Below, in pieces: positions 1 through 64,000 of a DNA stretch of 64,000 nt; the stretch's first letter is position 1; every line of letters starts with the position of its first letter. The notes beneath the pieces are model-generated. The model saw only the letters and a list, made by a program, of their open reading frames with translations, was not told the origin of the DNA and did not search any database. The DNA lies in the NCBI GenBank assembly GCA_963711565.1, contig CAVQEQ010000004.1, forward strand, positions 960,001-1,024,000, given 5' to 3'. Source of the stretch: an uncultured delta proteobacterium (lineage in GTDB: Bacteria; Desulfobacterota; Binatia; Binatales; Binataceae). The position numbers and the translations under genes are program-made.

Positions 1-846
1 ACCGGCAAGATTTCCGAGTTCGCGCCCAAGGCCGAGACGATCATCCATATCGACATCGACCCGTCGTCCATTTCGAAGAACGTCAAGGTCGATATCCCTA
101 TTGTCGGCGATATCAAGTCGGTTCTCACCGACATGCTGACTCAGATCAAAGGCCGCGAGAGTATCGCGAAGCGCCGTGCCGATTGGACGAAGTGGCATCA
201 ACAGATCCTCCAATGGAAGAAGGAGAAGCCGCTCTACGAGAACGGTCATCGCGGCGAGAGCGTTTCCCCGCTCGACGTTATCGCCGAGATGCACAACATC
301 ACGAAGGGCGACTGCATAGTTGCCACCGACGTCGGCCAGCATCAGATGTGGGTCGCGCAGATGTTCCCCTTCGAGAATCCGCGCTCGTGGCTGACCTCGG
401 GCGGCTTGGGCACGATGGGCTACGGACTGCCGGCGGGAATCGGCGCGACCTTCGCCGCCCCCGACAAGAAAGTAGTGGTGGTCTCGGGTGACGGCTCGAT
501 CCAGATGAACATCCAGGAACTGGGGACCGCGGTCCAATACAATGTGGATATCAAAGTTATCATTCTGAATAACTACTTCCTCGGAATGGTTCGCCAATGG
601 CAAGAGAAGTTCTACGCCGAGCGGTATTCGTACTCAGCGATGTCGGTGCCGAACTTCGTCAAGCTCGCCGACGCGTACGGCGCGCGCGGCTTCCGCATCG
701 AGAAAGCGAAAGATCTGGTCGCGACGATGAAGGAAGCATTCGCGACGCCCGGACCGGTGCTGATCAACGTCGTGATCCCGAAGGAAGAGGCCGTGATGCC
801 GATGATTCCGCCGGGCGGCGCTATGTCCGAGATGCTGTTCGCCTGA
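1..846 (+). CDS. ilvB: acetolactate synthase large subunit (5'-truncated by window edge)
   Basis: TDVGQHQMW, TSGGLGTMGYGLP and the TPP-binding GDGS...NN motif; frame runs back to base 1. Confidence 0.95.
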   Translation, partial: TGKISEFAPKAETIIHIDIDPSSISKNVKVDIPIVGDIKSVLTDMLTQIKGRESIAKRRADWTKWHQQILQWKKEKPLYENGHRGESVSPLDVIAEMHNITKGDCIVATDVGQHQMWVAQMFPFENPRSWLTSGGLGTMGYGLPAGIGATFAAPDKKVVVVSGDGSIQMNIQELGTAVQYNVDIKVIILNNYFLGMVRQWQEKFYAERYSYSAMSVPNFVKLADAYGARGFRIEKAKDLVATMKEAFATPGPVLINVVIPKEEAVMPMIPPGGAMSEMLFA

Positions 847-866
847 ACCTGGCTGGAGGTGCACCG

Positions 867-1412
867 ATGGCGGCGCGCGTACCGTATCTGAATCGCGAGG
901 ACCTTCCTGAAGCAGACCGCGTGATCTTCGACAACCTCGCCGCCGAGCGCGGCGGCACCGTCGGCAACATTTTCAAGGCACTGGCGCATACGCCAAATCT
1001 GCTCCGCCGCTTCTGCCAGATAGGCAGCGAGCTTCGCAACAAAACCGCGCTCGACCCAAAACTACGCGAGCTCGCGATCTGCACGGTCGGCCGCCTCACC
1101 GATGCGCAATACGAGTTCGTGCATCATTGGAATATCGCGCGCCGCGTCGGCGTCTCGCGCGATCAGCTCGAAGCGCTCGCCGACTGGGAGAAATCGCCGA
1201 AGTTCAGCGAAATCGAGCGCGCGGTCATTCGCTACGCGGTCGAGGCGACCAATAACATCCGCGTGACCGACGCAACCTGGAACACGCTGAAGACCTTCCT
1301 CGACACGCGCCGCCTAATGGAACTCGTGCAGAACGTCGCCTTCTACAACATGGTCGTGCGCGTGCTGCTGCCGGTCGGCGTCGAGCTGGAGCCGGGCACG
1401 ACCAGGCAATAG
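867..1412 (+). CDS. carboxymuconolactone decarboxylase/AhpD-like family protein
   Basis: GGAGG RBS before ATG 867; LDPKLRELAI...YEFVHH pattern. Confidence 0.85.
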   Translation: MAARVPYLNREDLPEADRVIFDNLAAERGGTVGNIFKALAHTPNLLRRFCQIGSELRNKTALDPKLRELAICTVGRLTDAQYEFVHHWNIARRVGVSRDQLEALADWEKSPKFSEIERAVIRYAVEATNNIRVTDATWNTLKTFLDTRRLMELVQNVAFYNMVVRVLLPVGVELEPGTTRQ

Positions 1413-1414
1413 CG

Positions 1415-2083
1415 ATGGTCAAGACCTTTAATTTCTTCAAGCGCAGGCCGGAGCTGAGTGTAGAGCGCTTCCGCGAGTACTGGCTGAATCAACACGCAGC
1501 AGTGGTCCGGGCAATACCTGAGGTGCGAAAGTACGTCGCGTCGATCGCGTTGCCATCGTCGTATCGCGACAATCACGAGCCGCATTGCGACGGTATTTCC
1601 GAGGCGTGGTTCGACGATGAAGAGACGCTTCGGCGGATCGCCGACACGTCGCCGTTGCGCGCCGCGGTCACTGACGACGCCGTGTTTATCGATACGTCCA
1701 AAGCGGGATCGATCATCACCGACGAGATCGTTCAGAAGGAAGGCGCGCCGCCGAAAGATGCGGTCAAGGTTCTATCGCTGCTCACTCGCAAGGCCGGTAT
1801 GGACGTGGCGTCATTCCAGTCATATTGGCGAACGCATCATGGACCGCTGGCCGCGAAGCTCCCGCAGGCGCGACGCTATGTGCAATGCCATGTGCGTCCG
1901 TCCGGGTATGCCGACGGCCGTACGCCGCGTTATGACGGCGTCGCGGAGATGTGGTTCGACGATTTCGAGGCGGTCCGGGCCTCCGGCAATGCCGATGTCT
2001 ATCGAGACGTACGCGGCGACGAGCCGAAGTTCCTCACCGTTCCGTTACCGCGCGTATTCGCATCGGAACACCGAATCGTGTGA
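1415..2083 (+). CDS. EthD-domain protein (two tandem EthD domains)
   Basis: Two copies of F.xYW..xH.....P..RxYV...DG..E.WFDD. Confidence 0.85.
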   Translation: MVKTFNFFKRRPELSVERFREYWLNQHAAVVRAIPEVRKYVASIALPSSYRDNHEPHCDGISEAWFDDEETLRRIADTSPLRAAVTDDAVFIDTSKAGSIITDEIVQKEGAPPKDAVKVLSLLTRKAGMDVASFQSYWRTHHGPLAAKLPQARRYVQCHVRPSGYADGRTPRYDGVAEMWFDDFEAVRASGNADVYRDVRGDEPKFLTVPLPRVFASEHRIV

Positions 2084-2442
2084 CGCGGGCGCATCCAGAC
2101 TTCTACGAACAGGGAATCGATCTCTTCAACGAGGGACGCTTCTTCGAATGCCATGAGGCGTGGGAGGAAATCTGGAAGCGCTCCGACGGCGCGGAGAAGC
2201 TTTTCTACCAGGGATTGATCCAGGCCGCCGTCGCGATCCTGCACGCGCAGCGCGGAAACGTCGAAGGTGCGCGCTCGCTGTACGAGAAAGCCTCAGCCAA
2301 GCTCGATCCTATTCCCCACGAACACATGGGCTTGGCAGTGGGCGAGTTGCGCATCGAGCTGAGCCGCTTCATCGATATCGCAACCCGCGCAGACGGCACC
2401 GCGCTACCGAACCCGCCGCGTCTGCGTCGAATCGTGAAGTGA
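2080..2442 (+). CDS. DUF309 domain protein
   Basis: GIDLFNEGRFFECHEAWEEIW and YQGLIQAAVA..H; GTG start overlaps upstream TGA. Confidence 0.9.
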   Translation: MTRAHPDFYEQGIDLFNEGRFFECHEAWEEIWKRSDGAEKLFYQGLIQAAVAILHAQRGNVEGARSLYEKASAKLDPIPHEHMGLAVGELRIELSRFIDIATRADGTALPNPPRLRRIVK

Positions 2443-2490
2443 TTCCCGGCGCGTTGATGCGGATTCAATGCGGGAATAGTCTCATCGTTG

Positions 2491-3897
2491 ATGATTCGGG
2501 ACGCTCATAAGACGGTCGTTGGTGCGATCGAGGCGGCGCTTTGGCGCGCGGGGGTTCGTACCGGCTCATCGTTGCTGATCGGACTGTCAGGCGGGGCGGA
2601 TTCGGTTGCGCTTACGTACGTCCTGGTCGAGTTGCGCGAGCGGATGGGGTTGGAAATCTCGGCGGCGCATCTCAACCATCGGATTCGCGGCGCTGAATCG
2701 GATCGCGATGAAGATTTCGTTCGGCGGATGTGCGCGCGGCTCGGTATCGAGTTGATCGTCGAGCGCGCTGACGGGCTTGACGCATCGACTTCGAGTGCGA
2801 ACCTCGAGGAACGTGCGCGCGATGCTCGGCGCGAGTTTCTGTTGCGCGTCACGGATCGAATTCAGGCTGATTTCGTTGCCCTAGGGCACCATCGCGACGA
2901 CCAGGCTGAGACTGTGCTGATGCGTTTGATGCGCGGCGCTGGGGCGGCGGGGATGGCAGCGATGGCCGAGCGCGGGCCCGGACGCCTCATTCGGCCGATG
3001 CTGTCGCTATCGCGCGCCGAGATTCGAGACTACCTTGGCGCGCGCGGGATTTCGTTCGTCGAGGATTCATCGAATTCGTCGCGCGACATTTTGCGCAACC
3101 GGATTCGCGCCGAGCTGCTGCCGATGCTCGAGCGCGACTATGCGCCCGGCCTTGGCGAACGGCTGGTGGAATTGGCGGGCGAAATGCGCTCGCTCGACGA
3201 TCTCGTCACGGCAATCGCGGCGCGCGAACTCGACGCGATGCGCGTCGGCGGTGGCGCGCTCGACGTGTCGGGCTTCGGCGCGATTAATCGCGCAGTGCAG
3301 CCCGCCGCGATCCGGCTGTACCTCGCCGAGTGGATGGGATCGTTGCGCAGAATCTCGCGGGCGCATATCGAGGCGGTGCGCGCGCTTATCCTCGAAGGCG
3401 GTCCGAGCAACTCGATCGATCTTCCGGGCGGCTGGCGCGCCGCGCGCGAGTACAATCTTTTTCGGCTGGTGAATGCGCACGAGCGCAAAGCCCGCGCCCC
3501 TGCATTTTCGGCGGCGATTGCGGCGGACGGAATCACAATCATCGAGGCGGTGGGGTTCAAGTTCGAGGCTTCGACGATTGCCGCGGCGGACGCGTCGATG
3601 CCGGACAGCCTGTCTGTCGCGATATTCGACGCTGCGAAAATTGCCGATACGGGCCTGGTCGCGCGCAATTTCATGAATGGCGACAGGATTCATCCGATGG
3701 GGATGCGCGGCACGCGCAAGGTCCACGACGTGTTCGTCGATCGCAAGCTGCCGCGCGCACGGCGCGAGCGCTTTCCGGTGGTCACGGTCGGCGATACGAT
3801 CGCGTGGATCCCGGGCCTCGCACGCGCCGACTGCGCACTCGTCACCAAGGCCACCGAAACCATACTGCGCGTTGAGGCGTCTGCAATCGCCGCTTAG
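2491..3897 (+). CDS. tilS: tRNA(Ile)-lysidine synthetase
   Basis: SGGADS PP-loop, HLNHRIR, GHHRDDQAET, RNRIR; upstream of ftsH. Confidence 0.95.
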   Translation: MIRDAHKTVVGAIEAALWRAGVRTGSSLLIGLSGGADSVALTYVLVELRERMGLEISAAHLNHRIRGAESDRDEDFVRRMCARLGIELIVERADGLDASTSSANLEERARDARREFLLRVTDRIQADFVALGHHRDDQAETVLMRLMRGAGAAGMAAMAERGPGRLIRPMLSLSRAEIRDYLGARGISFVEDSSNSSRDILRNRIRAELLPMLERDYAPGLGERLVELAGEMRSLDDLVTAIAARELDAMRVGGGALDVSGFGAINRAVQPAAIRLYLAEWMGSLRRISRAHIEAVRALILEGGPSNSIDLPGGWRAAREYNLFRLVNAHERKARAPAFSAAIAADGITIIEAVGFKFEASTIAAADASMPDSLSVAIFDAAKIADTGLVARNFMNGDRIHPMGMRGTRKVHDVFVDRKLPRARRERFPVVTVGDTIAWIPGLARADCALVTKATETILRVEASAIAA

Positions 3898-3908
3898 CGA
3901 TTACCGCG

Positions 3909-3938
3909 TTGCGTGGGCCTCAACCTGCGTGATACTTT
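3909..3938 (+). promoter_or_regulatory. putative sigma70 promoter of ftsH
   Basis: TTGCGT...TGATACTTT in an AT-rich spacer just before ATG 3948; no obvious SD. Confidence 0.35.
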
Positions 3939-3947
3939 TTTAATAGC

Positions 3948-5876
<1,929 letters not shown>

Positions 5877-5981
5877 GCGTCTCGCGGGCGCGCTGGCTCA
5901 CGCTACGACTCATTCGGTTCGCAATTGCGAGTCGGCAACCACGCGCGGGTGAGGGGGTGTGAAGGGAGTGGGGCCGGTGCG

Positions 5982-6920
5982 ATGCGACGCTCGCCGATTC
6001 AATCCAAGTCCTCATCCAACGATAGCGGCTCGCGCAAGCGGACCGCTCAATCTCAATCAACGCCCGCAAATCTCAAGCTGGCTGACGGCCGCGTAATCAG
6101 GTTTCCCGCGGTGATGGGCGTGCTCAACGTGACGCCCGACTCCTTCTCCGACGGCGGCAAATATTTGGATCCCGACCGCGCCGTCGAGCATGCGCTCGCG
6201 ATGGAAGCGGCGGGCGCCGACGTGATCGACGTTGGTGGAGAATCGTCGCGTCCGATGGGCGCAGTCGAGATACCTGTCGAGGCCGAGCTTGCGCGCGTGA
6301 TGCCGGTGCTCGAGCGGCTTGGCAAGCGGCTGCGAGTGCCAATCTCGATCGATACGCGGCGGGCAGCGGTCGCGCGCGTCGCGCTCGAGTCGGGCGCGGC
6401 GATAATCAACGATATCACTGCGCTCGGCCACGACTGCGAAATGGCGCCGCTGGCGGCGCGAACCAGGTGCGCGGTGGTGCTGATGCATATGCGCGGCGGT
6501 CCGACCAATCATATCGAGTTCGCGCGCTACCGCGACGTGGTGCGCGAGGTCGTCGAGTACCTCGATGTGCGCGCACGATTCGCCGTCGCGGCGGGAGTTG
6601 CACGCTCGCGAATAATCGTCGATCCGGGACTGGGCTTCGCCAAGACCGCGCAGCATAATCTGAAATTGCTGGCCGCCTTGCCCGACCTCTGTGCGCTCGG
6701 CTATCCCGTATTGGTAGGCGCGTCGCGCAAGACTTTCGTAGCGCGAATCGCAGGCGCAATAGAGCGAGATTTGGAATTCGGCACGGCGGCGGCGAATGCA
6801 CTCGCGATTGCGGCGGGCGCGTCGATCGTTCGCGTACATGACGTGGGCGCGGGCGTCGCCGCGGTGCGAATGGCCGCGGCGATGTCGGGACGGGATCAGC
6901 GGTTCAGGCACCATGCATAA
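5982..6920 (+). CDS. folP: dihydropteroate synthase
   Basis: MGVLNVTPDSFSDGG, DPGLGFAK, GASRK, RVHDV; start uncertain. Confidence 0.95.
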   Translation: MRRSPIQSKSSSNDSGSRKRTAQSQSTPANLKLADGRVIRFPAVMGVLNVTPDSFSDGGKYLDPDRAVEHALAMEAAGADVIDVGGESSRPMGAVEIPVEAELARVMPVLERLGKRLRVPISIDTRRAAVARVALESGAAIINDITALGHDCEMAPLAARTRCAVVLMHMRGGPTNHIEFARYRDVVREVVEYLDVRARFAVAAGVARSRIIVDPGLGFAKTAQHNLKLLAALPDLCALGYPVLVGASRKTFVARIAGAIERDLEFGTAAANALAIAAGASIVRVHDVGAGVAAVRMAAAMSGRDQRFRHHA

Positions 6921-7665
6921 CTACATACCAATGATACCGCAGCCGCGATGGCAGGATGTCGTAGACGTCCTGATCGTCGCGTACGTGATCTACCGGATCG
7001 CGCTTTTGATTCGTGGCACGCGCACGATGCAGATGGTGTTGGGGATGGTGATCGTGGGCGGCGCGTTCGTGGCGTCGCAGGTGCTCGGTCTGTTCACGCT
7101 GAATTGGCTTCTGAATAACTTTCTTGGATCGTTGTTCGTGATCCTGGTGGTAATCTTCCAGGCGGATATTCGGCGCGCGCTGACGCGCGTCGGCGCGCAA
7201 TCCTTCCTGGGCCGCAGCGCGGCGGCGGTCACGCCTGCGGAGGAAATCGCGACGGCGGCGGCATGGCTGTCGGCGCGTAAAATTGGCGCGCTGATCGTGA
7301 TCGAGCAGGACGACGGGCTCGGTGAGTTTGTCGAGAGCGGAAGAATCATTGAGGGCAAGGTCTCGCCGGAACTGCTCGAAACGATTTTCATGAACGGCTC
7401 TCCGCTGCACGATGGCGCGGTAATAATAAATGGCGATCGGGTACTCGCGGCGGCGTGCCTGCTGCCGCTGTCGCAGAATCCCAACGTGAGCCTGTCGCTC
7501 GGCACGCGTCATCGCGCGGCGATTGGCTTGAGCGAGGACAGCGACGCGGTCGTGCTGGTCGTGTCGGAGGAGAGCGGGGCGATTTCGCTTGCGCGCGGCG
7601 GAGTGTTGAGCCGTGGACTGGAGCCGGCCGAGGTTTTGTCCACGCTGAGGAAGCTGCCGGCCTAG
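6913..7665 (+). CDS. cdaA: diadenylate cyclase CdaA (c-di-AMP synthase)
   Basis: Three TM segments; DAC motifs PLHDGAV and GTRHRAA. Confidence 0.93.
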   Translation: MHNYIPMIPQPRWQDVVDVLIVAYVIYRIALLIRGTRTMQMVLGMVIVGGAFVASQVLGLFTLNWLLNNFLGSLFVILVVIFQADIRRALTRVGAQSFLGRSAAAVTPAEEIATAAAWLSARKIGALIVIEQDDGLGEFVESGRIIEGKVSPELLETIFMNGSPLHDGAVIINGDRVLAAACLLPLSQNPNVSLSLGTRHRAAIGLSEDSDAVVLVVSEESGAISLARGGVLSRGLEPAEVLSTLRKLPA

Positions 7666-7701
7666 GGGCGCCGAAGCAAAAAGAGCGAAGGACGACGCAC
7701 G

Positions 7702-8685
7702 ATGAAGCTGGGCGATTTCAATTATCTGTTCGCTGCAAGCAGCTCGCGGCGCCTTCGCGGCGGCGATATCGGGTTACGCATCCTGTCCGTGGTGCTCGCG
7801 GTCGGGCTCTGGATATTCGTCAACGCAGGCGAGCGCGGCTCGGTCGAGTCGCTGACGGTGCCCATAAGCTATGCGTCGCTGCCGCAGGGGATGGTGATCG
7901 TGAACCATCCGCCGACGCAGGTGAAGATCGAAGTTACCGGTCCGCGCACGCTGCTGTCGCTGCTCGATCCCGAGCGCCTCACGCTCAAGATCGATCCGGC
8001 CAGTCTGGCTCCGGGACAGTCCGAGATCAAAGTATATCCCGCGATGTTCAACGTCGGACGAAACACCACGGTGACCAGCATCTCGCCGGATCAATTGTCG
8101 CTCGATATCGATCGCCTGGTTACGCGTGACGTGCCGGTCCATCTCGCGGTCGAGAACGAGGTCGCGCCCGGCTACACGATTTCATCGGTGGATATTACGC
8201 CGCCGAGCGTCACCATGATCGGGCCAAGCCGCTCTGTCTTGCCGCTGACGTTGGTCAGTACTGAGCCGCTCGACTTGAAGGGACTCACTGCGGATACCAG
8301 CCGTTCGGTGGAGATTGTGCCGCCCGATCCGACAATGGGCTTGTCCACCGGTCACGTCGACGTGAAGGTCAACGTGGCGGAGGCGATCACCGACCGTGAG
8401 TTTCGCGCGGTGGACGTTGAGGTCAAGGACAGCGATTTCAAGTATCGCGTCGAACCGAAGCAGGCAACGCTGACGATTCGCGGGCCGGCTGTCAAGCTGG
8501 CGGGCCTCGCACCGAAGGGGTTGGCCTACGTCGACGCCAACGGCCTCGCGCCGGGCTCGCATGAATTGCCGCTGCAGGTGACGGTGCCCGACGGCATGCA
8601 GTTGGTGCGCCAGTCGCCCGACAAGGTTAGACTCCGCATGTATCACGAGAAGCTGACAACTGCGGCCGATGAGCATCCATCGTAA
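7702..8685 (+). CDS. cdaR: YbbR-like CdaA regulator CdaR
   Basis: N-terminal TM then repeated P..V.V.G beta domains; between cdaA and glmM. Confidence 0.88.
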   Translation: MKLGDFNYLFAASSSRRLRGGDIGLRILSVVLAVGLWIFVNAGERGSVESLTVPISYASLPQGMVIVNHPPTQVKIEVTGPRTLLSLLDPERLTLKIDPASLAPGQSEIKVYPAMFNVGRNTTVTSISPDQLSLDIDRLVTRDVPVHLAVENEVAPGYTISSVDITPPSVTMIGPSRSVLPLTLVSTEPLDLKGLTADTSRSVEIVPPDPTMGLSTGHVDVKVNVAEAITDREFRAVDVEVKDSDFKYRVEPKQATLTIRGPAVKLAGLAPKGLAYVDANGLAPGSHELPLQVTVPDGMQLVRQSPDKVRLRMYHEKLTTAADEHPS

Positions 8686-10036
8686 ATTGTTCGGCACCGA
8701 CGGCGTCCGCGGCGTCGCCAACGTCGAGCCGATTACGTCGGAGACCGCGCTCAAGCTGGGCCGCGCACTCGCGCATGTGTTCCGCAACAACACCGGGCGT
8801 CATCGCAAAATTCTGATCGGCAAGGATACCCGCCTCTCGGGCTACATGCTCGAGACCGCGATCGAGTCCGGCATCTGCTCGATGGGCGTGGACGTGTGGC
8901 TGGTCGGGCCGCTGCCGACGCCGGCGATCGCGTTTCTGACGCGCAGTATGCGCGCCGACGCGGGCGTGGTGATTTCAGCTTCGCACAATCCCTTCCAGGA
9001 CAACGGGATCAAGTTTTTCTCGCGTGAAGGATTCAAGCTCGACGACGAGACCGAGCGGCGGATCGAAGCGCTGGTGTTCGATGAGGCCGAGATCGGAGAG
9101 AGTCGCGCGCGTCCCGACGATATCGGCAAGGCGGCGCGAATCGACGACGCGCTCGGCCGCTATCTGGTGTTTCTGAAGTCGTGCCTGCCGCGCTCGGTCA
9201 CATTCGACGGCTTGAAGGTCGCGATCGATTGCGCCAACGGCGCTGCCTACAAGGTCGGTCCCGAAGCGCTCGAGGAACTTGGCGCCGAGGTGGTCGCGAT
9301 CGGGGTCGATCCCGACGGCAAGAACATCAATCTGAATTGCGGCGCGACCCATCTCGACGCGATTCGCGAAACAGTTCTGCGCGAGCATTGCCACGTCGGC
9401 ATTGCGCTCGACGGCGACGGCGATCGCGTGATGCTGATCGACGAGCGCGGCGAAGTCTGGGACGGCGACGACGTGATGGCGTTGCTCGGGCGCAAGCTCG
9501 CTGCCGAGGGGCGCCTCAGCGGCAACGCCGTCGTCGCAACCGTGTTGAGCAACTTCGGACTCGAGCTGGCGCTGCGCGACGCGGGCGTGCGGCTGATTCG
9601 CACCGAGGTCGGCGACCCCGCAGTCGCGCGCGAGATGCGTCTCAACTCGTACAACCTGGGCGGCGAGCAGTCGGGCCACTTGATCTTCATGGATCACTCG
9701 ACCACCGGCGACGGGCTGATCAGCGCTCTGCTGGTGCTCGCGCACCTCGCCGAGAGCGGACGGACGCTCAGCGAACTTCGCGCCATGCGCCGTGTGCCGC
9801 AGGTGCTCGAAAACGTGCGCGTGAAGACTCGCGTGCCGCTGGCCGAAATGCCTGACGTTCAACGAATCATCGCCGACGCCGAGAAACGTCTGGCAGGCAC
9901 CGGCCGGTTGCTGGTGCGATATTCGGGAACCGAGATGCTCGCGCGCGTGATGGTCGAAGGCGAAGACGGCGCCCAGATCAAAATGCTGGCGCAAGAGATA
10001 GGCGCCGCAATCCAGAAGTACGCCGGCGCCCCGTGA
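8669..10036 (+). CDS. glmM: phosphoglucosamine mutase
   Basis: LFGTDGVRG, ISASHNP, DGDGDR, GGEQSGH, RYSGTE. Confidence 0.97.
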   Translation: MSIHRKLFGTDGVRGVANVEPITSETALKLGRALAHVFRNNTGRHRKILIGKDTRLSGYMLETAIESGICSMGVDVWLVGPLPTPAIAFLTRSMRADAGVVISASHNPFQDNGIKFFSREGFKLDDETERRIEALVFDEAEIGESRARPDDIGKAARIDDALGRYLVFLKSCLPRSVTFDGLKVAIDCANGAAYKVGPEALEELGAEVVAIGVDPDGKNINLNCGATHLDAIRETVLREHCHVGIALDGDGDRVMLIDERGEVWDGDDVMALLGRKLAAEGRLSGNAVVATVLSNFGLELALRDAGVRLIRTEVGDPAVAREMRLNSYNLGGEQSGHLIFMDHSTTGDGLISALLVLAHLAESGRTLSELRAMRRVPQVLENVRVKTRVPLAEMPDVQRIIADAEKRLAGTGRLLVRYSGTEMLARVMVEGEDGAQIKMLAQEIGAAIQKYAGAP

Positions 10037-10039
10037 TCG

Positions 10040-10795
10040 TCATTTTCGCTTCGCGCGCTTGACCCTCGCCGGCTTCGAGCCGAGCGCCTTCAGGTATGCC
10101 TTCACCGTCCGCGTCAGGCCCATGTAGAGCGCGTCACTGACCAGCGCGTGGCCGATCGAAACTTCCTGCAAGCCCTTCACTGCTTTCGCGTAGGCGGGAA
10201 TATTTTTGAGATCGAGATCGTGGCCGGCATTTACGCCGAGTCCGATCGTTCGCGCCAGGAGCGCGGCCTCGCGATGCGCCGCAAGGATTGTTTTGCCTGC
10301 CGGCGTGCCGAACGCTTGCGCGTACGGTCCGGTGTATAACTCGATTCGATCCGCTTCCAGCTTTCGCGCGCGTCTGATCTGATCAGCATCGGGGTCGAGA
10401 AAGAGACTGGTCCGGATGCCCGCCTTCTTGAACCCGGTGAGCAGGTCACCAAGCCAATCTGCAGCTCCGCTCCTCAGGTTCCATCCCGCGTTCGAGGTCA
10501 GCACGCCGGGCGGGTCGGGCACCAGCGTCACCTGCGTCGGCCGCACGCGCATCACGAGGTCGATAAATTCCGCGCCCGGGTATCCTTCGATATTAAACTC
10601 GACCGTCATCATCGCGGCGAGATCGAATACGTCCTGAAACGTGATGTGCCGCGCGTCGGGTCGCGGATGCACCGTGATACCGTGGCATCCTGCGGCGATG
10701 CAGGTGCGCGCCGCCTCGACCAGGTCGGGAATATTTCCGCCGCGCGCATTTCGTAGCGTTGCGATCTTGTTGACGTTGACGCTGAGGCGAATCAT
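10040..10795 (-). CDS. pdxJ: pyridoxine 5'-phosphate synthase
   Basis: SVNVNKIATLRNARG, GITVHPRPD, IELYTG, VNAGHDL, EVSIGH. Confidence 0.95.
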   Translation of the reverse strand: MIRLSVNVNKIATLRNARGGNIPDLVEAARTCIAAGCHGITVHPRPDARHITFQDVFDLAAMMTVEFNIEGYPGAEFIDLVMRVRPTQVTLVPDPPGVLTSNAGWNLRSGAADWLGDLLTGFKKAGIRTSLFLDPDADQIRRARKLEADRIELYTGPYAQAFGTPAGKTILAAHREAALLARTIGLGVNAGHDLDLKNIPAYAKAVKGLQEVSIGHALVSDALYMGLTRTVKAYLKALGSKPARVKRAKRK

Positions 10796-10876
10796 TTCGA
10801 CCCCTAACTTACCAGACCGACTCCACTCATTCACGGGTAACGTGCTTGGTGTAATATTTTGTTGGAATAACCGCCG

Positions 10877-12436
10877 ATGATTTTGCTCAATGCATCCGAA
10901 AGCCGCGAACTCGATCGCATCAGCCAGGAAAAGTACGGAATTCCGTCTTACTCGCTGATGACGCGAGCGGGCGAGGCGGTTGCCGATGCGCTGATCGAGC
11001 GGTTCCCCGATGCGGCGACTGATTTGCTGGTCGTCGCGGGCAAGGGCAACAACGGCGGCGACGGCTTCGTCGCGGCACGACGCTTGATCCAGGACGGCTT
11101 CGCGGTGCGAGCGGTTCTGCTCGGCCGCGTGGCGGATTTGAAGGGCGACGCGGCGCGCGCGAATGCGGAGTTCCGCGCATGCCGTGGCAAGGTGCTCGAG
11201 GCCTCCACGGAATCGAGCATCGAAGCCGCGCTGAGCAAACGGCCTAGCGCTGTCGTCGACGCGATTTTCGGCACGGGACTGAATGCGGAAGTGAAGGACG
11301 GGCCGCGACGTGCGATCGAGATCGTCAATTCATTCGCGGTGCCGACGGTTGCCGTCGATATCGCGTCGGGCGTGAACTCGGACACGGGTGGGGTCATGGG
11401 CGCGGCAATTCAAGCCTCGCTCACGGTGACCTTCGGCTTCGCGAAGTTCGGCCACGTTTCATATCCCGGTGCGGGGCAATGCGGCGAGTTGAGGATTGTC
11501 GATATCGGCTTTGCTCCGCGCGCGATCGACGAGATCGCGCCGCGCGGACGATTCCTCGAGGGCGCTGACCTGCAGCACCTGATTCGCGCGCGGCCCGTGA
11601 CTTCGAACAAGGGCATGTATGGGCATCCGCTGGTGATAGCCGGCGGCCGTGGCAAGTCCGGCGCCGTGCTGCTCGCCTCGCGCGCCGCGCTTCGAACGGG
11701 TGCGGGTCTGGTTACCGCGGCGATGCCGGAGTCGATCCAGCCGATCGTCGCGGCGGGGCAGGCTGAGCTGATGACGGAGCCGATCGCGGATCGCGACGGC
11801 CATTTTGACGGCGCTCATGCGCCCGACGCGTTGAAGATGTTGCTGAAAGGCAAGAACGCGTTGATCGTGGGGCCGGGAATTGGTGTAACAGATGATACCA
11901 ATCGACTCATCGAATGGCTGATTTCGGACGCATCCGAGCCAGAGCGTCCGATGCTGATCGACGCCGACGGGCTGAACGCGCTCGCCGCCATCGGTTGCGA
12001 GTCTTTGAAGCATGCGCGCGGTCCCATCGTGCTGACGCCTCATCCGGGGGAAGCTGCGCGCCTGCTCGGTGGAACACCCTCGACTATCAACGACGATCGC
12101 GTGACTGCGGCGCGCACATTGGCGGAGCGAACGGGCGCAACCGTGCTCATCAAGGGCGCGCGCTCGGTGATCGCCTCTCCCGACGGCGACATCTACGTGA
12201 ATTCGACCGGGAATCCCGGGATGGCCACGCCGGGGATGGGTGACGCGCTGTCGGGAATGGTCGGCGCGCTACTCGGACAGCATCTCCGCCCGCTCGACGC
12301 GCTCGCGCTCGGCGTTTTTCTCCATGGCTACGCGGCGGATCGCGTCGCGGCGCGGATGGGCCGCGTCGGCTATCTCGCCGGCGACCTGATTGACGAGCTG
12401 CCTGCGGCTCTGGGAGCGTTGATGTTAGACGCGTGA
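10877..12436 (+). CDS. nnr: bifunctional NAD(P)H-hydrate epimerase/dehydratase
   Basis: GKGNNGGDG, DAIFGTG, DADGLN, LTPHPGE, GMGD. Confidence 0.95.
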   Translation: MILLNASESRELDRISQEKYGIPSYSLMTRAGEAVADALIERFPDAATDLLVVAGKGNNGGDGFVAARRLIQDGFAVRAVLLGRVADLKGDAARANAEFRACRGKVLEASTESSIEAALSKRPSAVVDAIFGTGLNAEVKDGPRRAIEIVNSFAVPTVAVDIASGVNSDTGGVMGAAIQASLTVTFGFAKFGHVSYPGAGQCGELRIVDIGFAPRAIDEIAPRGRFLEGADLQHLIRARPVTSNKGMYGHPLVIAGGRGKSGAVLLASRAALRTGAGLVTAAMPESIQPIVAAGQAELMTEPIADRDGHFDGAHAPDALKMLLKGKNALIVGPGIGVTDDTNRLIEWLISDASEPERPMLIDADGLNALAAIGCESLKHARGPIVLTPHPGEAARLLGGTPSTINDDRVTAARTLAERTGATVLIKGARSVIASPDGDIYVNSTGNPGMATPGMGDALSGMVGALLGQHLRPLDALALGVFLHGYAADRVAARMGRVGYLAGDLIDELPAALGALMLDA

Positions 12437-13908
12437 ACGACCAGCCCAACATAGTATTCGTGATGTCCGATCAGCACCGCGCCGATGTCATGGGCTGCGC
12501 CGGCGACCCTGTCGTGAAGACACCTAATATGGACCGCCTCGCGGGCGAGGGCATCCGCTTCGAGCGAGCGTATTGCCAGGGGCCGTTGTGCATGCCCGCG
12601 CGCGCGTCGATGCTGACCGAGCGTTATGTGCGCGATCACGGCGTATTCGAGAACGGCTCGCAGGTCAGCGACGGCACGCCCACTTTTCTGCAAAAGCTCC
12701 GCGATGCCGGCTATTACACCTGTGAGATCGGCAAGATGCATCTGTGGCCGCACGGGCAGGTTCACGAGAAAAACGTTTCCGCGATGCGCGATCTGCTGGT
12801 CACGTACGGCTTCGACGAGCCGATCGAAACAGTCGGGAAGCTGGCGAGCCGCGCGCACGACACCGTCTACACGGACTACCTGCGCGAGAAGGGCCTGCTC
12901 GACCGCTACCGCGATTTCATCGGTAGTTTCCGTCACGGGGGCAACGCGAAGGGCGCGGCGGCATGGCAGGCTGAACCGTGTCCACTCGCGCTCGAGGATT
13001 ATGCCGACGCATGGCACGGCGCGCGCGCCGCAAAATGGATCGAAGATTACTCGCGGCGCCAGCCGTTTTTCCTCTGGGTGGGATTCCCCGGGCCGCACGA
13101 TCCGTGGGACGCGCAGGCGGAAGCGCTCGAACAATACCGGCACGCGGAAATTCCGCTGCCGCGATCCCTCAATCGTCCCGCGGTTCCGCAGTCGGGCCCC
13201 TTCAACGTGTTTCTGAACGCATTTCTCATGTACAGCGATTCCCCGACCATGACCGACGAGGCGATCACCGAAATGCGCCGCGCCTACTACGCGAATGTCA
13301 CGGTCATCGACACTGGGCTCGGCCGAATCGTCGAGGCGCTGCAAAAAAAGGGAATTCTCGACAATACGTGGATTGTCTATGCAAGCGATCATGGCGAGAT
13401 GATGGGCGAGCACCGGATGGTCACGAAGATGGTTTTCTATGAGCCCTCCGTGCGCGTGCCGATGATCGTTCGGCCTCCCGGTGGCGCGCCCGCGCGAACA
13501 GTTCAGGAGCCGGTACAACTCATGGATCTGGCCGCGACTTTTCGCGAGATCGCGGGCGCCGCGGCGCTCGAGCAGAGTGCCGCCAATTCTCTTGTGCCCT
13601 CACTTGCAGGAGATCGCGAACCGGTCGCCCTCGACGCACTGCCGAGCGAAAATTTCGGCTTCTCGATGTTTCTTACCGATCGGTACAAGCTGGTCGTTTA
13701 CGAAGATACCTGCGAGCCGGGACAACTTTTCGATCTGCTCGAAGACCCGGCCGAGGACCGCAACTTATGCGGCGATCCGAATCATGCCGGCCTGGTCGAG
13801 CGCCTGGTAAAGGACCACGCGCAGCCATTTCTCGCGACTCGGCCGCTGCGCCCGCATCCGACTTTAGTTGACCGCCAGGGTCTGCGCGGCCGCCGGGCTC
13901 CGAAGTAG
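12433..13908 (+). CDS. formylglycine-type sulfatase (choline-sulfatase-like)
   Basis: PNIVFVMSDQHR, CMPAR (CxPxR), GKMH, PHDP, SDHGE. Confidence 0.9.
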   Translation: MNDQPNIVFVMSDQHRADVMGCAGDPVVKTPNMDRLAGEGIRFERAYCQGPLCMPARASMLTERYVRDHGVFENGSQVSDGTPTFLQKLRDAGYYTCEIGKMHLWPHGQVHEKNVSAMRDLLVTYGFDEPIETVGKLASRAHDTVYTDYLREKGLLDRYRDFIGSFRHGGNAKGAAAWQAEPCPLALEDYADAWHGARAAKWIEDYSRRQPFFLWVGFPGPHDPWDAQAEALEQYRHAEIPLPRSLNRPAVPQSGPFNVFLNAFLMYSDSPTMTDEAITEMRRAYYANVTVIDTGLGRIVEALQKKGILDNTWIVYASDHGEMMGEHRMVTKMVFYEPSVRVPMIVRPPGGAPARTVQEPVQLMDLAATFREIAGAAALEQSAANSLVPSLAGDREPVALDALPSENFGFSMFLTDRYKLVVYEDTCEPGQLFDLLEDPAEDRNLCGDPNHAGLVERLVKDHAQPFLATRPLRPHPTLVDRQGLRGRRAPK

Positions 13909-13977
13909 TAGTTGGCCCGCGTAGCGGTGGAAGCACTAACTGAGTAGTCGCGCTATAGTAGTTAGTGACTAATCGCG

Positions 13978-14481
13978 ATGGCTAATGCCGCAACAGAATC
14001 GGGTACTGCTCTCGTCACGATGGTGATCGAGAGCCGCTCGCCGCACGAGACTAAATCATGGGGACGGCGGCTCGCCTCGCTGCTCGAAGGCGGGGAACTG
14101 CTCGGCCTGATTGGCGACCTCGGCGCGGGCAAGACAGTCTTCATCAAGGGCCTCGCGCGCGGACTGAGCCTGCGCGAAGAGGACATCCTGAGCCCGACCT
14201 TCACGATGATCCAGGAGCATCACGGGCGCTTCCCGCTCTATCATATCGATCTGTATCGGCTCGAAGAGGCGACACTCGACGACCTCGGTCTTCGCGAATA
14301 TCTGTTTTCCGAGGGCGTTGCGGCGGTCGAATGGTTCGAGCGTCTACGCGGCGGCGCCGACATGGAATACCTGTCGGTGCGAATCAGCTACGCCGGCGCG
14401 AATCTGCGCCGAATCGAATTCAGCGCGGGCGACTCCCGTCACGCGCAGATCATTTCCAAATTGAAACGCAGCTTCGCCTGA
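13978..14481 (+). CDS. tsaE: tRNA t6A biosynthesis ATPase TsaE
   Basis: GDLGAGKT, SPTFT, YHIDLYRL, VEW. Confidence 0.95.
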   Translation: MANAATESGTALVTMVIESRSPHETKSWGRRLASLLEGGELLGLIGDLGAGKTVFIKGLARGLSLREEDILSPTFTMIQEHHGRFPLYHIDLYRLEEATLDDLGLREYLFSEGVAAVEWFERLRGGADMEYLSVRISYAGANLRRIEFSAGDSRHAQIISKLKRSFA

Positions 14482-14589
14482 TATCAATCGCGGGAACCGC
14501 AAGCACCGCCCGGACTGCATGAAATCGGGTCGGATGTGCTACCGCGCCGCGCAGCCAACAGCTAAGGTGGCGGAAAGGATTCCCCGGTC

Positions 14590-15240
14590 GTGACCAAAGA
14601 CAGTCACTGGTTGGCGCTGGAAGAGCCGTGGCAGGTGGCACTGACACTGGCTTGGGAGGCGCATATCGGCGGCAACGTCGGTGTCGGCGCGGTTCTGACC
14701 GATCCTCGCGGGCGCATCGTTGCGGTCGGACGCAATCGTGTGTCGGACAAGGAAGCGCCGCCAGGACGGCTTCGATCGACGTATATCGCCCACGCCGAGA
14801 TCGATGTTCTGGGACAATTGATGCGTGGCGATTATCGGCATCATACCCTCTGGACGACGCTCGAATCCTGCCCGCTTTGTTGCATGGCCATTGTGATGAG
14901 CAACGTTGGGACCGTCACCTATGCAGCCAGAGATCGGCTCTGGGACGGAATATCCAGGCTCGCGGAACTCAACGAATTCATCGCAAGGCGCTGGCCTGTT
15001 CGGCGTGGTCCGCTCGGCGGCCCTGTTTCCGTGTTCTCTGAATTACTTCCGCTGCTTTGGTTTCTGGAGCACAAGCCGAGTGGAAGCGTCGTTGAGAAGT
15101 ACGAAAGCCAACATCCGCGACTTCTGGCCCTCGCCGAGACGCTTCGCGGCGATGCTCGATTCGCCGATTTGAAGGCGCATCCGCTCGATGTTGTGCTGAA
15201 CCAACTCTGGCCGGACCTCGCAGCGATCGACGCTGAGTAG
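14590..15240 (+). CDS. nucleoside/CMP deaminase family protein (TadA-like fold)
   Basis: VGAVL...G.N, HAE, TTLESCPLC zinc motif. Confidence 0.82.
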   Translation: MTKDSHWLALEEPWQVALTLAWEAHIGGNVGVGAVLTDPRGRIVAVGRNRVSDKEAPPGRLRSTYIAHAEIDVLGQLMRGDYRHHTLWTTLESCPLCCMAIVMSNVGTVTYAARDRLWDGISRLAELNEFIARRWPVRRGPLGGPVSVFSELLPLLWFLEHKPSGSVVEKYESQHPRLLALAETLRGDARFADLKAHPLDVVLNQLWPDLAAIDAE

Positions 15241-15321
15241 CCGTCGGAGGGCTGGTTTGCGTTCCATTTTCCGATCATAATACTCGATCACCCATTTCTA
15301 TGGGCAAATAGGGTCATTTTG

Positions 15322-16569
15322 ATGGGATTGGTCGTTCAAAAATACGGTGGAACGTCGGTCGGCTCGATCGAGCGGATCAAGGCGGTTGCCGATCGCGTCG
15401 TAAGGGCGCGCGACGCCGGCGATCGGATCGTCGTGGTCGTGTCCGCGATGGCCGGTGAGACCAATCGGCTGTTCAAGCTCGCTTCCGAACTCAGCGAGAC
15501 GCCGAGCGCGCGCGAGACTGACGTGCTGGTTGCGACGGGCGAGCAGGTCTCGGCCGCGCTGCTTGCGATTCGGCTGCATTCGATGGGGCATCCGACGGTT
15601 TCTTTTCTCGCTTTTCAAATGAACTTGACGACCGACTCGAATCACGGCCGCGCACGAATCAAATCCGTGCAATGCGATCGCGTGATGAGTGCGCTCGACG
15701 GAGGAAAGATTGTGGTCGTGGCGGGATACCAGGGCGTCAACGTCAACGGCGATATCACGACGCTTGGCCGCGGCGCGTCGGATCTGACTGCGGTCGCGCT
15801 CGCAGCCGCTCTCAAAGCCGACGCGTGCGAAATCTACACCAACGTCAACGGCGTCTATACCGCCGATCCAAACATTTGCCCCAAAGCAAAAAAACTCGGA
15901 CGCATCTCCTATGATGAGATGCTCGAGATGGCGGGACTCGGCGCGAAGGTGCTGCAAACCCGTTCCGTGGAACTTGCCCGCCGTTACAACGTGCCGCTCG
16001 TCGTCCGCTCCAGCTTCGGTGAAGCCGAGGGGACGTGGGTCGGACAAGAGGATCAGTCGATGGAGGACGTGCTCGTCTCGGGCGTAACGCTCGACCAGAA
16101 TCAAAGCAAGATAACGATAGCCGGTGTCGAGGATCGGCCCGGACTCGCAGCGAAGATTTTCAGCCCGATTGCCGATGCGGGAATCGTCGTCGATATGATT
16201 ATCCAGAATGCCAGCGCGGACGGCCGCACCGATATGACGTTTACCATCGGGCGCGAGGACCTTGGGCGCGCGCTCGAAATCGTCGAGCGCACCGCTAAAG
16301 AAATCGGCGCGGCGGGCGTGCGGCATAACGACCAGGTCGCCAAAGTCTCGGTGGTCGGCGTCGGCATGCGCACCCATGCCGGGGTAGCGTCCACTATGTT
16401 CAAGGTGCTGGCGGCGGAACGGATTAATATCGAGATGATTTCGACTTCGGAGATCAAGGTCTCGGTCGTGGTCAATTCGAAATACGGCGAGCTCGCGATG
16501 CGTGCGCTGCACGACGCGTTTATCAACGGCGACGGCGGCCCGAACGCCGCGCCGCGGGAGTCAGTTTGA
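15322..16569 (+). CDS. lysC: aspartate kinase
   Basis: VQKYGGTSV, VVSAM, TTLGRGASD, two ACT domains, ISTSEIK. Confidence 0.97.
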   Translation: MGLVVQKYGGTSVGSIERIKAVADRVVRARDAGDRIVVVVSAMAGETNRLFKLASELSETPSARETDVLVATGEQVSAALLAIRLHSMGHPTVSFLAFQMNLTTDSNHGRARIKSVQCDRVMSALDGGKIVVVAGYQGVNVNGDITTLGRGASDLTAVALAAALKADACEIYTNVNGVYTADPNICPKAKKLGRISYDEMLEMAGLGAKVLQTRSVELARRYNVPLVVRSSFGEAEGTWVGQEDQSMEDVLVSGVTLDQNQSKITIAGVEDRPGLAAKIFSPIADAGIVVDMIIQNASADGRTDMTFTIGREDLGRALEIVERTAKEIGAAGVRHNDQVAKVSVVGVGMRTHAGVASTMFKVLAAERINIEMISTSEIKVSVVVNSKYGELAMRALHDAFINGDGGPNAAPRESV

Positions 16570-16574
16570 GTCCG

Positions 16575-18254
16575 ATGGCGGATGCAAAACATATCCAGGT
16601 TTACGACACAACTTTGCGCGACGGTTGTCAGTCTGAGGACGTTTCACTGACGGTCGAGGACAAGGTCACGATTGCAGAGCAGCTCGACGATCTCGGCTTC
16701 GACTATATCGAGGGCGGATGGCCGGGCTCGAACGATCGCGACGCGGCGTTCTTCAAAGAGATCAAGAAAATAAAGATTCGGCACGCGAAGATCGCGGCCT
16801 TCGGCTCGACCCGCCGCTCCGGAGTGCGCGCCTCCGCCGACCGCAATCTGCAATTGTTGCTGCGGACAGGTACTCAGGTCGCGACCGTAGTCGGCAAGAC
16901 CTGGGACATGCACGTCCGCGAGGCGCTCAGAATTCCGCTCAACGAGAATCTGGAAATTCTCAACGACACGGTCGCGTTTCTGAAGAAGAACTTCGATGAA
17001 GCGATTTTCGACGCGGAGCATTTCTTCGACGGCTACTTTCACAATCCCGAGTACGCGCTCGCGTGCCTGAAAGCCGTTGATGACGCCGGCGTCACGTTGA
17101 TCGCGCTATGCGACACCAACGGCGGACGCCTCCCACATGAAATCGAAGCGGCTGTCGCGGCGGCTCGCGCGGCGGTGAATTGCCCGCTCGGAATTCATTG
17201 CCACAACGACTCGGAAGTGGCGGTCGCGAACACGTTGGCGGGTGTGAAGGCGGGCGCGACGCAGGTGCAGGGCACGGTCAACGGTTTCGGCGAGCGATGC
17301 GGCAACGCGAACCTGGTTTCGATCGTCGCGAATTTGCAGCTCAAGCTCGGATACCATTGCGTGCCGCCCGCGAAGCTCAAGACGATGCGCGAGGTCTCGA
17401 CGCTGGTTTACGAGCTCGCCAACATCACGCCGTTCGCGCGCCAGCCGTACGTCGGCCGCAGCGCGTTCGCGCACAAAGGCGGGCTGCACGTATCGGGAAT
17501 CCAGCGCAACACCGCGACCTACGAGCATATCGACCCGGCGTTGCTCGGCAACGGTCGGCGCGTGCTGCTCTCGGAGCTCTCGGGCCGCTCGAATATCGTT
17601 TACAAGGCCAAGGAGTTTGGGCTCGAGATCGATACGGCGAGCGACGACAAGATCGGCGCGCTGCTCGACGAGCTCAAGCGGCTGGAGGGCGCGGGCTACA
17701 CGTTCGACGGCGCGGACGCTTCGTTCGAGCTGCTGATGCTGCGCACTCTGGGCCTCGCGAAAGAACATTTCAACTTCGTCAGCTTCCGCGTGTTCGATGA
17801 CAAATGGCATGAGGATCGCGCGCCGTTCAGCGAGGCGGTGGTAGTGATCGAAGGGCCCGACGGGGTGCGAACGCGCAATTCGTCAATTGGGAACGGCCCC
17901 GTCAATGCGCTCGATTCGGCGCTGCGCCAGGCGCTGGTTCCGTACTATCCGAATCTCGAGGCGATGCAGCTGGTCGATTACAAGGTCCGCGTGCTCGACA
18001 ATGGCGCCGGCACGGAGGCGCGCGTCCGCGTGCTGATCGAATCCACCGACGGCAAGCGCCGATGGGGCACGGTAGGACTGTCGAGCAACGTGGTCGAGGC
18101 GAGTTGGCAGGCGCTGGTTGACTCGGTCGAATACAAGCTGCACAAGGATAACGTGAGGCCGCGCACGAAGTCGGCCGCCGGAAAACACAACGGTGCGCGT
18201 CCGCGGACCGCCAAATCCGCGGAGAACAGTCACGCCGTCCATCCTAAAGCTTGA
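16575..18254 (+). CDS. cimA: citramalate synthase
   Basis: [33 protein letters not shown]; follows lysC. Confidence 0.93.
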
Positions 18255-18285
18255 AGAGCAGCGGACGGCGAAAGAGGCACGAGCC

Positions 18286-19005
18286 ATGGGTGTTGTCAGC
18301 CGAATGAGGGAAGACATCCAGTCGGTCTTCGACCGCGACCCCGCCGCGCGCAACACGCTCGAAGTGGTGCTCCTGTATCCCGGCCTGCACGCCATCTGGG
18401 CCTATCGCGTCGCACATTGGCTCTGGGAGCACAACTGCAAGTTTCTCGGCCGCCTCGTGAGCGAGATCGCGCGGTTCATCACCGGAATCGAGATTCATCC
18501 GGGCGCGAAAATCGGCCGCCGCCTGTTCATCGATCACGGCATGGGCATCGTGATGGGGGAGACGACGGAAATTGGCGACAACGTCCTGCTCTACCAGGGC
18601 GTCACGCTCGGCGGCACCAGTCTCAAGAAAGAGAAGCGGCATCCAACGCTCGAGGATCACGTGATGGTGAGCGCGGGCGCTTCAGTCATCGGTCCGGTGC
18701 GAATCGGCGAGGGCACCCGCATCGGCGCGGGCGCGGTGGTCGTATCGTCGTCGCCGCCTTGGTCAACGGTCGTCGGAATTCCCGGCAAGGTGATCGAGGG
18801 CGACAACGCACGCCACGACGTGATGGAGCTCGATCACGCCAAGCTCCCCGACCCGGTCGCGCGCGCGATGGGCAATCTGATCGAGAAGCTCAACAAGATG
18901 GGTGTGCGGATGGAGGAGATCGAAGAGCGCCAAGACTGCCTCGAAGACAAAGTCAGCGAGCATCTGCCGCCGACTCCCGATCGCATCCTCGCCAACAAGG
19001 GCTAG
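18286..19005 (+). CDS. cysE: serine O-acetyltransferase
   Basis: [26 protein letters not shown] hexapeptide repeats. Confidence 0.96.
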
Positions 19006-19072
19006 CGATACGCCAGCCCTCATCGGCGAGAATTTTCTTACTCGCAGAAAATCAAATCTGTCGAGCGTGCTG

Positions 19073-20095
19073 CTACTTCTTCTTCTGATGCGGCGTGCCG
19101 ATGTATGGGAACTCCTTGAGCGTGTCGATGTGCGGTTTGAGGCCGCTCGGCGGACATTCATTTTTTGTCAGGAACGCGAGACGGTAATCGATCACGTCGT
19201 CGGTGAAGACGCGGCCGTTGGGGTACTTCGCGGGCTTCGATGGATTAAACGTCAGCACGTCGGGCAGTGTGCCCTCCTTGTCTATCGCCGCGATCGCCTC
19301 TTCGCGCGTGTAGTTGCCCGTGTGGCCCATCAGATGCACGAACTGATCGATCCAGCGCTTGCGATCGTTCACCGGCTCGCTGGCGTTGTATTCCAGTTTG
19401 GTGTCGTCGGTGTTGAAGAAGCTGCTGACGCTCGGATGACCCGCGCGATCGACATGGAGCAGCTTGCCGTCCTGGCGCACGCTGCATCGCCCCCAGATGT
19501 GAATGACGGGCTTGGGGGCCAGCTCGCTCGTCGGCAGCTCGATCACGGTCGAGAACACGTTGGCCTCGGTATTCGAATCCACGCCGGTCCATGGCGACTT
19601 GCCGCCGAGGGCGCTGAGGTGAGGCTCGGTGAAATTCCGTTTGCCCCGAATATCGAACAGCGCCTTGATTCCGTCGAAGTCGAAAAAGAACGCGTCGCTA
19701 CGAGCACCCGCGAAGAAGGTGTACGCGCCGGACCTGATGATGTTGGGTTTGGGGCCGAAAGATACCTCGGCGTCGGCGATGATCTTGGTTCCCACCGCCT
19801 CGACCGAGCGCGACCCCGCGCCTTTTGCGACGAAGACATTCACGGTCTGCTTGCCGTTTTGCTGCTTCGAGAACACGTAGCTGAACGCGAGATCCGTCAG
19901 GTAGTCGCCGTCGTTGTCGATATTGAGGCGGTAGATGGCGTCGGGATGGAGCGCGTCGGCATTCGGATTTGCATTGAGGATGATCGCCGTCCTCGACGGA
20001 TCGGCGGGCGACTGGAACGCATAGAGATCGCAAAGGTCGAGTCGCTGGTCACCGAGAGGCGGGCCGAGACTGAGGCCGGTAAAATGGTTCGACAT
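19073..20095 (-). CDS. DUF4331 family protein
   Basis: MSNH...LDLCDLYAF, FAGARSDAFFFD, DRAGHP, YPNGR..TDDVID, FPY.G.PH. Confidence 0.85.
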   Translation of the reverse strand: MSNHFTGLSLGPPLGDQRLDLCDLYAFQSPADPSRTAIILNANPNADALHPDAIYRLNIDNDGDYLTDLAFSYVFSKQQNGKQTVNVFVAKGAGSRSVEAVGTKIIADAEVSFGPKPNIIRSGAYTFFAGARSDAFFFDFDGIKALFDIRGKRNFTEPHLSALGGKSPWTGVDSNTEANVFSTVIELPTSELAPKPVIHIWGRCSVRQDGKLLHVDRAGHPSVSSFFNTDDTKLEYNASEPVNDRKRWIDQFVHLMGHTGNYTREEAIAAIDKEGTLPDVLTFNPSKPAKYPNGRVFTDDVIDYRLAFLTKNECPPSGLKPHIDTLKEFPYIGTPHQKKK

Positions 20096-20191
20096 GGATT
20101 CTCTCCTTTGAAGATTGAAGAGGCGGCTGCGTTGACCCTTGGAATTGTAACAAAAGGTATATTTTATGTCGCCTCACTTTTTTCGACTGCG

Positions 20192-21388
20192 TCAGAGCTT
20201 ATGTCCGAATCCCGCTCCCATCTCGTATTCATTCGGACTCTCGATCATCCGCCCGCTCAAGATTCGCTCGAAACTGAACGGCGTCAGGTCAACCGTCTTG
20301 CTGGCGCCGGTCAGAATCAGCTCGGCCATCGACGCGCCGACCGCGGGCGCGGTTTTGAATCCCGTCCCGCTGAACCCGGCCGCGACGAAGAGGTGCTCGA
20401 CTCCTGGCACTGGCCCCATCACGGCGCGCGCGTCCGGGCTGACGTCGTAGATTCCGGCGTGGCCGCGAGAGTAGGGCGCATCGGCCATCGCGGGAATCCT
20501 CTGCGCGAGGCGCTTGCGCACCGCAGCCACGAAGTCGTCATCGTTGCTCTCGCGGAAATTGTCGGGATTCGCTTCCGCCTCGGGCTTCCATCCACCCAGC
20601 CCCGCCAGCGTCAAATCGTCGCCATGCGGCCGAAAGTAACTGCCCGCGATCGTATCTATGTAGATACAGTGCTTGATTTGAGGGGGGCGCTTGAAGAATG
20701 CGATCTGCGCTCGCTCGCTCTTGATGCCGATCTTCGCGCCCATCGGGGCGAGTAATGCGTCGGTCCACGGTCCGGCGACGACGCATACCGCATCGGCCTC
20801 GTGAAGACGTCCGCTGTTATCGATCACGCCCACCGCGCGGCCGCCGCGATGCGCAATTTTCGCGACTGCTTCGTTCAGAGAGAACTCCGCGCCCAGCTTT
20901 TGCGCCGCGGCCGCAAGCGATTCGGTGGTCGCGACCGGATCCGCGTATCCGCTTTGCGGCTCAAACGCGGCCAGCGCTACGTCATCGACAAAGGTGTTCG
21001 GCTCGCGCTTATGCAGCTCAGCCGCGGTCACAATTTCTGTATCGATGCCGACCCGCTGGAGCATCGCGACGTTCGCACGCAGCCGCGCCGCGTTGCGCTC
21101 GTCAACCACGACCGCGAAACCAGTCTCGATGAAACCGCATCGCCCGCCGACGATCTCGTTCCAATGACGGAAGTATTGATGGCTCTTCCACGCCAGCTCG
21201 GCTTCGGGCGCGAACGTGTAATGCATTCTGACAAGCGCGCCCGATCGTGCCGACATCCCGGCGCAAATCCCGCCCTTGTCGAACACCCGCACTCGCGCGC
21301 CTGCCCGCGCAAGATGGAACGCGAGCGAGCATCCGACCACGCCCGCGCCGATTACTATTATGTTCGCGCTTGAAGATGTCTGCGTCAC
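20192..21388 (-). CDS. FAD-dependent oxidoreductase (DAO/sarcosine oxidase beta-like)
   Basis: GAGVVG Rossmann motif, SPD, GFSGTGFK.APAVG. Confidence 0.9.
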   Translation of the reverse strand: MTQTSSSANIIVIGAGVVGCSLAFHLARAGARVRVFDKGGICAGMSARSGALVRMHYTFAPEAELAWKSHQYFRHWNEIVGGRCGFIETGFAVVVDERNAARLRANVAMLQRVGIDTEIVTAAELHKREPNTFVDDVALAAFEPQSGYADPVATTESLAAAAQKLGAEFSLNEAVAKIAHRGGRAVGVIDNSGRLHEADAVCVVAGPWTDALLAPMGAKIGIKSERAQIAFFKRPPQIKHCIYIDTIAGSYFRPHGDDLTLAGLGGWKPEAEANPDNFRESNDDDFVAAVRKRLAQRIPAMADAPYSRGHAGIYDVSPDARAVMGPVPGVEHLFVAAGFSGTGFKTAPAVGASMAELILTGASKTVDLTPFSFERILSGRMIESPNEYEMGAGFGHKL

Positions 21389-21464
21389 GCGGCGAACCCC
21401 GTCTTTTGCCGTCGATCGGTGTACGATAAGCTAATCGCCGCATTGCTGGCGAACAAAACTGTAT

Positions 21465-22625
21465 ATGCCGATTTACCTCGATCATAACGCGGGCGCTCCT
21501 CTTCGCGCCGAAGCGGCCGGCGCGATTTCGCGCCTGCTGGCAGAGGCGGGAGGGAATCCCTCGTCGGTGCATCGCGCGGGCCAGCGCTCGCGCCGGATGC
21601 TCGAGACCGCGCGCGCGCAGGTCGCGGCGCTCGTCGGTGCCGAGCCGCGGCAGATGGTGTTTACCAGCGGCGGCACTGAGTCGAACAATCTCGCAATCTT
21701 CGGCGCAATCACGGCGGCGTCGCGGCGCTGTAAAATTATTTCATCCGAAATTGAGCATTCCTCGGTCCTCGCTCCGCTAGCGGAACTCGAGCGCCGCGGC
21801 TTTGAGGTGGTGCGAGTCGTGCCAGACTCCGATGGACGAATTGATCCCGCGCGCGTGCTTGCCGCGGTCGATAGCGAGACTGCACTTATCACGCTTGGAC
21901 TTGCGAACTCCGAAGTCGGCACGATCCAGGATCTGGCGCCGCTCGCATCGACCTCCCACAACAAGGGCGCGCTATTTCATATCGATGCGGCGCAGGCCGT
22001 TGGCCGAATTCCGGTAGATGTGGCAGCTCTCGGCTGCGATCTGATGACGCTCAGCGGTCACAAGCTTGGTGCGCCTGCGGGAATCGGCGCGTTATACGTC
22101 CGCGACGCCGCGCGCATTGCGGCGATCACACTTGGTGGGCCGCATGAAAGCGGGATGCGCGCGGGGACGCCGAATCTGCTTGGCGCGGTGGCGTTTGGCG
22201 CGGCGACTGAGGCTGCGATGAGTGCAATGGACGAGGAGTCGGAGCGAATCAGTTCACTCGCGATGTCGTTGCTGAACAGACTGCGCGAGACGATTCCCGG
22301 CCTTCGCTTGAATGGGCCGCTTATCGGCCGCTTGCCGAACACTCTCAACCTCACGTTTCCGGGCGTGCTCGGCGAGAGCATGCTGATTGCGCTCGACCTC
22401 GAAGGCGTTGAAGTTTCGATGGGCTCGGCGTGTGCGGCGGGCGCCGTCGAGCCGTCGCATGTGCTGCGCGCGATGGGCCGCAGCGTCGCCGACGCGCGCA
22501 GCTCACTCAGAATCAGCCTCGGATGGAATAACACCGTGGAGGAAATCGATGCCGTCGCCAAGATCATCCCGGCGGTGTGGCGGCGAGTCGCGGATGCCGA
22601 GCCTCTTTCGGAGGACGCGCGATGA
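21465..22625 (+). CDS. iscS: cysteine desulfurase
   Basis: IYLDHNA, FTSGGTES, DAAQ, SGHK, GSAC. Confidence 0.93.
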   Translation: MPIYLDHNAGAPLRAEAAGAISRLLAEAGGNPSSVHRAGQRSRRMLETARAQVAALVGAEPRQMVFTSGGTESNNLAIFGAITAASRRCKIISSEIEHSSVLAPLAELERRGFEVVRVVPDSDGRIDPARVLAAVDSETALITLGLANSEVGTIQDLAPLASTSHNKGALFHIDAAQAVGRIPVDVAALGCDLMTLSGHKLGAPAGIGALYVRDAARIAAITLGGPHESGMRAGTPNLLGAVAFGAATEAAMSAMDEESERISSLAMSLLNRLRETIPGLRLNGPLIGRLPNTLNLTFPGVLGESMLIALDLEGVEVSMGSACAAGAVEPSHVLRAMGRSVADARSSLRISLGWNNTVEEIDAVAKIIPAVWRRVADAEPLSEDAR

Positions 22626-23716
22626 AGCCGCGAGTTCTCGTCGCAATGTCGGGCGGAGTGGACAGTTCCGTCGCGGCGGCGATTCTGCGCGAACAGGATT
22701 ACGACGTCGTCGGTGTCGCGATGCGTCTTGCGCCCGAGCCGTCCACGCCAATCGCGAAGCGGCGCGGCACCTGCTGCTCACATGACGACTTCGAAGATGC
22801 GCGCCGGGTCGCGGAGCGGATGGATTTTTCGTTCTATGTGATCGATTTGCGCGCCGACTTTGCCGCGCGCGTGGTCGATAACTTCGTTTCCGAATATCTC
22901 GGCGGCCGCACGCCGAATCCCTGCGTGATGTGCAATCGCGAGATCAAGTTCGATCGCTTGTGGAGCCGCGCGCGCGCGCTGGACGCCGAGTACGTTGCGA
23001 CCGGGCATTACGCGCGGATAGAGCAAGATGCTGACGGCAGGTTTCATCTGCTGCGCGCGGCCGACGACACCAAGGATCAGTCGTACTTTCTATTCACGCT
23101 TGGGCAGGACGAGCTCTCGCGCACAATTTTTCCGCTCGGCTCGATGACCAAGACTGAGGTTCGCGCGCGCGCCCGAGCGCTGGGGCTGGTGACCGCGGAC
23201 AAGCCGGAGAGCCAGGAAATATGCTTCGTCCCCGACGGCGACTACGCGAGTTTTGTCGAGCGGCGAAGCGATCCAGCCCAACTGCGTCCCGGCTCGATTA
23301 TCGACGGCGAAGGAAAGCGCTTGGCGGATCATGCCGGCGTGCATCTATTCACCGTCGGACAGCGCCGCGGCCTGGGTATCGCGAGTGGCGAGCGGCTGTA
23401 CGTTCGCGAGATTCGAGCCGCGTCTGGCGAGGTCGTAGCCGGGCGCCGCGAGGAGCTCGATTCTTCGGGTTTGATCGCGAATCGAGTCAGCCTGGTCGAT
23501 GATTCGATCGCGTCGGGCGGCGAGTTGAGCGTCGAAGTTAAGATTCGCTATCGGCATCGCGCGCTCCCGGCGACCATGCGCGTCGATTCGGCGCGGCGCG
23601 CCGAGATTCGTTTCGTGTCCAGTGGTCCCGCAGTGACACCCGGACAGGCGTGCGTCTTCTATCGCGGCGAGGAAGTGCTCGGCGGCGGATTTATCGAGCG
23701 GGCGCTGGAGGGCTGA
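22622..23716 (+). CDS. mnmA: tRNA 2-thiouridylase MnmA
   Basis: [38 protein letters not shown]. Confidence 0.97.
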
Positions 23717-23718
23717 CG

Positions 23719-25050
23719 GTGGCAACGCGCTTCGCAATCGCAACGCTCGGATGCAAGGTCAATCAGTACGATTCGGCGATTATCGAGTCGCGGCTGCGCG
23801 CGCGCGGAATGGAACGCTGCGAATTCACCGAGCAGGCCGACGTTTACATCGTCAACACCTGCACGATTACTGATCGCGCCGACGCCGAGAGTTTGCGGAT
23901 TGCGCGGCGCGCGCGGCGGCTGAATCCCAATGCGCGCGTGGTCATGACCGGATGCCTGGCGCAAGCGAGCCCCGACCTACTGGCGAAGGCAGCCGAGGTC
24001 GATGTTGTCGTCGGACTCGGCAGGCTCGACGACCTCGAGCGCGCGGCAGCTTCAGGAGCGGGTGAGCGCGTCATGGTTACGAATCTGCGCAAGGAAAAAG
24101 CGCCGATTGAAATGGCCGCGGTCACGCTCGACGGTCGTACGCGCGCGTTCCTCAAATTGCAGGAGGGATGCGATCAGTTCTGCACGTTCTGTATCGTGCC
24201 GTTCTCGCGGGGTACCTCTCGCAGCGTCGAGCCGCGCCGCGTGATGGCTGCGCTCGACGACCTTCACGCGCGCGGTTTCAAGGAAGTCGTTCTGACCGGC
24301 GTGCATCTCGGCGGCTACGGCAAGGATCTCGAGCCGCTGGTCGAGCTGGCGGATCTGCTCGAGATGATCGCGGAGCGATGCCCGCTCGAGCGGGTGCGGA
24401 TAAGCTCGCTCGATCCCGAAGAGTTGAGCGACCGGATCGTGGAAATAATTTCGGGCAGCGAAAAATTCTGCCCGCATCTGCATCTGCCGCTGCAATCGGG
24501 CGACGACGAGACGCTGTCACGGATGCGCCGGCGTTACGAGCGCGACTATTTTCGCGATCGCGTCGAGCGCGTGCTGAGCGCGTGGCCTGATGCCGGGATT
24601 GGCACGGATCTGATTGTCGGCTTTCCTGGTGAGAGTGAGGCTCATTTCGAGTCGTACTTTAAATTTGTCGAATCGATGCCGCTTGCGTACTTCCACGTAT
24701 TTCCGTATTCGGTGCGGGCTGGGACCACGGCGGCCAAGTTTTCCGGTCGCGTGAAACCGGCGGAAATAAAGCGGCGCGCCGCGCTGGTGCGCGAACTGGG
24801 CGAGCGCAAGCGGACCGAATTCGCGCGAAGATTCATCGGCACGAAACTTAAGGTATTACTTGAAGAGCGTGGACCGGATGGCACGCTGCGAGGATACAGC
24901 CGCAATTACCTGCGGGTATCGACGCAGGGCCCCGACGAACTGACTAACCGCGAAGTCGAGGTGGAGGCGTCAACCGTTGAAGGCACCCAACTGGTTGGGG
25001 AGATTGTTCGGCCGCGGGCGGACACAACCGCCTGCGTCAGGGCCTCCTGA
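23719..25050 (+). CDS. mtaB: tRNA t6A37 methylthiotransferase MtaB
   Basis: TLGCKVNQYD, VNTC, GCDQFCTFC radical SAM motif. Confidence 0.93.
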   Translation: MATRFAIATLGCKVNQYDSAIIESRLRARGMERCEFTEQADVYIVNTCTITDRADAESLRIARRARRLNPNARVVMTGCLAQASPDLLAKAAEVDVVVGLGRLDDLERAAASGAGERVMVTNLRKEKAPIEMAAVTLDGRTRAFLKLQEGCDQFCTFCIVPFSRGTSRSVEPRRVMAALDDLHARGFKEVVLTGVHLGGYGKDLEPLVELADLLEMIAERCPLERVRISSLDPEELSDRIVEIISGSEKFCPHLHLPLQSGDDETLSRMRRRYERDYFRDRVERVLSAWPDAGIGTDLIVGFPGESEAHFESYFKFVESMPLAYFHVFPYSVRAGTTAAKFSGRVKPAEIKRRAALVRELGERKRTEFARRFIGTKLKVLLEERGPDGTLRGYSRNYLRVSTQGPDELTNREVEVEASTVEGTQLVGEIVRPRADTTACVRAS

Positions 25051-25738
25051 AAGTCCCGGCACCCAACTCGAGCGCGTGCTCGGCTATTCGTTCTCACGGC
25101 CGGAGTTGCTCGAAACCGCGCTGACGCATCCGAGCGCCGCCGTCGGCAGCGACGTGCATTACGAGCGGTTAGAGTTTCTTGGCGACGCGGTGCTCGATCT
25201 TGCGATTGCCGACCTGCTGATGCGGAAGTTCCCGACGGCGAAGGAAGGCCCGCTGTCCAAGCAGCGCGCCTCGATCGTGAACGCCCGCACGCTGGCGCTC
25301 AAGGCGCAGGCGATTGAATTGAACGAGATGATGCGACTGGGCAAAGGCGAAGAAAAAAGCGGCGGGCGCGAGAAGACCTCGATTCTTGCGGCCGTATTCG
25401 AGGCCGTGATCGGTGCAATCTACACCGACGGCGGACTCACGCCCGCGCAGCAAGTGGTCGAGCGCCTATTCGAAAACGACATCGGCGGACCCTCGGCGGA
25501 GCGCGACTACAAAACCGAATTGCAGGAAGTCGCGTACCGGCATTTTCGCACGCAGCCGGTGTACGAACTGATCGGGACCGATGGGCCCGATCACGCCAAG
25601 CGCTTCACCACGCGAATCCGGATCGCGGGGCGCGACCTCGGCGTGGCGGAGGGCGGCAGCAAGAAGCAGAGTGAGCAGGCTGCCGCGCGACTCGCGCTCG
25701 ATCGAATCGAAGAAGAGCGCGGTGAGCGTAATGGGTGA
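24977..25738 (+). CDS. rnc: ribonuclease III
   Basis: ALTHPS, YERLEFLGDAVL, C-terminal dsRBD; start uncertain (overlaps mtaB). Confidence 0.95.
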   Translation: MKAPNWLGRLFGRGRTQPPASGPPESPGTQLERVLGYSFSRPELLETALTHPSAAVGSDVHYERLEFLGDAVLDLAIADLLMRKFPTAKEGPLSKQRASIVNARTLALKAQAIELNEMMRLGKGEEKSGGREKTSILAAVFEAVIGAIYTDGGLTPAQQVVERLFENDIGGPSAERDYKTELQEVAYRHFRTQPVYELIGTDGPDHAKRFTTRIRIAGRDLGVAEGGSKKQSEQAAARLALDRIEEERGERNG

Positions 25739-26618
25739 GCATCGCGCAGGCTTCGTCGCGGTCGCGGGACGCACCAACGTCGGCAAATCGACGCTGGTGA
25801 ATCTGCTCGTGGGCCACAAGGTCGCGATCGTCACGCCGCGTCCGCAGACCACGCGCCGGAGAATTCTCGGTATCCGCAGCGACGCCGACGCGCAAATCCT
25901 GCTGATCGACACGCCCGGACTGCACGAGGCGAAGAAGCAATTGAATCAGCGCATGGTGCAGACGGCGCGGCGCGCGATCGCGGAGGGCGAAGTCATTCTG
26001 GCCGTGGTGGAAGCGGGCGATCATCTGAATCCCGGAGATCGCGCGGTGCTGATTGACATTCGCGCGCTTGGCCGTCCGACGGTCGTTGCAATCAACAAGG
26101 TGGATCGCGTCCCGCGTGCACAACTGCTGCCGCTGATCGAGGAAATCAACCGGGGATTTCCCGGCGCCGAGATCGTCCCCGTCAGCGCGCGCACCGGCGA
26201 AAACGTTGACGAGCTGTTGGCAACTCTCAAGCGGATGCTGCCGGAGAGCCCGGCGCTGATGGCGGCCGACGAATACACCGATCAGACCGAGCGAATGATC
26301 GCGGAAGAGATCGTTCGCGAGAAAATCTTTCTCAAGATGCGCCAGGAGATTCCGTTCTCGACCGCGGTCAGAGTCGAAAAGTTCGAAGATGAAGCGGAAC
26401 GCAAGCTCAAGCGGATCAGCGCGACGGTGGTGGTCGATCGCGAGTCGCACAAAGGCATGCTGATTGGCGCGGGCGGCGGCACGCTCAAGGAGATCGGCAC
26501 GGCGGCGCGAATCGAGCTCGAGGAAATCCTCGGCGCGCGCGTGTTCCTGGAAATCGTCGTCAAAGTCGAGCGCGACTGGACCCGCGATCCACGCAAGCTC
26601 GCGGAGTTCGGGCTGTGA
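25731..26618 (+). CDS. era: GTPase Era
   Basis: GRTNVGKST, QTTR, DTPG, NKVD, C-terminal KH domain. Confidence 0.96.
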   Translation: MGEHRAGFVAVAGRTNVGKSTLVNLLVGHKVAIVTPRPQTTRRRILGIRSDADAQILLIDTPGLHEAKKQLNQRMVQTARRAIAEGEVILAVVEAGDHLNPGDRAVLIDIRALGRPTVVAINKVDRVPRAQLLPLIEEINRGFPGAEIVPVSARTGENVDELLATLKRMLPESPALMAADEYTDQTERMIAEEIVREKIFLKMRQEIPFSTAVRVEKFEDEAERKLKRISATVVVDRESHKGMLIGAGGGTLKEIGTAARIELEEILGARVFLEIVVKVERDWTRDPRKLAEFGL

Positions 26619-28066
26619 CGAATCCGCGCAAAGCGCCGGGCGCCGAGGCGCGGCGAATTGCCGCCGAAGGTCTGCCTGCCGTGGTGCTCGTTGGCCGTGC
26701 GAATGCGGGCAAGTCCACGCTGTTCAATCGAATTGCGAAAGGCGGGCGCGCGATTACCAGTGCGATTCCCGGCACCACGCGCGATCTGAATTTCGCGCGC
26801 GCAAAATACGGTGACCGTGAATTTGTCGTAATCGACAGCGGCGGCCTGGAGCTCGGCGGCCATGAGCGGATGACGGAGCGTATCGTCGCCGAGGCGCTCG
26901 CCGCCGTCGGCGTCGCTGACGTGGTCGTCTTCATGCTCGACGGCAGGGGCGGCCTGAGCGAGGCCGACGCCGAGGCGCTCGCGCTCGTGCGCGAGACCGG
27001 ATGCCCGCTGATCGTTGCGGTCAACAAGATCGATCGGCCGGGCCAGGAGGCCGAGGCGTCCGAATTCTACTCGCTCGGCGCCGACGAATTGTTTTTCATC
27101 TCGGCGGCGCATGGGCGCGGAGTTGACGAGCTGCTCGATCAAGTGGTCGCGCGGCTGCCCGAGCGCGAAGGCGTCGCGGCGGCAGTTCCGGATTTGAGGC
27201 TCGCTCTGATCGGCCGGCCCAACGTCGGGAAATCGTCGCTGCTCAATCGCCTGTCGGGATTCGAGCGCGCGATCGTGGACGACACTCCCGGCACGACGCG
27301 CGATCCGGTGGACGTGCGGTTGACTTCGGGCGGCCGCGACGTGCTGCTGATCGACACTGCGGGAATACGCAGGCCACCACGCGTCGAGGGTGAGCTCGAG
27401 CATCATTCGGTCGGCCGCGCGATCGAAACGATTCGGCGCGCCAACGTCGTGCTGCTGGTGATCGACGCGAGCGAAGGAATCACCGACCAGGACGCGCGGC
27501 TGGCGCGGCTGGTGGACAGCAACGATCGCGCGATGGTGATTGTGTGCAACAAGTGGGACGTTGCGGCGAAGGCGGGGCGCAAGGTCGCCACTTTTGTCCG
27601 CGATGCGCACGAGCGCTACCCGTTCCTCGAGTACGCATCGATGGTATTCACGTCGGCGGTGACGGGCGACGGCGTCAACGGCATCATCCCGGCGGCAACG
27701 CAGGCGGGCGATTCGTGGCGCGCGGTTTTTCAGACGTCGCGGCTGAATCGCACGCTGGCCGAGGCGACCGCCGCGATGGACCCGCCGCAAGTCGATCGGC
27801 GCCGCTTGAACCTGATGTACGTGACGCAGGTCGGCAACGCGCCGCCGCGTCTTCGATTTTTCACCAACGTCGAACGCGGCATCCCGGCGCACTACATTCG
27901 ATTCATTGAAACGCGATTTCGAAAATCGCTGGGACTGGTCGGTACTCCGCTGCGGCTCGATTTTCGGCGCACCGGCCGCTCGTGGGTGCAAGGTGCTCCG
28001 CCGCGACCAACGCGCGGCAAGCCGCGCAACCGTCCCGCGCCGCGAACCAAACCAGCGCGCGCGTAG
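26615..28066 (+). CDS. der: ribosome biogenesis GTPase Der
   Basis: Two G domains (GRANAGKS, GRPNVGKS), GTTRD twice. Confidence 0.96.
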   Translation: MTNPRKAPGAEARRIAAEGLPAVVLVGRANAGKSTLFNRIAKGGRAITSAIPGTTRDLNFARAKYGDREFVVIDSGGLELGGHERMTERIVAEALAAVGVADVVVFMLDGRGGLSEADAEALALVRETGCPLIVAVNKIDRPGQEAEASEFYSLGADELFFISAAHGRGVDELLDQVVARLPEREGVAAAVPDLRLALIGRPNVGKSSLLNRLSGFERAIVDDTPGTTRDPVDVRLTSGGRDVLLIDTAGIRRPPRVEGELEHHSVGRAIETIRRANVVLLVIDASEGITDQDARLARLVDSNDRAMVIVCNKWDVAAKAGRKVATFVRDAHERYPFLEYASMVFTSAVTGDGVNGIIPAATQAGDSWRAVFQTSRLNRTLAEATAAMDPPQVDRRRLNLMYVTQVGNAPPRLRFFTNVERGIPAHYIRFIETRFRKSLGLVGTPLRLDFRRTGRSWVQGAPPRPTRGKPRNRPAPRTKPARA

Positions 28067-28094
28067 GTTATCCGTGATGCGAATTTTCCAACCA

Positions 28095-28331
28095 ATGAGA
28101 GATCCAAAGAAACACACGCCCGCCGTGCTAGCGACCATATTGCTCGCGCTTTTGCTTTTGATCTATTTGGAGAACTTTGTTGTTCCCGCTGATTGGACCC
28201 GGACCCACGACACAATACACGCGCGTATCGTCCTTACTTGCTTACAGCCGCTACTTTTATGGCGGCAGCGGCAGTGGCAGGAAGAACGGGAACGGAAGCG
28301 CGCAAATCAGGACACTACCCGCGTAGGATAA
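28095..28331 (+). CDS. small hypothetical membrane protein
   Basis: Fills the der-guaA gap; one strong hydrophobic stretch (VLATILLALLLLIYL); lower GC; start could be 28077. Confidence 0.4.
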   Translation: MRDPKKHTPAVLATILLALLLLIYLENFVVPADWTRTHDTIHARIVLTCLQPLLLWRQRQWQEERERKRANQDTTRVG

Positions 28332-28400
28332 ACGCTTGTGGACCGTCGATCGCGGCGGCGTTTCTTACCCCGCGTGGCGTCCGGTATATTTCAATATACA

Positions 28401-29930
28401 GTGATCCTGATTCTTGATTTCGGCAGCCAGTACACGCAGCTAATCGCGCGCCGCGTGCGCGAAGCGAACGTGTATTGCGAAATCCATCCGTTCAACTTCG
28501 CGCCCGAAAAAATCCGCGCGATGAATCCGCGAGGAATTATTCTGTCCGGTGGACCGGCGAGCCTGTACGAAGAGAATGCGCCAGACATTTCCGACGAAGT
28601 GCTGAATCTCGGCTGCCCGGTGCTGGGAATCTGCTACGGACTATACGTGATCGCGCGGCACATGGGCGCGCACAGTGTAGGCTCGCGTCAACGCGAGTAC
28701 GGACCCGCGACGCTGGTGATCGACGGCGACGACCTGCTGTTCGAGGGACTTAGCGGACGCGAGCATCGCGTATGGATGAGTCACGGCGATCGCGTCGAGG
28801 CGATTCCGGGCGCGCTGTGCGCGATCGCGCACAGTGACAACTCGCCGTACGCGGCGTTCAAGTCGCGCGACGGGCGCATGCGCGGAATCCAGTTTCATCC
28901 CGAGGTCGTGCACACGCCGTGCGGCGCGCAGGTGCTGCGCAACTTCGTGTTGAAAATCTGTGGCGAGCGCGGCGATTGGACGATGGCGAATTTTGTCGAG
29001 ACGAAACTCGCCGAGATTCGCAAGCAGGTCGGCCCGACCGACAAGGTGCTGATGGGATTGTCGGGCGGCGTCAACTCTTCCGTGGCGGCCGCGCTGATTC
29101 ATCGCGCGATCGGCTCACGGCTGCATTGCGTGTTCGTCGACACTGGACTGCTGCGCGCGGGCGAGCGCGAACGGATGGAAAATACGTTCGCCGGCCAGCT
29201 CGGGATCGATCTCAAGGTTACCGATGCGTCCGAGCTTTTTTTGTCGCGGCTGGCGGGCGTGCTCGACCCCGAGCAAAAGCGGCGTATCATCGGCCACACC
29301 TTCATCGACGTGTTCGAATCCGAGGAGGTCGTCAAGGGCGCGCGATTTCTCGGCCAGGGCACGCTCTACCCCGACGTGATCGAATCGGTGTCCTTCAAGG
29401 GTCCATCGGCGGTGATCAAGAGTCATCACAATGTCGGCGGATTGCCGGAGCGGATGCGCCTGGAACTCGTCGAACCGTTGCGCGAGCTGTTCAAGGATGA
29501 GGTCCGCGAAGTCGGCCGGCAGCTTGGGCTGGCGGCTGAAGTCGTTGAGCGGGAGCCCTTTCCCGGACCCGGTCTGGCGGTGCGAATCGTCGGCGAGGTC
29601 ACGCGCGAGCGGCTCGATCTGTTGCGGCGCGCCGACGCGATCGTGATGGAAGAAACCGCTGCCGCCGGCTTCGGACTCAAGCTGTGGCAGGCGTTCGCGG
29701 TGTTGTTGCCGCTCAAGACGGTCGGCGTGATGGGCGACGGGCGCAGCTACGAAAGCGTGATCGCAATTCGCGCGGTCGAGTCAATGGACGGGATGACGGC
29801 GGATTGGGCGCGCCTGGAGCCGGCCTTTCTTGCGCGCGTCTCGAGCCGAATCACCAACGAGGTCAAGGGCGTCAACCGTGTCGTTTACGACATCACGTCG
29901 AAGCCGCCGGCGACGATCGAGTGGGAATGA
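28401..29930 (+). CDS. guaA: GMP synthase (glutamine-hydrolysing)
   Basis: ILDFGSQY, GICYG, QFHPEV, IKSHHNV, KPPATIEWE. Confidence 0.97.
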   Translation: MILILDFGSQYTQLIARRVREANVYCEIHPFNFAPEKIRAMNPRGIILSGGPASLYEENAPDISDEVLNLGCPVLGICYGLYVIARHMGAHSVGSRQREYGPATLVIDGDDLLFEGLSGREHRVWMSHGDRVEAIPGALCAIAHSDNSPYAAFKSRDGRMRGIQFHPEVVHTPCGAQVLRNFVLKICGERGDWTMANFVETKLAEIRKQVGPTDKVLMGLSGGVNSSVAAALIHRAIGSRLHCVFVDTGLLRAGERERMENTFAGQLGIDLKVTDASELFLSRLAGVLDPEQKRRIIGHTFIDVFESEEVVKGARFLGQGTLYPDVIESVSFKGPSAVIKSHHNVGGLPERMRLELVEPLRELFKDEVREVGRQLGLAAEVVEREPFPGPGLAVRIVGEVTRERLDLLRRADAIVMEETAAAGFGLKLWQAFAVLLPLKTVGVMGDGRSYESVIAIRAVESMDGMTADWARLEPAFLARVSSRITNEVKGVNRVVYDITSKPPATIEWE

Positions 29931-31378
29931 CTGTGCCGGTTCGCACGCGCTTCGCGCCGAGCCCGACCGGCTCGCTCCACATCGGCAACGTTCGCTCGGG
30001 CCTATTCGCCTACCTGTACGCGCGTCACAACCACGGCCAGTTCATCCTGCGCGTCAACGACACCGATCGCGAACGATCGACGAAACAGTCGCTCGAGGAA
30101 ATTCTCGCGGATTTGAAATGGCTCGGGATGGAATGGGACGAGGGTCCGCCCGACGAGGCATACTTTCAGACCAATCGAGTCGAACGCCATCGTGAAGCCG
30201 CGTTGAAACTTTTGCGCGAGCGCAAGGCGTATCCTTGCTACTGCTCGACGGAGGAACTCGACGCCAAGCGCAAGCAGGCCGAGCGCGAGCGTCGCCGGCC
30301 GGTTTACGATCGCAAGTGCCGCGGGCTCGACTGCCCCGCGGACTTGCCGCTGCCCGACAAATCTGCCGGCCGGAACTATACGATTCGGTTCGCAATGCCC
30401 CTCGATGGCGAGACGATCGTCAACGATCTCGTGAAAGGCCGGATGGTCTTTCAGAATAGCGAGCTCGACGACTTCATCATCGTGCGCTCGGACGGCTCGC
30501 CGATTTACAACTTCGCGAGCATCCTCGACGACGTGGATATGCAAATCACGCACATCGTTCGCGGCGACGATCACGTGTCGAATACGCCGCGTCAGATGCA
30601 GATGGCGTACGCGCTCGGCTTCACGCCGCCCGCGTTCGCGCATCTGCCGCAGGTGCTGGGGCCCGACGGATCGCCGCTCTCGAAACGCCACGGCGCAACG
30701 TCGGTGATCGCTTATCGCGAGAACGGTTACTTTCCGGAGGCGATGCTGAACTACCTCGCGCGCCTCGGATGGTCGCACGGCGACCAGGAAATTTTCTCGA
30801 AGGATGAGCTGATCAACTTCTTTGGCTTCGAGGCGTGCGGAAAGTCGGCCGGCGTATTCAACGCCGAGAAATTGCTCTGGCTCAATTTCCATTACCTGAA
30901 GGAGCGGCCGCTACCGCGGCTCGTGGCCGAAATCAAGCCATTCATCGCTCAACGCGGATGGCCGATTCCGGGCGACGACGCGTGGCTCGAAAAGGCCGTC
31001 GCTACTCTGCACGAGCGCGCCAAGACGCTGGTCGAGTTGGTGGACTTCGCGTCGTTCTACTTGAAAGACGACATCGCGACAGATTCCAAGGCGGCGGCGA
31101 AATTCCTGAAGCCCGAAATCGCCGAGCCTCTGCGCGCGTTGGCCGCCGAGATCGAATCCCACGAGGGAGAAGTCTCCGAGGCGTCGGTGCAGGCCGTGTT
31201 CGAATCTGTTCTCGCGCGTTTCAACCTCAAACTCGGACAACTCGCGCAGCCGGTCCGCGTCGCGCTCACCGGCGGCACCGTCAGTCCCGGGATTTACGAG
31301 GTGATCGCGGTCCTGGGTAAACGACGCACCGTCGATCGCCTGAACGCCGCCGTCCGCCTGATCGTGCCGACCGCTTAG
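29927..31378 (+). CDS. gltX: glutamate--tRNA ligase
   Basis: RFAPSPTG.LHIG, RGDDH, LSKR; ATG overlaps guaA TGA. Confidence 0.97.
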   Translation: MTVPVRTRFAPSPTGSLHIGNVRSGLFAYLYARHNHGQFILRVNDTDRERSTKQSLEEILADLKWLGMEWDEGPPDEAYFQTNRVERHREAALKLLRERKAYPCYCSTEELDAKRKQAERERRRPVYDRKCRGLDCPADLPLPDKSAGRNYTIRFAMPLDGETIVNDLVKGRMVFQNSELDDFIIVRSDGSPIYNFASILDDVDMQITHIVRGDDHVSNTPRQMQMAYALGFTPPAFAHLPQVLGPDGSPLSKRHGATSVIAYRENGYFPEAMLNYLARLGWSHGDQEIFSKDELINFFGFEACGKSAGVFNAEKLLWLNFHYLKERPLPRLVAEIKPFIAQRGWPIPGDDAWLEKAVATLHERAKTLVELVDFASFYLKDDIATDSKAAAKFLKPEIAEPLRALAAEIESHEGEVSEASVQAVFESVLARFNLKLGQLAQPVRVALTGGTVSPGIYEVIAVLGKRRTVDRLNAAVRLIVPTA

Positions 31379-31379
31379 A

Positions 31380-31914
31380 TCACTTCGTACTCGTCGGTGG
31401 TAGCACGAGGATCTGCCCGTTCATCTCCGGCTGATGTACCGTACAGTAGAAGTCGAAGATTCCGTCTTTGTGAAATGTGAACACGTAGGACGTTCTTGGT
31501 GAGCGGTGCCAGCTTCAGATGCAACAGTACTGCTGAATCCGGCGCAGTGAGCATGAAGTCGTGCTCGTCGTCAGACTGCAGATTCCAGAACGTGAGCATC
31601 GTCGGCACGTCGCGATGAACCGCGATAAACGTTGGCGAGAATGCGTAAACCTCGCCGAATTTCACCACCGTCTCCTTCGGCCCCGTCTCCTTGATCGCGA
31701 CCGCCTCCGTCAGAATGGTCACCTGCGCCTCCGCGATGCCCGTTTTCGCGACGGACACGATCTTTGACGCGGCCGCATCCGGCAGGTAGAAGTGCTTGTC
31801 CATCGGCGGCATGGACCCAGCACTCGCGACGGCCCTCAACGCGAGCAATATTGCCGGTACGGCTGCTGCCGGAACTCGACGCCAAATTGCGCGAGCCACT
31901 TCCCAGTTACTCAT
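31380..31914 (-). pseudogene. secreted cupredoxin-domain protein with an apparent 1-nt frameshift near 31493
   Basis: Signal peptide, FSP..I.V...N...EHDF; the shifted frame gives FDFYCTVHQPEMNGQILV (C-H-M copper ligands); may be a sequencing error. Confidence 0.8.
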
Positions 31915-31934
31915 CCAAATAGTACCTTGATTGC

Positions 31935-32537
31935 ATGAGTGTACTCGTACCATACGTAGTCGAGCAGACCGGCCGCGGCGAGCGTTCTTACGACATCTAT
32001 TCGCGCTTGCTCAAGGACCGGATCGTTTTCCTGGGCGGCACCGTGACCGACGATCTCGCCAACCTGGTCACCGCACAACTGCTGTTCCTCGAGTCCGAGG
32101 ATCCCGAGCGCGAAATCAACATGTACATCAACTCGCCGGGTGGCTCGGTCACCGCCGGCCTGGCAATCTACGACACGATGCAATTCGTGAAGCCTCCCGT
32201 CTCGACGCTGTGCGTAGGCCAGGCCGCCAGCATGGGATCGCTCCTGTTGGCCGCGGGAGCCAAGGGCAGGAGATACTCGCTGCCGCACTCGCGAATACTG
32301 ATCCATCAGGTCTCCGGCGGCTTCGAGGGGCAGGCCAGCGATATCGAGATTCACGCACGCGAGGCTTTGCGTCTTCGCGAAATCCTCAACGACATTCTTG
32401 CTCATCACACCGGCCAGAACGTTAAGAAGATCGAAAAGGATACCGACCGCGACAACTTCATGTCCGCGGCGCAGGCCGTCGAGTACGGACTTATCGACGA
32501 AGTGATTGCGGGGCGGCCGATCAAGGCCTCGCTCTAG
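31935..32537 (+). CDS. clpP: ATP-dependent Clp protease proteolytic subunit
   Basis: [29 protein letters not shown]. Confidence 0.98.
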
Positions 32538-32561
32538 CCGATAAACGGGCCGCGCTCGCCC

Positions 32562-35066
32562 ATGGACGCGCAACACATTCTCGAAAGCCCGGCAATCGAA
32601 AAGGTCGAACGGTTCCGAATTCGCGGCATGCACTGCGCGAATTGCGCGGACACAATTGAAAAGGCCGTCGCGCCGATTCCCGGCGTCATCGACGCCCATG
32701 TGAATTTCGCCGCCGAGACGCTTACCGCACGCGTCACCGACGAACTTGCAGCCGGTACGATAGAGGCGAAGGTCGCGGCCGCCGGCTACAGCGCGGTCGC
32801 CGAGACGGGAATCGTTGGCGCGGGCGAATCGGCCCTTGATCGCCTCGACGCGCGCCGCAACCTGGAGTGGGTGATCGCGAGTGCGATTGGCGCCGCCGTT
32901 GTCATGTATCTGCAGGACGGCGAGAGCCTCGCCGCGCGCATCGCGACGCTGGTCGTCGCCAGCGCGCTGATGTTCACCGCCGGCCTGACGTTTTACCGCG
33001 GCGCGTGGATGGCCGCGCGCAACCGCACCGCGAATATGGATACCCTGGTCGCGCTCGGAATCAGCGCGGCGTACCTTTATTCGATCCTCACGACATTCCC
33101 GGAAGTGTTCTTCGCCGGTCCGCGATTCTTCGATACCGCTATCGAGCTGATCCTTTTCATTCGCTTCGGTAAATTGCTCGAGGCGCGCGCTCGCGGCCGG
33201 GCGATGGCGGCGTTGCGGTCCTTGCTGACGCTGGTCCCCGATGTCGCAACGATGGTGCGCGACGGTAAGGAGTTCGTCGTGCCGGTTTCTGAGTTGGCCG
33301 TCGGCGACATCGTGCTGGTCAGGCCGGCGTCCAGAATTCCGGTTGACGGTGTGATAGTCACCGGCGCCAGCGCCATCGACGAGTCGATGCTCACGGGCGA
33401 GTCGATGCCGCTCGACAAGGCGGCGGGCGCCGAGGTTTCAGGCGGCACCCTTAACACCGCGGCCGCGATCACGGTGCGTGCGACGCACGTTGGCTCTGAG
33501 ACTGTGCTTGCGCAGATCGTCAGAATGGTTGCGGACGCGCAGGGCGACAAGGCTCCGATTCAGCGCGTCGCCGATGCGGTTGCCGCGCGATTCGTGCCCG
33601 CAGTGATCGCGATCGCGATCTTCACTTTCATCGCGTGGATGTGGCTCGGCCCAAGTCTCGTGATGGCGTTGACGGCGATGACCGCGGTGCTGGTGATCGC
33701 GTGCCCGTGCGCGATGGGACTGGCGACTCCGACCGCGCTCATGGTTGGCAGCGGGCTCGGTCTGCGCAGCGGAATCCTGTTCAAGCGGGCTTCGGCGCTC
33801 GAGTTGATTACGAAAATCCGCGTCATTCTGTTCGACAAGACCGGTACTCTGACCGCCGGCAGGCCGGAACTCGAGGCGATTGTCACGCTCGACGGCGACC
33901 AAAATAGTGCGCTGTCCTTCGCCGCAGTCGCCGCCGCCGGCTCGATTCATCCGCTGTCGCGAGCGGTCACTGCCGGCGCGCAAGCACGAAATCTCGCCCC
34001 TCAGTCCACTCCCGAAAACTCGCTCGAGAAACCGGGCATGGGCGTTACCGCCGAGCATCAGGGAAAGCAGATTGCGCTCGGCAACGACCGTCTGATGACG
34101 GAAGTCGGCGCCAGTATCGATTCTCGCGCCCGCGACGAGGCCGCACGCATTGCGGCATCTGCGGCGACGCCATTGTTCCTCGCGATCGATCGCAAAATAG
34201 CCGCGGTGCTGGCTTTCCGCGATCCCGTCAAACCCGAGGCGCGCGGCGCGATCGCGGCTCTCCATCGTATGGGCATCCGCGCCGTGATGATTTCCGGCGA
34301 CAATACCGAGGTTGCCAAAACCGTTGCTGCCCGGTTGGGAATCGACGAGTTCCACGCGCAATTGATGCCCGCCGACAAGATTGCGCTGGTTAAGCGCTAC
34401 CAGGAGGCTGGCCAGTTCACCGCGATGGTCGGCGACGGTATCAACGACGCGCCCGCATTGGCGGCCGCCGATATCGGCATCGCGATCGGCTCGGGCACCG
34501 ACGCCGCCAAGGAGACCGGCAACGTCGTGCTCACGCGCGACGACTTGTACGACATCGTGCGCGCGCTGGTGCTCGGCCGCCTGACGCTGAATAAGGTGAA
34601 GCAAAATCTTTTCTGGGCTTTTTTCTACAACGTCCTCGGGATTCCGATCGCCGCCGGCGTCCTGTATCCATCATTTGGAATCATGCTGAACCCCGCGCTG
34701 GCCGGACTTGCGATGGCGCTGTCGAGCGTCAGCGTCGTCAGCAACGCGCTGCTGCTGAATTTAACCGGCCCGCGCAAGTTGGCGGCGGTGGATGCCGAAG
34801 TCGAAGCAGGGCAGGGCACGCCTCCGATTTCTTCAACACTTCCGCAGGTGCGGAGCGGAACTACTGAAAAGAGGGAGACTGCGGTGGCAACCAAACTCAA
34901 GTGCGAGAAGTGCGGCGCCGAGACCGCGATGCCGATGCATTGCAATCGCCCGATGCATTCCGAACAGGTCGGCGCCGAAACCAAACTGGTATGCTGGATG
35001 GGTCCCGATTGCGGCGTCGCCGACGTTCCCAAGCATTGCGGCGCACCGATGCACGACGCGGCCTAG
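32562..35066 (+). CDS. copA: P1B-type Cu(I)-translocating ATPase with C-terminal Cys/His-rich extension
   Basis: HMA motif GMHCANC, TGES, CPC, DKTGT, HP, GDGINDAP, YN and MxxSS. Confidence 0.93.
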   Translation: MDAQHILESPAIEKVERFRIRGMHCANCADTIEKAVAPIPGVIDAHVNFAAETLTARVTDELAAGTIEAKVAAAGYSAVAETGIVGAGESALDRLDARRNLEWVIASAIGAAVVMYLQDGESLAARIATLVVASALMFTAGLTFYRGAWMAARNRTANMDTLVALGISAAYLYSILTTFPEVFFAGPRFFDTAIELILFIRFGKLLEARARGRAMAALRSLLTLVPDVATMVRDGKEFVVPVSELAVGDIVLVRPASRIPVDGVIVTGASAIDESMLTGESMPLDKAAGAEVSGGTLNTAAAITVRATHVGSETVLAQIVRMVADAQGDKAPIQRVADAVAARFVPAVIAIAIFTFIAWMWLGPSLVMALTAMTAVLVIACPCAMGLATPTALMVGSGLGLRSGILFKRASALELITKIRVILFDKTGTLTAGRPELEAIVTLDGDQNSALSFAAVAAAGSIHPLSRAVTAGAQARNLAPQSTPENSLEKPGMGVTAEHQGKQIALGNDRLMTEVGASIDSRARDEAARIAASAATPLFLAIDRKIAAVLAFRDPVKPEARGAIAALHRMGIRAVMISGDNTEVAKTVAARLGIDEFHAQLMPADKIALVKRYQEAGQFTAMVGDGINDAPALAAADIGIAIGSGTDAAKETGNVVLTRDDLYDIVRALVLGRLTLNKVKQNLFWAFFYNVLGIPIAAGVLYPSFGIMLNPALAGLAMALSSVSVVSNALLLNLTGPRKLAAVDAEVEAGQGTPPISSTLPQVRSGTTEKRETAVATKLKCEKCGAETAMPMHCNRPMHSEQVGAETKLVCWMGPDCGVADVPKHCGAPMHDAA

Positions 35067-35075
35067 CAGATCGCG

Positions 35076-35858
35076 TTGTTCCAACACTGGTTTCTGCTCC
35101 CCGTCGGCGTTGCGATCAGCACGCTCGTGATGTCGGCGGGCGTGTCGGGCGCGACACTCTGGGTGCCCGTCTATCTGTTGTGGCTCAAGCTCGAAGCGCC
35201 GGTTGCGTTTTGGCTGGGGTTGCTCACGATGCTGTTCGGGTTTGGCAGCGGCGTCACTCGCAACTTTCGCGACGGTACTTTCGATGGCGTCCTCGTCCGT
35301 CGCTACCTGCTCGTCGCGGTTCCCGCGGCCCTCGTCGGCGGATGGGTGTCAGGCTCGGTCAATCAGGCGTTGCTCGTCGCGCTCTTCGGCGCGTTTCTCA
35401 TTGTGTATGCGATCGTGATTGGCGGCCGCGCACTTGGGATGCGCAGCGACAGCGATCGCCACGACCGGGTTCCTGTCTCAATCGCACTGACAGGCGGCGC
35501 GCTCACGGGGCTCATCTCGATCGGAATTGGAATCCTGGCGATGCCCTCCGTGGTGGGTCACCGAGCGAGCCGTTCGCCCGGCGCCGCGATCGGATCCCTT
35601 GTCATGATTATCTTTTTCACCAGCCTGGCGGCGGCCATTGGCCGAATGCGTCCGTCGCTCATCTCGGAGTTGCGGCGCGACTCCACGCAGATCATCGCGA
35701 TCGCAATCTGGGCGGTGCCGGGAGTTATAGTCGGCGGACAGATCGGTCCGCGCATCGCGCAGATGCTCCCGTCAGAACGTCACGCGCGCTTGTACTGCAG
35801 CGCGATTTTGCTGGTCGTCGGCGTACTGACTCTGGTCCGCGCAGCCGCGATCCGCTAG
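35076..35858 (+). CDS. TauE/SafE family membrane protein
   Basis: Multiple TM segments, G.SG...P repeat, G.I.G..IG. Confidence 0.75.
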   Translation: MFQHWFLLPVGVAISTLVMSAGVSGATLWVPVYLLWLKLEAPVAFWLGLLTMLFGFGSGVTRNFRDGTFDGVLVRRYLLVAVPAALVGGWVSGSVNQALLVALFGAFLIVYAIVIGGRALGMRSDSDRHDRVPVSIALTGGALTGLISIGIGILAMPSVVGHRASRSPGAAIGSLVMIIFFTSLAAAIGRMRPSLISELRRDSTQIIAIAIWAVPGVIVGGQIGPRIAQMLPSERHARLYCSAILLVVGVLTLVRAAAIR

Positions 35859-35859
35859 A

Positions 35860-36087
35860 GCAGCGTATCACGTCGCCGATGCCGTTTGCGCTCACGTCGT
35901 TGACTCGATCGTCGAAGCGATGGTCTCCCAGGCGCGTCGCCCGCTCGGGATAGAGTTGCATCTCGGCCTGAACAAATTCAGAGACTTGCTTTCTGAACGC
36001 GCGATTCGGCGCCGACGCGGTTTGCGCAATCGCCGGCGTGCAGACTGAGACGACCAGCACGATCGCGAGATGAGCGGCTATCTTCAT
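35860..36087 (-). pseudogene. truncated DUF885 family secreted protein (N-terminal remnant)
   Basis: Signal peptide then PERATRLGDHRFDDR, typical of DUF885 N-termini; similarity ends at the convergent TauE stop. Confidence 0.6.
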
Positions 36088-36101
36088 CGCGAGCTGAGGC
36101 G

Positions 36102-36842
36102 CTACTTCAGCGTGCCTGCGAACAATTCCGTCAACTTGTCGAACGCGCGGTCGGCTTGCGGCTGGTTGTAAACCGGAGCGTCCGGCACCGTCCAGCCATG
36201 GAACGCGCCTTCGTACACTTCGCTTTGATATTTTCCGCCCCACGCCGCGAGCGCGCGATCGAACTTTTCGATCACTTCCGGAGGCATGCTGCGGTCCTTG
36301 GTCGCGTGTCCGAAGTAGAGCCGCGCCTTGATCCGTGGCAACACCAGATGCGGGCTCGTCGGCTCGTCGGTATAGAGGCCGCCGCCGTGGAATGACGCCA
36401 CCGCCGCAACTTTGTCAGGCATCGCGGCCGCCGTGCGCATCGCGAAGGACCCCGTGAAGCAGTAGCCGACGACGCCGATCGATCCCGCGCTGACGGCACT
36501 ATGCTCCGCGAGAAAATTGACGTAAGCCTTCCCGTCGCGCTCGACCGCTTCAGGAGTCATCGGTGCCCGCAGCTCGCCAAATCGCTTCATGGTGCGCTCA
36601 TCGCCCATCCCAATCGTGACGTCGATAACCGGCGGCTTGGTCGTGCGATAGAACACGTTGGGCATCAGCACGGTGTAACCTTTCTCGGCCAGCCGCTTCG
36701 CCATCTCGCGATGCGACGGGCGGATGCCGCCGATGTCGGTCAAATGGATCGCCCCCGGCGACCGCCGCGCGCCTTCCGCCCGATAGAGAAAACCGTCAGC
36801 GGTCCCGTCCGGTGTGCGAATTTCAATTGCTTCTTCGATCAT
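36102..36842 (-). CDS. dienelactone hydrolase family protein
   Basis: TPDG, DIGGIR, GYCF nucleophile elbow, SFHGG, HGW. Confidence 0.92.
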   Translation of the reverse strand: MIEEAIEIRTPDGTADGFLYRAEGARRSPGAIHLTDIGGIRPSHREMAKRLAEKGYTVLMPNVFYRTTKPPVIDVTIGMGDERTMKRFGELRAPMTPEAVERDGKAYVNFLAEHSAVSAGSIGVVGYCFTGSFAMRTAAAMPDKVAAVASFHGGGLYTDEPTSPHLVLPRIKARLYFGHATKDRSMPPEVIEKFDRALAAWGGKYQSEVYEGAFHGWTVPDAPVYNQPQADRAFDKLTELFAGTLK

Positions 36843-36945
36843 AATTCTCTCCTTCAATTCCTGCGGGTGAGTCCGATCCATATACCACAGAGCAGGGAGT
36901 TCCGGCGCTTTCATCGAAGGGATAGGGCTGGGACTATGGCAATTG

Positions 36946-37731
36946 ATGCCGAGCCGGACTCATCAATTCTACGCGGTGGCCTTCGAGGAAAACTTCTCGC
37001 TCCGCCAGATTGCGCCCGCGTTTCCCGAAGCGAGAACGTCACCGCTCGAGCTGTTTGTGCCGATCGAGTCCGACGGCGGCCTCTACATCTTTCCCTTCGG
37101 CGCCATCGTCACGCACGACGTTCCGGTCGATCAGCGCGAGCGCATCTTCGGACGCCTCACCCAGGTCCTGCCAAAACTCACCACCCGCATCATCCGAGAG
37201 GATTACTCCGTGCTCGAAGATCCCGAGGCGCCGATCGGCATTTCCGCCGGGATGCTTCGCGTCAACAAGCTCACGCCGCAGCGCGCGGGAATCGTCGCGC
37301 TGACGGTCGCCCAGAGCGCCGCGATGGAATACTACGAGCGCATCGTGGACAGCCTTTTCGCACGGACCGCGCAGTTGGTCGATCGGATGGCATCGAAGGG
37401 CACTGTGCCCTACCGGATTACCCCGCTGCATCGCTTCATCGGCGAGGCGATTTCGTCGCGCACAGAAGTTCTCGCCGTCCTTCACCTGCTCGACAAGCCC
37501 GACGCCGCGTGGGAAGACCCCGCGATGGATCTCATCTACGACGACCTGCGCGACGAATTCGATCTCGTCGATCGCTACGCCGCGCTGACCAGCAAGCTGC
37601 AGAGCATCCAGGACTCTCTCGTGCTGGTCCTCAACGTCGCGCGCGATCGCCGCCTGGTATTGCTCGAAGTCATCGTCGTGCTGCTGATCCTGCTCGAGAT
37701 TATCTTGGGCGTCATACACTTCACCTCGTAA
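36946..37731 (+). CDS. RMD1/DUF155 family protein
   Basis: F.FGAIV, AQS..MEYYE, LLDKPD..WE, FDL.DR, LE.I C-terminal TM. Confidence 0.88.
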   Translation: MPSRTHQFYAVAFEENFSLRQIAPAFPEARTSPLELFVPIESDGGLYIFPFGAIVTHDVPVDQRERIFGRLTQVLPKLTTRIIREDYSVLEDPEAPIGISAGMLRVNKLTPQRAGIVALTVAQSAAMEYYERIVDSLFARTAQLVDRMASKGTVPYRITPLHRFIGEAISSRTEVLAVLHLLDKPDAAWEDPAMDLIYDDLRDEFDLVDRYAALTSKLQSIQDSLVLVLNVARDRRLVLLEVIVVLLILLEIILGVIHFTS

Positions 37732-37843
37732 GCGTTTCTCCGCGCTACGGCTTAATATTGCCGAAACACTGGTCTGGTAGGTTTGTCATCGCGCGAACTT
37801 TAGCCTCGCGCTTGCGCGATCGCGCGCTTGTACTATCGAGGAC

Positions 37844-38266
37844 ATGCGATGTCAGACGAAAAGGGAATCGATATCGGACTTCTCCTGCCGGGACAGTACG
37901 TTCGACCTGGTCAGGCGGAATCACGTTATCGAGGGCGAGCTGAAACTCCTGCTGGCGGTTCTGGAAGACGCGATTCGATGCTACCTGCGAAACGTGAACG
38001 CGCAGGACGGCGAGCGCCGCCGCGATTTCATCGAGGTCCGGAACTGGTTCGAGGGCAACGGTAGAGCCCGCGATATTTTCAGCTTCGAAAATCTTTGCGC
38101 CGCGCTTGGCATCGAGCCGCGCATCCTGCTCGCGCGGATGCGTATTCTGACCATCGGCGATCTGCCGTCGCGACGCTACCAGATGCGCCGCCATCGCCCT
38201 CTGTCGAGCCTGCGAAATGCCAACGGCCTGCGTCAGCGAGCCACCGCCCGCTCGCACGGTTCTTAA
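37844..38266 (+). CDS. conserved hypothetical protein
   Basis: LLLAVLEDAIRCY...W...FSFENLC.ALG pattern, basic C-terminus; start uncertain. Confidence 0.7.
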   Translation: MRCQTKRESISDFSCRDSTFDLVRRNHVIEGELKLLLAVLEDAIRCYLRNVNAQDGERRRDFIEVRNWFEGNGRARDIFSFENLCAALGIEPRILLARMRILTIGDLPSRRYQMRRHRPLSSLRNANGLRQRATARSHGS

Positions 38267-38270
38267 TACC

Positions 38271-38324
38271 GGGTGCAGGGGTCACCCCTGCCCAGGGAAG
38301 CGTGAAACCCACGGAGGGTTTCAC
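38271..38324. terminator. twin hairpins between convergent genes
   Basis: GCAGGGG-TCA-CCCCTGC and GTGAAACCC-ACGGA-GGGTTTCAC followed by an AT-rich run. Confidence 0.5.
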
Positions 38325-38336
38325 ATTTAATAAGGT

Positions 38337-38846
38337 TCAATCGAATATCCATCGCGTAGCGCTGCCCTGGAACTCACCCGGCGTCGCATCGACGCCAATC
38401 ACCTTGCGCGGACGCACGGCGAAAATCGGCCCCATGTCGAGCACCGTCTCAACCTTCAAGTCCCACTGGTACTTGGGATTGTACGCTTCGACGAAGCGGC
38501 GAATCGCAGCCGCATCCGTAATTCTCTCCGCGACGCCTTCGAGCGAGACTGCCTGGATGCCGTCTTCGGGGCACACGACGCAATTCGGATTCGCAGCGAG
38601 GTTGCGCGCCTTGCGCGACCTCGCACCGCTGCTGAAGTAGAACGCCTCGTCGAGCCAAATCCCCCAGACCGGCACGCAATGCGGCCGGCCGTCGGGACAC
38701 GTAGTCGCCACCCAGTAGTTGCGCGAACGCGTCAACCGCTCGACCGCCCATTCCCACGGCAACAGCCCGCGCCCGCCGCTCGCGTCGAGGATTCCGTAAC
38801 CCGGCATGTAAGGCCGGCTCGCTTTAGGCGTCTGCTCGATTGCCAT
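38337..38846 (-). CDS. pyridoxamine 5'-phosphate oxidase-like (split-barrel) protein
   Basis: LLPW.WA..RL...RNYW.AT..PDGRPH..PVW, SRKARNL..NP. Confidence 0.88.
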   Translation of the reverse strand: MAIEQTPKASRPYMPGYGILDASGGRGLLPWEWAVERLTRSRNYWVATTCPDGRPHCVPVWGIWLDEAFYFSSGARSRKARNLAANPNCVVCPEDGIQAVSLEGVAERITDAAAIRRFVEAYNPKYQWDLKVETVLDMGPIFAVRPRKVIGVDATPGEFQGSATRWIFD

Positions 38847-38990
38847 AAACGCCACGATCTCATCACGGGATTCCGCGCGCCAGTCATGCGCAACGTCTCG
38901 TCGTGCGCGAATTTTGCCCCCATCTTTCTCTATGAGCGCCCAAGCGCTAAGAACATCGAGTATAAAATTTCTACGGGAGGGGAGTCGGTT

Positions 38991-39527
38991 ATGAAATCAG
39001 CGAAGATACTCGCGATCGTCGCCTGTGCGTGCCTCCTGTCCGTGATCATGATGTACTCGGCGCGTCATGCGTATGCGCAGGACGACGACCAGGTCGATGA
39101 GAACGCTGGGAGCTGGAGCACACCCGGCGGCGGCAGCGCGGACGCGGACGAAGTATCGAGTCCCGATATGAAAAAGCCCCCGCTAGATGTTCAAGGCTGC
39201 TGGGACGGCACGGCCATTGACAACAACCCCACCCTCGGCATGGGAACCGTCATCTTCGAGTCGCTCGAACAGAACGGGAAGAAACTTGAGAAGACGAGCA
39301 ACTTTGACTTCCGGTTTGCCGGCGGCTCATACAACGCGTTGGGCCATCTGACGGGTGCCGTAAGTTCGACGGGATTCACATTCAAAGGCAGTGCGGGTAA
39401 AGGATGTCCGATAAGCGGAAGCGCCACGGGTGACGATACCTCGATGACGGGGAAGTTCAAGTTCGGAAAAAAGTGCAAGCACGATTTCGACAGCGGAACC
39501 TTCGCAATCTTCAATCCTTGCACGTAA
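38991..39527 (+). CDS. secreted hypothetical protein
   Basis: GGAGG RBS, Sec signal ending AYA, acidic linker, Cys-containing beta-rich domain. Confidence 0.75.
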   Translation: MKSAKILAIVACACLLSVIMMYSARHAYAQDDDQVDENAGSWSTPGGGSADADEVSSPDMKKPPLDVQGCWDGTAIDNNPTLGMGTVIFESLEQNGKKLEKTSNFDFRFAGGSYNALGHLTGAVSSTGFTFKGSAGKGCPISGSATGDDTSMTGKFKFGKKCKHDFDSGTFAIFNPCT

Positions 39528-39598
39528 CGGATTCGCGGCTTCTCAGCCCGCGCGTGCGCTCGCGCGCGATGACGGTTTTGGCAATTCGTTCGCGGCGC

Positions 39599-40357
39599 TC
39601 ACTCGCAGTTTCCCATCGGGCTGGTGACTTTGGCTTTGCCGCTGTTCTTTGACGTACAAGTCGGCGCGACGGTGTCGCTGCCAATGGCTGTAGAGCCGTT
39701 AGTCGCGAGTGCCGTTACATTGCTCCCGGTTTCCTCAGCAGACGCTTCCGCGACGCTGCCGGTGCCCGACGCGGTTGCTTGAGCGTTGCTGCCGCTGTCT
39801 GCCAAGGCGGTCGCGGTCGCGTCCTTTCCCTTCGCGGAGCTGACGGCCTGGGAGCCGCCATCCGCCTCGGCTGTTGCATCGGCGTGCCCCCCCTTCGCGG
39901 TTGCTGTCGCCTCGCTGCCGTTGTCTGCCTCTGCAGTCGCATCGGCGTCCTCTCCCTTCGCGGAGCTGACGGCCTCGCTGCCACCGGGGCCTCCCGCCTC
40001 GGATGTCGAGTCGGCGCTTTTTCCCTTGGCGGTTGCGGTAGCATCGCTGCCGCTTTCGGCCTCGGCGGTTGCGTCGGCGTTCTCTCCCTTCGCGGTCGCT
40101 GCAGTATCACTCCCGCCGGCTGCCTCGGATGTCGCATCGGCGTCCTTTCCCGACGCGTGGGCCTTCGCAGTGTTGGGTGCGCCGGTTTCTGCGTCGCAAG
40201 TGGCCTCAGTACCGTCGGCGCTCGGACCAGACGTAACGTCCGAGCTGGTCGTCGAGCATGACTCGGTACCCGACGCGAACGCCTCGGTTCGAGCCACTAT
40301 GAGAGCGATTCCAACTGCGGCTATCGCCGCCCCCATCTGAACGATTCGTATCCGCAT
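39599..40357 (-). CDS. secreted Ala/Ser/Thr-rich repeat protein
   Basis: GAGGA RBS, signal peptide ending AFA, ~21-aa repeats GSxAxAxAKGxxADATAEAxx, Cys pairs at both ends. Confidence 0.8.
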   Translation of the reverse strand: MRIRIVQMGAAIAAVGIALIVARTEAFASGTESCSTTSSDVTSGPSADGTEATCDAETGAPNTAKAHASGKDADATSEAAGGSDTAATAKGENADATAEAESGSDATATAKGKSADSTSEAGGPGGSEAVSSAKGEDADATAEADNGSEATATAKGGHADATAEADGGSQAVSSAKGKDATATALADSGSNAQATASGTGSVAEASAEETGSNVTALATNGSTAIGSDTVAPTCTSKNSGKAKVTSPMGNCE

Positions 40358-40559
40358 AGATTCCTCCGGTGACGACGCATTTAGCAGAGCGGCAAGCAAC
40401 CGACAAATGGCAGTCAGCAACAGTCAGGCCGCGGGGGTTCCGTCTTTACCAGCAGACCTCGGTCTCGTGTGATCGCGGCGCTGGCCTCCTTCACTTGGCG
40501 CGAGGAGGCGCCATCCGTTCCTTCGTGAGGGCGTTGCGATGCGGGAACCCTTCTCTGAG

Positions 40560-40635
40560 TGGTGGGCAGGGAGTGAATCGAACACTCGACACAAGGATTT
40601 TCAGTCCTTTGCTCTACCGACTGAGCTACCTGCCC
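40560..40635 (-). tRNA. tRNA-Phe(GAA)
   Basis: GGGCAGG/CCTGCCC acceptor stem, CTGAAAA anticodon loop, TTCGATT T-loop, encoded CCA. Confidence 0.97.
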
Positions 40636-40707
40636 ACCGTGTCTGGACGCGTACGCGATGAGGCGAACCTTCATTGGTACCGATGATTGCGCCGCCTTGC
40701 AACGCCC

Positions 40708-41691
40708 TCACCGCTTGAGACCCGTCACTCGCGACTCGACGAAATCTATCACCTTGCCCTCGAGGTTTACGCCGTCGAGCCGGTCGATCTCCTGCACTCC
40801 GGTCGGACTCGTCACGTTCACCTCGGTCAGGTACTCGCCGATAATGTCCAGACCGACGAAGTACAGCCCGTCGCGCTCCAGCCGCGGCTTCAGCATCCCG
40901 CAGATCTCTCGATCGCGCGCCGTAACCGGCGCCTTCACGCAATTGCCGCCGACATGGATATTGCCGCGATTCTCGTCGTCGCGCGGCACCCGCAGCATGC
41001 ATCCCAGCGGCTCGCCGTCCAGCACTATCAGCCGCTTGTCGCCGTTGCGCGCCTCGGGGATATAGCGCTGGGCCATGATTGGGCGCGATTCGTATTGCGT
41101 CACCGCCTCGAGAATCGCGCCGCGGTTGCGATCTTTCGCCGTCACCAGGAACACGCCTTCGCCGCCGTGGCCGTCGAGCGGCTTCACGATCATCTCGCCG
41201 CCCTGTTCGTCGAGAAAAGTCTTGAGCCGCGGAATTTCGTAGGTCACGAGCGTCGGCGGAATCGCGTCGGGAAAATTCAGCGCGTAGAGCTTCTCGTTGG
41301 CTTCGCGCAGTCCCGCGGGATTGTTGAGCACGAACGTGCGGCTGGAGTCGGCGAGGCTGAGCAGCATCGTCGCGTAAAGATAGGCCGCGTCGGCGGGCGG
41401 ATCCTTGCGCATGAAGATCGTGTCGAAATGTTCAAGCGGATACTCGGCGCCGTCGTCGAGAAACTTGTAGTGAGGATTCCCGCGCCGCGTCAGCTCGCAT
41501 TGCCGCGCTCGCGCGATCACCTTCGGCCCGCGCGCGTAGAGATCGCGCAGCCCGAGAAAATAGATTTCGTGGCCGCGAAACTGCGCCTCGAGCATGAACA
41601 CGAACGTCGTGTCCTTGTCGACGATCACCCGCTCCAGCGGGTCCATGATGAACGCGAACTTGCGCGCCGACGTCTTACTTTTCTTCGCCAT
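40708..41691 (-). CDS. gshB: glutathione synthetase
   Basis: MDP...KDTT, MRKDPP, ANEK, KPLDG.GG, GDKR, EVNVTSPT. Confidence 0.96.
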   Translation of the reverse strand: MAKKSKTSARKFAFIMDPLERVIVDKDTTFVFMLEAQFRGHEIYFLGLRDLYARGPKVIARARQCELTRRGNPHYKFLDDGAEYPLEHFDTIFMRKDPPADAAYLYATMLLSLADSSRTFVLNNPAGLREANEKLYALNFPDAIPPTLVTYEIPRLKTFLDEQGGEMIVKPLDGHGGEGVFLVTAKDRNRGAILEAVTQYESRPIMAQRYIPEARNGDKRLIVLDGEPLGCMLRVPRDDENRGNIHVGGNCVKAPVTARDREICGMLKPRLERDGLYFVGLDIIGEYLTEVNVTSPTGVQEIDRLDGVNLEGKVIDFVESRVTGLKR

Positions 41692-42427
41692 CTTCGCCTG
41701 ACCCTTGCCCATCGTGAAGCAACCCCTGTGCTATGGCGACCGCTGCCAGAGCCGCCGTCTCGCTCCTGAGCCGATTCGGTCCGAGTCCGGCCGCGACGAA
41801 TCCCGCGTTTGCGGCATTCGCGCGTTCGTCGTCGTCGAAATCCCCCTCCGGTCCAACCGCTATCAATATCGCACGCGGGTGCGCGCGTCGAATCACTTCG
41901 CCGAGCGGCTCCCCGGCTTGCGCGCAGATCACGGCGAGCGTCCCTGGCGGCACGCCGCGAATCAAGTCGTCGATTCCTGTTGGCGGCCGCACTTCCATCG
42001 TACATGCGGAGTGGCTCTGCTTCGCGGCGGAGAGCGCGAGCCGGCGCCATCGCGCGATACGTTCGGCTCCCGGCGCTCGCACCAATCCGCGCGCAGAGAC
42101 TAACGGCCACAACTCTGATGCTCCCAACTCGGCTGCCTTCTCGACGATGAAGTCCATCCGCGGTCCCTTGACGATTGCGGCGGCGAGAATGATTCGACCA
42201 CGGACACTCGGCGCCGATGACGATTCGACTCGAATCACGGCGCGCTCGCGTTCGTAGCGTTCGATCGCGCCCCGATGCTCGACGCCTGCCGGGTCCAGCA
42301 ACGACACGCGCGCGTCAACCGCCAGCCGCAGAACAGTGCGCATGTGATGCAATTCCGCGCCCTCGACGTGCGCGCGGCCGGCGTCGGGCACTTGTGCGAT
42401 CGAAAAGCGCGGCGGCGTCGCAGGCAT
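41675..42427 (-). CDS. rsmE: 16S rRNA m3U1498 methyltransferase RsmE
   Basis: HH..VLR, KAAELG, AAKQS, GPEG.F, LG...LRSETA; ATG overlaps prmA TGA. Confidence 0.93.
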   Translation of the reverse strand: MPATPPRFSIAQVPDAGRAHVEGAELHHMRTVLRLAVDARVSLLDPAGVEHRGAIERYERERAVIRVESSSAPSVRGRIILAAAIVKGPRMDFIVEKAAELGASELWPLVSARGLVRAPGAERIARWRRLALSAAKQSHSACTMEVRPPTGIDDLIRGVPPGTLAVICAQAGEPLGEVIRRAHPRAILIAVGPEGDFDDDERANAANAGFVAAGLGPNRLRSETAALAAVAIAQGLLHDGQGSGEDGEEK

Positions 42428-43338
42428 CAGCGTGGCGCTCGCGCCATCACGAGCGTCGTCCATCCGCGATGGGTCTTGCGGCTGAGACATCGCAGCGGCG
42501 ACCTGTAATGACTCAGTACGTCGTCGGCTTCGTCGGCAAGAAAGCCGCCAAGGATCAAGCGTCCGCTGGGCGCGACGATTCGCTTGAGGTGCGGCGCGAG
42601 TTCGATCAACGTGCCGCTCAGAATATTCGCCACGATCAGATCGAAATGCCGATGTATTGAGACGAGCGGCACCGACGAGAATCGAATCGATTTCTCCACG
42701 CCGTTGAGGCGCGCATTGGCGCGCGCGTTCTCCAGTGCCGTCGGATCGATGTCGATCGCGATTATCTCACTGTCGCACTTGCCCAGCAGGGCCGCCGCGA
42801 TCGCCAGGATGCCGGAACCGGTGCCCGCATCGAGGATCGACCTGGGTGCGTGCGCGCCGACAATCGATTCGAGCGCGCGCAAAGCCCCGGCTGTCGTCGG
42901 ATGGTGTCCGGTGCCGAAGGCGCGCGCCGGCTGGACCACGATAGTAGTGCGGCCATGCTCATTCTCGCGCTTCCACGGCGGCACGATCAGCATCCGCCGC
43001 CCGACGCGAAACGGGCCGAAGCGTTTCATCCACAGCGTTGACCATCCCGGATCGACGATTCGGCGCACACTGCGCTCGCCCGCCGCGCCGTCCGCGAGCA
43101 TCCCGGCTTGCTCCAACGTCAGCTTGAGTTGCGACAGCTCGGCCGCGGAAATCGCGTCGAAGTATGCTTCGAGTGCGACCGTCTTATCCTCGCGCGCACG
43201 CGGCAGCTTCATCCCGGCGACGGCGCATCCGATCGCGCCGCCCGCGACGAGAATCCCCGCCGCTTCATCCGCAAGATGTGCGTGAGTGCGAAAGATCGCC
43301 CTCGTATAACTTCGCTTGGATGCGACTGCGCGTTGCAT
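42427..43338 (-). CDS. prmA: ribosomal protein L11 methyltransferase
   Basis: AFGTGHHPTT, LDAGTGSGILAI, DIDP, VANI; start approximate. Confidence 0.9.
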   Translation of the reverse strand: MQRAVASKRSYTRAIFRTHAHLADEAAGILVAGGAIGCAVAGMKLPRAREDKTVALEAYFDAISAAELSQLKLTLEQAGMLADGAAGERSVRRIVDPGWSTLWMKRFGPFRVGRRMLIVPPWKRENEHGRTTIVVQPARAFGTGHHPTTAGALRALESIVGAHAPRSILDAGTGSGILAIAAALLGKCDSEIIAIDIDPTALENARANARLNGVEKSIRFSSVPLVSIHRHFDLIVANILSGTLIELAPHLKRIVAPSGRLILGGFLADEADDVLSHYRSPLRCLSRKTHRGWTTLVMARAPR

Positions 43339-43384
43339 ACAGGTCGGGCTGAAGTCTGCCACCAGCGCGGACTTCTTTCGAGGC

Positions 43385-43470
43385 CCCTGAGAGCAAAGTA
43401 GCGCGCCGCGCGCAACTTTGCGCTTCACTGGGTGCAGGGCTCAGCCCTGCCGCCCGCCGCGCAGGCGATT
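43385..43470 (+). repeat. intergenic hairpin repeat family B, copy 1
   Basis: CCCTGAGAGCAAAGTAGCGCG...CTGGGTGCAGGGCTCAGCCCTGCCGCCCGCCGCGCAGGCGATT, recurring at 50077 and 51448. Confidence 0.85.
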
Positions 43471-43610
43471 CCGCTTCTGCTTAGCATTTGCTTTTTCTTG
43501 ATAAGTCTTGTTGACAGCATACGCCGGGCGGGTTTGCGCCTGCGCGCGATGAGCGCGTAAACTCGCATCATTATTAGACTTCAATTGTTCCAACGTGGTG
43601 GAGGCGGGCT

Positions 43611-44315
43611 GTGTTGAACATAGCCCATCGCGGGGCGAGCGGTACTTTTCCCGAGAACACCCTGAGCGCATTTCGCGCCGCTATCGACGCGCGTGCGGAC
43701 ATGTGCGAGCTGGACGTTCAGCTCACTCGCGACGGCGCAGTCGTCGTCATTCATGACGAGACCGTCGATCGCACGACCGACGGCAAGGGCGAAGTCGCGG
43801 AGCTGACGCTCGAAGAGCTCAAGCGTCTGGACGCGGGCGCGAAATTCAAGGGCGGTCCCGTGAAGGGCGAGCGGATTCCCACGCTCGACGAAGTGTTCGC
43901 CGTCACGAGCGGCAAGTGCGGCCTCAATATCGAGCTCAAGGCGGCCGGCGTGGAGCATCAGGTCGCCCAGATCATGCAGGCGCGCAATGCGTTCGGCGAC
44001 AGCATCGTGTCGAGCTTCGATTGGGAATATCTGAAAAAGATTCAACAGATCCACTTCAACATTCGCATCGCTTTGCTGGCCGACGAAAAGCCGGTTGACC
44101 TGATGATGAACGCGGTCGCGATGCGCGCGCATGCGATCAACCCGCGCTGGGACATGGTGACCGCCGATTTGTGCAAGGCGGCCCACGAGCGCGGCCTCAA
44201 GGTGTACACCTGGACCGTCGATGCGGACGCGCGGATGCGCGCTCTAATCGAATGCGGCGTCGACGGAATCATGACGAACTATCCCGAGCGGTTGCGGACG
44301 GTGATGGGCGGCTGA
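43611..44315 (+). CDS. glycerophosphodiester phosphodiesterase
   Basis: IAHRG...PENT, ELDV, IHD, NIELK, SSFD, WTVD, GI.TN. Confidence 0.94.
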   Translation: MLNIAHRGASGTFPENTLSAFRAAIDARADMCELDVQLTRDGAVVVIHDETVDRTTDGKGEVAELTLEELKRLDAGAKFKGGPVKGERIPTLDEVFAVTSGKCGLNIELKAAGVEHQVAQIMQARNAFGDSIVSSFDWEYLKKIQQIHFNIRIALLADEKPVDLMMNAVAMRAHAINPRWDMVTADLCKAAHERGLKVYTWTVDADARMRALIECGVDGIMTNYPERLRTVMGG

Positions 44316-46117
44316 TGGGACGTTTCGGCGACGACAAAATCGAGGAGGTCCGCTCGCGCGCCGATATCGTCGAGATTGTCGGCGCGCACGTGCGTCTGCG
44401 CCGCGCGGGGCGCAACTTCGTCGGCCTGTGTCCGTTCCACAATGAGAAGACGCCGTCGTTCTCGGTGAATGCCGAGCGCGGATTCTTCCATTGCTTCGGA
44501 TGCGGCGTCGGCGGCAGCGTTTTCAATTTCATCACGCGCGTCGAAGGGCTGACGTTTCCCGAGGCGGTGCGGTCGCTCGCGAAAAAATACGGCGTGACGC
44601 TCCCCGAGCACGACGTTTCGGGACCAGCGGCTGGCGAGCGCGAGGCGATGCTGAAAGCGAGCGAGGTCGCCGCGGATTTTTTTGCGCACGTGCTGTGGAA
44701 CACGACCGACGGAGCGATGGCGCGTGACTATTTGAAGTCGCGCGGTATCAGCGTCGAGACCGCGCGCGCATTCATGCTTGGATACGCGCCGAGCCGGCCC
44801 GCATCGCTGGCGAAGGCGCTCGAGAAGCGCGGGCTGCGCGAAGCGGGGGTCAAGGTCGGTCTGGTCAAGAAGGACGGGAGCGACGCCTACGACATGTTTC
44901 GCGCGCGGGTGATGTTTCCGATTCGCGACGCGCAAGGCCGCGCGATCGCATTCGGGGGCCGCGTGCTCGACGCACGCCTGCCCAAGTACATCAACTCGCC
45001 CGAGTCGCCGCTGTACTCGAAGACGCGCACGCTCTACGGGCTGTTTGAAGCGCGCCAGGCAATCTCCTCGAGCGCATCTTCCGGCAAAGATCGCGCGATA
45101 CTGGTCGAAGGATACTTCGACGTGATCGCGTTGTGGCAGGCGGGCTTCAAGGAAGCGGTCGCGGGATGCGGCACGGCGCTGACGGTCGATCAGCTTCGCG
45201 TGCTGAGCAGGTACACGAAAAATGTGATCGCATGCTTCGACGGCGACGTAGCCGGGCGCAAGGCGTCGATGCGTGCGCTCGAAATCTTCCTGCAGGCAGG
45301 GCTGTTGGGCCGTGGAATTTTCATCCCATCGGGATTCGATCCGGACACCTTCGTCCGTGAACGCGGCGCAGCCGCGTTCACGGAGCTGATCGACAAGGCG
45401 CAGCTGCTGGTCGATTATTTTCTGAGCGAGCAGGCAACTGAGGCGCGCGGCTCGATCGCCGAGCGCGCGCGGGCGGCGCAGCGGGTGGCCGAGATGCTCA
45501 AGCTGGTCGGCGATCCGTTCCAGTTCGACTTGCTGGCGCGCAAAGCGGCGGAGCTGCTGTCGATTGGCGAGGAAGTGCTGCGCAAGGAGGCGCGCGGACC
45601 GCAATCGCGGTCCGCGACGCCGTCGCGGTTCGCGCGCGATACGCGCGCGAACGCTTCGTCGCCGCCCGCGGGCGCGGGCGGCGGCGACGCCGGCGACAAG
45701 GCCGAGATCGGCCTGGTCGCGCTGGCGCTGCTGCATCCGGAACTGCGCAATGAAATTGCGCAGTCCGGGGCGACTGCGAATTTCGAAGAAATTCGCCTCG
45801 GCGGCATCCTCGCCGATTTGTGCCGCACCGACGAGCCATACACCGCGCTCGAGCAATGGATTGCGGATCGGTTGACCGCCGACGAACAGGGCCGCGTCAG
45901 CGAGTTCGCCGTCGGTCCGCGAAACGACGAGGTCGAGGACGAGACGCAGAAGGTCCCGAGCGATCTCGACCAATGCCGCGCGCTCGTCAAGGACTACGTC
46001 GTTGCGCTCGAGCGGCGCCGCCGCACGCGCGAACTCGGGCGCCTGCGCCAGGGCGCTGCCGACGTCTCGACCGCGCAGGCCGTCATCGCGCTTCGACGGG
46101 AGAGTCGCGGCGCGTGA
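44315..46117 (+). CDS. dnaG: DNA primase
   Basis: CPFH.EKTPSF and CFGC zinc finger, KYINSPE, VEGYFD, DGD.AG TOPRIM. Confidence 0.97.
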   Translation: MGRFGDDKIEEVRSRADIVEIVGAHVRLRRAGRNFVGLCPFHNEKTPSFSVNAERGFFHCFGCGVGGSVFNFITRVEGLTFPEAVRSLAKKYGVTLPEHDVSGPAAGEREAMLKASEVAADFFAHVLWNTTDGAMARDYLKSRGISVETARAFMLGYAPSRPASLAKALEKRGLREAGVKVGLVKKDGSDAYDMFRARVMFPIRDAQGRAIAFGGRVLDARLPKYINSPESPLYSKTRTLYGLFEARQAISSSASSGKDRAILVEGYFDVIALWQAGFKEAVAGCGTALTVDQLRVLSRYTKNVIACFDGDVAGRKASMRALEIFLQAGLLGRGIFIPSGFDPDTFVRERGAAAFTELIDKAQLLVDYFLSEQATEARGSIAERARAAQRVAEMLKLVGDPFQFDLLARKAAELLSIGEEVLRKEARGPQSRSATPSRFARDTRANASSPPAGAGGGDAGDKAEIGLVALALLHPELRNEIAQSGATANFEEIRLGGILADLCRTDEPYTALEQWIADRLTADEQGRVSEFAVGPRNDEVEDETQKVPSDLDQCRALVKDYVVALERRRRTRELGRLRQGAADVSTAQAVIALRRESRGA

Positions 46118-46216
46118 GCGTTCAGATGTACATGAGTTGAACGAATGTTTAAGCGATCAGCCCTTAAGTCTGCTGCGCGAACTTGCTACCATTGGGGCAC
46201 CTTGATGCACTTTCGA

Positions 46217-46292
46217 GGGCCCATAGCTCAGCCAGGTTCAGAGCTGCCGGCTCATAACCGGCTGGTCCCAGGTTCAAATCCTGGTGGGCCCA
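46217..46292 (+). tRNA. tRNA-Ile2 (CAT anticodon, lysidine-modified)
   Basis: GGGCCCA/TGGGCCC stem, CTCATAA anticodon loop, no initiator features, CCA not encoded; Ile2 rather than Met is inferred from sequence style and position after dnaG. Confidence 0.85.
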
Positions 46293-46391
46293 TCTCATTT
46301 GTGCCCGCGGCGTCGCCGGCGGGCTTTATTATGTTTCACGATAACGGACAGAAACCTTGCGCGACGCGCATAACTTTAGCGGAGAGACGAA

Positions 46392-47120
46392 TTGCGTGAA
46401 GAGATAAACCGGCTGATGGATCTCCAGATCATCGACCGGCAACTGCAAGAGTTGGAGCAATCGCTGTCGTCGATTGCCGGGCGAGTTGACCAGCTTCGCG
46501 ATGAGAACCAGAAGAACCAGACCGAACTCGATCGCCTTACCGAACATGACAAGGAAATAACCGCGGCGCGCAAAAAGGCCGAGCGCGAGCTCGCCGAAGG
46601 CGAGGTCCGAATCCGCAACAAGCGGATGCGCTTGACGCTGGTCCGCAACGACAAGGAACTGCAGGCGCTGACGCATGAGATCGAGTCGTTGAAGGAGACC
46701 AATCAGCGCCTCGAGACTGAGTTGCTGACCTCGATGGAAGGCGCGGACGTGCGGACCGCGCGCATCAAGGAGCTGACCGAGGCGATCGCGAAGGGCCGCG
46801 TTGACCTGGCGGCGGCTGAAAAAGAAATCGCGGCGGAAGTCGAAGAGCTGAAGAGCAATATCGGCAAGCGCAGGAAGGCGCGCGAGAAGGTCGCCGAGAA
46901 CGTCGACGCGGGCCTCCTCTCGCGCTACCAGATGATCTTCAGCCGGCGCGCCGGCGTCGCGGTTGCGCTCGCGAAAGGCGGAACCTGCCAGGGATGCCGG
47001 ATGCGCCTGCCGCCGCAGCTATACAACGAGATCCAGAAACATCTGCAGATCCATTTCTGCCCAAACTGCCAGCGCGTCCTGTACTACGAGGAGCCGGCGG
47101 CGGAAAAGGCAAGCTCGTAG
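46392..47120 (+). CDS. coiled-coil protein with C4 zinc ribbon (DUF164/CT398-like)
   Basis: LQ.ID N-terminus, long coiled coil, CQGC...CPNC.R.L. Confidence 0.92.
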   Translation: MREEINRLMDLQIIDRQLQELEQSLSSIAGRVDQLRDENQKNQTELDRLTEHDKEITAARKKAERELAEGEVRIRNKRMRLTLVRNDKELQALTHEIESLKETNQRLETELLTSMEGADVRTARIKELTEAIAKGRVDLAAAEKEIAAEVEELKSNIGKRRKAREKVAENVDAGLLSRYQMIFSRRAGVAVALAKGGTCQGCRMRLPPQLYNEIQKHLQIHFCPNCQRVLYYEEPAAEKASS

Positions 47121-47122
47121 AT

Positions 47123-47358
47123 TCCTAACCTCTCATTGTCCGAGGAGAGGTCGCCGCGAGCCAAAGGTGAGCGGCGGGAGAGGTGCAACGCGGCCGTCGC
47201 AACTGCGTGTAGTTGTGCTGCTGTCGAGCAGCTGAGTTAGTGTCTCTGCATCGCGATTAGACGAGTCGAGATTGGTGCGATGTCAGGCGTTGCACCTCAC
47301 CCGGCGACACCGCTGCGCGGCTTACGCCGACCTCTCCTCGGACAAGGAGAGGTTAGGA
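47123..47358. repeat. gene-less inverted REP-like doublet
   Basis: TCCTAACCTCTCATTGTCCGAGGAGAGGTCG...GAGGTGCAACGC is inverted to GCGTTGCACCTC...CGACCTCTCCTCGGACAAGGAGAGGTTAGGA. Confidence 0.85.
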
Positions 47359-47375
47359 TCTGATCGAGCCGCGCC

Positions 47376-47948
47376 TCACTGGCCCGCACATCGCCACCCA
47401 CTCCCGTTGCGCATTAGCGTGAACACCGCCGGCATTGGCATCGATTCCCAGAATCCATAATCGACGCCCGCCATGAATGCGTGCAGCGCGAGCGCGATCA
47501 GATTCCCATGGCTCGCGACTATCACCGTGCCGCCCGAATGCCTCGACGCGATCGTATCGAGCACGCGCACCACACGCGCCTGCGCGACACGTCCGCTCTC
47601 TCCACCCGGCGGCGCGTAATCGAAATCCTCCCACGAGCGCCGCAGATGCGATCTCCAGTCCGGCAACTCGGTGGGCGACAGTAGACGTTCACGGAGATCT
47701 TCTATCGTCGCGATTGCGAGGCAGCGTGCCCGCGCGATCGGATCGATCGTCTGCCGCGCGCGAATATACGGACTTGAGAACGCCGCGTCGATTTGAGTCG
47801 AAGCGTGCTCATCGCGCAGTTGCTCCGCATCGCGGAGCCCCTTCACGGTCAACGGACGCGTGAATTCATCGTAGCCCGAAGTGCCCGGCGCGACCGGCTC
47901 GGCGTGACGAACCAGTAAGACGGTTAGCGATCGTTCGTCGATGGCCAT
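47376..47948 (-). CDS. histidine phosphatase family protein
   Basis: LVRHA, SSP..RA.QT, GGES, SHG. Confidence 0.92.
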   Translation of the reverse strand: MAIDERSLTVLLVRHAEPVAPGTSGYDEFTRPLTVKGLRDAEQLRDEHASTQIDAAFSSPYIRARQTIDPIARARCLAIATIEDLRERLLSPTELPDWRSHLRRSWEDFDYAPPGGESGRVAQARVVRVLDTIASRHSGGTVIVASHGNLIALALHAFMAGVDYGFWESMPMPAVFTLMRNGSGWRCAGQ

Positions 47949-47992
47949 CTCTCAATTTCCGTCCGCGGCGCAAATCTCTGATGCCGCAATAC

Positions 47993-48997
47993 TCAATGCA
48001 TCAGCACTGCTCTGAACCTAACCTTGCCCGTCATCATCCGCTCGTAGCCCTCGGCTGCCCGCTCGATCGGAAACGTTTCGATCATCGCGCGCACTCCGGT
48101 CTGCGCCGCGAACTTCAGCGTATCCTCGGAGTCCTTCGAGGTTCCCGCCGGCCATCCGAGGATCGTGCGCTGCAAGCTAATCAGCTGGATCGACGAAACT
48201 GCGAACGGCTCGGGACTCGCCCCGACGATAACCAATCTGCCGCGTACGCCGAGACCGTCAACCAGCGCGCCGATCGCCTTCGAGTCGGGCGCAGTGACGA
48301 GAATTACGGTGGCGCCGCCGTCCTTGTTCAACTCTGCCGCCACGTCCTGCTTGCTGCCGTCGATATAGCGTCGCGCGCCGAGCTTCAGCGCCAGCGGCTC
48401 CTTGTCCTCGCCCCGTCCGATCGCGACAACGTCGTAACCGGATTTCGCCGCAAACTGAATTCCCAAATGCCCGAGGCCGCCGATTCCCTGGATACCCACG
48501 AGGTCGCCGGGTCCCGCGCCGCTATGCCTCAGCGCGTTGAACGTCGTGATTCCGGCGCACATCAGCGGCGCCGCCTCTTCCGGTCGCAGCACGTCGGGGA
48601 TATGCGCGAGCGCCTCGACCGGCGCAATGACGTGGGCCGTGTAGCCGCCGTCGTAACTGATCCCGGGAATTTTCAAAAATTTGCAATTGACAAAATCGCC
48701 GCGCCGGCATGGATCGCATCGAAAGCAGTTCCCGCCATGCCATCCGACGCCGACCCGATCGCCGACTTTCCAATCCCCCAAATCTTCGCCGAGCGCGTCG
48801 ATCACTCCGGCGATTTCATGCCCCGGCGATCGCGGATAAGTGATCCCCGGCCATGCCCCTTCTTTCGTAAACATGTCGCTATGACAAATTCCGCAGGCCT
48901 GAACTCTAATCCGAACCTGCTCGCGCGCCGGCTCGACGATTTTTTCATCAACAAGTTTGAATGGTCCCTTGGGTTTTTCGACTCGAACGGATTTCAT
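47993..48997 (-). CDS. zinc-dependent alcohol dehydrogenase
   Basis: GICHSD, GHE, CFRCDPC...C, CAGIT, GIGGLG. Confidence 0.95.
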   Translation of the reverse strand: MKSVRVEKPKGPFKLVDEKIVEPAREQVRIRVQACGICHSDMFTKEGAWPGITYPRSPGHEIAGVIDALGEDLGDWKVGDRVGVGWHGGNCFRCDPCRRGDFVNCKFLKIPGISYDGGYTAHVIAPVEALAHIPDVLRPEEAAPLMCAGITTFNALRHSGAGPGDLVGIQGIGGLGHLGIQFAAKSGYDVVAIGRGEDKEPLALKLGARRYIDGSKQDVAAELNKDGGATVILVTAPDSKAIGALVDGLGVRGRLVIVGASPEPFAVSSIQLISLQRTILGWPAGTSKDSEDTLKFAAQTGVRAMIETFPIERAAEGYERMMTGKVRFRAVLMH

Positions 48998-49133
48998 AAT
49001 TCCTCTCCATTGGAAATTTCGAGTATCGGAGACTTCAGGATAACGCTCGAATCCATCTTGAGTCACGACTATTATTCCCCCTCTCCCGGAACGGAAACCT
49101 TCACGCAACGCGAACCCACCCATTCGGGTCTGT

Positions 49134-49339
49134 TCCCCCTTTCCACCCTGGAAAGGGAGTGAAGGAGATAGGACACAGCTGCGGCTTCTCGTCTGTTCCC
49201 CCTTTCCACCTGGAAAGGGGGTGAGGGGGATAGGACACCACCAGCCGGGCATCTTGTGTTCCCCTTCCCCATTCTGGGGGAAGGGGCTAGGGGTTAGGGT
49301 TCTGGCTATGCAGCGCCAAATCTCCGGAAAGGGGGAATC
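49134..49339. repeat. cluster of CCCCTTTCC-n-GGAAAGGG REP-like palindromes upstream of rnpB
   Basis: Three near-complete palindromes with GGGATAGG/GGGGTTAGG tails plus a partial copy. Confidence 0.8.
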
Positions 49340-49368
49340 AGATCATGCGCGCAGCCTCACCGGCAACA

Positions 49369-49377
49369 TGCTACTCT
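49369..49377 (+). promoter_or_regulatory. extended -10 promoter of rnpB
   Basis: TG-C-TACTCT about 7 nt before the P1 helix. Confidence 0.5.
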
Positions 49378-49384
49378 CACAGCG

Positions 49385-49728
49385 CCGGAGTGAGTCGGGC
49401 GCTCGCTTCCCTTAAATGGGAAGAGGAAAGTCCGGGCTCCATAGGGCAGGATGGCCGTTAACGGCGGCGCGGAGCGATCCGCGGAAAGTGGCACAGAAAA
49501 TACACCGCCTGCAAAGGTAAGGGTGAAATGGTGGGGTAAGAGCCCACCGGCGCGCGAGTGATCGTGCGCGCATGCCAAACCCCATCTGGAGCAAGACCAA
49601 ATAGGAGGCTGAGCGGCCCGCTCTTAAGGCCTCGGGTATGGTCGCATGAGTCACAGAGCAATCTATGGCCTAGAGGAATGATCGCCGCCCGCAAGGGACA
49701 CAGAACCCGGCTTACAGACTCACTCCGG
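49385..49728 (+). ncRNA. rnpB: RNase P RNA (bacterial type A)
   Basis: GAGGAAAGTCCGGGCTCC and CAGAACCCGGCTTA conserved regions; P1 helix CCGGAGTGAGTC/GACTCACTCCGG. Confidence 0.97.
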
Positions 49729-49789
49729 TTCTCGCTTAGGCGAGCCTGCGATCTGCCTGCATCGCCGCTGCCGGCAAAGATCGCAATCT

Positions 49790-50035
49790 TTCCCCCTTTC
49801 CACCCTGGAAAGGGAGTCAGGGGGATAGGACATCACGATTCCCACGCTTGGTGTTGCCCTTCCCCATTTTTTCTGGGGAAGGGGCTAGGGGTTAGGGTTC
49901 TGCCTACGCAACGACGAAAATCCCCTAACCCCTGACCCCTTCCCCAACAGTGTGGAAGGGGAACGAGAAGAAAGCCCTGGAGCGCAACGCCGTCTTATCC
50001 CCCTAACCCCCTTTCCGGGGCGGAAAGGGGGAATC
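49790..50035. repeat. cluster of REP-like palindromes downstream of rnpB
   Basis: Four CCCCTT(T)CC-n-GGAA(A)GGG palindromes, two in each orientation. Confidence 0.8.
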
Positions 50036-50076
50036 AGACAAAAGCCCCATCTGGAGTAGCCATCGGCTGGTTCCAT

Positions 50077-50147
50077 GCGCAACTTTGCGCTTCACACTGG
50101 GTGCAGGGCTCAGCCATGCCGCCCGCCGCGCAGGCGATTATTCTTTC
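50077..50147 (+). repeat. intergenic hairpin repeat family B, copy 2 (partial)
   Basis: GCGCAACTTTGCG...GGGTGCAGGGCTCAGCC...GCAGGCGATTATTCTTTC. Confidence 0.8.
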
Positions 50148-50156
50148 CTGGACCCT

Positions 50157-51362
50157 CTACTCGGCAACCCCGTGCGCCGCCGATTCCAGCCTCCTCAAAA
50201 TCCCAGTCCCCAACGTCATATACCCAGCCACTCTCGACAGCGCCGCCAAATCCCGCACCCCAGCCTCTATCTCCGGCGCAATCGCGAGCTTCACCCCCTT
50301 GGGCAAGTCGCGCGCGAACGCCGCGACGCGCTCGATCTCGCCAAGCGTCCGCTCCCGATACTCCTCGAAATGATGCACCAGGCGCCCGAACCCATTCGCC
50401 TCGGCGCCATCTCTCGCTACTGACGCACGCAATTCCGAAATCTCCGCTAGATGACTCAGCGGGCGCGAAGTTGAATCGGCTACAGCCGACCAAGTCCGCT
50501 CGTCGAGGAACCGATTGATCACGATCGCGCTGAGCTTGAGTCCTTCCGCGTTCATCTGCGCGACCAGCTCGCGCGCCTGCCGGATGCGGTCGGGCTCCGC
50601 CGTCGTGACCATCACGAATTTGACCGCTGGCGAATGCAGCAGCGCCTCGGTCTTCTGCAGACGATCGACAATCGCGTCCATGCTCTCCGCCATCGCCGCG
50701 AAAAAATCCGTGATAGTCGAGAGCACGTTGCTGCCAGCGAACCGCTCGATCTCGCGCACGACGAATCGCGCCGCCTCGCTCGCCACCTTCATCGCGATCC
50801 GGCCGGCCGAGAGCGACGGCGTGAACAACCATCGCGCCGTCCGTGAATCGAGCAACCGAATCATCCGCGCGGGCGTCTGCAGGAACTCGAACGAATGCGA
50901 CGCCGGCGGAGTGTCCACGACTTCGAGCTCGAATGCGCCCGTCTGATGGAGATCGTAAAGGCGCTGGAGCGCGGCGAATGCGTCAGCGCCGGCGAACTCC
51001 GCCGTCAGGCTTTTGTAAAATGGATTGTCGAAAACCTTGCGCCGCGTCGCCGGGTCGGCAACGAAGCGCTCGACGATCGCGTCCCATGCGCCGGATACGT
51101 CGAGCATCATCGCGGACAACTGGAGATGCGCATCGAGTCCCGCCGCCGCCAGCTGCCGCGCCCCAATCCGCGTCGGCTGCCCGCCCAGGCGCGCGAGCCC
51201 GAGGGCATCGCGCAACCGCTCGGAAGGATCGACGGTGATCACCGCCGTATTGAGATTCGCCGACGCCCCCGCCAGCGCCAGCGCCGCCGCGATCGTCGTC
51301 TTGCCGACTCCGCCGGTCCCCAGCAGTATCGGAATCGATCCTTTGGTGAGCAAGTCCTTCAA
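50157..51362 (-). CDS. ArsA/GET3-like ATPase
   Basis: GTGGVGKTT, T.DP..RL.DALG, VVDTPP. Confidence 0.88.
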   Translation of the reverse strand: MKDLLTKGSIPILLGTGGVGKTTIAAALALAGASANLNTAVITVDPSERLRDALGLARLGGQPTRIGARQLAAAGLDAHLQLSAMMLDVSGAWDAIVERFVADPATRRKVFDNPFYKSLTAEFAGADAFAALQRLYDLHQTGAFELEVVDTPPASHSFEFLQTPARMIRLLDSRTARWLFTPSLSAGRIAMKVASEAARFVVREIERFAGSNVLSTITDFFAAMAESMDAIVDRLQKTEALLHSPAVKFVMVTTAEPDRIRQARELVAQMNAEGLKLSAIVINRFLDERTWSAVADSTSRPLSHLAEISELRASVARDGAEANGFGRLVHHFEEYRERTLGEIERVAAFARDLPKGVKLAIAPEIEAGVRDLAALSRVAGYMTLGTGILRRLESAAHGVAE

Positions 51363-51447
51363 GTATCGGCTCCCTGGAGGGTCACAATATCAGTCCCGTC
51401 CCACATTTCCTCTCCCGAGCTTCTTGTTACGAGCCATCGAGTCGCCG

Positions 51448-51551
51448 CCCTGAGAGCAAAGTAGCGCGCCGCGCGCAACTTTGCGTTTTTCACTTTCACA
51501 CTGGGTGCAGGGGTCACCCCTGCCGCCCGCCGCGCAGGCGATTATTCTTTC
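51448..51551 (+). repeat. intergenic hairpin repeat family B, copy 3
   Basis: Near-identical to 43385-43470, with the GGGGTCACCCC variant. Confidence 0.85.
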
Positions 51552-51692
51552 TTGATATTTCTCGGCACACGACGCTTGCGGGCATCGCGACAACCGTTGT
51601 CATTCCGCCGCGCTAGACTTATGCACAGTGAGTTCGACGCCACCCGCATCGAAAGCTACAATCGAATGCGGATGGTGTGGGAGGTGGCTCTG

Positions 51693-52961
51693 ATGGAATC
51701 GGAAATGGTTGTGGCGGCGTTGGTTGTTCTGAGCGTCCTCTCGATCGCGGGGATTCTGATCGTAATTGCCCGCCTACGCGCTCTCTCTGCGAATGATTCC
51801 TTCGCGCAATTGACCGAGCGCCTGGATTCGATCGCGCGCAACCTCGACGAAAAATTGACCCAGACGCGCACCGACCTCGCCGGCCGCCTCCAGCAGGCAC
51901 AGGGCGATCTGAATCTTGCGACCGCCGATCGTTTGTCGGATGGATTCCTCAACCTCAACGCCGCGCTCGAGCAGCATCTCTCTGCCGGCCGGCAGGAGCA
52001 GGCGAACTCGCTGAAGCTCGAAATCGCTGCGCTGACCACACAAACCAGGGACAGCATCGAAGGCATTCGCGCTGATGTCGGCGATAAGCTGGCCGCCATC
52101 ACGAACACCGTGCAGGTGAAGCTGGACCAGAATATCAAGGACGGGTTTGCGCAGTTCGAAAAAGTTCAGAACCATCTCAACGAAGCGCAGGAACAGCTAA
52201 AAAACCTCGGCGTAATCGGCGCGTCAATCAACGACCTCAACAATCTGCTCAAGATGCCGCATCTGCGCGGCCGCTTCGGTGAGCAGGGCCTCGAGCGCCT
52301 GCTCGAGGATTTTCTCCCGCGTCACATGTACGACCTGCAGGCTTCGCCGGGCGGCGAGGGTTCGGGCCGCGTCGATGCGATCATAAAGTTTCCCGACCGC
52401 GTGCTGCCGATCGATGCGAAGTTTCCGCGCGAGCAGGTGCTTGCGCTTTTCGAGGCGAACGATCCTCAGGCTGTCGATCAGGCGCGCGTGGAATTCGAGC
52501 GCGTGATGAAGGAGCAGGCCAAACGCATCGCCGGCTACATCAGGCCCGAAGCGGGCACGACCGACATGGCCCTGATGTATCTGCCGAGCGAGACGCTGTA
52601 CATGGAAGCCGTCCTCAACGCCGAGCTCAGCGACTGGCTCAATCAGCGCCGCGTGTACCCGGTCTCGCCGAACACGCTGATCGTGACGCTGCAATCGATC
52701 CAGATGGTTTTCAAAATGTACGAGTATGCCAAGGGGCACGAGCGCGCGACCGAGGAATTGAAGAAGGCGCAGAACGCATTCGGCCATTTCGAGAATCAGT
52801 TCGAGGCGCTGGGCAAGTCGCTGTCGAAAGCGCAGGACGCGTTCGAAGTCGCCAAGGGTCATCTGACACGCTATCGCAATCGCGTCACCAACTTGACCGG
52901 CGAACCTGCCCCCGAGCTCGACTTCCCTCCGCCGCCGACCAACCTGCGAGAAATTGCGTAG
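51693..52961 (+). CDS. rmuC: DNA recombination protein RmuC
   Basis: N-terminal TM, coiled coil, RG.FGE, PIDAKFP, MYLPSE, SPNTL. Confidence 0.92.
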   Translation: MESEMVVAALVVLSVLSIAGILIVIARLRALSANDSFAQLTERLDSIARNLDEKLTQTRTDLAGRLQQAQGDLNLATADRLSDGFLNLNAALEQHLSAGRQEQANSLKLEIAALTTQTRDSIEGIRADVGDKLAAITNTVQVKLDQNIKDGFAQFEKVQNHLNEAQEQLKNLGVIGASINDLNNLLKMPHLRGRFGEQGLERLLEDFLPRHMYDLQASPGGEGSGRVDAIIKFPDRVLPIDAKFPREQVLALFEANDPQAVDQARVEFERVMKEQAKRIAGYIRPEAGTTDMALMYLPSETLYMEAVLNAELSDWLNQRRVYPVSPNTLIVTLQSIQMVFKMYEYAKGHERATEELKKAQNAFGHFENQFEALGKSLSKAQDAFEVAKGHLTRYRNRVTNLTGEPAPELDFPPPPTNLREIA

Positions 52962-52964
52962 CCG

Positions 52965-54155
52965 CTACTCGGATTCCTGATCGGACGGGGGCGGCGGCTT
53001 CAACTGGCTGCGCTCCTTGCCCGCGACAATCCATCGCTCGACTTCGTGACGCTCGCGTTTCAAAAATCCCGCAATCGCGCGCTTGAGATCCGGATTCGAA
53101 ACATAGTGGATACTTCGCGTGAGTGCCGGGTCGAAGCCGCGCAGCCATTTGTATTCGCCGCCGGCGCCCGGCTCGTAGCGCTGGATGCCGTTCAGAATCG
53201 AGTGCTCGATTCCCGCGTAGTAGCAAACATTGAAGTGCAGAAATCGAACCTCACGGAAGCATCCCCAATAGCGGCCGTACATCACGTTCGCCTTCGCGAG
53301 ATTGACCGCGCCCGCGATCAGCTCGCGCCCCGCGTACGCGCCGATAAAAACCATGTTGCGCTTGAAGGTCCTGCGGATGAGGTCGAAAAAATCCGGCGTG
53401 AGATAGCGGCGTCCCCAGTAAAGCTTCTCGATCGTCGAGCAATAGATTTGGTACATCTCGGCGAACATCTTGTCGGGAATTTCCTCACCGGCGACGACGC
53501 GGATGTGGACGCCCTGATCGTCCATCGCGGCGCGTTCGTGACGCACCGCCGTGCGCCGCTTGTGCTTGAGCCGGTTGAGGTAATCGTCGAAGGTCGCGAA
53601 GCCCGCGTTGTGCCAATGGTACTGGTAGCCGAGCCGCTCCATGAATCCGATCGGCGCGAGCGCACTGGCCTCGTCGGGCTCGCAGAAATTGACGTGCACC
53701 GACGAGAGCTTGTTGTCTTCGCAGATCGACGTGAGCGCCAGCCCCAGCAGATTTATCAGGCCCCCGCGATCGCTGCCCGGCGCTGTAAGAAATCGCCGGC
53801 CGGTATGCGGCGTGAACGGCACGCCGACCAGAATTTTCGGGAAGTAGCGGAGTCCGGCGCGCTCGGCTGCGTCGGCCCATCCGTGGTCGAAGACGAACTC
53901 GCCCATACTGTGAGTTTTGAGATAGAGCGGGCACGCTGCGACGACCTGCTTTTTTGGACCCTGCCGAACAATCAGGTGATACGGCGCCCATCCGGTGTCG
54001 CGCGCCGCCGAGCCCGATTGCTCCATCGCGCGCAGCCAGTCCCATTCGACGAACGGAGAATCGTCGGGCGCGAGCAGACCGTCCCACGCGTCGCGGGAAA
54101 TCTTGTCGATTCCCTCGACGATTGCGACTTCGAGTCGTGGCGCGGCATCATTCAT
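52965..54155 (-). CDS. GNAT/FemAB-like protein (DUF482)
   Basis: YLK.HS.GEFVFD..WA, VPFTP, YGRYWG, EPGAGG. Confidence 0.9.
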
Positions 54156-54278
54156 GACGGACTCAAAATATCAGACTTATCGCAACCGAACCGATTTATT
54201 CCGATGCTCACTAGGCATCCGCGAATTTGTTATTATATTTATCAGACGGAGCGAGGCGCTCCGAGCGACAGAGGTGAG

Positions 54279-54653
54279 ATGGCTGATTTCGTGCGCACAA
54301 TTTCGGCGCGAATCACCGACGGCGACGGCAATGGCGACGGCCGCTCGGGCGACGGCGACATCGTCACCGAGCGCAAGACCCGCACCAAGTCGAAGACCGC
54401 CAAACCGCCTCTCTACAAGGTGATTTTGCTCAATGACGATTACACGCCCATGGAATTCGTCGTCGAAGTGTTGAAGGCGGTGTTTCATAAGCCGCATGCC
54501 GACGCGACGCGAATCATGCTGCACGTGCATCAGAACGGGATGGGCGTCGCGGGCGTGTATCCGTTCGAGGTCGCCGAGACCAAGACGCATACCGTCGAGG
54601 AACTCGCGCGGCAGGCCGAGTATCCGCTCAAATGCGTGATGGAAAAGGAGTGA
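54279..54653 (+). CDS. clpS: Clp protease adaptor ClpS
   Basis: GAGGTG RBS; [20 protein letters not shown]; YPL.C.ME. Confidence 0.96.
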
Positions 54654-54668
54654 CAGGCTATAGCATCG

Positions 54669-57014
54669 ATGGCTTCACCGAATAACAACATTATGATCAG
54701 CCGCGAACTGCAGGTAACCCTGCAACTCGCGATGACCGAAGCCGTTAACCGGCGCCATGAGTTCGTCCAACTCGAGCATCTGCTGTTCGCGATGCTCCAT
54801 GACGTGACGACGACCACGATTCTGAAAAGTTGCGGCGCCGACCTCGACGCGCTGCGGCGCAAGCTCGCGCATTACCTCGACGAGCAGGTCGAGCGGATGC
54901 CCAAGGGCGAAGAAGTCTCGCCGCGCTACGCGATCGGAGTGCAACGTGCTCTCCAGCGGGCAGCCTTGCATGTGCAGTCGGCGGGTCGCCAGGAGATCAC
55001 GGGCGGCAACGTGCTGGTCGCGATGTTCCACGAGACCGAATCGCCGGCGATTTTCTTTTTGCAGGAGCAGGGCGTCACCCGCTTCGACGTGATCAATTTT
55101 ATTTCGCACGGAGTGTCGAAGGCGGGCGCTGAGGATGAGGAGGACGGCGACGAATCCGACGGCAAGGATTCAGTCGAGCGCGAAGGCCATGAGCATGAGG
55201 GCGGCGACGAAGAGGGCGAGCGCAAGATGTCGCCGTCGAAGGCGCTCAACACTTACGCAATCAATCTCGCCAAGCGCGCGGCGGACGGAAAGATCGATCC
55301 GCTCGTCGGCCGCAAGAAGGAACTCGAGCGCGCGGTGCATGTGCTGCTGCGCCGGCGCAAGAACAATCCCGTGTTCGTCGGCGAGGCTGGAGTCGGCAAG
55401 ACCGCGCTGGCCGAGGGGCTCGCGCTGGCGATTCACAAGGGCGACGTGCCCGACGCGCTGAAGGGCGTCGAGATTTACGCGCTCGACATGGGCGCGCTGC
55501 TCGCGGGCACGCGCTTTCGCGGCGATTTCGAGCAGCGGCTAAAGGCGGTCATCAAGGCTGTAGTCGGCGACTCGAAACGGATTTTGTTCATCGACGAGAT
55601 ACACACGATAGTCGGCGCGGGAGCGGCGTCCGGCGGGACGATGGATGCGTCCAACCTGCTGAAGCCGGCGCTCGCGTCGGGCGATTTGCGCTGTATCGGA
55701 TCGACGACCTACCAGGAATACAAGCGCTCGTTCGACAAGGACAAGGCGTTGGCGCGCCGCTTCCAGCGAATCGACGTGGTCGAGCCGACGCAGGACGAGG
55801 CTGTGCAGATTCTCAACGGCATCAAGTCGTACTACGAGAAGCATCACAACGTCCGCTACACCAACTCGGCGATCAGATTGTCGGTCGAGCTGTCGGCGCG
55901 CTACGTCAACGACCGCTTCCTGCCGGACAAGGCGATCGACGTGATGGACGAGGCTGGAGTCGCGGGACATTTGCGCGGCACGGGCGCGACGGAGCCGGTG
56001 ACGGTCGGCACGCGCGACGTCGAACGCACGGTGGCGCGGATGGCGAAGATTCCGGAGCGCACGGTGTCGGCGACGGATCGCGGACGCTTGCAGACGCTCG
56101 ACGAAGATATGAAGCAGGCGGTGTTCGGCCAGGACGAGGCGATCAACTCGGTCGCTCGCGCGATCAAGCTCGCGCGATCGGGGCTGAGCCATCCCGATAA
56201 GCCGGTCGGCGCGTTCCTGTTCGCGGGACCGACGGGCGTCGGCAAGACCGAAGTGGCGCGGCAGCTCGCGAAGGTGATGGGCGTCGAGTTCATCCGCTTC
56301 GACATGAGCGAGTACATGGAGCGGCACACGGTGTCGCGGCTGATTGGCGCGCCGCCGGGCTACGTCGGCTTCGACCAGGGCGGACTGCTGACCGACGCAA
56401 TCAACAAGACGCCGCATGCAGTGCTGCTGCTCGACGAGATCGAAAAAGCGCATCCCGATTTGTTCAACATCCTGTTGCAGGTGATGGATCACGCGACGCT
56501 GACCGACAACAACGGTCGCAAAGCGGATTTCCGCAATGTGATCCTCGTGATGACAACCAACGCCGGCGCGCAGGAACTGTCGCGCGCGATGATCGGCTTC
56601 AGCGGCGGCCTCGGCCAGGGCAATCCGAAGGGCGTGCTCGAGCGAATGTTCTCGCCTGAGTTCCGCAACCGCCTGTCCGCAACAATCGAATTCGCACCGC
56701 TAAGTCCCGCGACGATGGAACGCGTGGTCAACAAGTTCATCGCGGAGCTGCAAGAGCGTCTCGACAAGCAGAAGGTCACGCTGACAGTAACGCCGGCCGC
56801 AAAGAAATGGCTGGCGGAACATGGTCACGATCCCCGCTTCGGCGCGCGTCCGTTGGGACGCCTGATCGAAAACGAGATCGCGCGGGAGTTAGCGGACCAG
56901 GTTCTCTTCGGCAAACTGACCAAAGGCGGCAAAGCAACCGCAGACCTCGACGGCGACAAGCTCGCATTCTCATACGAGCCGAATCCCGCCCGCCAGCCCG
57001 CCCCAGTAGCGTAA
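54669..57014 (+). CDS. clpA: ATP-dependent Clp protease ATP-binding subunit ClpA
   Basis: Two AAA modules ([16 protein letters not shown]), GAPPGYVGF; follows clpS. Confidence 0.97.
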
Positions 57015-57019
57015 CCTCC

Positions 57020-57090
57020 GATACCCTCCTCCGATGTTGGAGGAGGGTTAGGGTGGACGACCATTTGCGGCGCGATTGTCTGTTGCGCCG
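57020..57090 (+). repeat. REP-like palindromic unit, copy 1
   Basis: CCCTCCTCC-GATGTT-GGAGGAGGG-TTAGGGTGG followed by a second GCGGCGC...GCGCCGC hairpin. Confidence 0.88.
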
Positions 57091-57174
57091 CGAGCATTGA
57101 ATTGATCGGACATCTGGCGAAGTCGCCGCCAGAGCCAAAGCAGAAAAAGTGAACCTAGGAGCCGATTTCTGGTC

Positions 57175-57690
57175 GTGACAGAACCAGTTGTCATTGAGGA
57201 TTACGATCCCGGGTGGCCGCGACGATACGAGACGTTGCGCGCGAGGGTTGCCGACGCCCTCGGCGGACTGGCGGCGAGGATCGAGCACGTCGGCAGCACG
57301 TCTGTCCCCGGACTTGCTGCCAAGCCGACCATCGACATCGTTGTTCTTCTCCGATCCGTGCACGATCTTCCTGCCGCTATAGAGGGACTTGCTCGACTTG
57401 GCTATGCGCATGAGGGCGATTTTGGAATCGTCGGTAGAGAAGCATTCGCGACCCCGCCAGGATACGCCGTGCATGACCATCACCTCTACGTGTGCGCCCC
57501 TGATTGGGTTGGATTCGAAGATCAAATACTCTTCCGCGATTATCTGCGCGCCCACCCAAGAATTGCTAACGCGTATGCGCGCTTGAAGCGCTCATTGGCG
57601 AACAAGCACCGACATAACCGTCCCGCCTATCCCGACGCGAAGGCTGGTTTCGTCAGAGCCGTTCTTGAGCGCGCCCGCCACGCACGATGA
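57175..57690 (+). CDS. GrpB (UPF0157) family protein
   Basis: YDP.WP, IEHVGSTSVPGLAAKP.IDI, FRDYLR, Y..LK. Confidence 0.93.
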   Translation: MTEPVVIEDYDPGWPRRYETLRARVADALGGLAARIEHVGSTSVPGLAAKPTIDIVVLLRSVHDLPAAIEGLARLGYAHEGDFGIVGREAFATPPGYAVHDHHLYVCAPDWVGFEDQILFRDYLRAHPRIANAYARLKRSLANKHRHNRPAYPDAKAGFVRAVLERARHAR

Positions 57691-57773
57691 CTACTTGTCA
57701 AGTATATAATTCCCCATGGAGGAGGGAATTCTGATTTTCAGATCTGATCGGCGGGCTTCTGCAGCACCGTTGG

Positions 57774-57827
57774 CTGGCATTCTCATACGAGCCGAATCCC
57801 GCGAGACGACCTGCGCCGGTTGCGTAA
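57774..57827 (+). pseudogene. duplicated 3' fragment of clpA
   Basis: Translates [17 protein letters not shown] versus ClpA end [17 protein letters not shown]. Confidence 0.85.
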
Positions 57828-57832
57828 GCTCC

Positions 57833-58377
57833 GATTCCCTCCTCCGATGTTGGAGGAGGGTTAGGGTGGAGGACCATTTGCGGCGCGATAATCTGACGCG
57901 CCGCACGCATTACGTCCCCTTCTTGCCGGTTCGCAGCGTTGGCTGGAGAACTTCGGCGATCCGCGCAACAACGGAATCGACATCGCTCATTACATCGAAG
58001 TTCCAGAATCGCAACACGCGATATCCGTTGCCGCGCAGGAACTCGCTCCGGCTTTCGTCCCGCTCTTCCTGATCGGCATGCTGTGAACCATCAACTTCGA
58101 TGATCAGTCTCGCCTCCAGGCAAACGAAGTCGACGAAGAAGGGGCCAATTGAGAATTGCCTGCGGAATTGGAACCCATCGAGCTGCCTTTTGCGCAAGCG
58201 CGACCACAACTTCTGTTCGGCTTCCGTGGCGGTGGCGCGCAGTCTGCGCGCGGTATCGCGTGGGAGCGTTGGTTCGTGAGGCACGCGCGTGCACTTGTCA
58301 GAATTACGGCGCAGCAGACAATCGCGCAGCAAATGGTCCTCCACCCTAACTCTCCTCCAACCTAGGAGGAGGGAATC
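57833..58377. mobile_element. putative REP-flanked DUF559 element
   Basis: ~71-bp inverted repeats at 57833-57903 and 58307-58377 enclose a single DUF559 gene. Confidence 0.6.
57910..58284 (-). CDS. DUF559 / Vsr-like endonuclease domain protein
   Basis: ARRLR...TEAE.KLW..LR, FRRQ, VDF.C, IEVDG.QH, VLRFWN. Confidence 0.92.
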   Translation of the reverse strand: MPHEPTLPRDTARRLRATATEAEQKLWSRLRKRQLDGFQFRRQFSIGPFFVDFVCLEARLIIEVDGSQHADQEERDESRSEFLRGNGYRVLRFWNFDVMSDVDSVVARIAEVLQPTLRTGKKGT

Positions 58378-58975
58378 AGGCGATTGCCAATCCAGCTTCG
58401 GTGAGGCGAGCCTCCAGCACTGGGATTCGGTCGTGGCCCCAGAACGGTTCGCCTTCGAAGAAGAATAGCGGGACGCCGAAGACGTGATCATTCGCGGCTT
58501 CGTCCTGGGCGCGCTGATAGGCTAGGGCGCCATCGCCTGACAGATATTTGCGATAGTCGCCGGCTGACATGCCGAGACTCGCGATCACACTCGCGACTGC
58601 GTCGGGCTGATCGGCTTCCAGTTCGCGCTTGAAGAACAGTTCGTACACTCGACGACTGTAATCGAGCAGGCGGCCATGCTGCTCCGCGAAGAGGCCGCCG
58701 ATCAGCGCGGGAGTTGTGTCGTAGACCTTCAGCGGTCCGCGAATTATCAGGCCGCGCGGCTTGGCCCATCGGCGGGCGTCGAGGTACGAGTACTGCGCCT
58801 TGTGCTCCGAGTAGAGACTGCGCTCGCCCTTGCCCTTGATGCGTAGCTGGAAGGGAATCCATCGCAGCCGAATGCGATAGCGCTGCTCGAGCGCGAACGC
58901 GGGATCGAACGCGAGGTAAGCGAACGGACTCTTGTAGTCCGAGTACATTTTCACTTCTTTTTTCAGTGAATTCAC
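58376..58975 (-). CDS. DsbA-like / 2-hydroxychromene-2-carboxylate isomerase family protein
   Basis: DYKSPFAYL, D.RRWA, VFGVP.F...E.FWG.DR. Confidence 0.88.
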   Translation of the reverse strand: MNSLKKEVKMYSDYKSPFAYLAFDPAFALEQRYRIRLRWIPFQLRIKGKGERSLYSEHKAQYSYLDARRWAKPRGLIIRGPLKVYDTTPALIGGLFAEQHGRLLDYSRRVYELFFKRELEADQPDAVASVIASLGMSAGDYRKYLSGDGALAYQRAQDEAANDHVFGVPLFFFEGEPFWGHDRIPVLEARLTEAGLAIA

Positions 58976-58985
58976 ACCTAGAGTT

Positions 58986-60617
58986 TTAGATCTGCTCCGA
59001 AGGTTTTTGCAGCACGGTCGGATGCACGAATTCCGCGCCGCCCGTCTCGGGATGATCGATGTTGTAGTGCAGGCCGCGCGATTCGCGCCGGCTCATCGCC
59101 GAGCGCACGACCAGCTCGGCGACCTTCGCCAGGTTGCGCAGCTCGATCGTGTCGGCGTCGAGCAGATGGTCCCAGTAGTAGCTGTGAATCTCGTCCTTCA
59201 CCAGCTCGATTCGTCGCAGCGCGCGCTCGAGGCGCCGGTCGCTGCGCACGATGCCGACGTAGTTCCACATCAGGCGGCGAATCTCGTCCCAGCTCTGCGT
59301 GATCATCACGCGCTCCTCGCTGCGAATCGCGCGTCCGGGGTTCCATTCGGGAAACTCGGGCGGCGCACCACCGCGTGATATGACGATCTCTCGCGCCGAG
59401 TTGAATCCACGACGGCCCATCACGGCCGCTTCGAGCAGCGAGTTCGACGCGAGGCGGTTGGCGCCGTGCAGCCCGGTCATCGCAACTTCGCCGGCCGCGT
59501 ACAGGCGCGGAATCGAGGTGCGGCCGTCGAGGTCGGTCTGCACGCCGCCGCACATATAATGAGCGGCCGGCACGACCGGGATCGGGCCCTTGGTGAGGTC
59601 GTAGCCAAAGCTCAAGCATCGCTTGAAGATATTCGGGAAGCGCCGCTTGATGAAATTCGCCTCGCGATGGCTCAAATCCAGGTACACGAAATCGAGGCCG
59701 TGACGCTTCATCTCGGAATCGATCGCGCGCGCAACAACGTCGCGCGGCGCCAGCTCGGCGTCGGTATGGTAGCGCTTCATGAACGCGGTGCCGTCGGGCA
59801 ATTTCAGAATGGCGCCCTCGCCGCGCAGCGCCTCGGAAATCAGAAACGACTTGGCGGCGGGATGGTACAGGCAGGTCGGATGGAACTGGTAGAACTCGAG
59901 GTTCGCGACCGACGCGCCCGCGCGATATGCCATCGCGACGCCGTCGCCCGACGCGATGTCGGGATTGGTGGTGTAGAGATAAACCTTGCCGGCGCCGCCC
60001 GTCGCAAGCATCGTGGCGCGCGAAATCACTTTGCGGATTTCGTGCGTGTTGCGATCGAGCGCATAGACGCCCCAGCATGCGCCTGGCCGTCCGGCGCTGG
60101 GAGTCTCGACCAGCAGATTGATCGCGACGTGATTTTGCAGCGTGCGGATATTCGGGCGCGCGGCTGCGGCCTCGGTCAGCGCGCGCATTATCTCGCGGCC
60201 GGTGAGGTCTTGCGCATGCAGCACGCGACGATGGCTATGCCCGCCTTCCTGGCCGAGGTCGTATTCGAGTTCGTTGTCGTCGGTCCCCGTGTTCTCGACG
60301 CGCGTGAAGCGAGTGCCGAGCCGGATCAGCTCGCGCACCGCCTCGGGACCTTCGCGCACGATGGTCTCGACAGCGGCGCGATCGCACAGGCCCGCGCCTG
60401 CGCGGATGGTGTCGTCGATATGCGATTCGAACGAGTCGTCGACGCTCCACACGCTGGCGATGCCGCCCTGCGCGTACGCGGTGTTGGCCTCGGAGCTGCC
60501 GGCCTTGGTCAGCACGGTGACAGTGCCGACTTCGGACGCCTTGATGGCGAAGGTCAGGCCGGCGATGCCGCCGCCGATTACCAGGAAGTCGCTGAATAGT
60601 TGCGCGTTATGCCTCAT
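58986..60617 (-). CDS. nadB: L-aspartate oxidase
   Basis: AQGGIA, EGGHS..R..H, QFHPT, LAPRD, AHY.CGG, HGANRLASNSL, ESRGLH. Confidence 0.97.
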   Translation of the reverse strand: MRHNAQLFSDFLVIGGGIAGLTFAIKASEVGTVTVLTKAGSSEANTAYAQGGIASVWSVDDSFESHIDDTIRAGAGLCDRAAVETIVREGPEAVRELIRLGTRFTRVENTGTDDNELEYDLGQEGGHSHRRVLHAQDLTGREIMRALTEAAAARPNIRTLQNHVAINLLVETPSAGRPGACWGVYALDRNTHEIRKVISRATMLATGGAGKVYLYTTNPDIASGDGVAMAYRAGASVANLEFYQFHPTCLYHPAAKSFLISEALRGEGAILKLPDGTAFMKRYHTDAELAPRDVVARAIDSEMKRHGLDFVYLDLSHREANFIKRRFPNIFKRCLSFGYDLTKGPIPVVPAAHYMCGGVQTDLDGRTSIPRLYAAGEVAMTGLHGANRLASNSLLEAAVMGRRGFNSAREIVISRGGAPPEFPEWNPGRAIRSEERVMITQSWDEIRRLMWNYVGIVRSDRRLERALRRIELVKDEIHSYYWDHLLDADTIELRNLAKVAELVVRSAMSRRESRGLHYNIDHPETGGAEFVHPTVLQKPSEQI

Positions 60618-60789
60618 CAGGTTGGCCTCGTTGTGTCAATTTGACGCTACTAGGTCTGCGCGCGGCCAGTCAAGGCGATCGAGCTGCTGCGATTTGCCCC
60701 CTCTGAGCGATTCCAATATTCTTGATGGCGCGGATCGAAACGAAAAAACGCAAGATTCGTCTAGAGGCTGAGGGACCAATCCCGTGCCG

Positions 60790-61371
60790 ATGACGCCGCC
60801 CAACATTGTCACGCTTTTCAGAATCGCACTCGCACCGGTGCTGATCTGGATCCTGATGCACACCGGGCCGGAGGCGTCGTGGATTGCGGCGGGCGTGTTC
60901 TTCATCGCGACGGTCAGCGATTTTTTCGACGGCTACCTGGCGCGCAGCTACGACTACGTCACCACGCTCGGCAAATTTCTCGATCCGATGGCCGACAAGC
61001 TGATCGTGACCACGGCGCTGATCATGCTCGCGGGGATGGCGCGCACGCCGCACGTGCCGGCGTGGATGGTGGTAGTTCTCGTGACGCGCGAAATAATGGT
61101 GACGGGGCTGCGCGCGGTCGCGGCGGCCGAGGGGCTGATCGTCGGCGCGGAGGAGCTCGGCAAGTACAAGATGACGCTGCAGTCGATCGCGATTCACGGT
61201 CTGCTGATTCATTACACGTACCTGCACGTCGATTTCTACGCGGCCGGGATGTTCATCCTGTGGCTCGCGATGGGCGTGAGCATGTGGTCGGGCGCCGACT
61301 ACTACGTGCGCGTGGTCTCGGCATTGCGGCCGAAGCCGGTGGCAGCGGCGGGCAAGCGCGCGGCGATTTGA
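60790..61371 (+). CDS. pgsA: CDP-diacylglycerol--glycerol-3-phosphate 3-phosphatidyltransferase
   Basis: PN..T..R, D..DG.LAR...T..G.FLDP.ADK; followed by tRNA-Gly. Confidence 0.95.
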   Translation: MTPPNIVTLFRIALAPVLIWILMHTGPEASWIAAGVFFIATVSDFFDGYLARSYDYVTTLGKFLDPMADKLIVTTALIMLAGMARTPHVPAWMVVVLVTREIMVTGLRAVAAAEGLIVGAEELGKYKMTLQSIAIHGLLIHYTYLHVDFYAAGMFILWLAMGVSMWSGADYYVRVVSALRPKPVAAAGKRAAI

Positions 61372-61423
61372 CAGCGGCGCTCGCGCCGGATAATCAAGTG
61401 GATTCGATCTACCGGTTTGGAGA

Positions 61424-61499
61424 GCGGGTGTAGCTCAGTTGGTAGAGCGCGTGCTTGCCAAGCACGAGGTCGTCGGTTCGAAACCGATCACCCGCTCCA
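61424..61499 (+). tRNA. tRNA-Gly(GCC)
   Basis: GCGGGTG/CACCCGC stem, TTGCCAA anticodon loop, TTCGAAA T-loop, CCA. Confidence 0.97.
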
Positions 61500-61562
61500 G
61501 TTTCGAGGGTCCCAAGTCTCCCGCCCCTGCGTAGGTCCGCCGAAAAAGCACCGGAGCCGGAA

Positions 61563-62624
61563 ATGACAACCCGAATTGCGCTCGACAATTACGTCTACGA
61601 AGACATCTATCCCGCCTTCAAGGCGACGACTAACGAAAAACAGATCACCGCGAACATCAGTCAGGCGTTCCTGAACAATCTTGCACAGCAAAAGATGGTG
61701 CTCGAGGGCGAGACACCGGCGACCGTCGCGGATATCGGCTCCGGGCCGTGCGACACGATCGTCAAGTACCTGACTGGAGTTCGGTTCGCGCCGGGGTATG
61801 TTGTGCGCGCCACCGATTTTCTTCCCGAGTACGCTGATTCGGAGCATGGCGAGGCGCTCAAGCTGCTGGCGGAGGCGCAGGCAAAAAATACGATCAGGCT
61901 TGCGGGATTCTCGGCGCGCGCAGGCGATGCGTTCGCCGGGAAGTTGCTCGAACTGCTGACGGGGCCCGACGGTGCGAGCGCACGTGCCGCATTTCGGATC
62001 GTGTTTGCGTCGCATGTCATGTATCACGCCGACGGCATCGTCGATGTGCGCCGCACGATGGCGGACATCGCGAACAATTTACTTGCGCCTAACGGCATCT
62101 GCATCATGTTTCATCTCGCGAGCACACCGGGGACCTTCCAGGGCTATCGCGCGCGCTTTGGCAGCGAGAAGGGTTCCAGCCCCAGCGACACCGGCGCGGT
62201 AACAATCGACGACCCGCCAACCCAGATAGCAAAGGCGTGCGCCGACCTTGGCGTGCCGTTCCATCAGATGGATTTCACAACTAGCCTACGATTCGGGACG
62301 CTGGGCGACAGCGAATGGCGTGCGTTCAAAGATCCGAATTCGTACGACGCGTTGGCCGAGTCAAATCCCGGCGCTTATGAGGATCTCAAAAGGCTCTATT
62401 TCATAATTCAGCGCGCGCCGCGCGAGTTCGCCGCCGATCGCTCCAAGACCGGGTTGAATCAGTACATGGACGAGATGCGCGAGCTGCTCGAGCGCACCCG
62501 CGGCGTGCTCCCGCTCGCGGAGCGAATGCAAGTGTTTACGCGAGCCGATGCGCCACCTCCGTTGACCGCTGCGATCCCCGTCGCGATGGCATCGGCATCC
62601 GCTGCGGCACAGCAAGCCGTCTGA
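61563..62624 (+). CDS. class I SAM-dependent methyltransferase-like protein
   Basis: ADIGSG motif I and FRIVFASHVMYH motif IV-like; substrate unknown. Confidence 0.65.
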   Translation: MTTRIALDNYVYEDIYPAFKATTNEKQITANISQAFLNNLAQQKMVLEGETPATVADIGSGPCDTIVKYLTGVRFAPGYVVRATDFLPEYADSEHGEALKLLAEAQAKNTIRLAGFSARAGDAFAGKLLELLTGPDGASARAAFRIVFASHVMYHADGIVDVRRTMADIANNLLAPNGICIMFHLASTPGTFQGYRARFGSEKGSSPSDTGAVTIDDPPTQIAKACADLGVPFHQMDFTTSLRFGTLGDSEWRAFKDPNSYDALAESNPGAYEDLKRLYFIIQRAPREFAADRSKTGLNQYMDEMRELLERTRGVLPLAERMQVFTRADAPPPLTAAIPVAMASASAAAQQAV

Positions 62625-62635
62625 CCGAATCATCC

Positions 62636-62944
62636 TCACGTTGGAGGATTCCCCAGCGCGGCGGGGCCGCCGGGCGTTGTCTTCGAGTCCGATCGATCAA
62701 GCCATCGCACCGAAAAATACGCGCCGATCCACGAGCCTGCTGCCGCGAAGATTACGTATATCGAGTTGCCGGTGTAGCTGATTACGGCGAACGCCGACAG
62801 CAGGTACCATAGCGCGCTCCACGACGCTGCCCGCGACGGGCGGCGCGCCGTCACTGCTGCGTTGAACATTACATATACAGCGTCGGTTGCGGCCGTCGAC
62901 GCTACGACGCCTGCCGCGATCAGTGGACTCAGGTTGAGCGTCAT
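62636..62944 (-). CDS. small hypothetical membrane protein
   Basis: GGAGG RBS; three hydrophobic segments. Confidence 0.7.
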   Translation of the reverse strand: MTLNLSPLIAAGVVASTAATDAVYVMFNAAVTARRPSRAASWSALWYLLSAFAVISYTGNSIYVIFAAAGSWIGAYFSVRWLDRSDSKTTPGGPAALGNPPT

Positions 62945-62968
62945 CGGCTCCTCCATCTGCGAAAGTTG

Positions 62969-63466
62969 CTAGCTCTTCTTTGACGCCTCGGCCGCTTTGA
63001 GGCGCGCGCTCGCGAGCGCGAATATTCCCCAGTTGCCGGTCTGCCACGAGAGGGTCAGCTTGCACGCGCGGATTTTCCATCCGGCGGGCGTGCGCACGAA
63101 GCGATTCGTGTAATACCCATACATGGTTTGTGTACTATCGCCGGCAGGGTTCGGTAAAAAATGCCGCGCCTGCACGTATGCGATGCAGGTCGCGTCGTCG
63201 CCGGCCACCGTGATCACGTGATTCGTGATCATATGCTGTGTCGCCTTGAGGCCGCTGAGCGAGCGCCGCGCCGCCTCGGTCCATCGGTCGGCGCTGACCT
63301 TGCGCGGCTCGCCGCCGAAGACCGAGGTGAAGTCGGTCTCGATTTCATCGGTGAAGCATGAGCGGAACAGCGGCCAGTCGCGCGAGTCCAGTCCGGTCGC
63401 ATAGCGCAACTGCACGTCGCTGATCTCCGCGCGGTCGAGCAGCAATTGAAGCCTGGCGTCGTCCAT
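62969..63466 (-). CDS. SnoaL-like / NTF2 family protein
   Basis: L.DR.EI.D...RY...LD..DW, TQH.ITN, R...GWKI. Confidence 0.88.
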
Positions 63467-63580
63467 GATGATTGTCTCCGTCGGAACATTCGTAGCGAAA
63501 ATTTCACTTCTTGCGTCTATCAACAAACCCCGGCCAGTGCGAGAATTTTGCAGGCTACGGCAACTCGAGGTCCTTTCTCC

Positions 63581-64000
63581 ATGGCAGAACCGCTCTCAGA
63601 CCAGCAGCTTTCTCTAATCGACGCGTACTGGCGAGCCTCCAACTACCTGACCGTCGGCCAAATCTACCTGATGGCGAATCCTCTACTGCGCGAGCCGCTG
63701 CGGCCCGAGCACATCAAGCCGCGTCTGCTTGGGCATTGGGGGACTTCGCCGGGGCAAAATTTTATCTACGTGCATCTGAACCGGCTGATTCGCGAGCGCG
63801 ACGCCAACATCATTTATATATCCGGTCCCGGCCACGGCGGACCGTCGGTCATGTCGCACACCTATCTCGAGGGTACGTACTCCGAGATTTATCCGCGGAT
63901 TTCCGAGGACGCCGAGGGTATGCGCCTCCTGTTTCGCCAATTCTCGTCGCCGGGCGGCGTGCCAAGTCATGCGGGCCCTCACGTGCCGGGGTCGATCAAC
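63581..64000 (+). CDS. xfp: phosphoketolase (3'-truncated by window edge)
   Basis: Translated by hand: [46 protein letters not shown]. Confidence 0.93.

Follow-up and report, generated by a model that had tools for sequence, protein, structure and literature searches.

The window, a stretch of 64,000 nucleotides from the deposited genome of an uncultured soil bacterium (Candidatus Binatus), carries ilvB, ftsH, lysC, der, guaA, gltX, copA and an RMD1-like gene. These names agree with Pfam, except for ftsH, whose identity agrees with the names of the protein clusters. The original prediction had listed nine AAC codons in these genes at positions where an acidic residue is usual, and all nine codons and their peptides are present (all coordinates refer to the plus strand). 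Alignment with the orthologues of relatives confirmed the usual residue for eight of the sites, where the relatives have G, but not for der 27443. At this position A is found in 12/13 relatives, and Asn277 of Der is present in all 11 cluster proteins covering it. It is an ordinary genuine Asn outside the pattern, to which it had been assigned as a false positive, and the only one of the nine where Asn is shared across the lineage, as had been named as counterevidence. The remaining eight changes from Asp to Asn are confined to this assembly.

The private changes lie in two contexts, C[G]ACGTC and GTC[G]AC, the deposited sequence having A for the bracketed G. The first context accounts for the Asp-to-Asn changes in ilvB (766; G in 5/5 relatives), FtsH (4407, Asp154; G in 15/15 relatives, Asp in 29/29 other loci and in the 13/13 cluster proteins with the motif), CopA (34521; G in 5/5 relatives, Asp in the 16/16 other loci matching the pattern out of 19 loci taken) and the RMD1-like protein (37633). 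The latter had been considered the weakest case but is as good as the others, with G in 12/12 relatives. In LysC both Asp residues of the T-D-V-D-G motif are affected, the first through C[G]ACGTC (15841) and the second through GTC[G]AC (15847), and each position is G in 14/14 relatives. GTC[G]AC is also the context of the PP-loop motif SGGVDS of GuaA (29073; G in 12/12 relatives, Asp in 14/14 cluster proteins) and of the R-x-D-D-T-D motif of GltX (30056; G in 12/12 relatives). The SGGVDS motif of mnmA (22649 to 22666), which is encoded by GTG GAC and had been proposed as an unaffected control, is indeed intact.

Several further changes of the same kind had been overlooked. These are an Asp-to-Asn change at 18580 (C[G]ACGTC; G in 11/11 relatives), the change of Der Asp355 to Asn at 27677 (GTC[G]AC; Asp in 12/12 cluster proteins covering it), a change in the RMD1-like gene at 37264 (GTC[G]AC; G in 12/12 relatives), and a change of Ser184 to Leu in YbbR at 8252, where T replaces C in GACGT[C]G, corresponding to G>A on the minus strand. 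All seven YbbR cluster proteins have Ser, and in P0216 (12 contigs from JGI, Logan and others) residue 184 is the sole difference. In addition, A replaces G in C[G]ACGTC at 50212, giving Ser-to-Leu in a minus-strand gene (G in 7/7 relatives), in GTC[G]AC at 30422, giving another Asp-to-Asn change in GltX, and in GTC[G]AC at 56730, beyond the range of the original prediction, where Asp688 of ClpA becomes Asn. All 14 ClpA cluster proteins have Asp there, and two of them differ at two residues only.

Contigs of other samples can be compared directly, although they may represent other strains than the source sample. Public contigs from four runs of two studies have G at the three sites tested, 29073, 30056 and 30422, in 4/4 runs each. 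The last of these had been picked out from the relatives before the comparison with the run contigs, one of which covers it at a depth of 2.5. The guaA site is the sole difference within pieces of 325-485 bases from three runs. In a comparison with run contigs over 20 kb, none of the four target sites is among the 40 of 457 rows listed. Position 766 is within the range of these rows, but the long pieces among them start at 798 and 814 and may not cover it. A scan of JGI metagenomes with a 24-base stretch of the window gave no matches. Near-identical public proteins have the expected amino acid at residue 184 of YbbR, 355 of Der and 688 of ClpA, while the Asn forms of FtsH, GuaA, CopA and ClpA were found under NCBI/ENA only. 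Because the eight changes are private and other samples have the normal base wherever this was checked, the changes are most likely miscalls of nanopore sequencing at two restriction sites in which adenine is methylated. RNA editing of A to I or recoding, by which genuine Asn codons would be mended, has practically no chance of being the cause. The codons would be restorable, and nothing more speaks for it; the same-species DNA contigs from other samples have G, and editing of AAC does not explain the silent changes or the template-strand changes (Ser>Leu, Arg>Gln) that are found as well.

The original prediction had placed the changes in CGACG and CGTCG. Genome-wide, the true motifs are two palindromes: GTCGAC, and GACGTC where a C precedes it. 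Around 45% of the conserved sites are changed within the two palindromes compared to about 1% at other CGACG/CGTCG sites. Missense G>A changes affect 32/72 and 27/62 positions inside GTCGAC and CGACGTC, but 13/1246 of the CGACG and 7/1083 of the CGTCG positions outside the palindromes, and 29/2633 other CGAC positions. The k-mer enrichment that had been suggested as a check was found in an unbiased scan, in which the two palindrome contexts rank at the top (P ~1e-18 each). CGWCG was rejected as a motif because its rate outside the palindromes (18/1290) is that of the background, and a joint motif GWCGWC or GTMKAC was rejected with GT[C]GTC (5/141) and GA[C]GAC (4/184) near background; for GTAGAC this test is limited to two testable sites. 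When a third error motif was sought after removing the two palindromes, only common amino-acid exchanges stood out. All 59 changes at the 134 motif positions are to A and none to another base. The changes also agree in another reading frame, Gln175 of P0016 being encoded within GTCAAC where 6/7 other in-frame members have Arg. Altogether, there are roughly 1,100 wrong bases in the genome, about one per 4 kb.

Missense and silent positions are hit about equally, so that no purifying selection on the changes is seen. At the two motifs 11/24 and 11/23 missense positions are changed versus 2/4 and 3/7 silent ones, while the background of G>A changes is 0.6% for missense and 4.8% for silent positions. 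The same motifs in twelve other genomes have missense changes at only 1/167 and 1/253 positions. Double changes within one palindrome are rare (2 versus 9 expected, P 0.09), and CGACGTCG has none compared to about four expected (25 x 3 / 18). Premature stops were also sought. One candidate was found (none with the first model), but this test has little power because the required frame contains only two intact sites.

A further regularity concerns the deposited orientation. The G>A changes prefer the deposited plus strand on 4/4 contigs irrespective of gene direction and GC skew. CAACGTC occurs 1211 times on the plus and 674 times on the minus strand, which makes it the most asymmetric of 5080 pairs of 7-mers, whereas background G>A changes are symmetric (418 versus 416). 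The in-frame bias towards the plus strand is positive in 25/26 bins, on both gene strands and with both signs of skew, and it is unrelated to GC-skew polarity (rho -0.25, P 0.22). After dnaA the raw counts are near even (37:30 and 66:68) and the in-frame bias is still positive. A cell is blind to the orientation in which its genome is deposited, and changes following the plus strand are therefore consensus errors. This bears on the possibility of a real hypermutation private to the sampled strain, either by deamination of methylcytosine, as had been considered in the original prediction, or by a motif-directed deaminase. In its favour, one of the strands shows C>T, the genome has C5 methyltransferases, the compared contigs need not come from the source sample, and only one candidate stop was found, although in a test of low power. 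However, a hypermutation would not track an arbitrary strand, missense changes would not be as common as silent ones, invariant residues of GuaA, LysC, GltX and FtsH would have to vanish together, and contigs and proteins of the same species retain the usual base. Such a hypermutation is thus very unlikely.

It is very likely that the changes are consensus errors of native nanopore sequencing, in which G located 5' of a probably N6-methylated A has been read as A. The original prediction had preferred this kind of explanation, an error of basecalling or of the consensus where a motif is methylated, and the run contigs, the k-mer scan, the strand bias and the cluster proteins all support it. 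A native nanopore platform is suggested by the assembly, which consists of four large contigs and has a frameshift in a stretch of seven consecutive C. The cell would methylate both palindromes on both strands, and in the resulting C-G-6mA-C the G directly 5' of 6mA would be miscalled as A. Reads of the G-bearing strand would contain the error while reads of the opposite strand would give the correct C. With the two calls almost balanced in the pile-up, the decision would tend to fall in favour of the orientation of the contig itself.

Errors of this class have been described. Nanopore assemblies show methylation-induced G/A and C/T ambiguities with RA/TY as minimal context (Lohde et al., 10.1101/2023.09.15.556300). 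The purine-purine swap, the RA/TY context, the RACG context as in GACGTC, and the strain-specificity of the motifs are the same here. Its authors had raw reads and a motif without an assignable methylase, whereas here two whole palindromes with about 45% of the sites miscalled were resolved from the assembly alone. Hammerhead uses strand-specific G2A/C2T mismatches at modified sites (PMC11610603), and as there the error would be on the G-bearing strand with the opposite strand correct. That description is at the level of reads while ours is deduced from a consensus footprint, with a plus-strand bias not described in the available part of that article. With Modpolish, Listeria assemblies with modification-mediated mismatches were corrected by homologues (PMC10687267). 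A genome has 1533-5670 mismatches in that study and about 1,100 in ours, more than 1000 in both, and the mismatches are motif-bound and found through conservation in relatives, but the motifs there were GCAGC and GCTGG in isolates and not those of an uncultured soil genome. In the main texts of the part of the literature covered, no report of nanopore errors at GTCGAC or GACGTC was found, and two papers searched for the motifs themselves contain neither of them.

The genome encodes enzymes that could provide the methylation. XamI cuts GTCGAC, and a XamI-family restriction system is located at C3:1,099.7-1,102.3 kb, comprising the endonuclease (PF09572, E 7e-112) and an adjoining methyltransferase (PF07669) with an NPPY motif, the same sequence of which is also found in JGI and Logan. 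This system probably generates GTCG(6mA)C. The motif DPPY characterises adenine-type methyltransferases, and an unannotated beta-class enzyme with this motif (PF01555) is encoded at C1:499.7 kb. We somewhat favour it as the putative source of G(6mA)CGTC. The partner nuclease of the candidate GACGTC system (P0001/P0016) belongs to no Pfam or NCBIfam family, and attempts to name the GACGTC enzyme via homologues and the atlas resulted in generic names and unnamed clusters only. M.SalI methylates the adenine of GTCGAC (PMC3708114) and M.AatII that of GACGTC (PMC3287169). The palindromes are the same as those of XamI/SalI-type GTCG(6mA)C and M.AatII G(6mA)CGTC enzymes, with 6mA right after the miscalled G; the AatII-type candidate would resemble M.AatII in its putative recognition motif. 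If the enzymes methylate adenine, the miscalled G precedes 6mA in both motifs, which favours 6mA over 5mC. Of the original proposal, the error at a methylated motif is supported, while N6-methyladenine is more likely than C5 methylcytosine. The same artefact caused by a methylated C (5mC or 4mC) before the G or two positions after it is rather improbable, and only slightly less so once an artefact is taken as given. The search for C5 methyltransferases that had been proposed revealed three loci, an SPPY enzyme, which is of the 4mC type, is also present, and 5mC enzymes acting on GTCGAC are known (PMC5005818). But none of the C5 or SPPY enzymes is tied to either motif, one C5 gene is frameshifted as deposited, the XamI system offers a direct adenine route for GTCGAC, and the single rule of a G before 6mA fits both motifs.

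If the errors result from these enzymes, the signature should travel with them. This prediction, which had been written down, failed for G002 and G006 and was weakly met in G007. The XamI system is carried by 7/47 genomes. G002, the one further carrier with a deep alignment, has both systems and no signature (0/14 and 0/11, the latter for GTCGAC; its platform is unstated), and G006 has 1/14. The carrier G007 shows a weak signature (16/98 versus 2/109 in G003), with 0/14 missense changes in the stricter set. The six highest CAACGTCG/CGACGTCG ratios among the 47 genomes are all from carriers of P0001/P0016 (rank test P 0.021 without G000, although kin are not independent and 5/14 carriers are in the lower half). 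Ordinary avoidance of restriction sites in the lineage is extremely unlikely as the cause of the changes. Many relatives are poor in GTCGAC (O/E 0.08 to 0.75), and part of the O/E of 0.24 of this genome is therefore real; since relatives are equally or more depleted, this depletion was discarded as evidence for the pattern. However, the loss in relatives is mostly through third codon positions (for GTCGA[C]>T in G003, 21/26 versus 3/12 at positions 1-2); it does not proceed by missense changes at conserved Asp and has no bias to the deposited strand (CGTCAACG 323:332 in G003). That avoidance produced the Asn codons is refuted by the G in the run contigs and by the comparison of missense changes with the background.

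The Asp-to-Asn pattern thus most likely belongs to a known class of artefacts and does not represent new biology. In this genome, which represents its species, about 1,100 bases bound to the motifs are wrong. They give false signals of loss-of-function or recoding at catalytic residues, and wrong residues have already entered public protein sets. For this genome, claims based on single bases at GTCAAC/GTTGAC or CAACGTC/GACGTTG should be verified. As by-products, the analysis provides an inexpensive way to detect such errors without a reference, and two motifs that probably carry 6mA in an uncultured soil bacterium. P0001 is a very large uncharacterised family of beta-class methyltransferases (7998 matches among 7999 candidates scored). 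It is conceivable, with the odds slightly against it, that an excess, on the deposited strand, of a k-mer relative to the reverse complement is enough to obtain the methylome and a thousand or so wrong bases without reads, and that G(6mA)CGTC would then link the P0001 family and its family-less nucleases to new AatII-like systems.

The source genome comprises 4.84 Mb on four contigs, and the window occupies C4:960001-1024000; its relatives are named Candidatus Binatus in protein cluster names, and its best DNA matches are soil metagenomes. All nine AAC codons that the original prediction had reported (window positions 766, 4407, 15841, 15847, 27443, 29073, 30056, 34521, and 37633) are present, and the families assigned to their host genes agree. 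At eight of these sites, every aligned genome (at most 15 relatives) has G. The FtsH site encodes Asp in 29/29 other loci, the GuaA site in 14/14 cluster proteins, and the CopA site in 16/16 pattern-matching loci (19 fetched). The site der 27443 does not belong to the pattern, having A in 12/13 relatives and Asn in 11/11 cluster proteins. Compared to the relatives, 21 positions in the window fit the pattern, including some ordinary silent changes.

The proposed CGACG/CGTCG contexts do not describe the motif, as CGTCG sites outside two palindromes, GTCGAC and GACGTC, were changed at 18 of 1290 only. In a three-way comparison restricted to codon positions 1 and 2 (271 kb compared; 400 kb each supplied from the relatives G007 and G003), changes private to the source genome affect 33/74 GACGT[C]G and 28/64 GT[C]GAC sites (changed base bracketed) and 2.0% overall. 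GACGTC is changed only when preceded by C (other preceding base, 0/24), and the G strand of both motifs reads C[G]AC. A stricter set was built from columns with at least six other genomes in 90% agreement. In it, missense changes were found at 11/24 and 11/23 sites of the two motifs and silent changes at 2/4 and 3/7; the corresponding background rates are 0.6% (missense) and 4.8% (silent). Missense changes in twelve other genomes numbered 1/167 and 1/253.

Depletion of GTCGAC was rejected as evidence by itself because its observed/expected ratio ranges from 0.08 to 0.75 among relatives. The motif is strongly avoided in stretches of G003, G007, G014, and G002 (0.08-0.19), and its loss in G003 and G007 occurred chiefly at third codon positions (GAC>GAT). 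The XamI nuclease is absent from G003, G007, and G014, which possibly had a past or different GTCGAC system. CAGCTG is depleted genus-wide (0.42 in the source genome, 0.34-0.56 in relatives with at least 160 kb fetched), and no error signature was found at this motif; GTAGAC/GTCTAC stands at 0.53 in the source genome.

Missense G>A changes at motif positions are unevenly distributed between the strands of the deposited contigs, with 50/89 on the plus and 9/45 on the minus strand. In the background, G>A changes are balanced (418 versus 416). Independently of any reference, CAACGTC occurs 1211 times genome-wide and its reverse complement 674 times; this is the strongest asymmetry among 5080 7-mer pairs, and all four contigs share its direction. 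Both motifs are biased in in-frame counts split by gene strand, with symmetric controls, and the source genome has by far the largest asymmetry among 47 genomes (z 9.2 and 5.4). Of 26 bins of 200 kb, 25 have a positive bias, which bears no relation to GC-skew polarity (positive in 13 bins, not in the other 13; rho -0.25, P 0.22); the bias is positive in the bins holding and following dnaA, yet raw counts beyond dnaA are almost even. Because it is a convention of the file which strand of a contig is called plus, we infer that the bias cannot arise from replication, transcription, or a deaminase. Double changes within one palindrome are scarce (2 versus 9 expected; 0 versus about 4 expected), as expected from a strand-versus-strand vote. 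Relative-based fractions scaled up give a rough genome-wide estimate of 620 and 520 wrong bases. A single in-frame TGA within GTTGAC breaks a coding-like frame at C3:699,702 (-) and may be a false stop created by this error. Outside the window, a presumably LysM-like segment (L031:243-1382) reads GDTLLNVG, possibly another miscalled Asp.

In contigs of the same species from four public runs of two studies, positions 29073, 30056, and 30422 are G, among the matches listed (best 40 of 49), each time supported by the covering contig's full depth; three pieces, 325, 454, and 485 bases long, differ from the window at 29073 alone. Position 30422 had been flagged from relatives before this comparison. 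In a comparison over 20 kb, the 40 of 457 entries listed include none of four target sites, among them 766, which falls inside the range listed but may lack cover. The usual residue is found in 7/7 near-identical proteins at YbbR 184 (P0216 differs at this residue only), 12/12 at Der 355, and 14/14 at ClpA 688, and Asn residues common to relatives in the same contexts remain Asn. The change is private to this assembly; the comparison samples may be other strains, so this by itself does not prove it false. Among the matches listed, blocks of 3-6% divergence (1550-2450 and 29440-30330) with near-identical flanks distinguish the window from some runs, which suggests recombined segments within the species.

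The strand bias and the G in other samples favour the preferred reading of the original prediction, a basecalling or consensus error at a methylated motif, and the Asp-to-Asn pattern is almost certainly an artefact and not a feature of the organism. The genome encodes many methyltransferases. An NPPY enzyme is encoded next to a XamI-family nuclease (PF09572, E 7e-112) at C3:1,099.7-1,102.3 kb; XamI recognizes GTCGAC. XamI is a Type II enzyme (PMC3424549; PMC3542200), M.SalI methylates GTCGAC at its adenines (PMC3708114), and M.AatII produces G(m6A)CGTC (PMC3287169). As either strand of each motif contains a single A, adenine methylation would necessarily place C-G-6mA-C in both. Cytosine methylation may instead lie behind the artefact, and 5mC enzymes for GTCGAC exist (PMC5005818); given an artefact, 6mA is nevertheless the likely modification. 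A C5 methyltransferase gene next to a GIY-YIG nuclease (C1:1,043.4 kb; L033 at about 2140) is frameshifted at a seven-C run, probably a homopolymer error.

The candidate GACGTC system consists of a DPPY enzyme, P0001, and a nuclease-like neighbour, P0016 (C1:499.7 kb). The Gln175 codon of P0016 lies within GTCAAC; of the seven other members that cover this residue in frame, six have Arg, and a single ENA entry, which comes from a long contig, has Gln. P0018, P0022, and P0025 of this cluster change frame near a common C-terminal stretch, one retaining Gln175. P0001 homologues occur in 14/47 genomes, including those with the six highest CAACGTCG/CGACGTCG ratios (carriers versus rank, P 0.021 without the source genome, kin not being independent); in five carriers the ratio is unremarkable. 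The prediction, set beforehand, that carriers show the signature failed in G002, which has both systems (0/14 and 0/11), and in G006 (1/14), and the signature is weak in G007 (16/98 versus 2/109 in G003). Depth, chemistry, or polishing could mask the error in such genomes. G060 has a plus-strand excess of CAACGTCG (386:292, z 3.6), and no P0001 homologue was found in this 82% complete genome at E 1e-60. The P0001 homologues of G002 and G007, at 75-77% identity, have a partner of about 200 aa (L191:900-1529, L192:2366-2959) that differs from P0016 and in G007 matches no Pfam family; possibly two nuclease families serve one site. In G061, which shows no site loss, the homologue contains an in-frame TAG (C1:795,391-796,239).

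Modified sites have been reported to give strand-specific G2A errors (PMC11610603), RA/TY and RACG error contexts have been described (10.1101/2023.09.15.556300), and motif-bound mismatches have been corrected by the thousand through homologues (PMC10687267). At the level of the consensus, the present pattern resembles these cases. A partial literature search of main texts, including PMC11649196, found no paper naming GTCGAC or GACGTC as error sites. The pattern is a clean instance of a known artefact, and the artefact yields a useful by-product.
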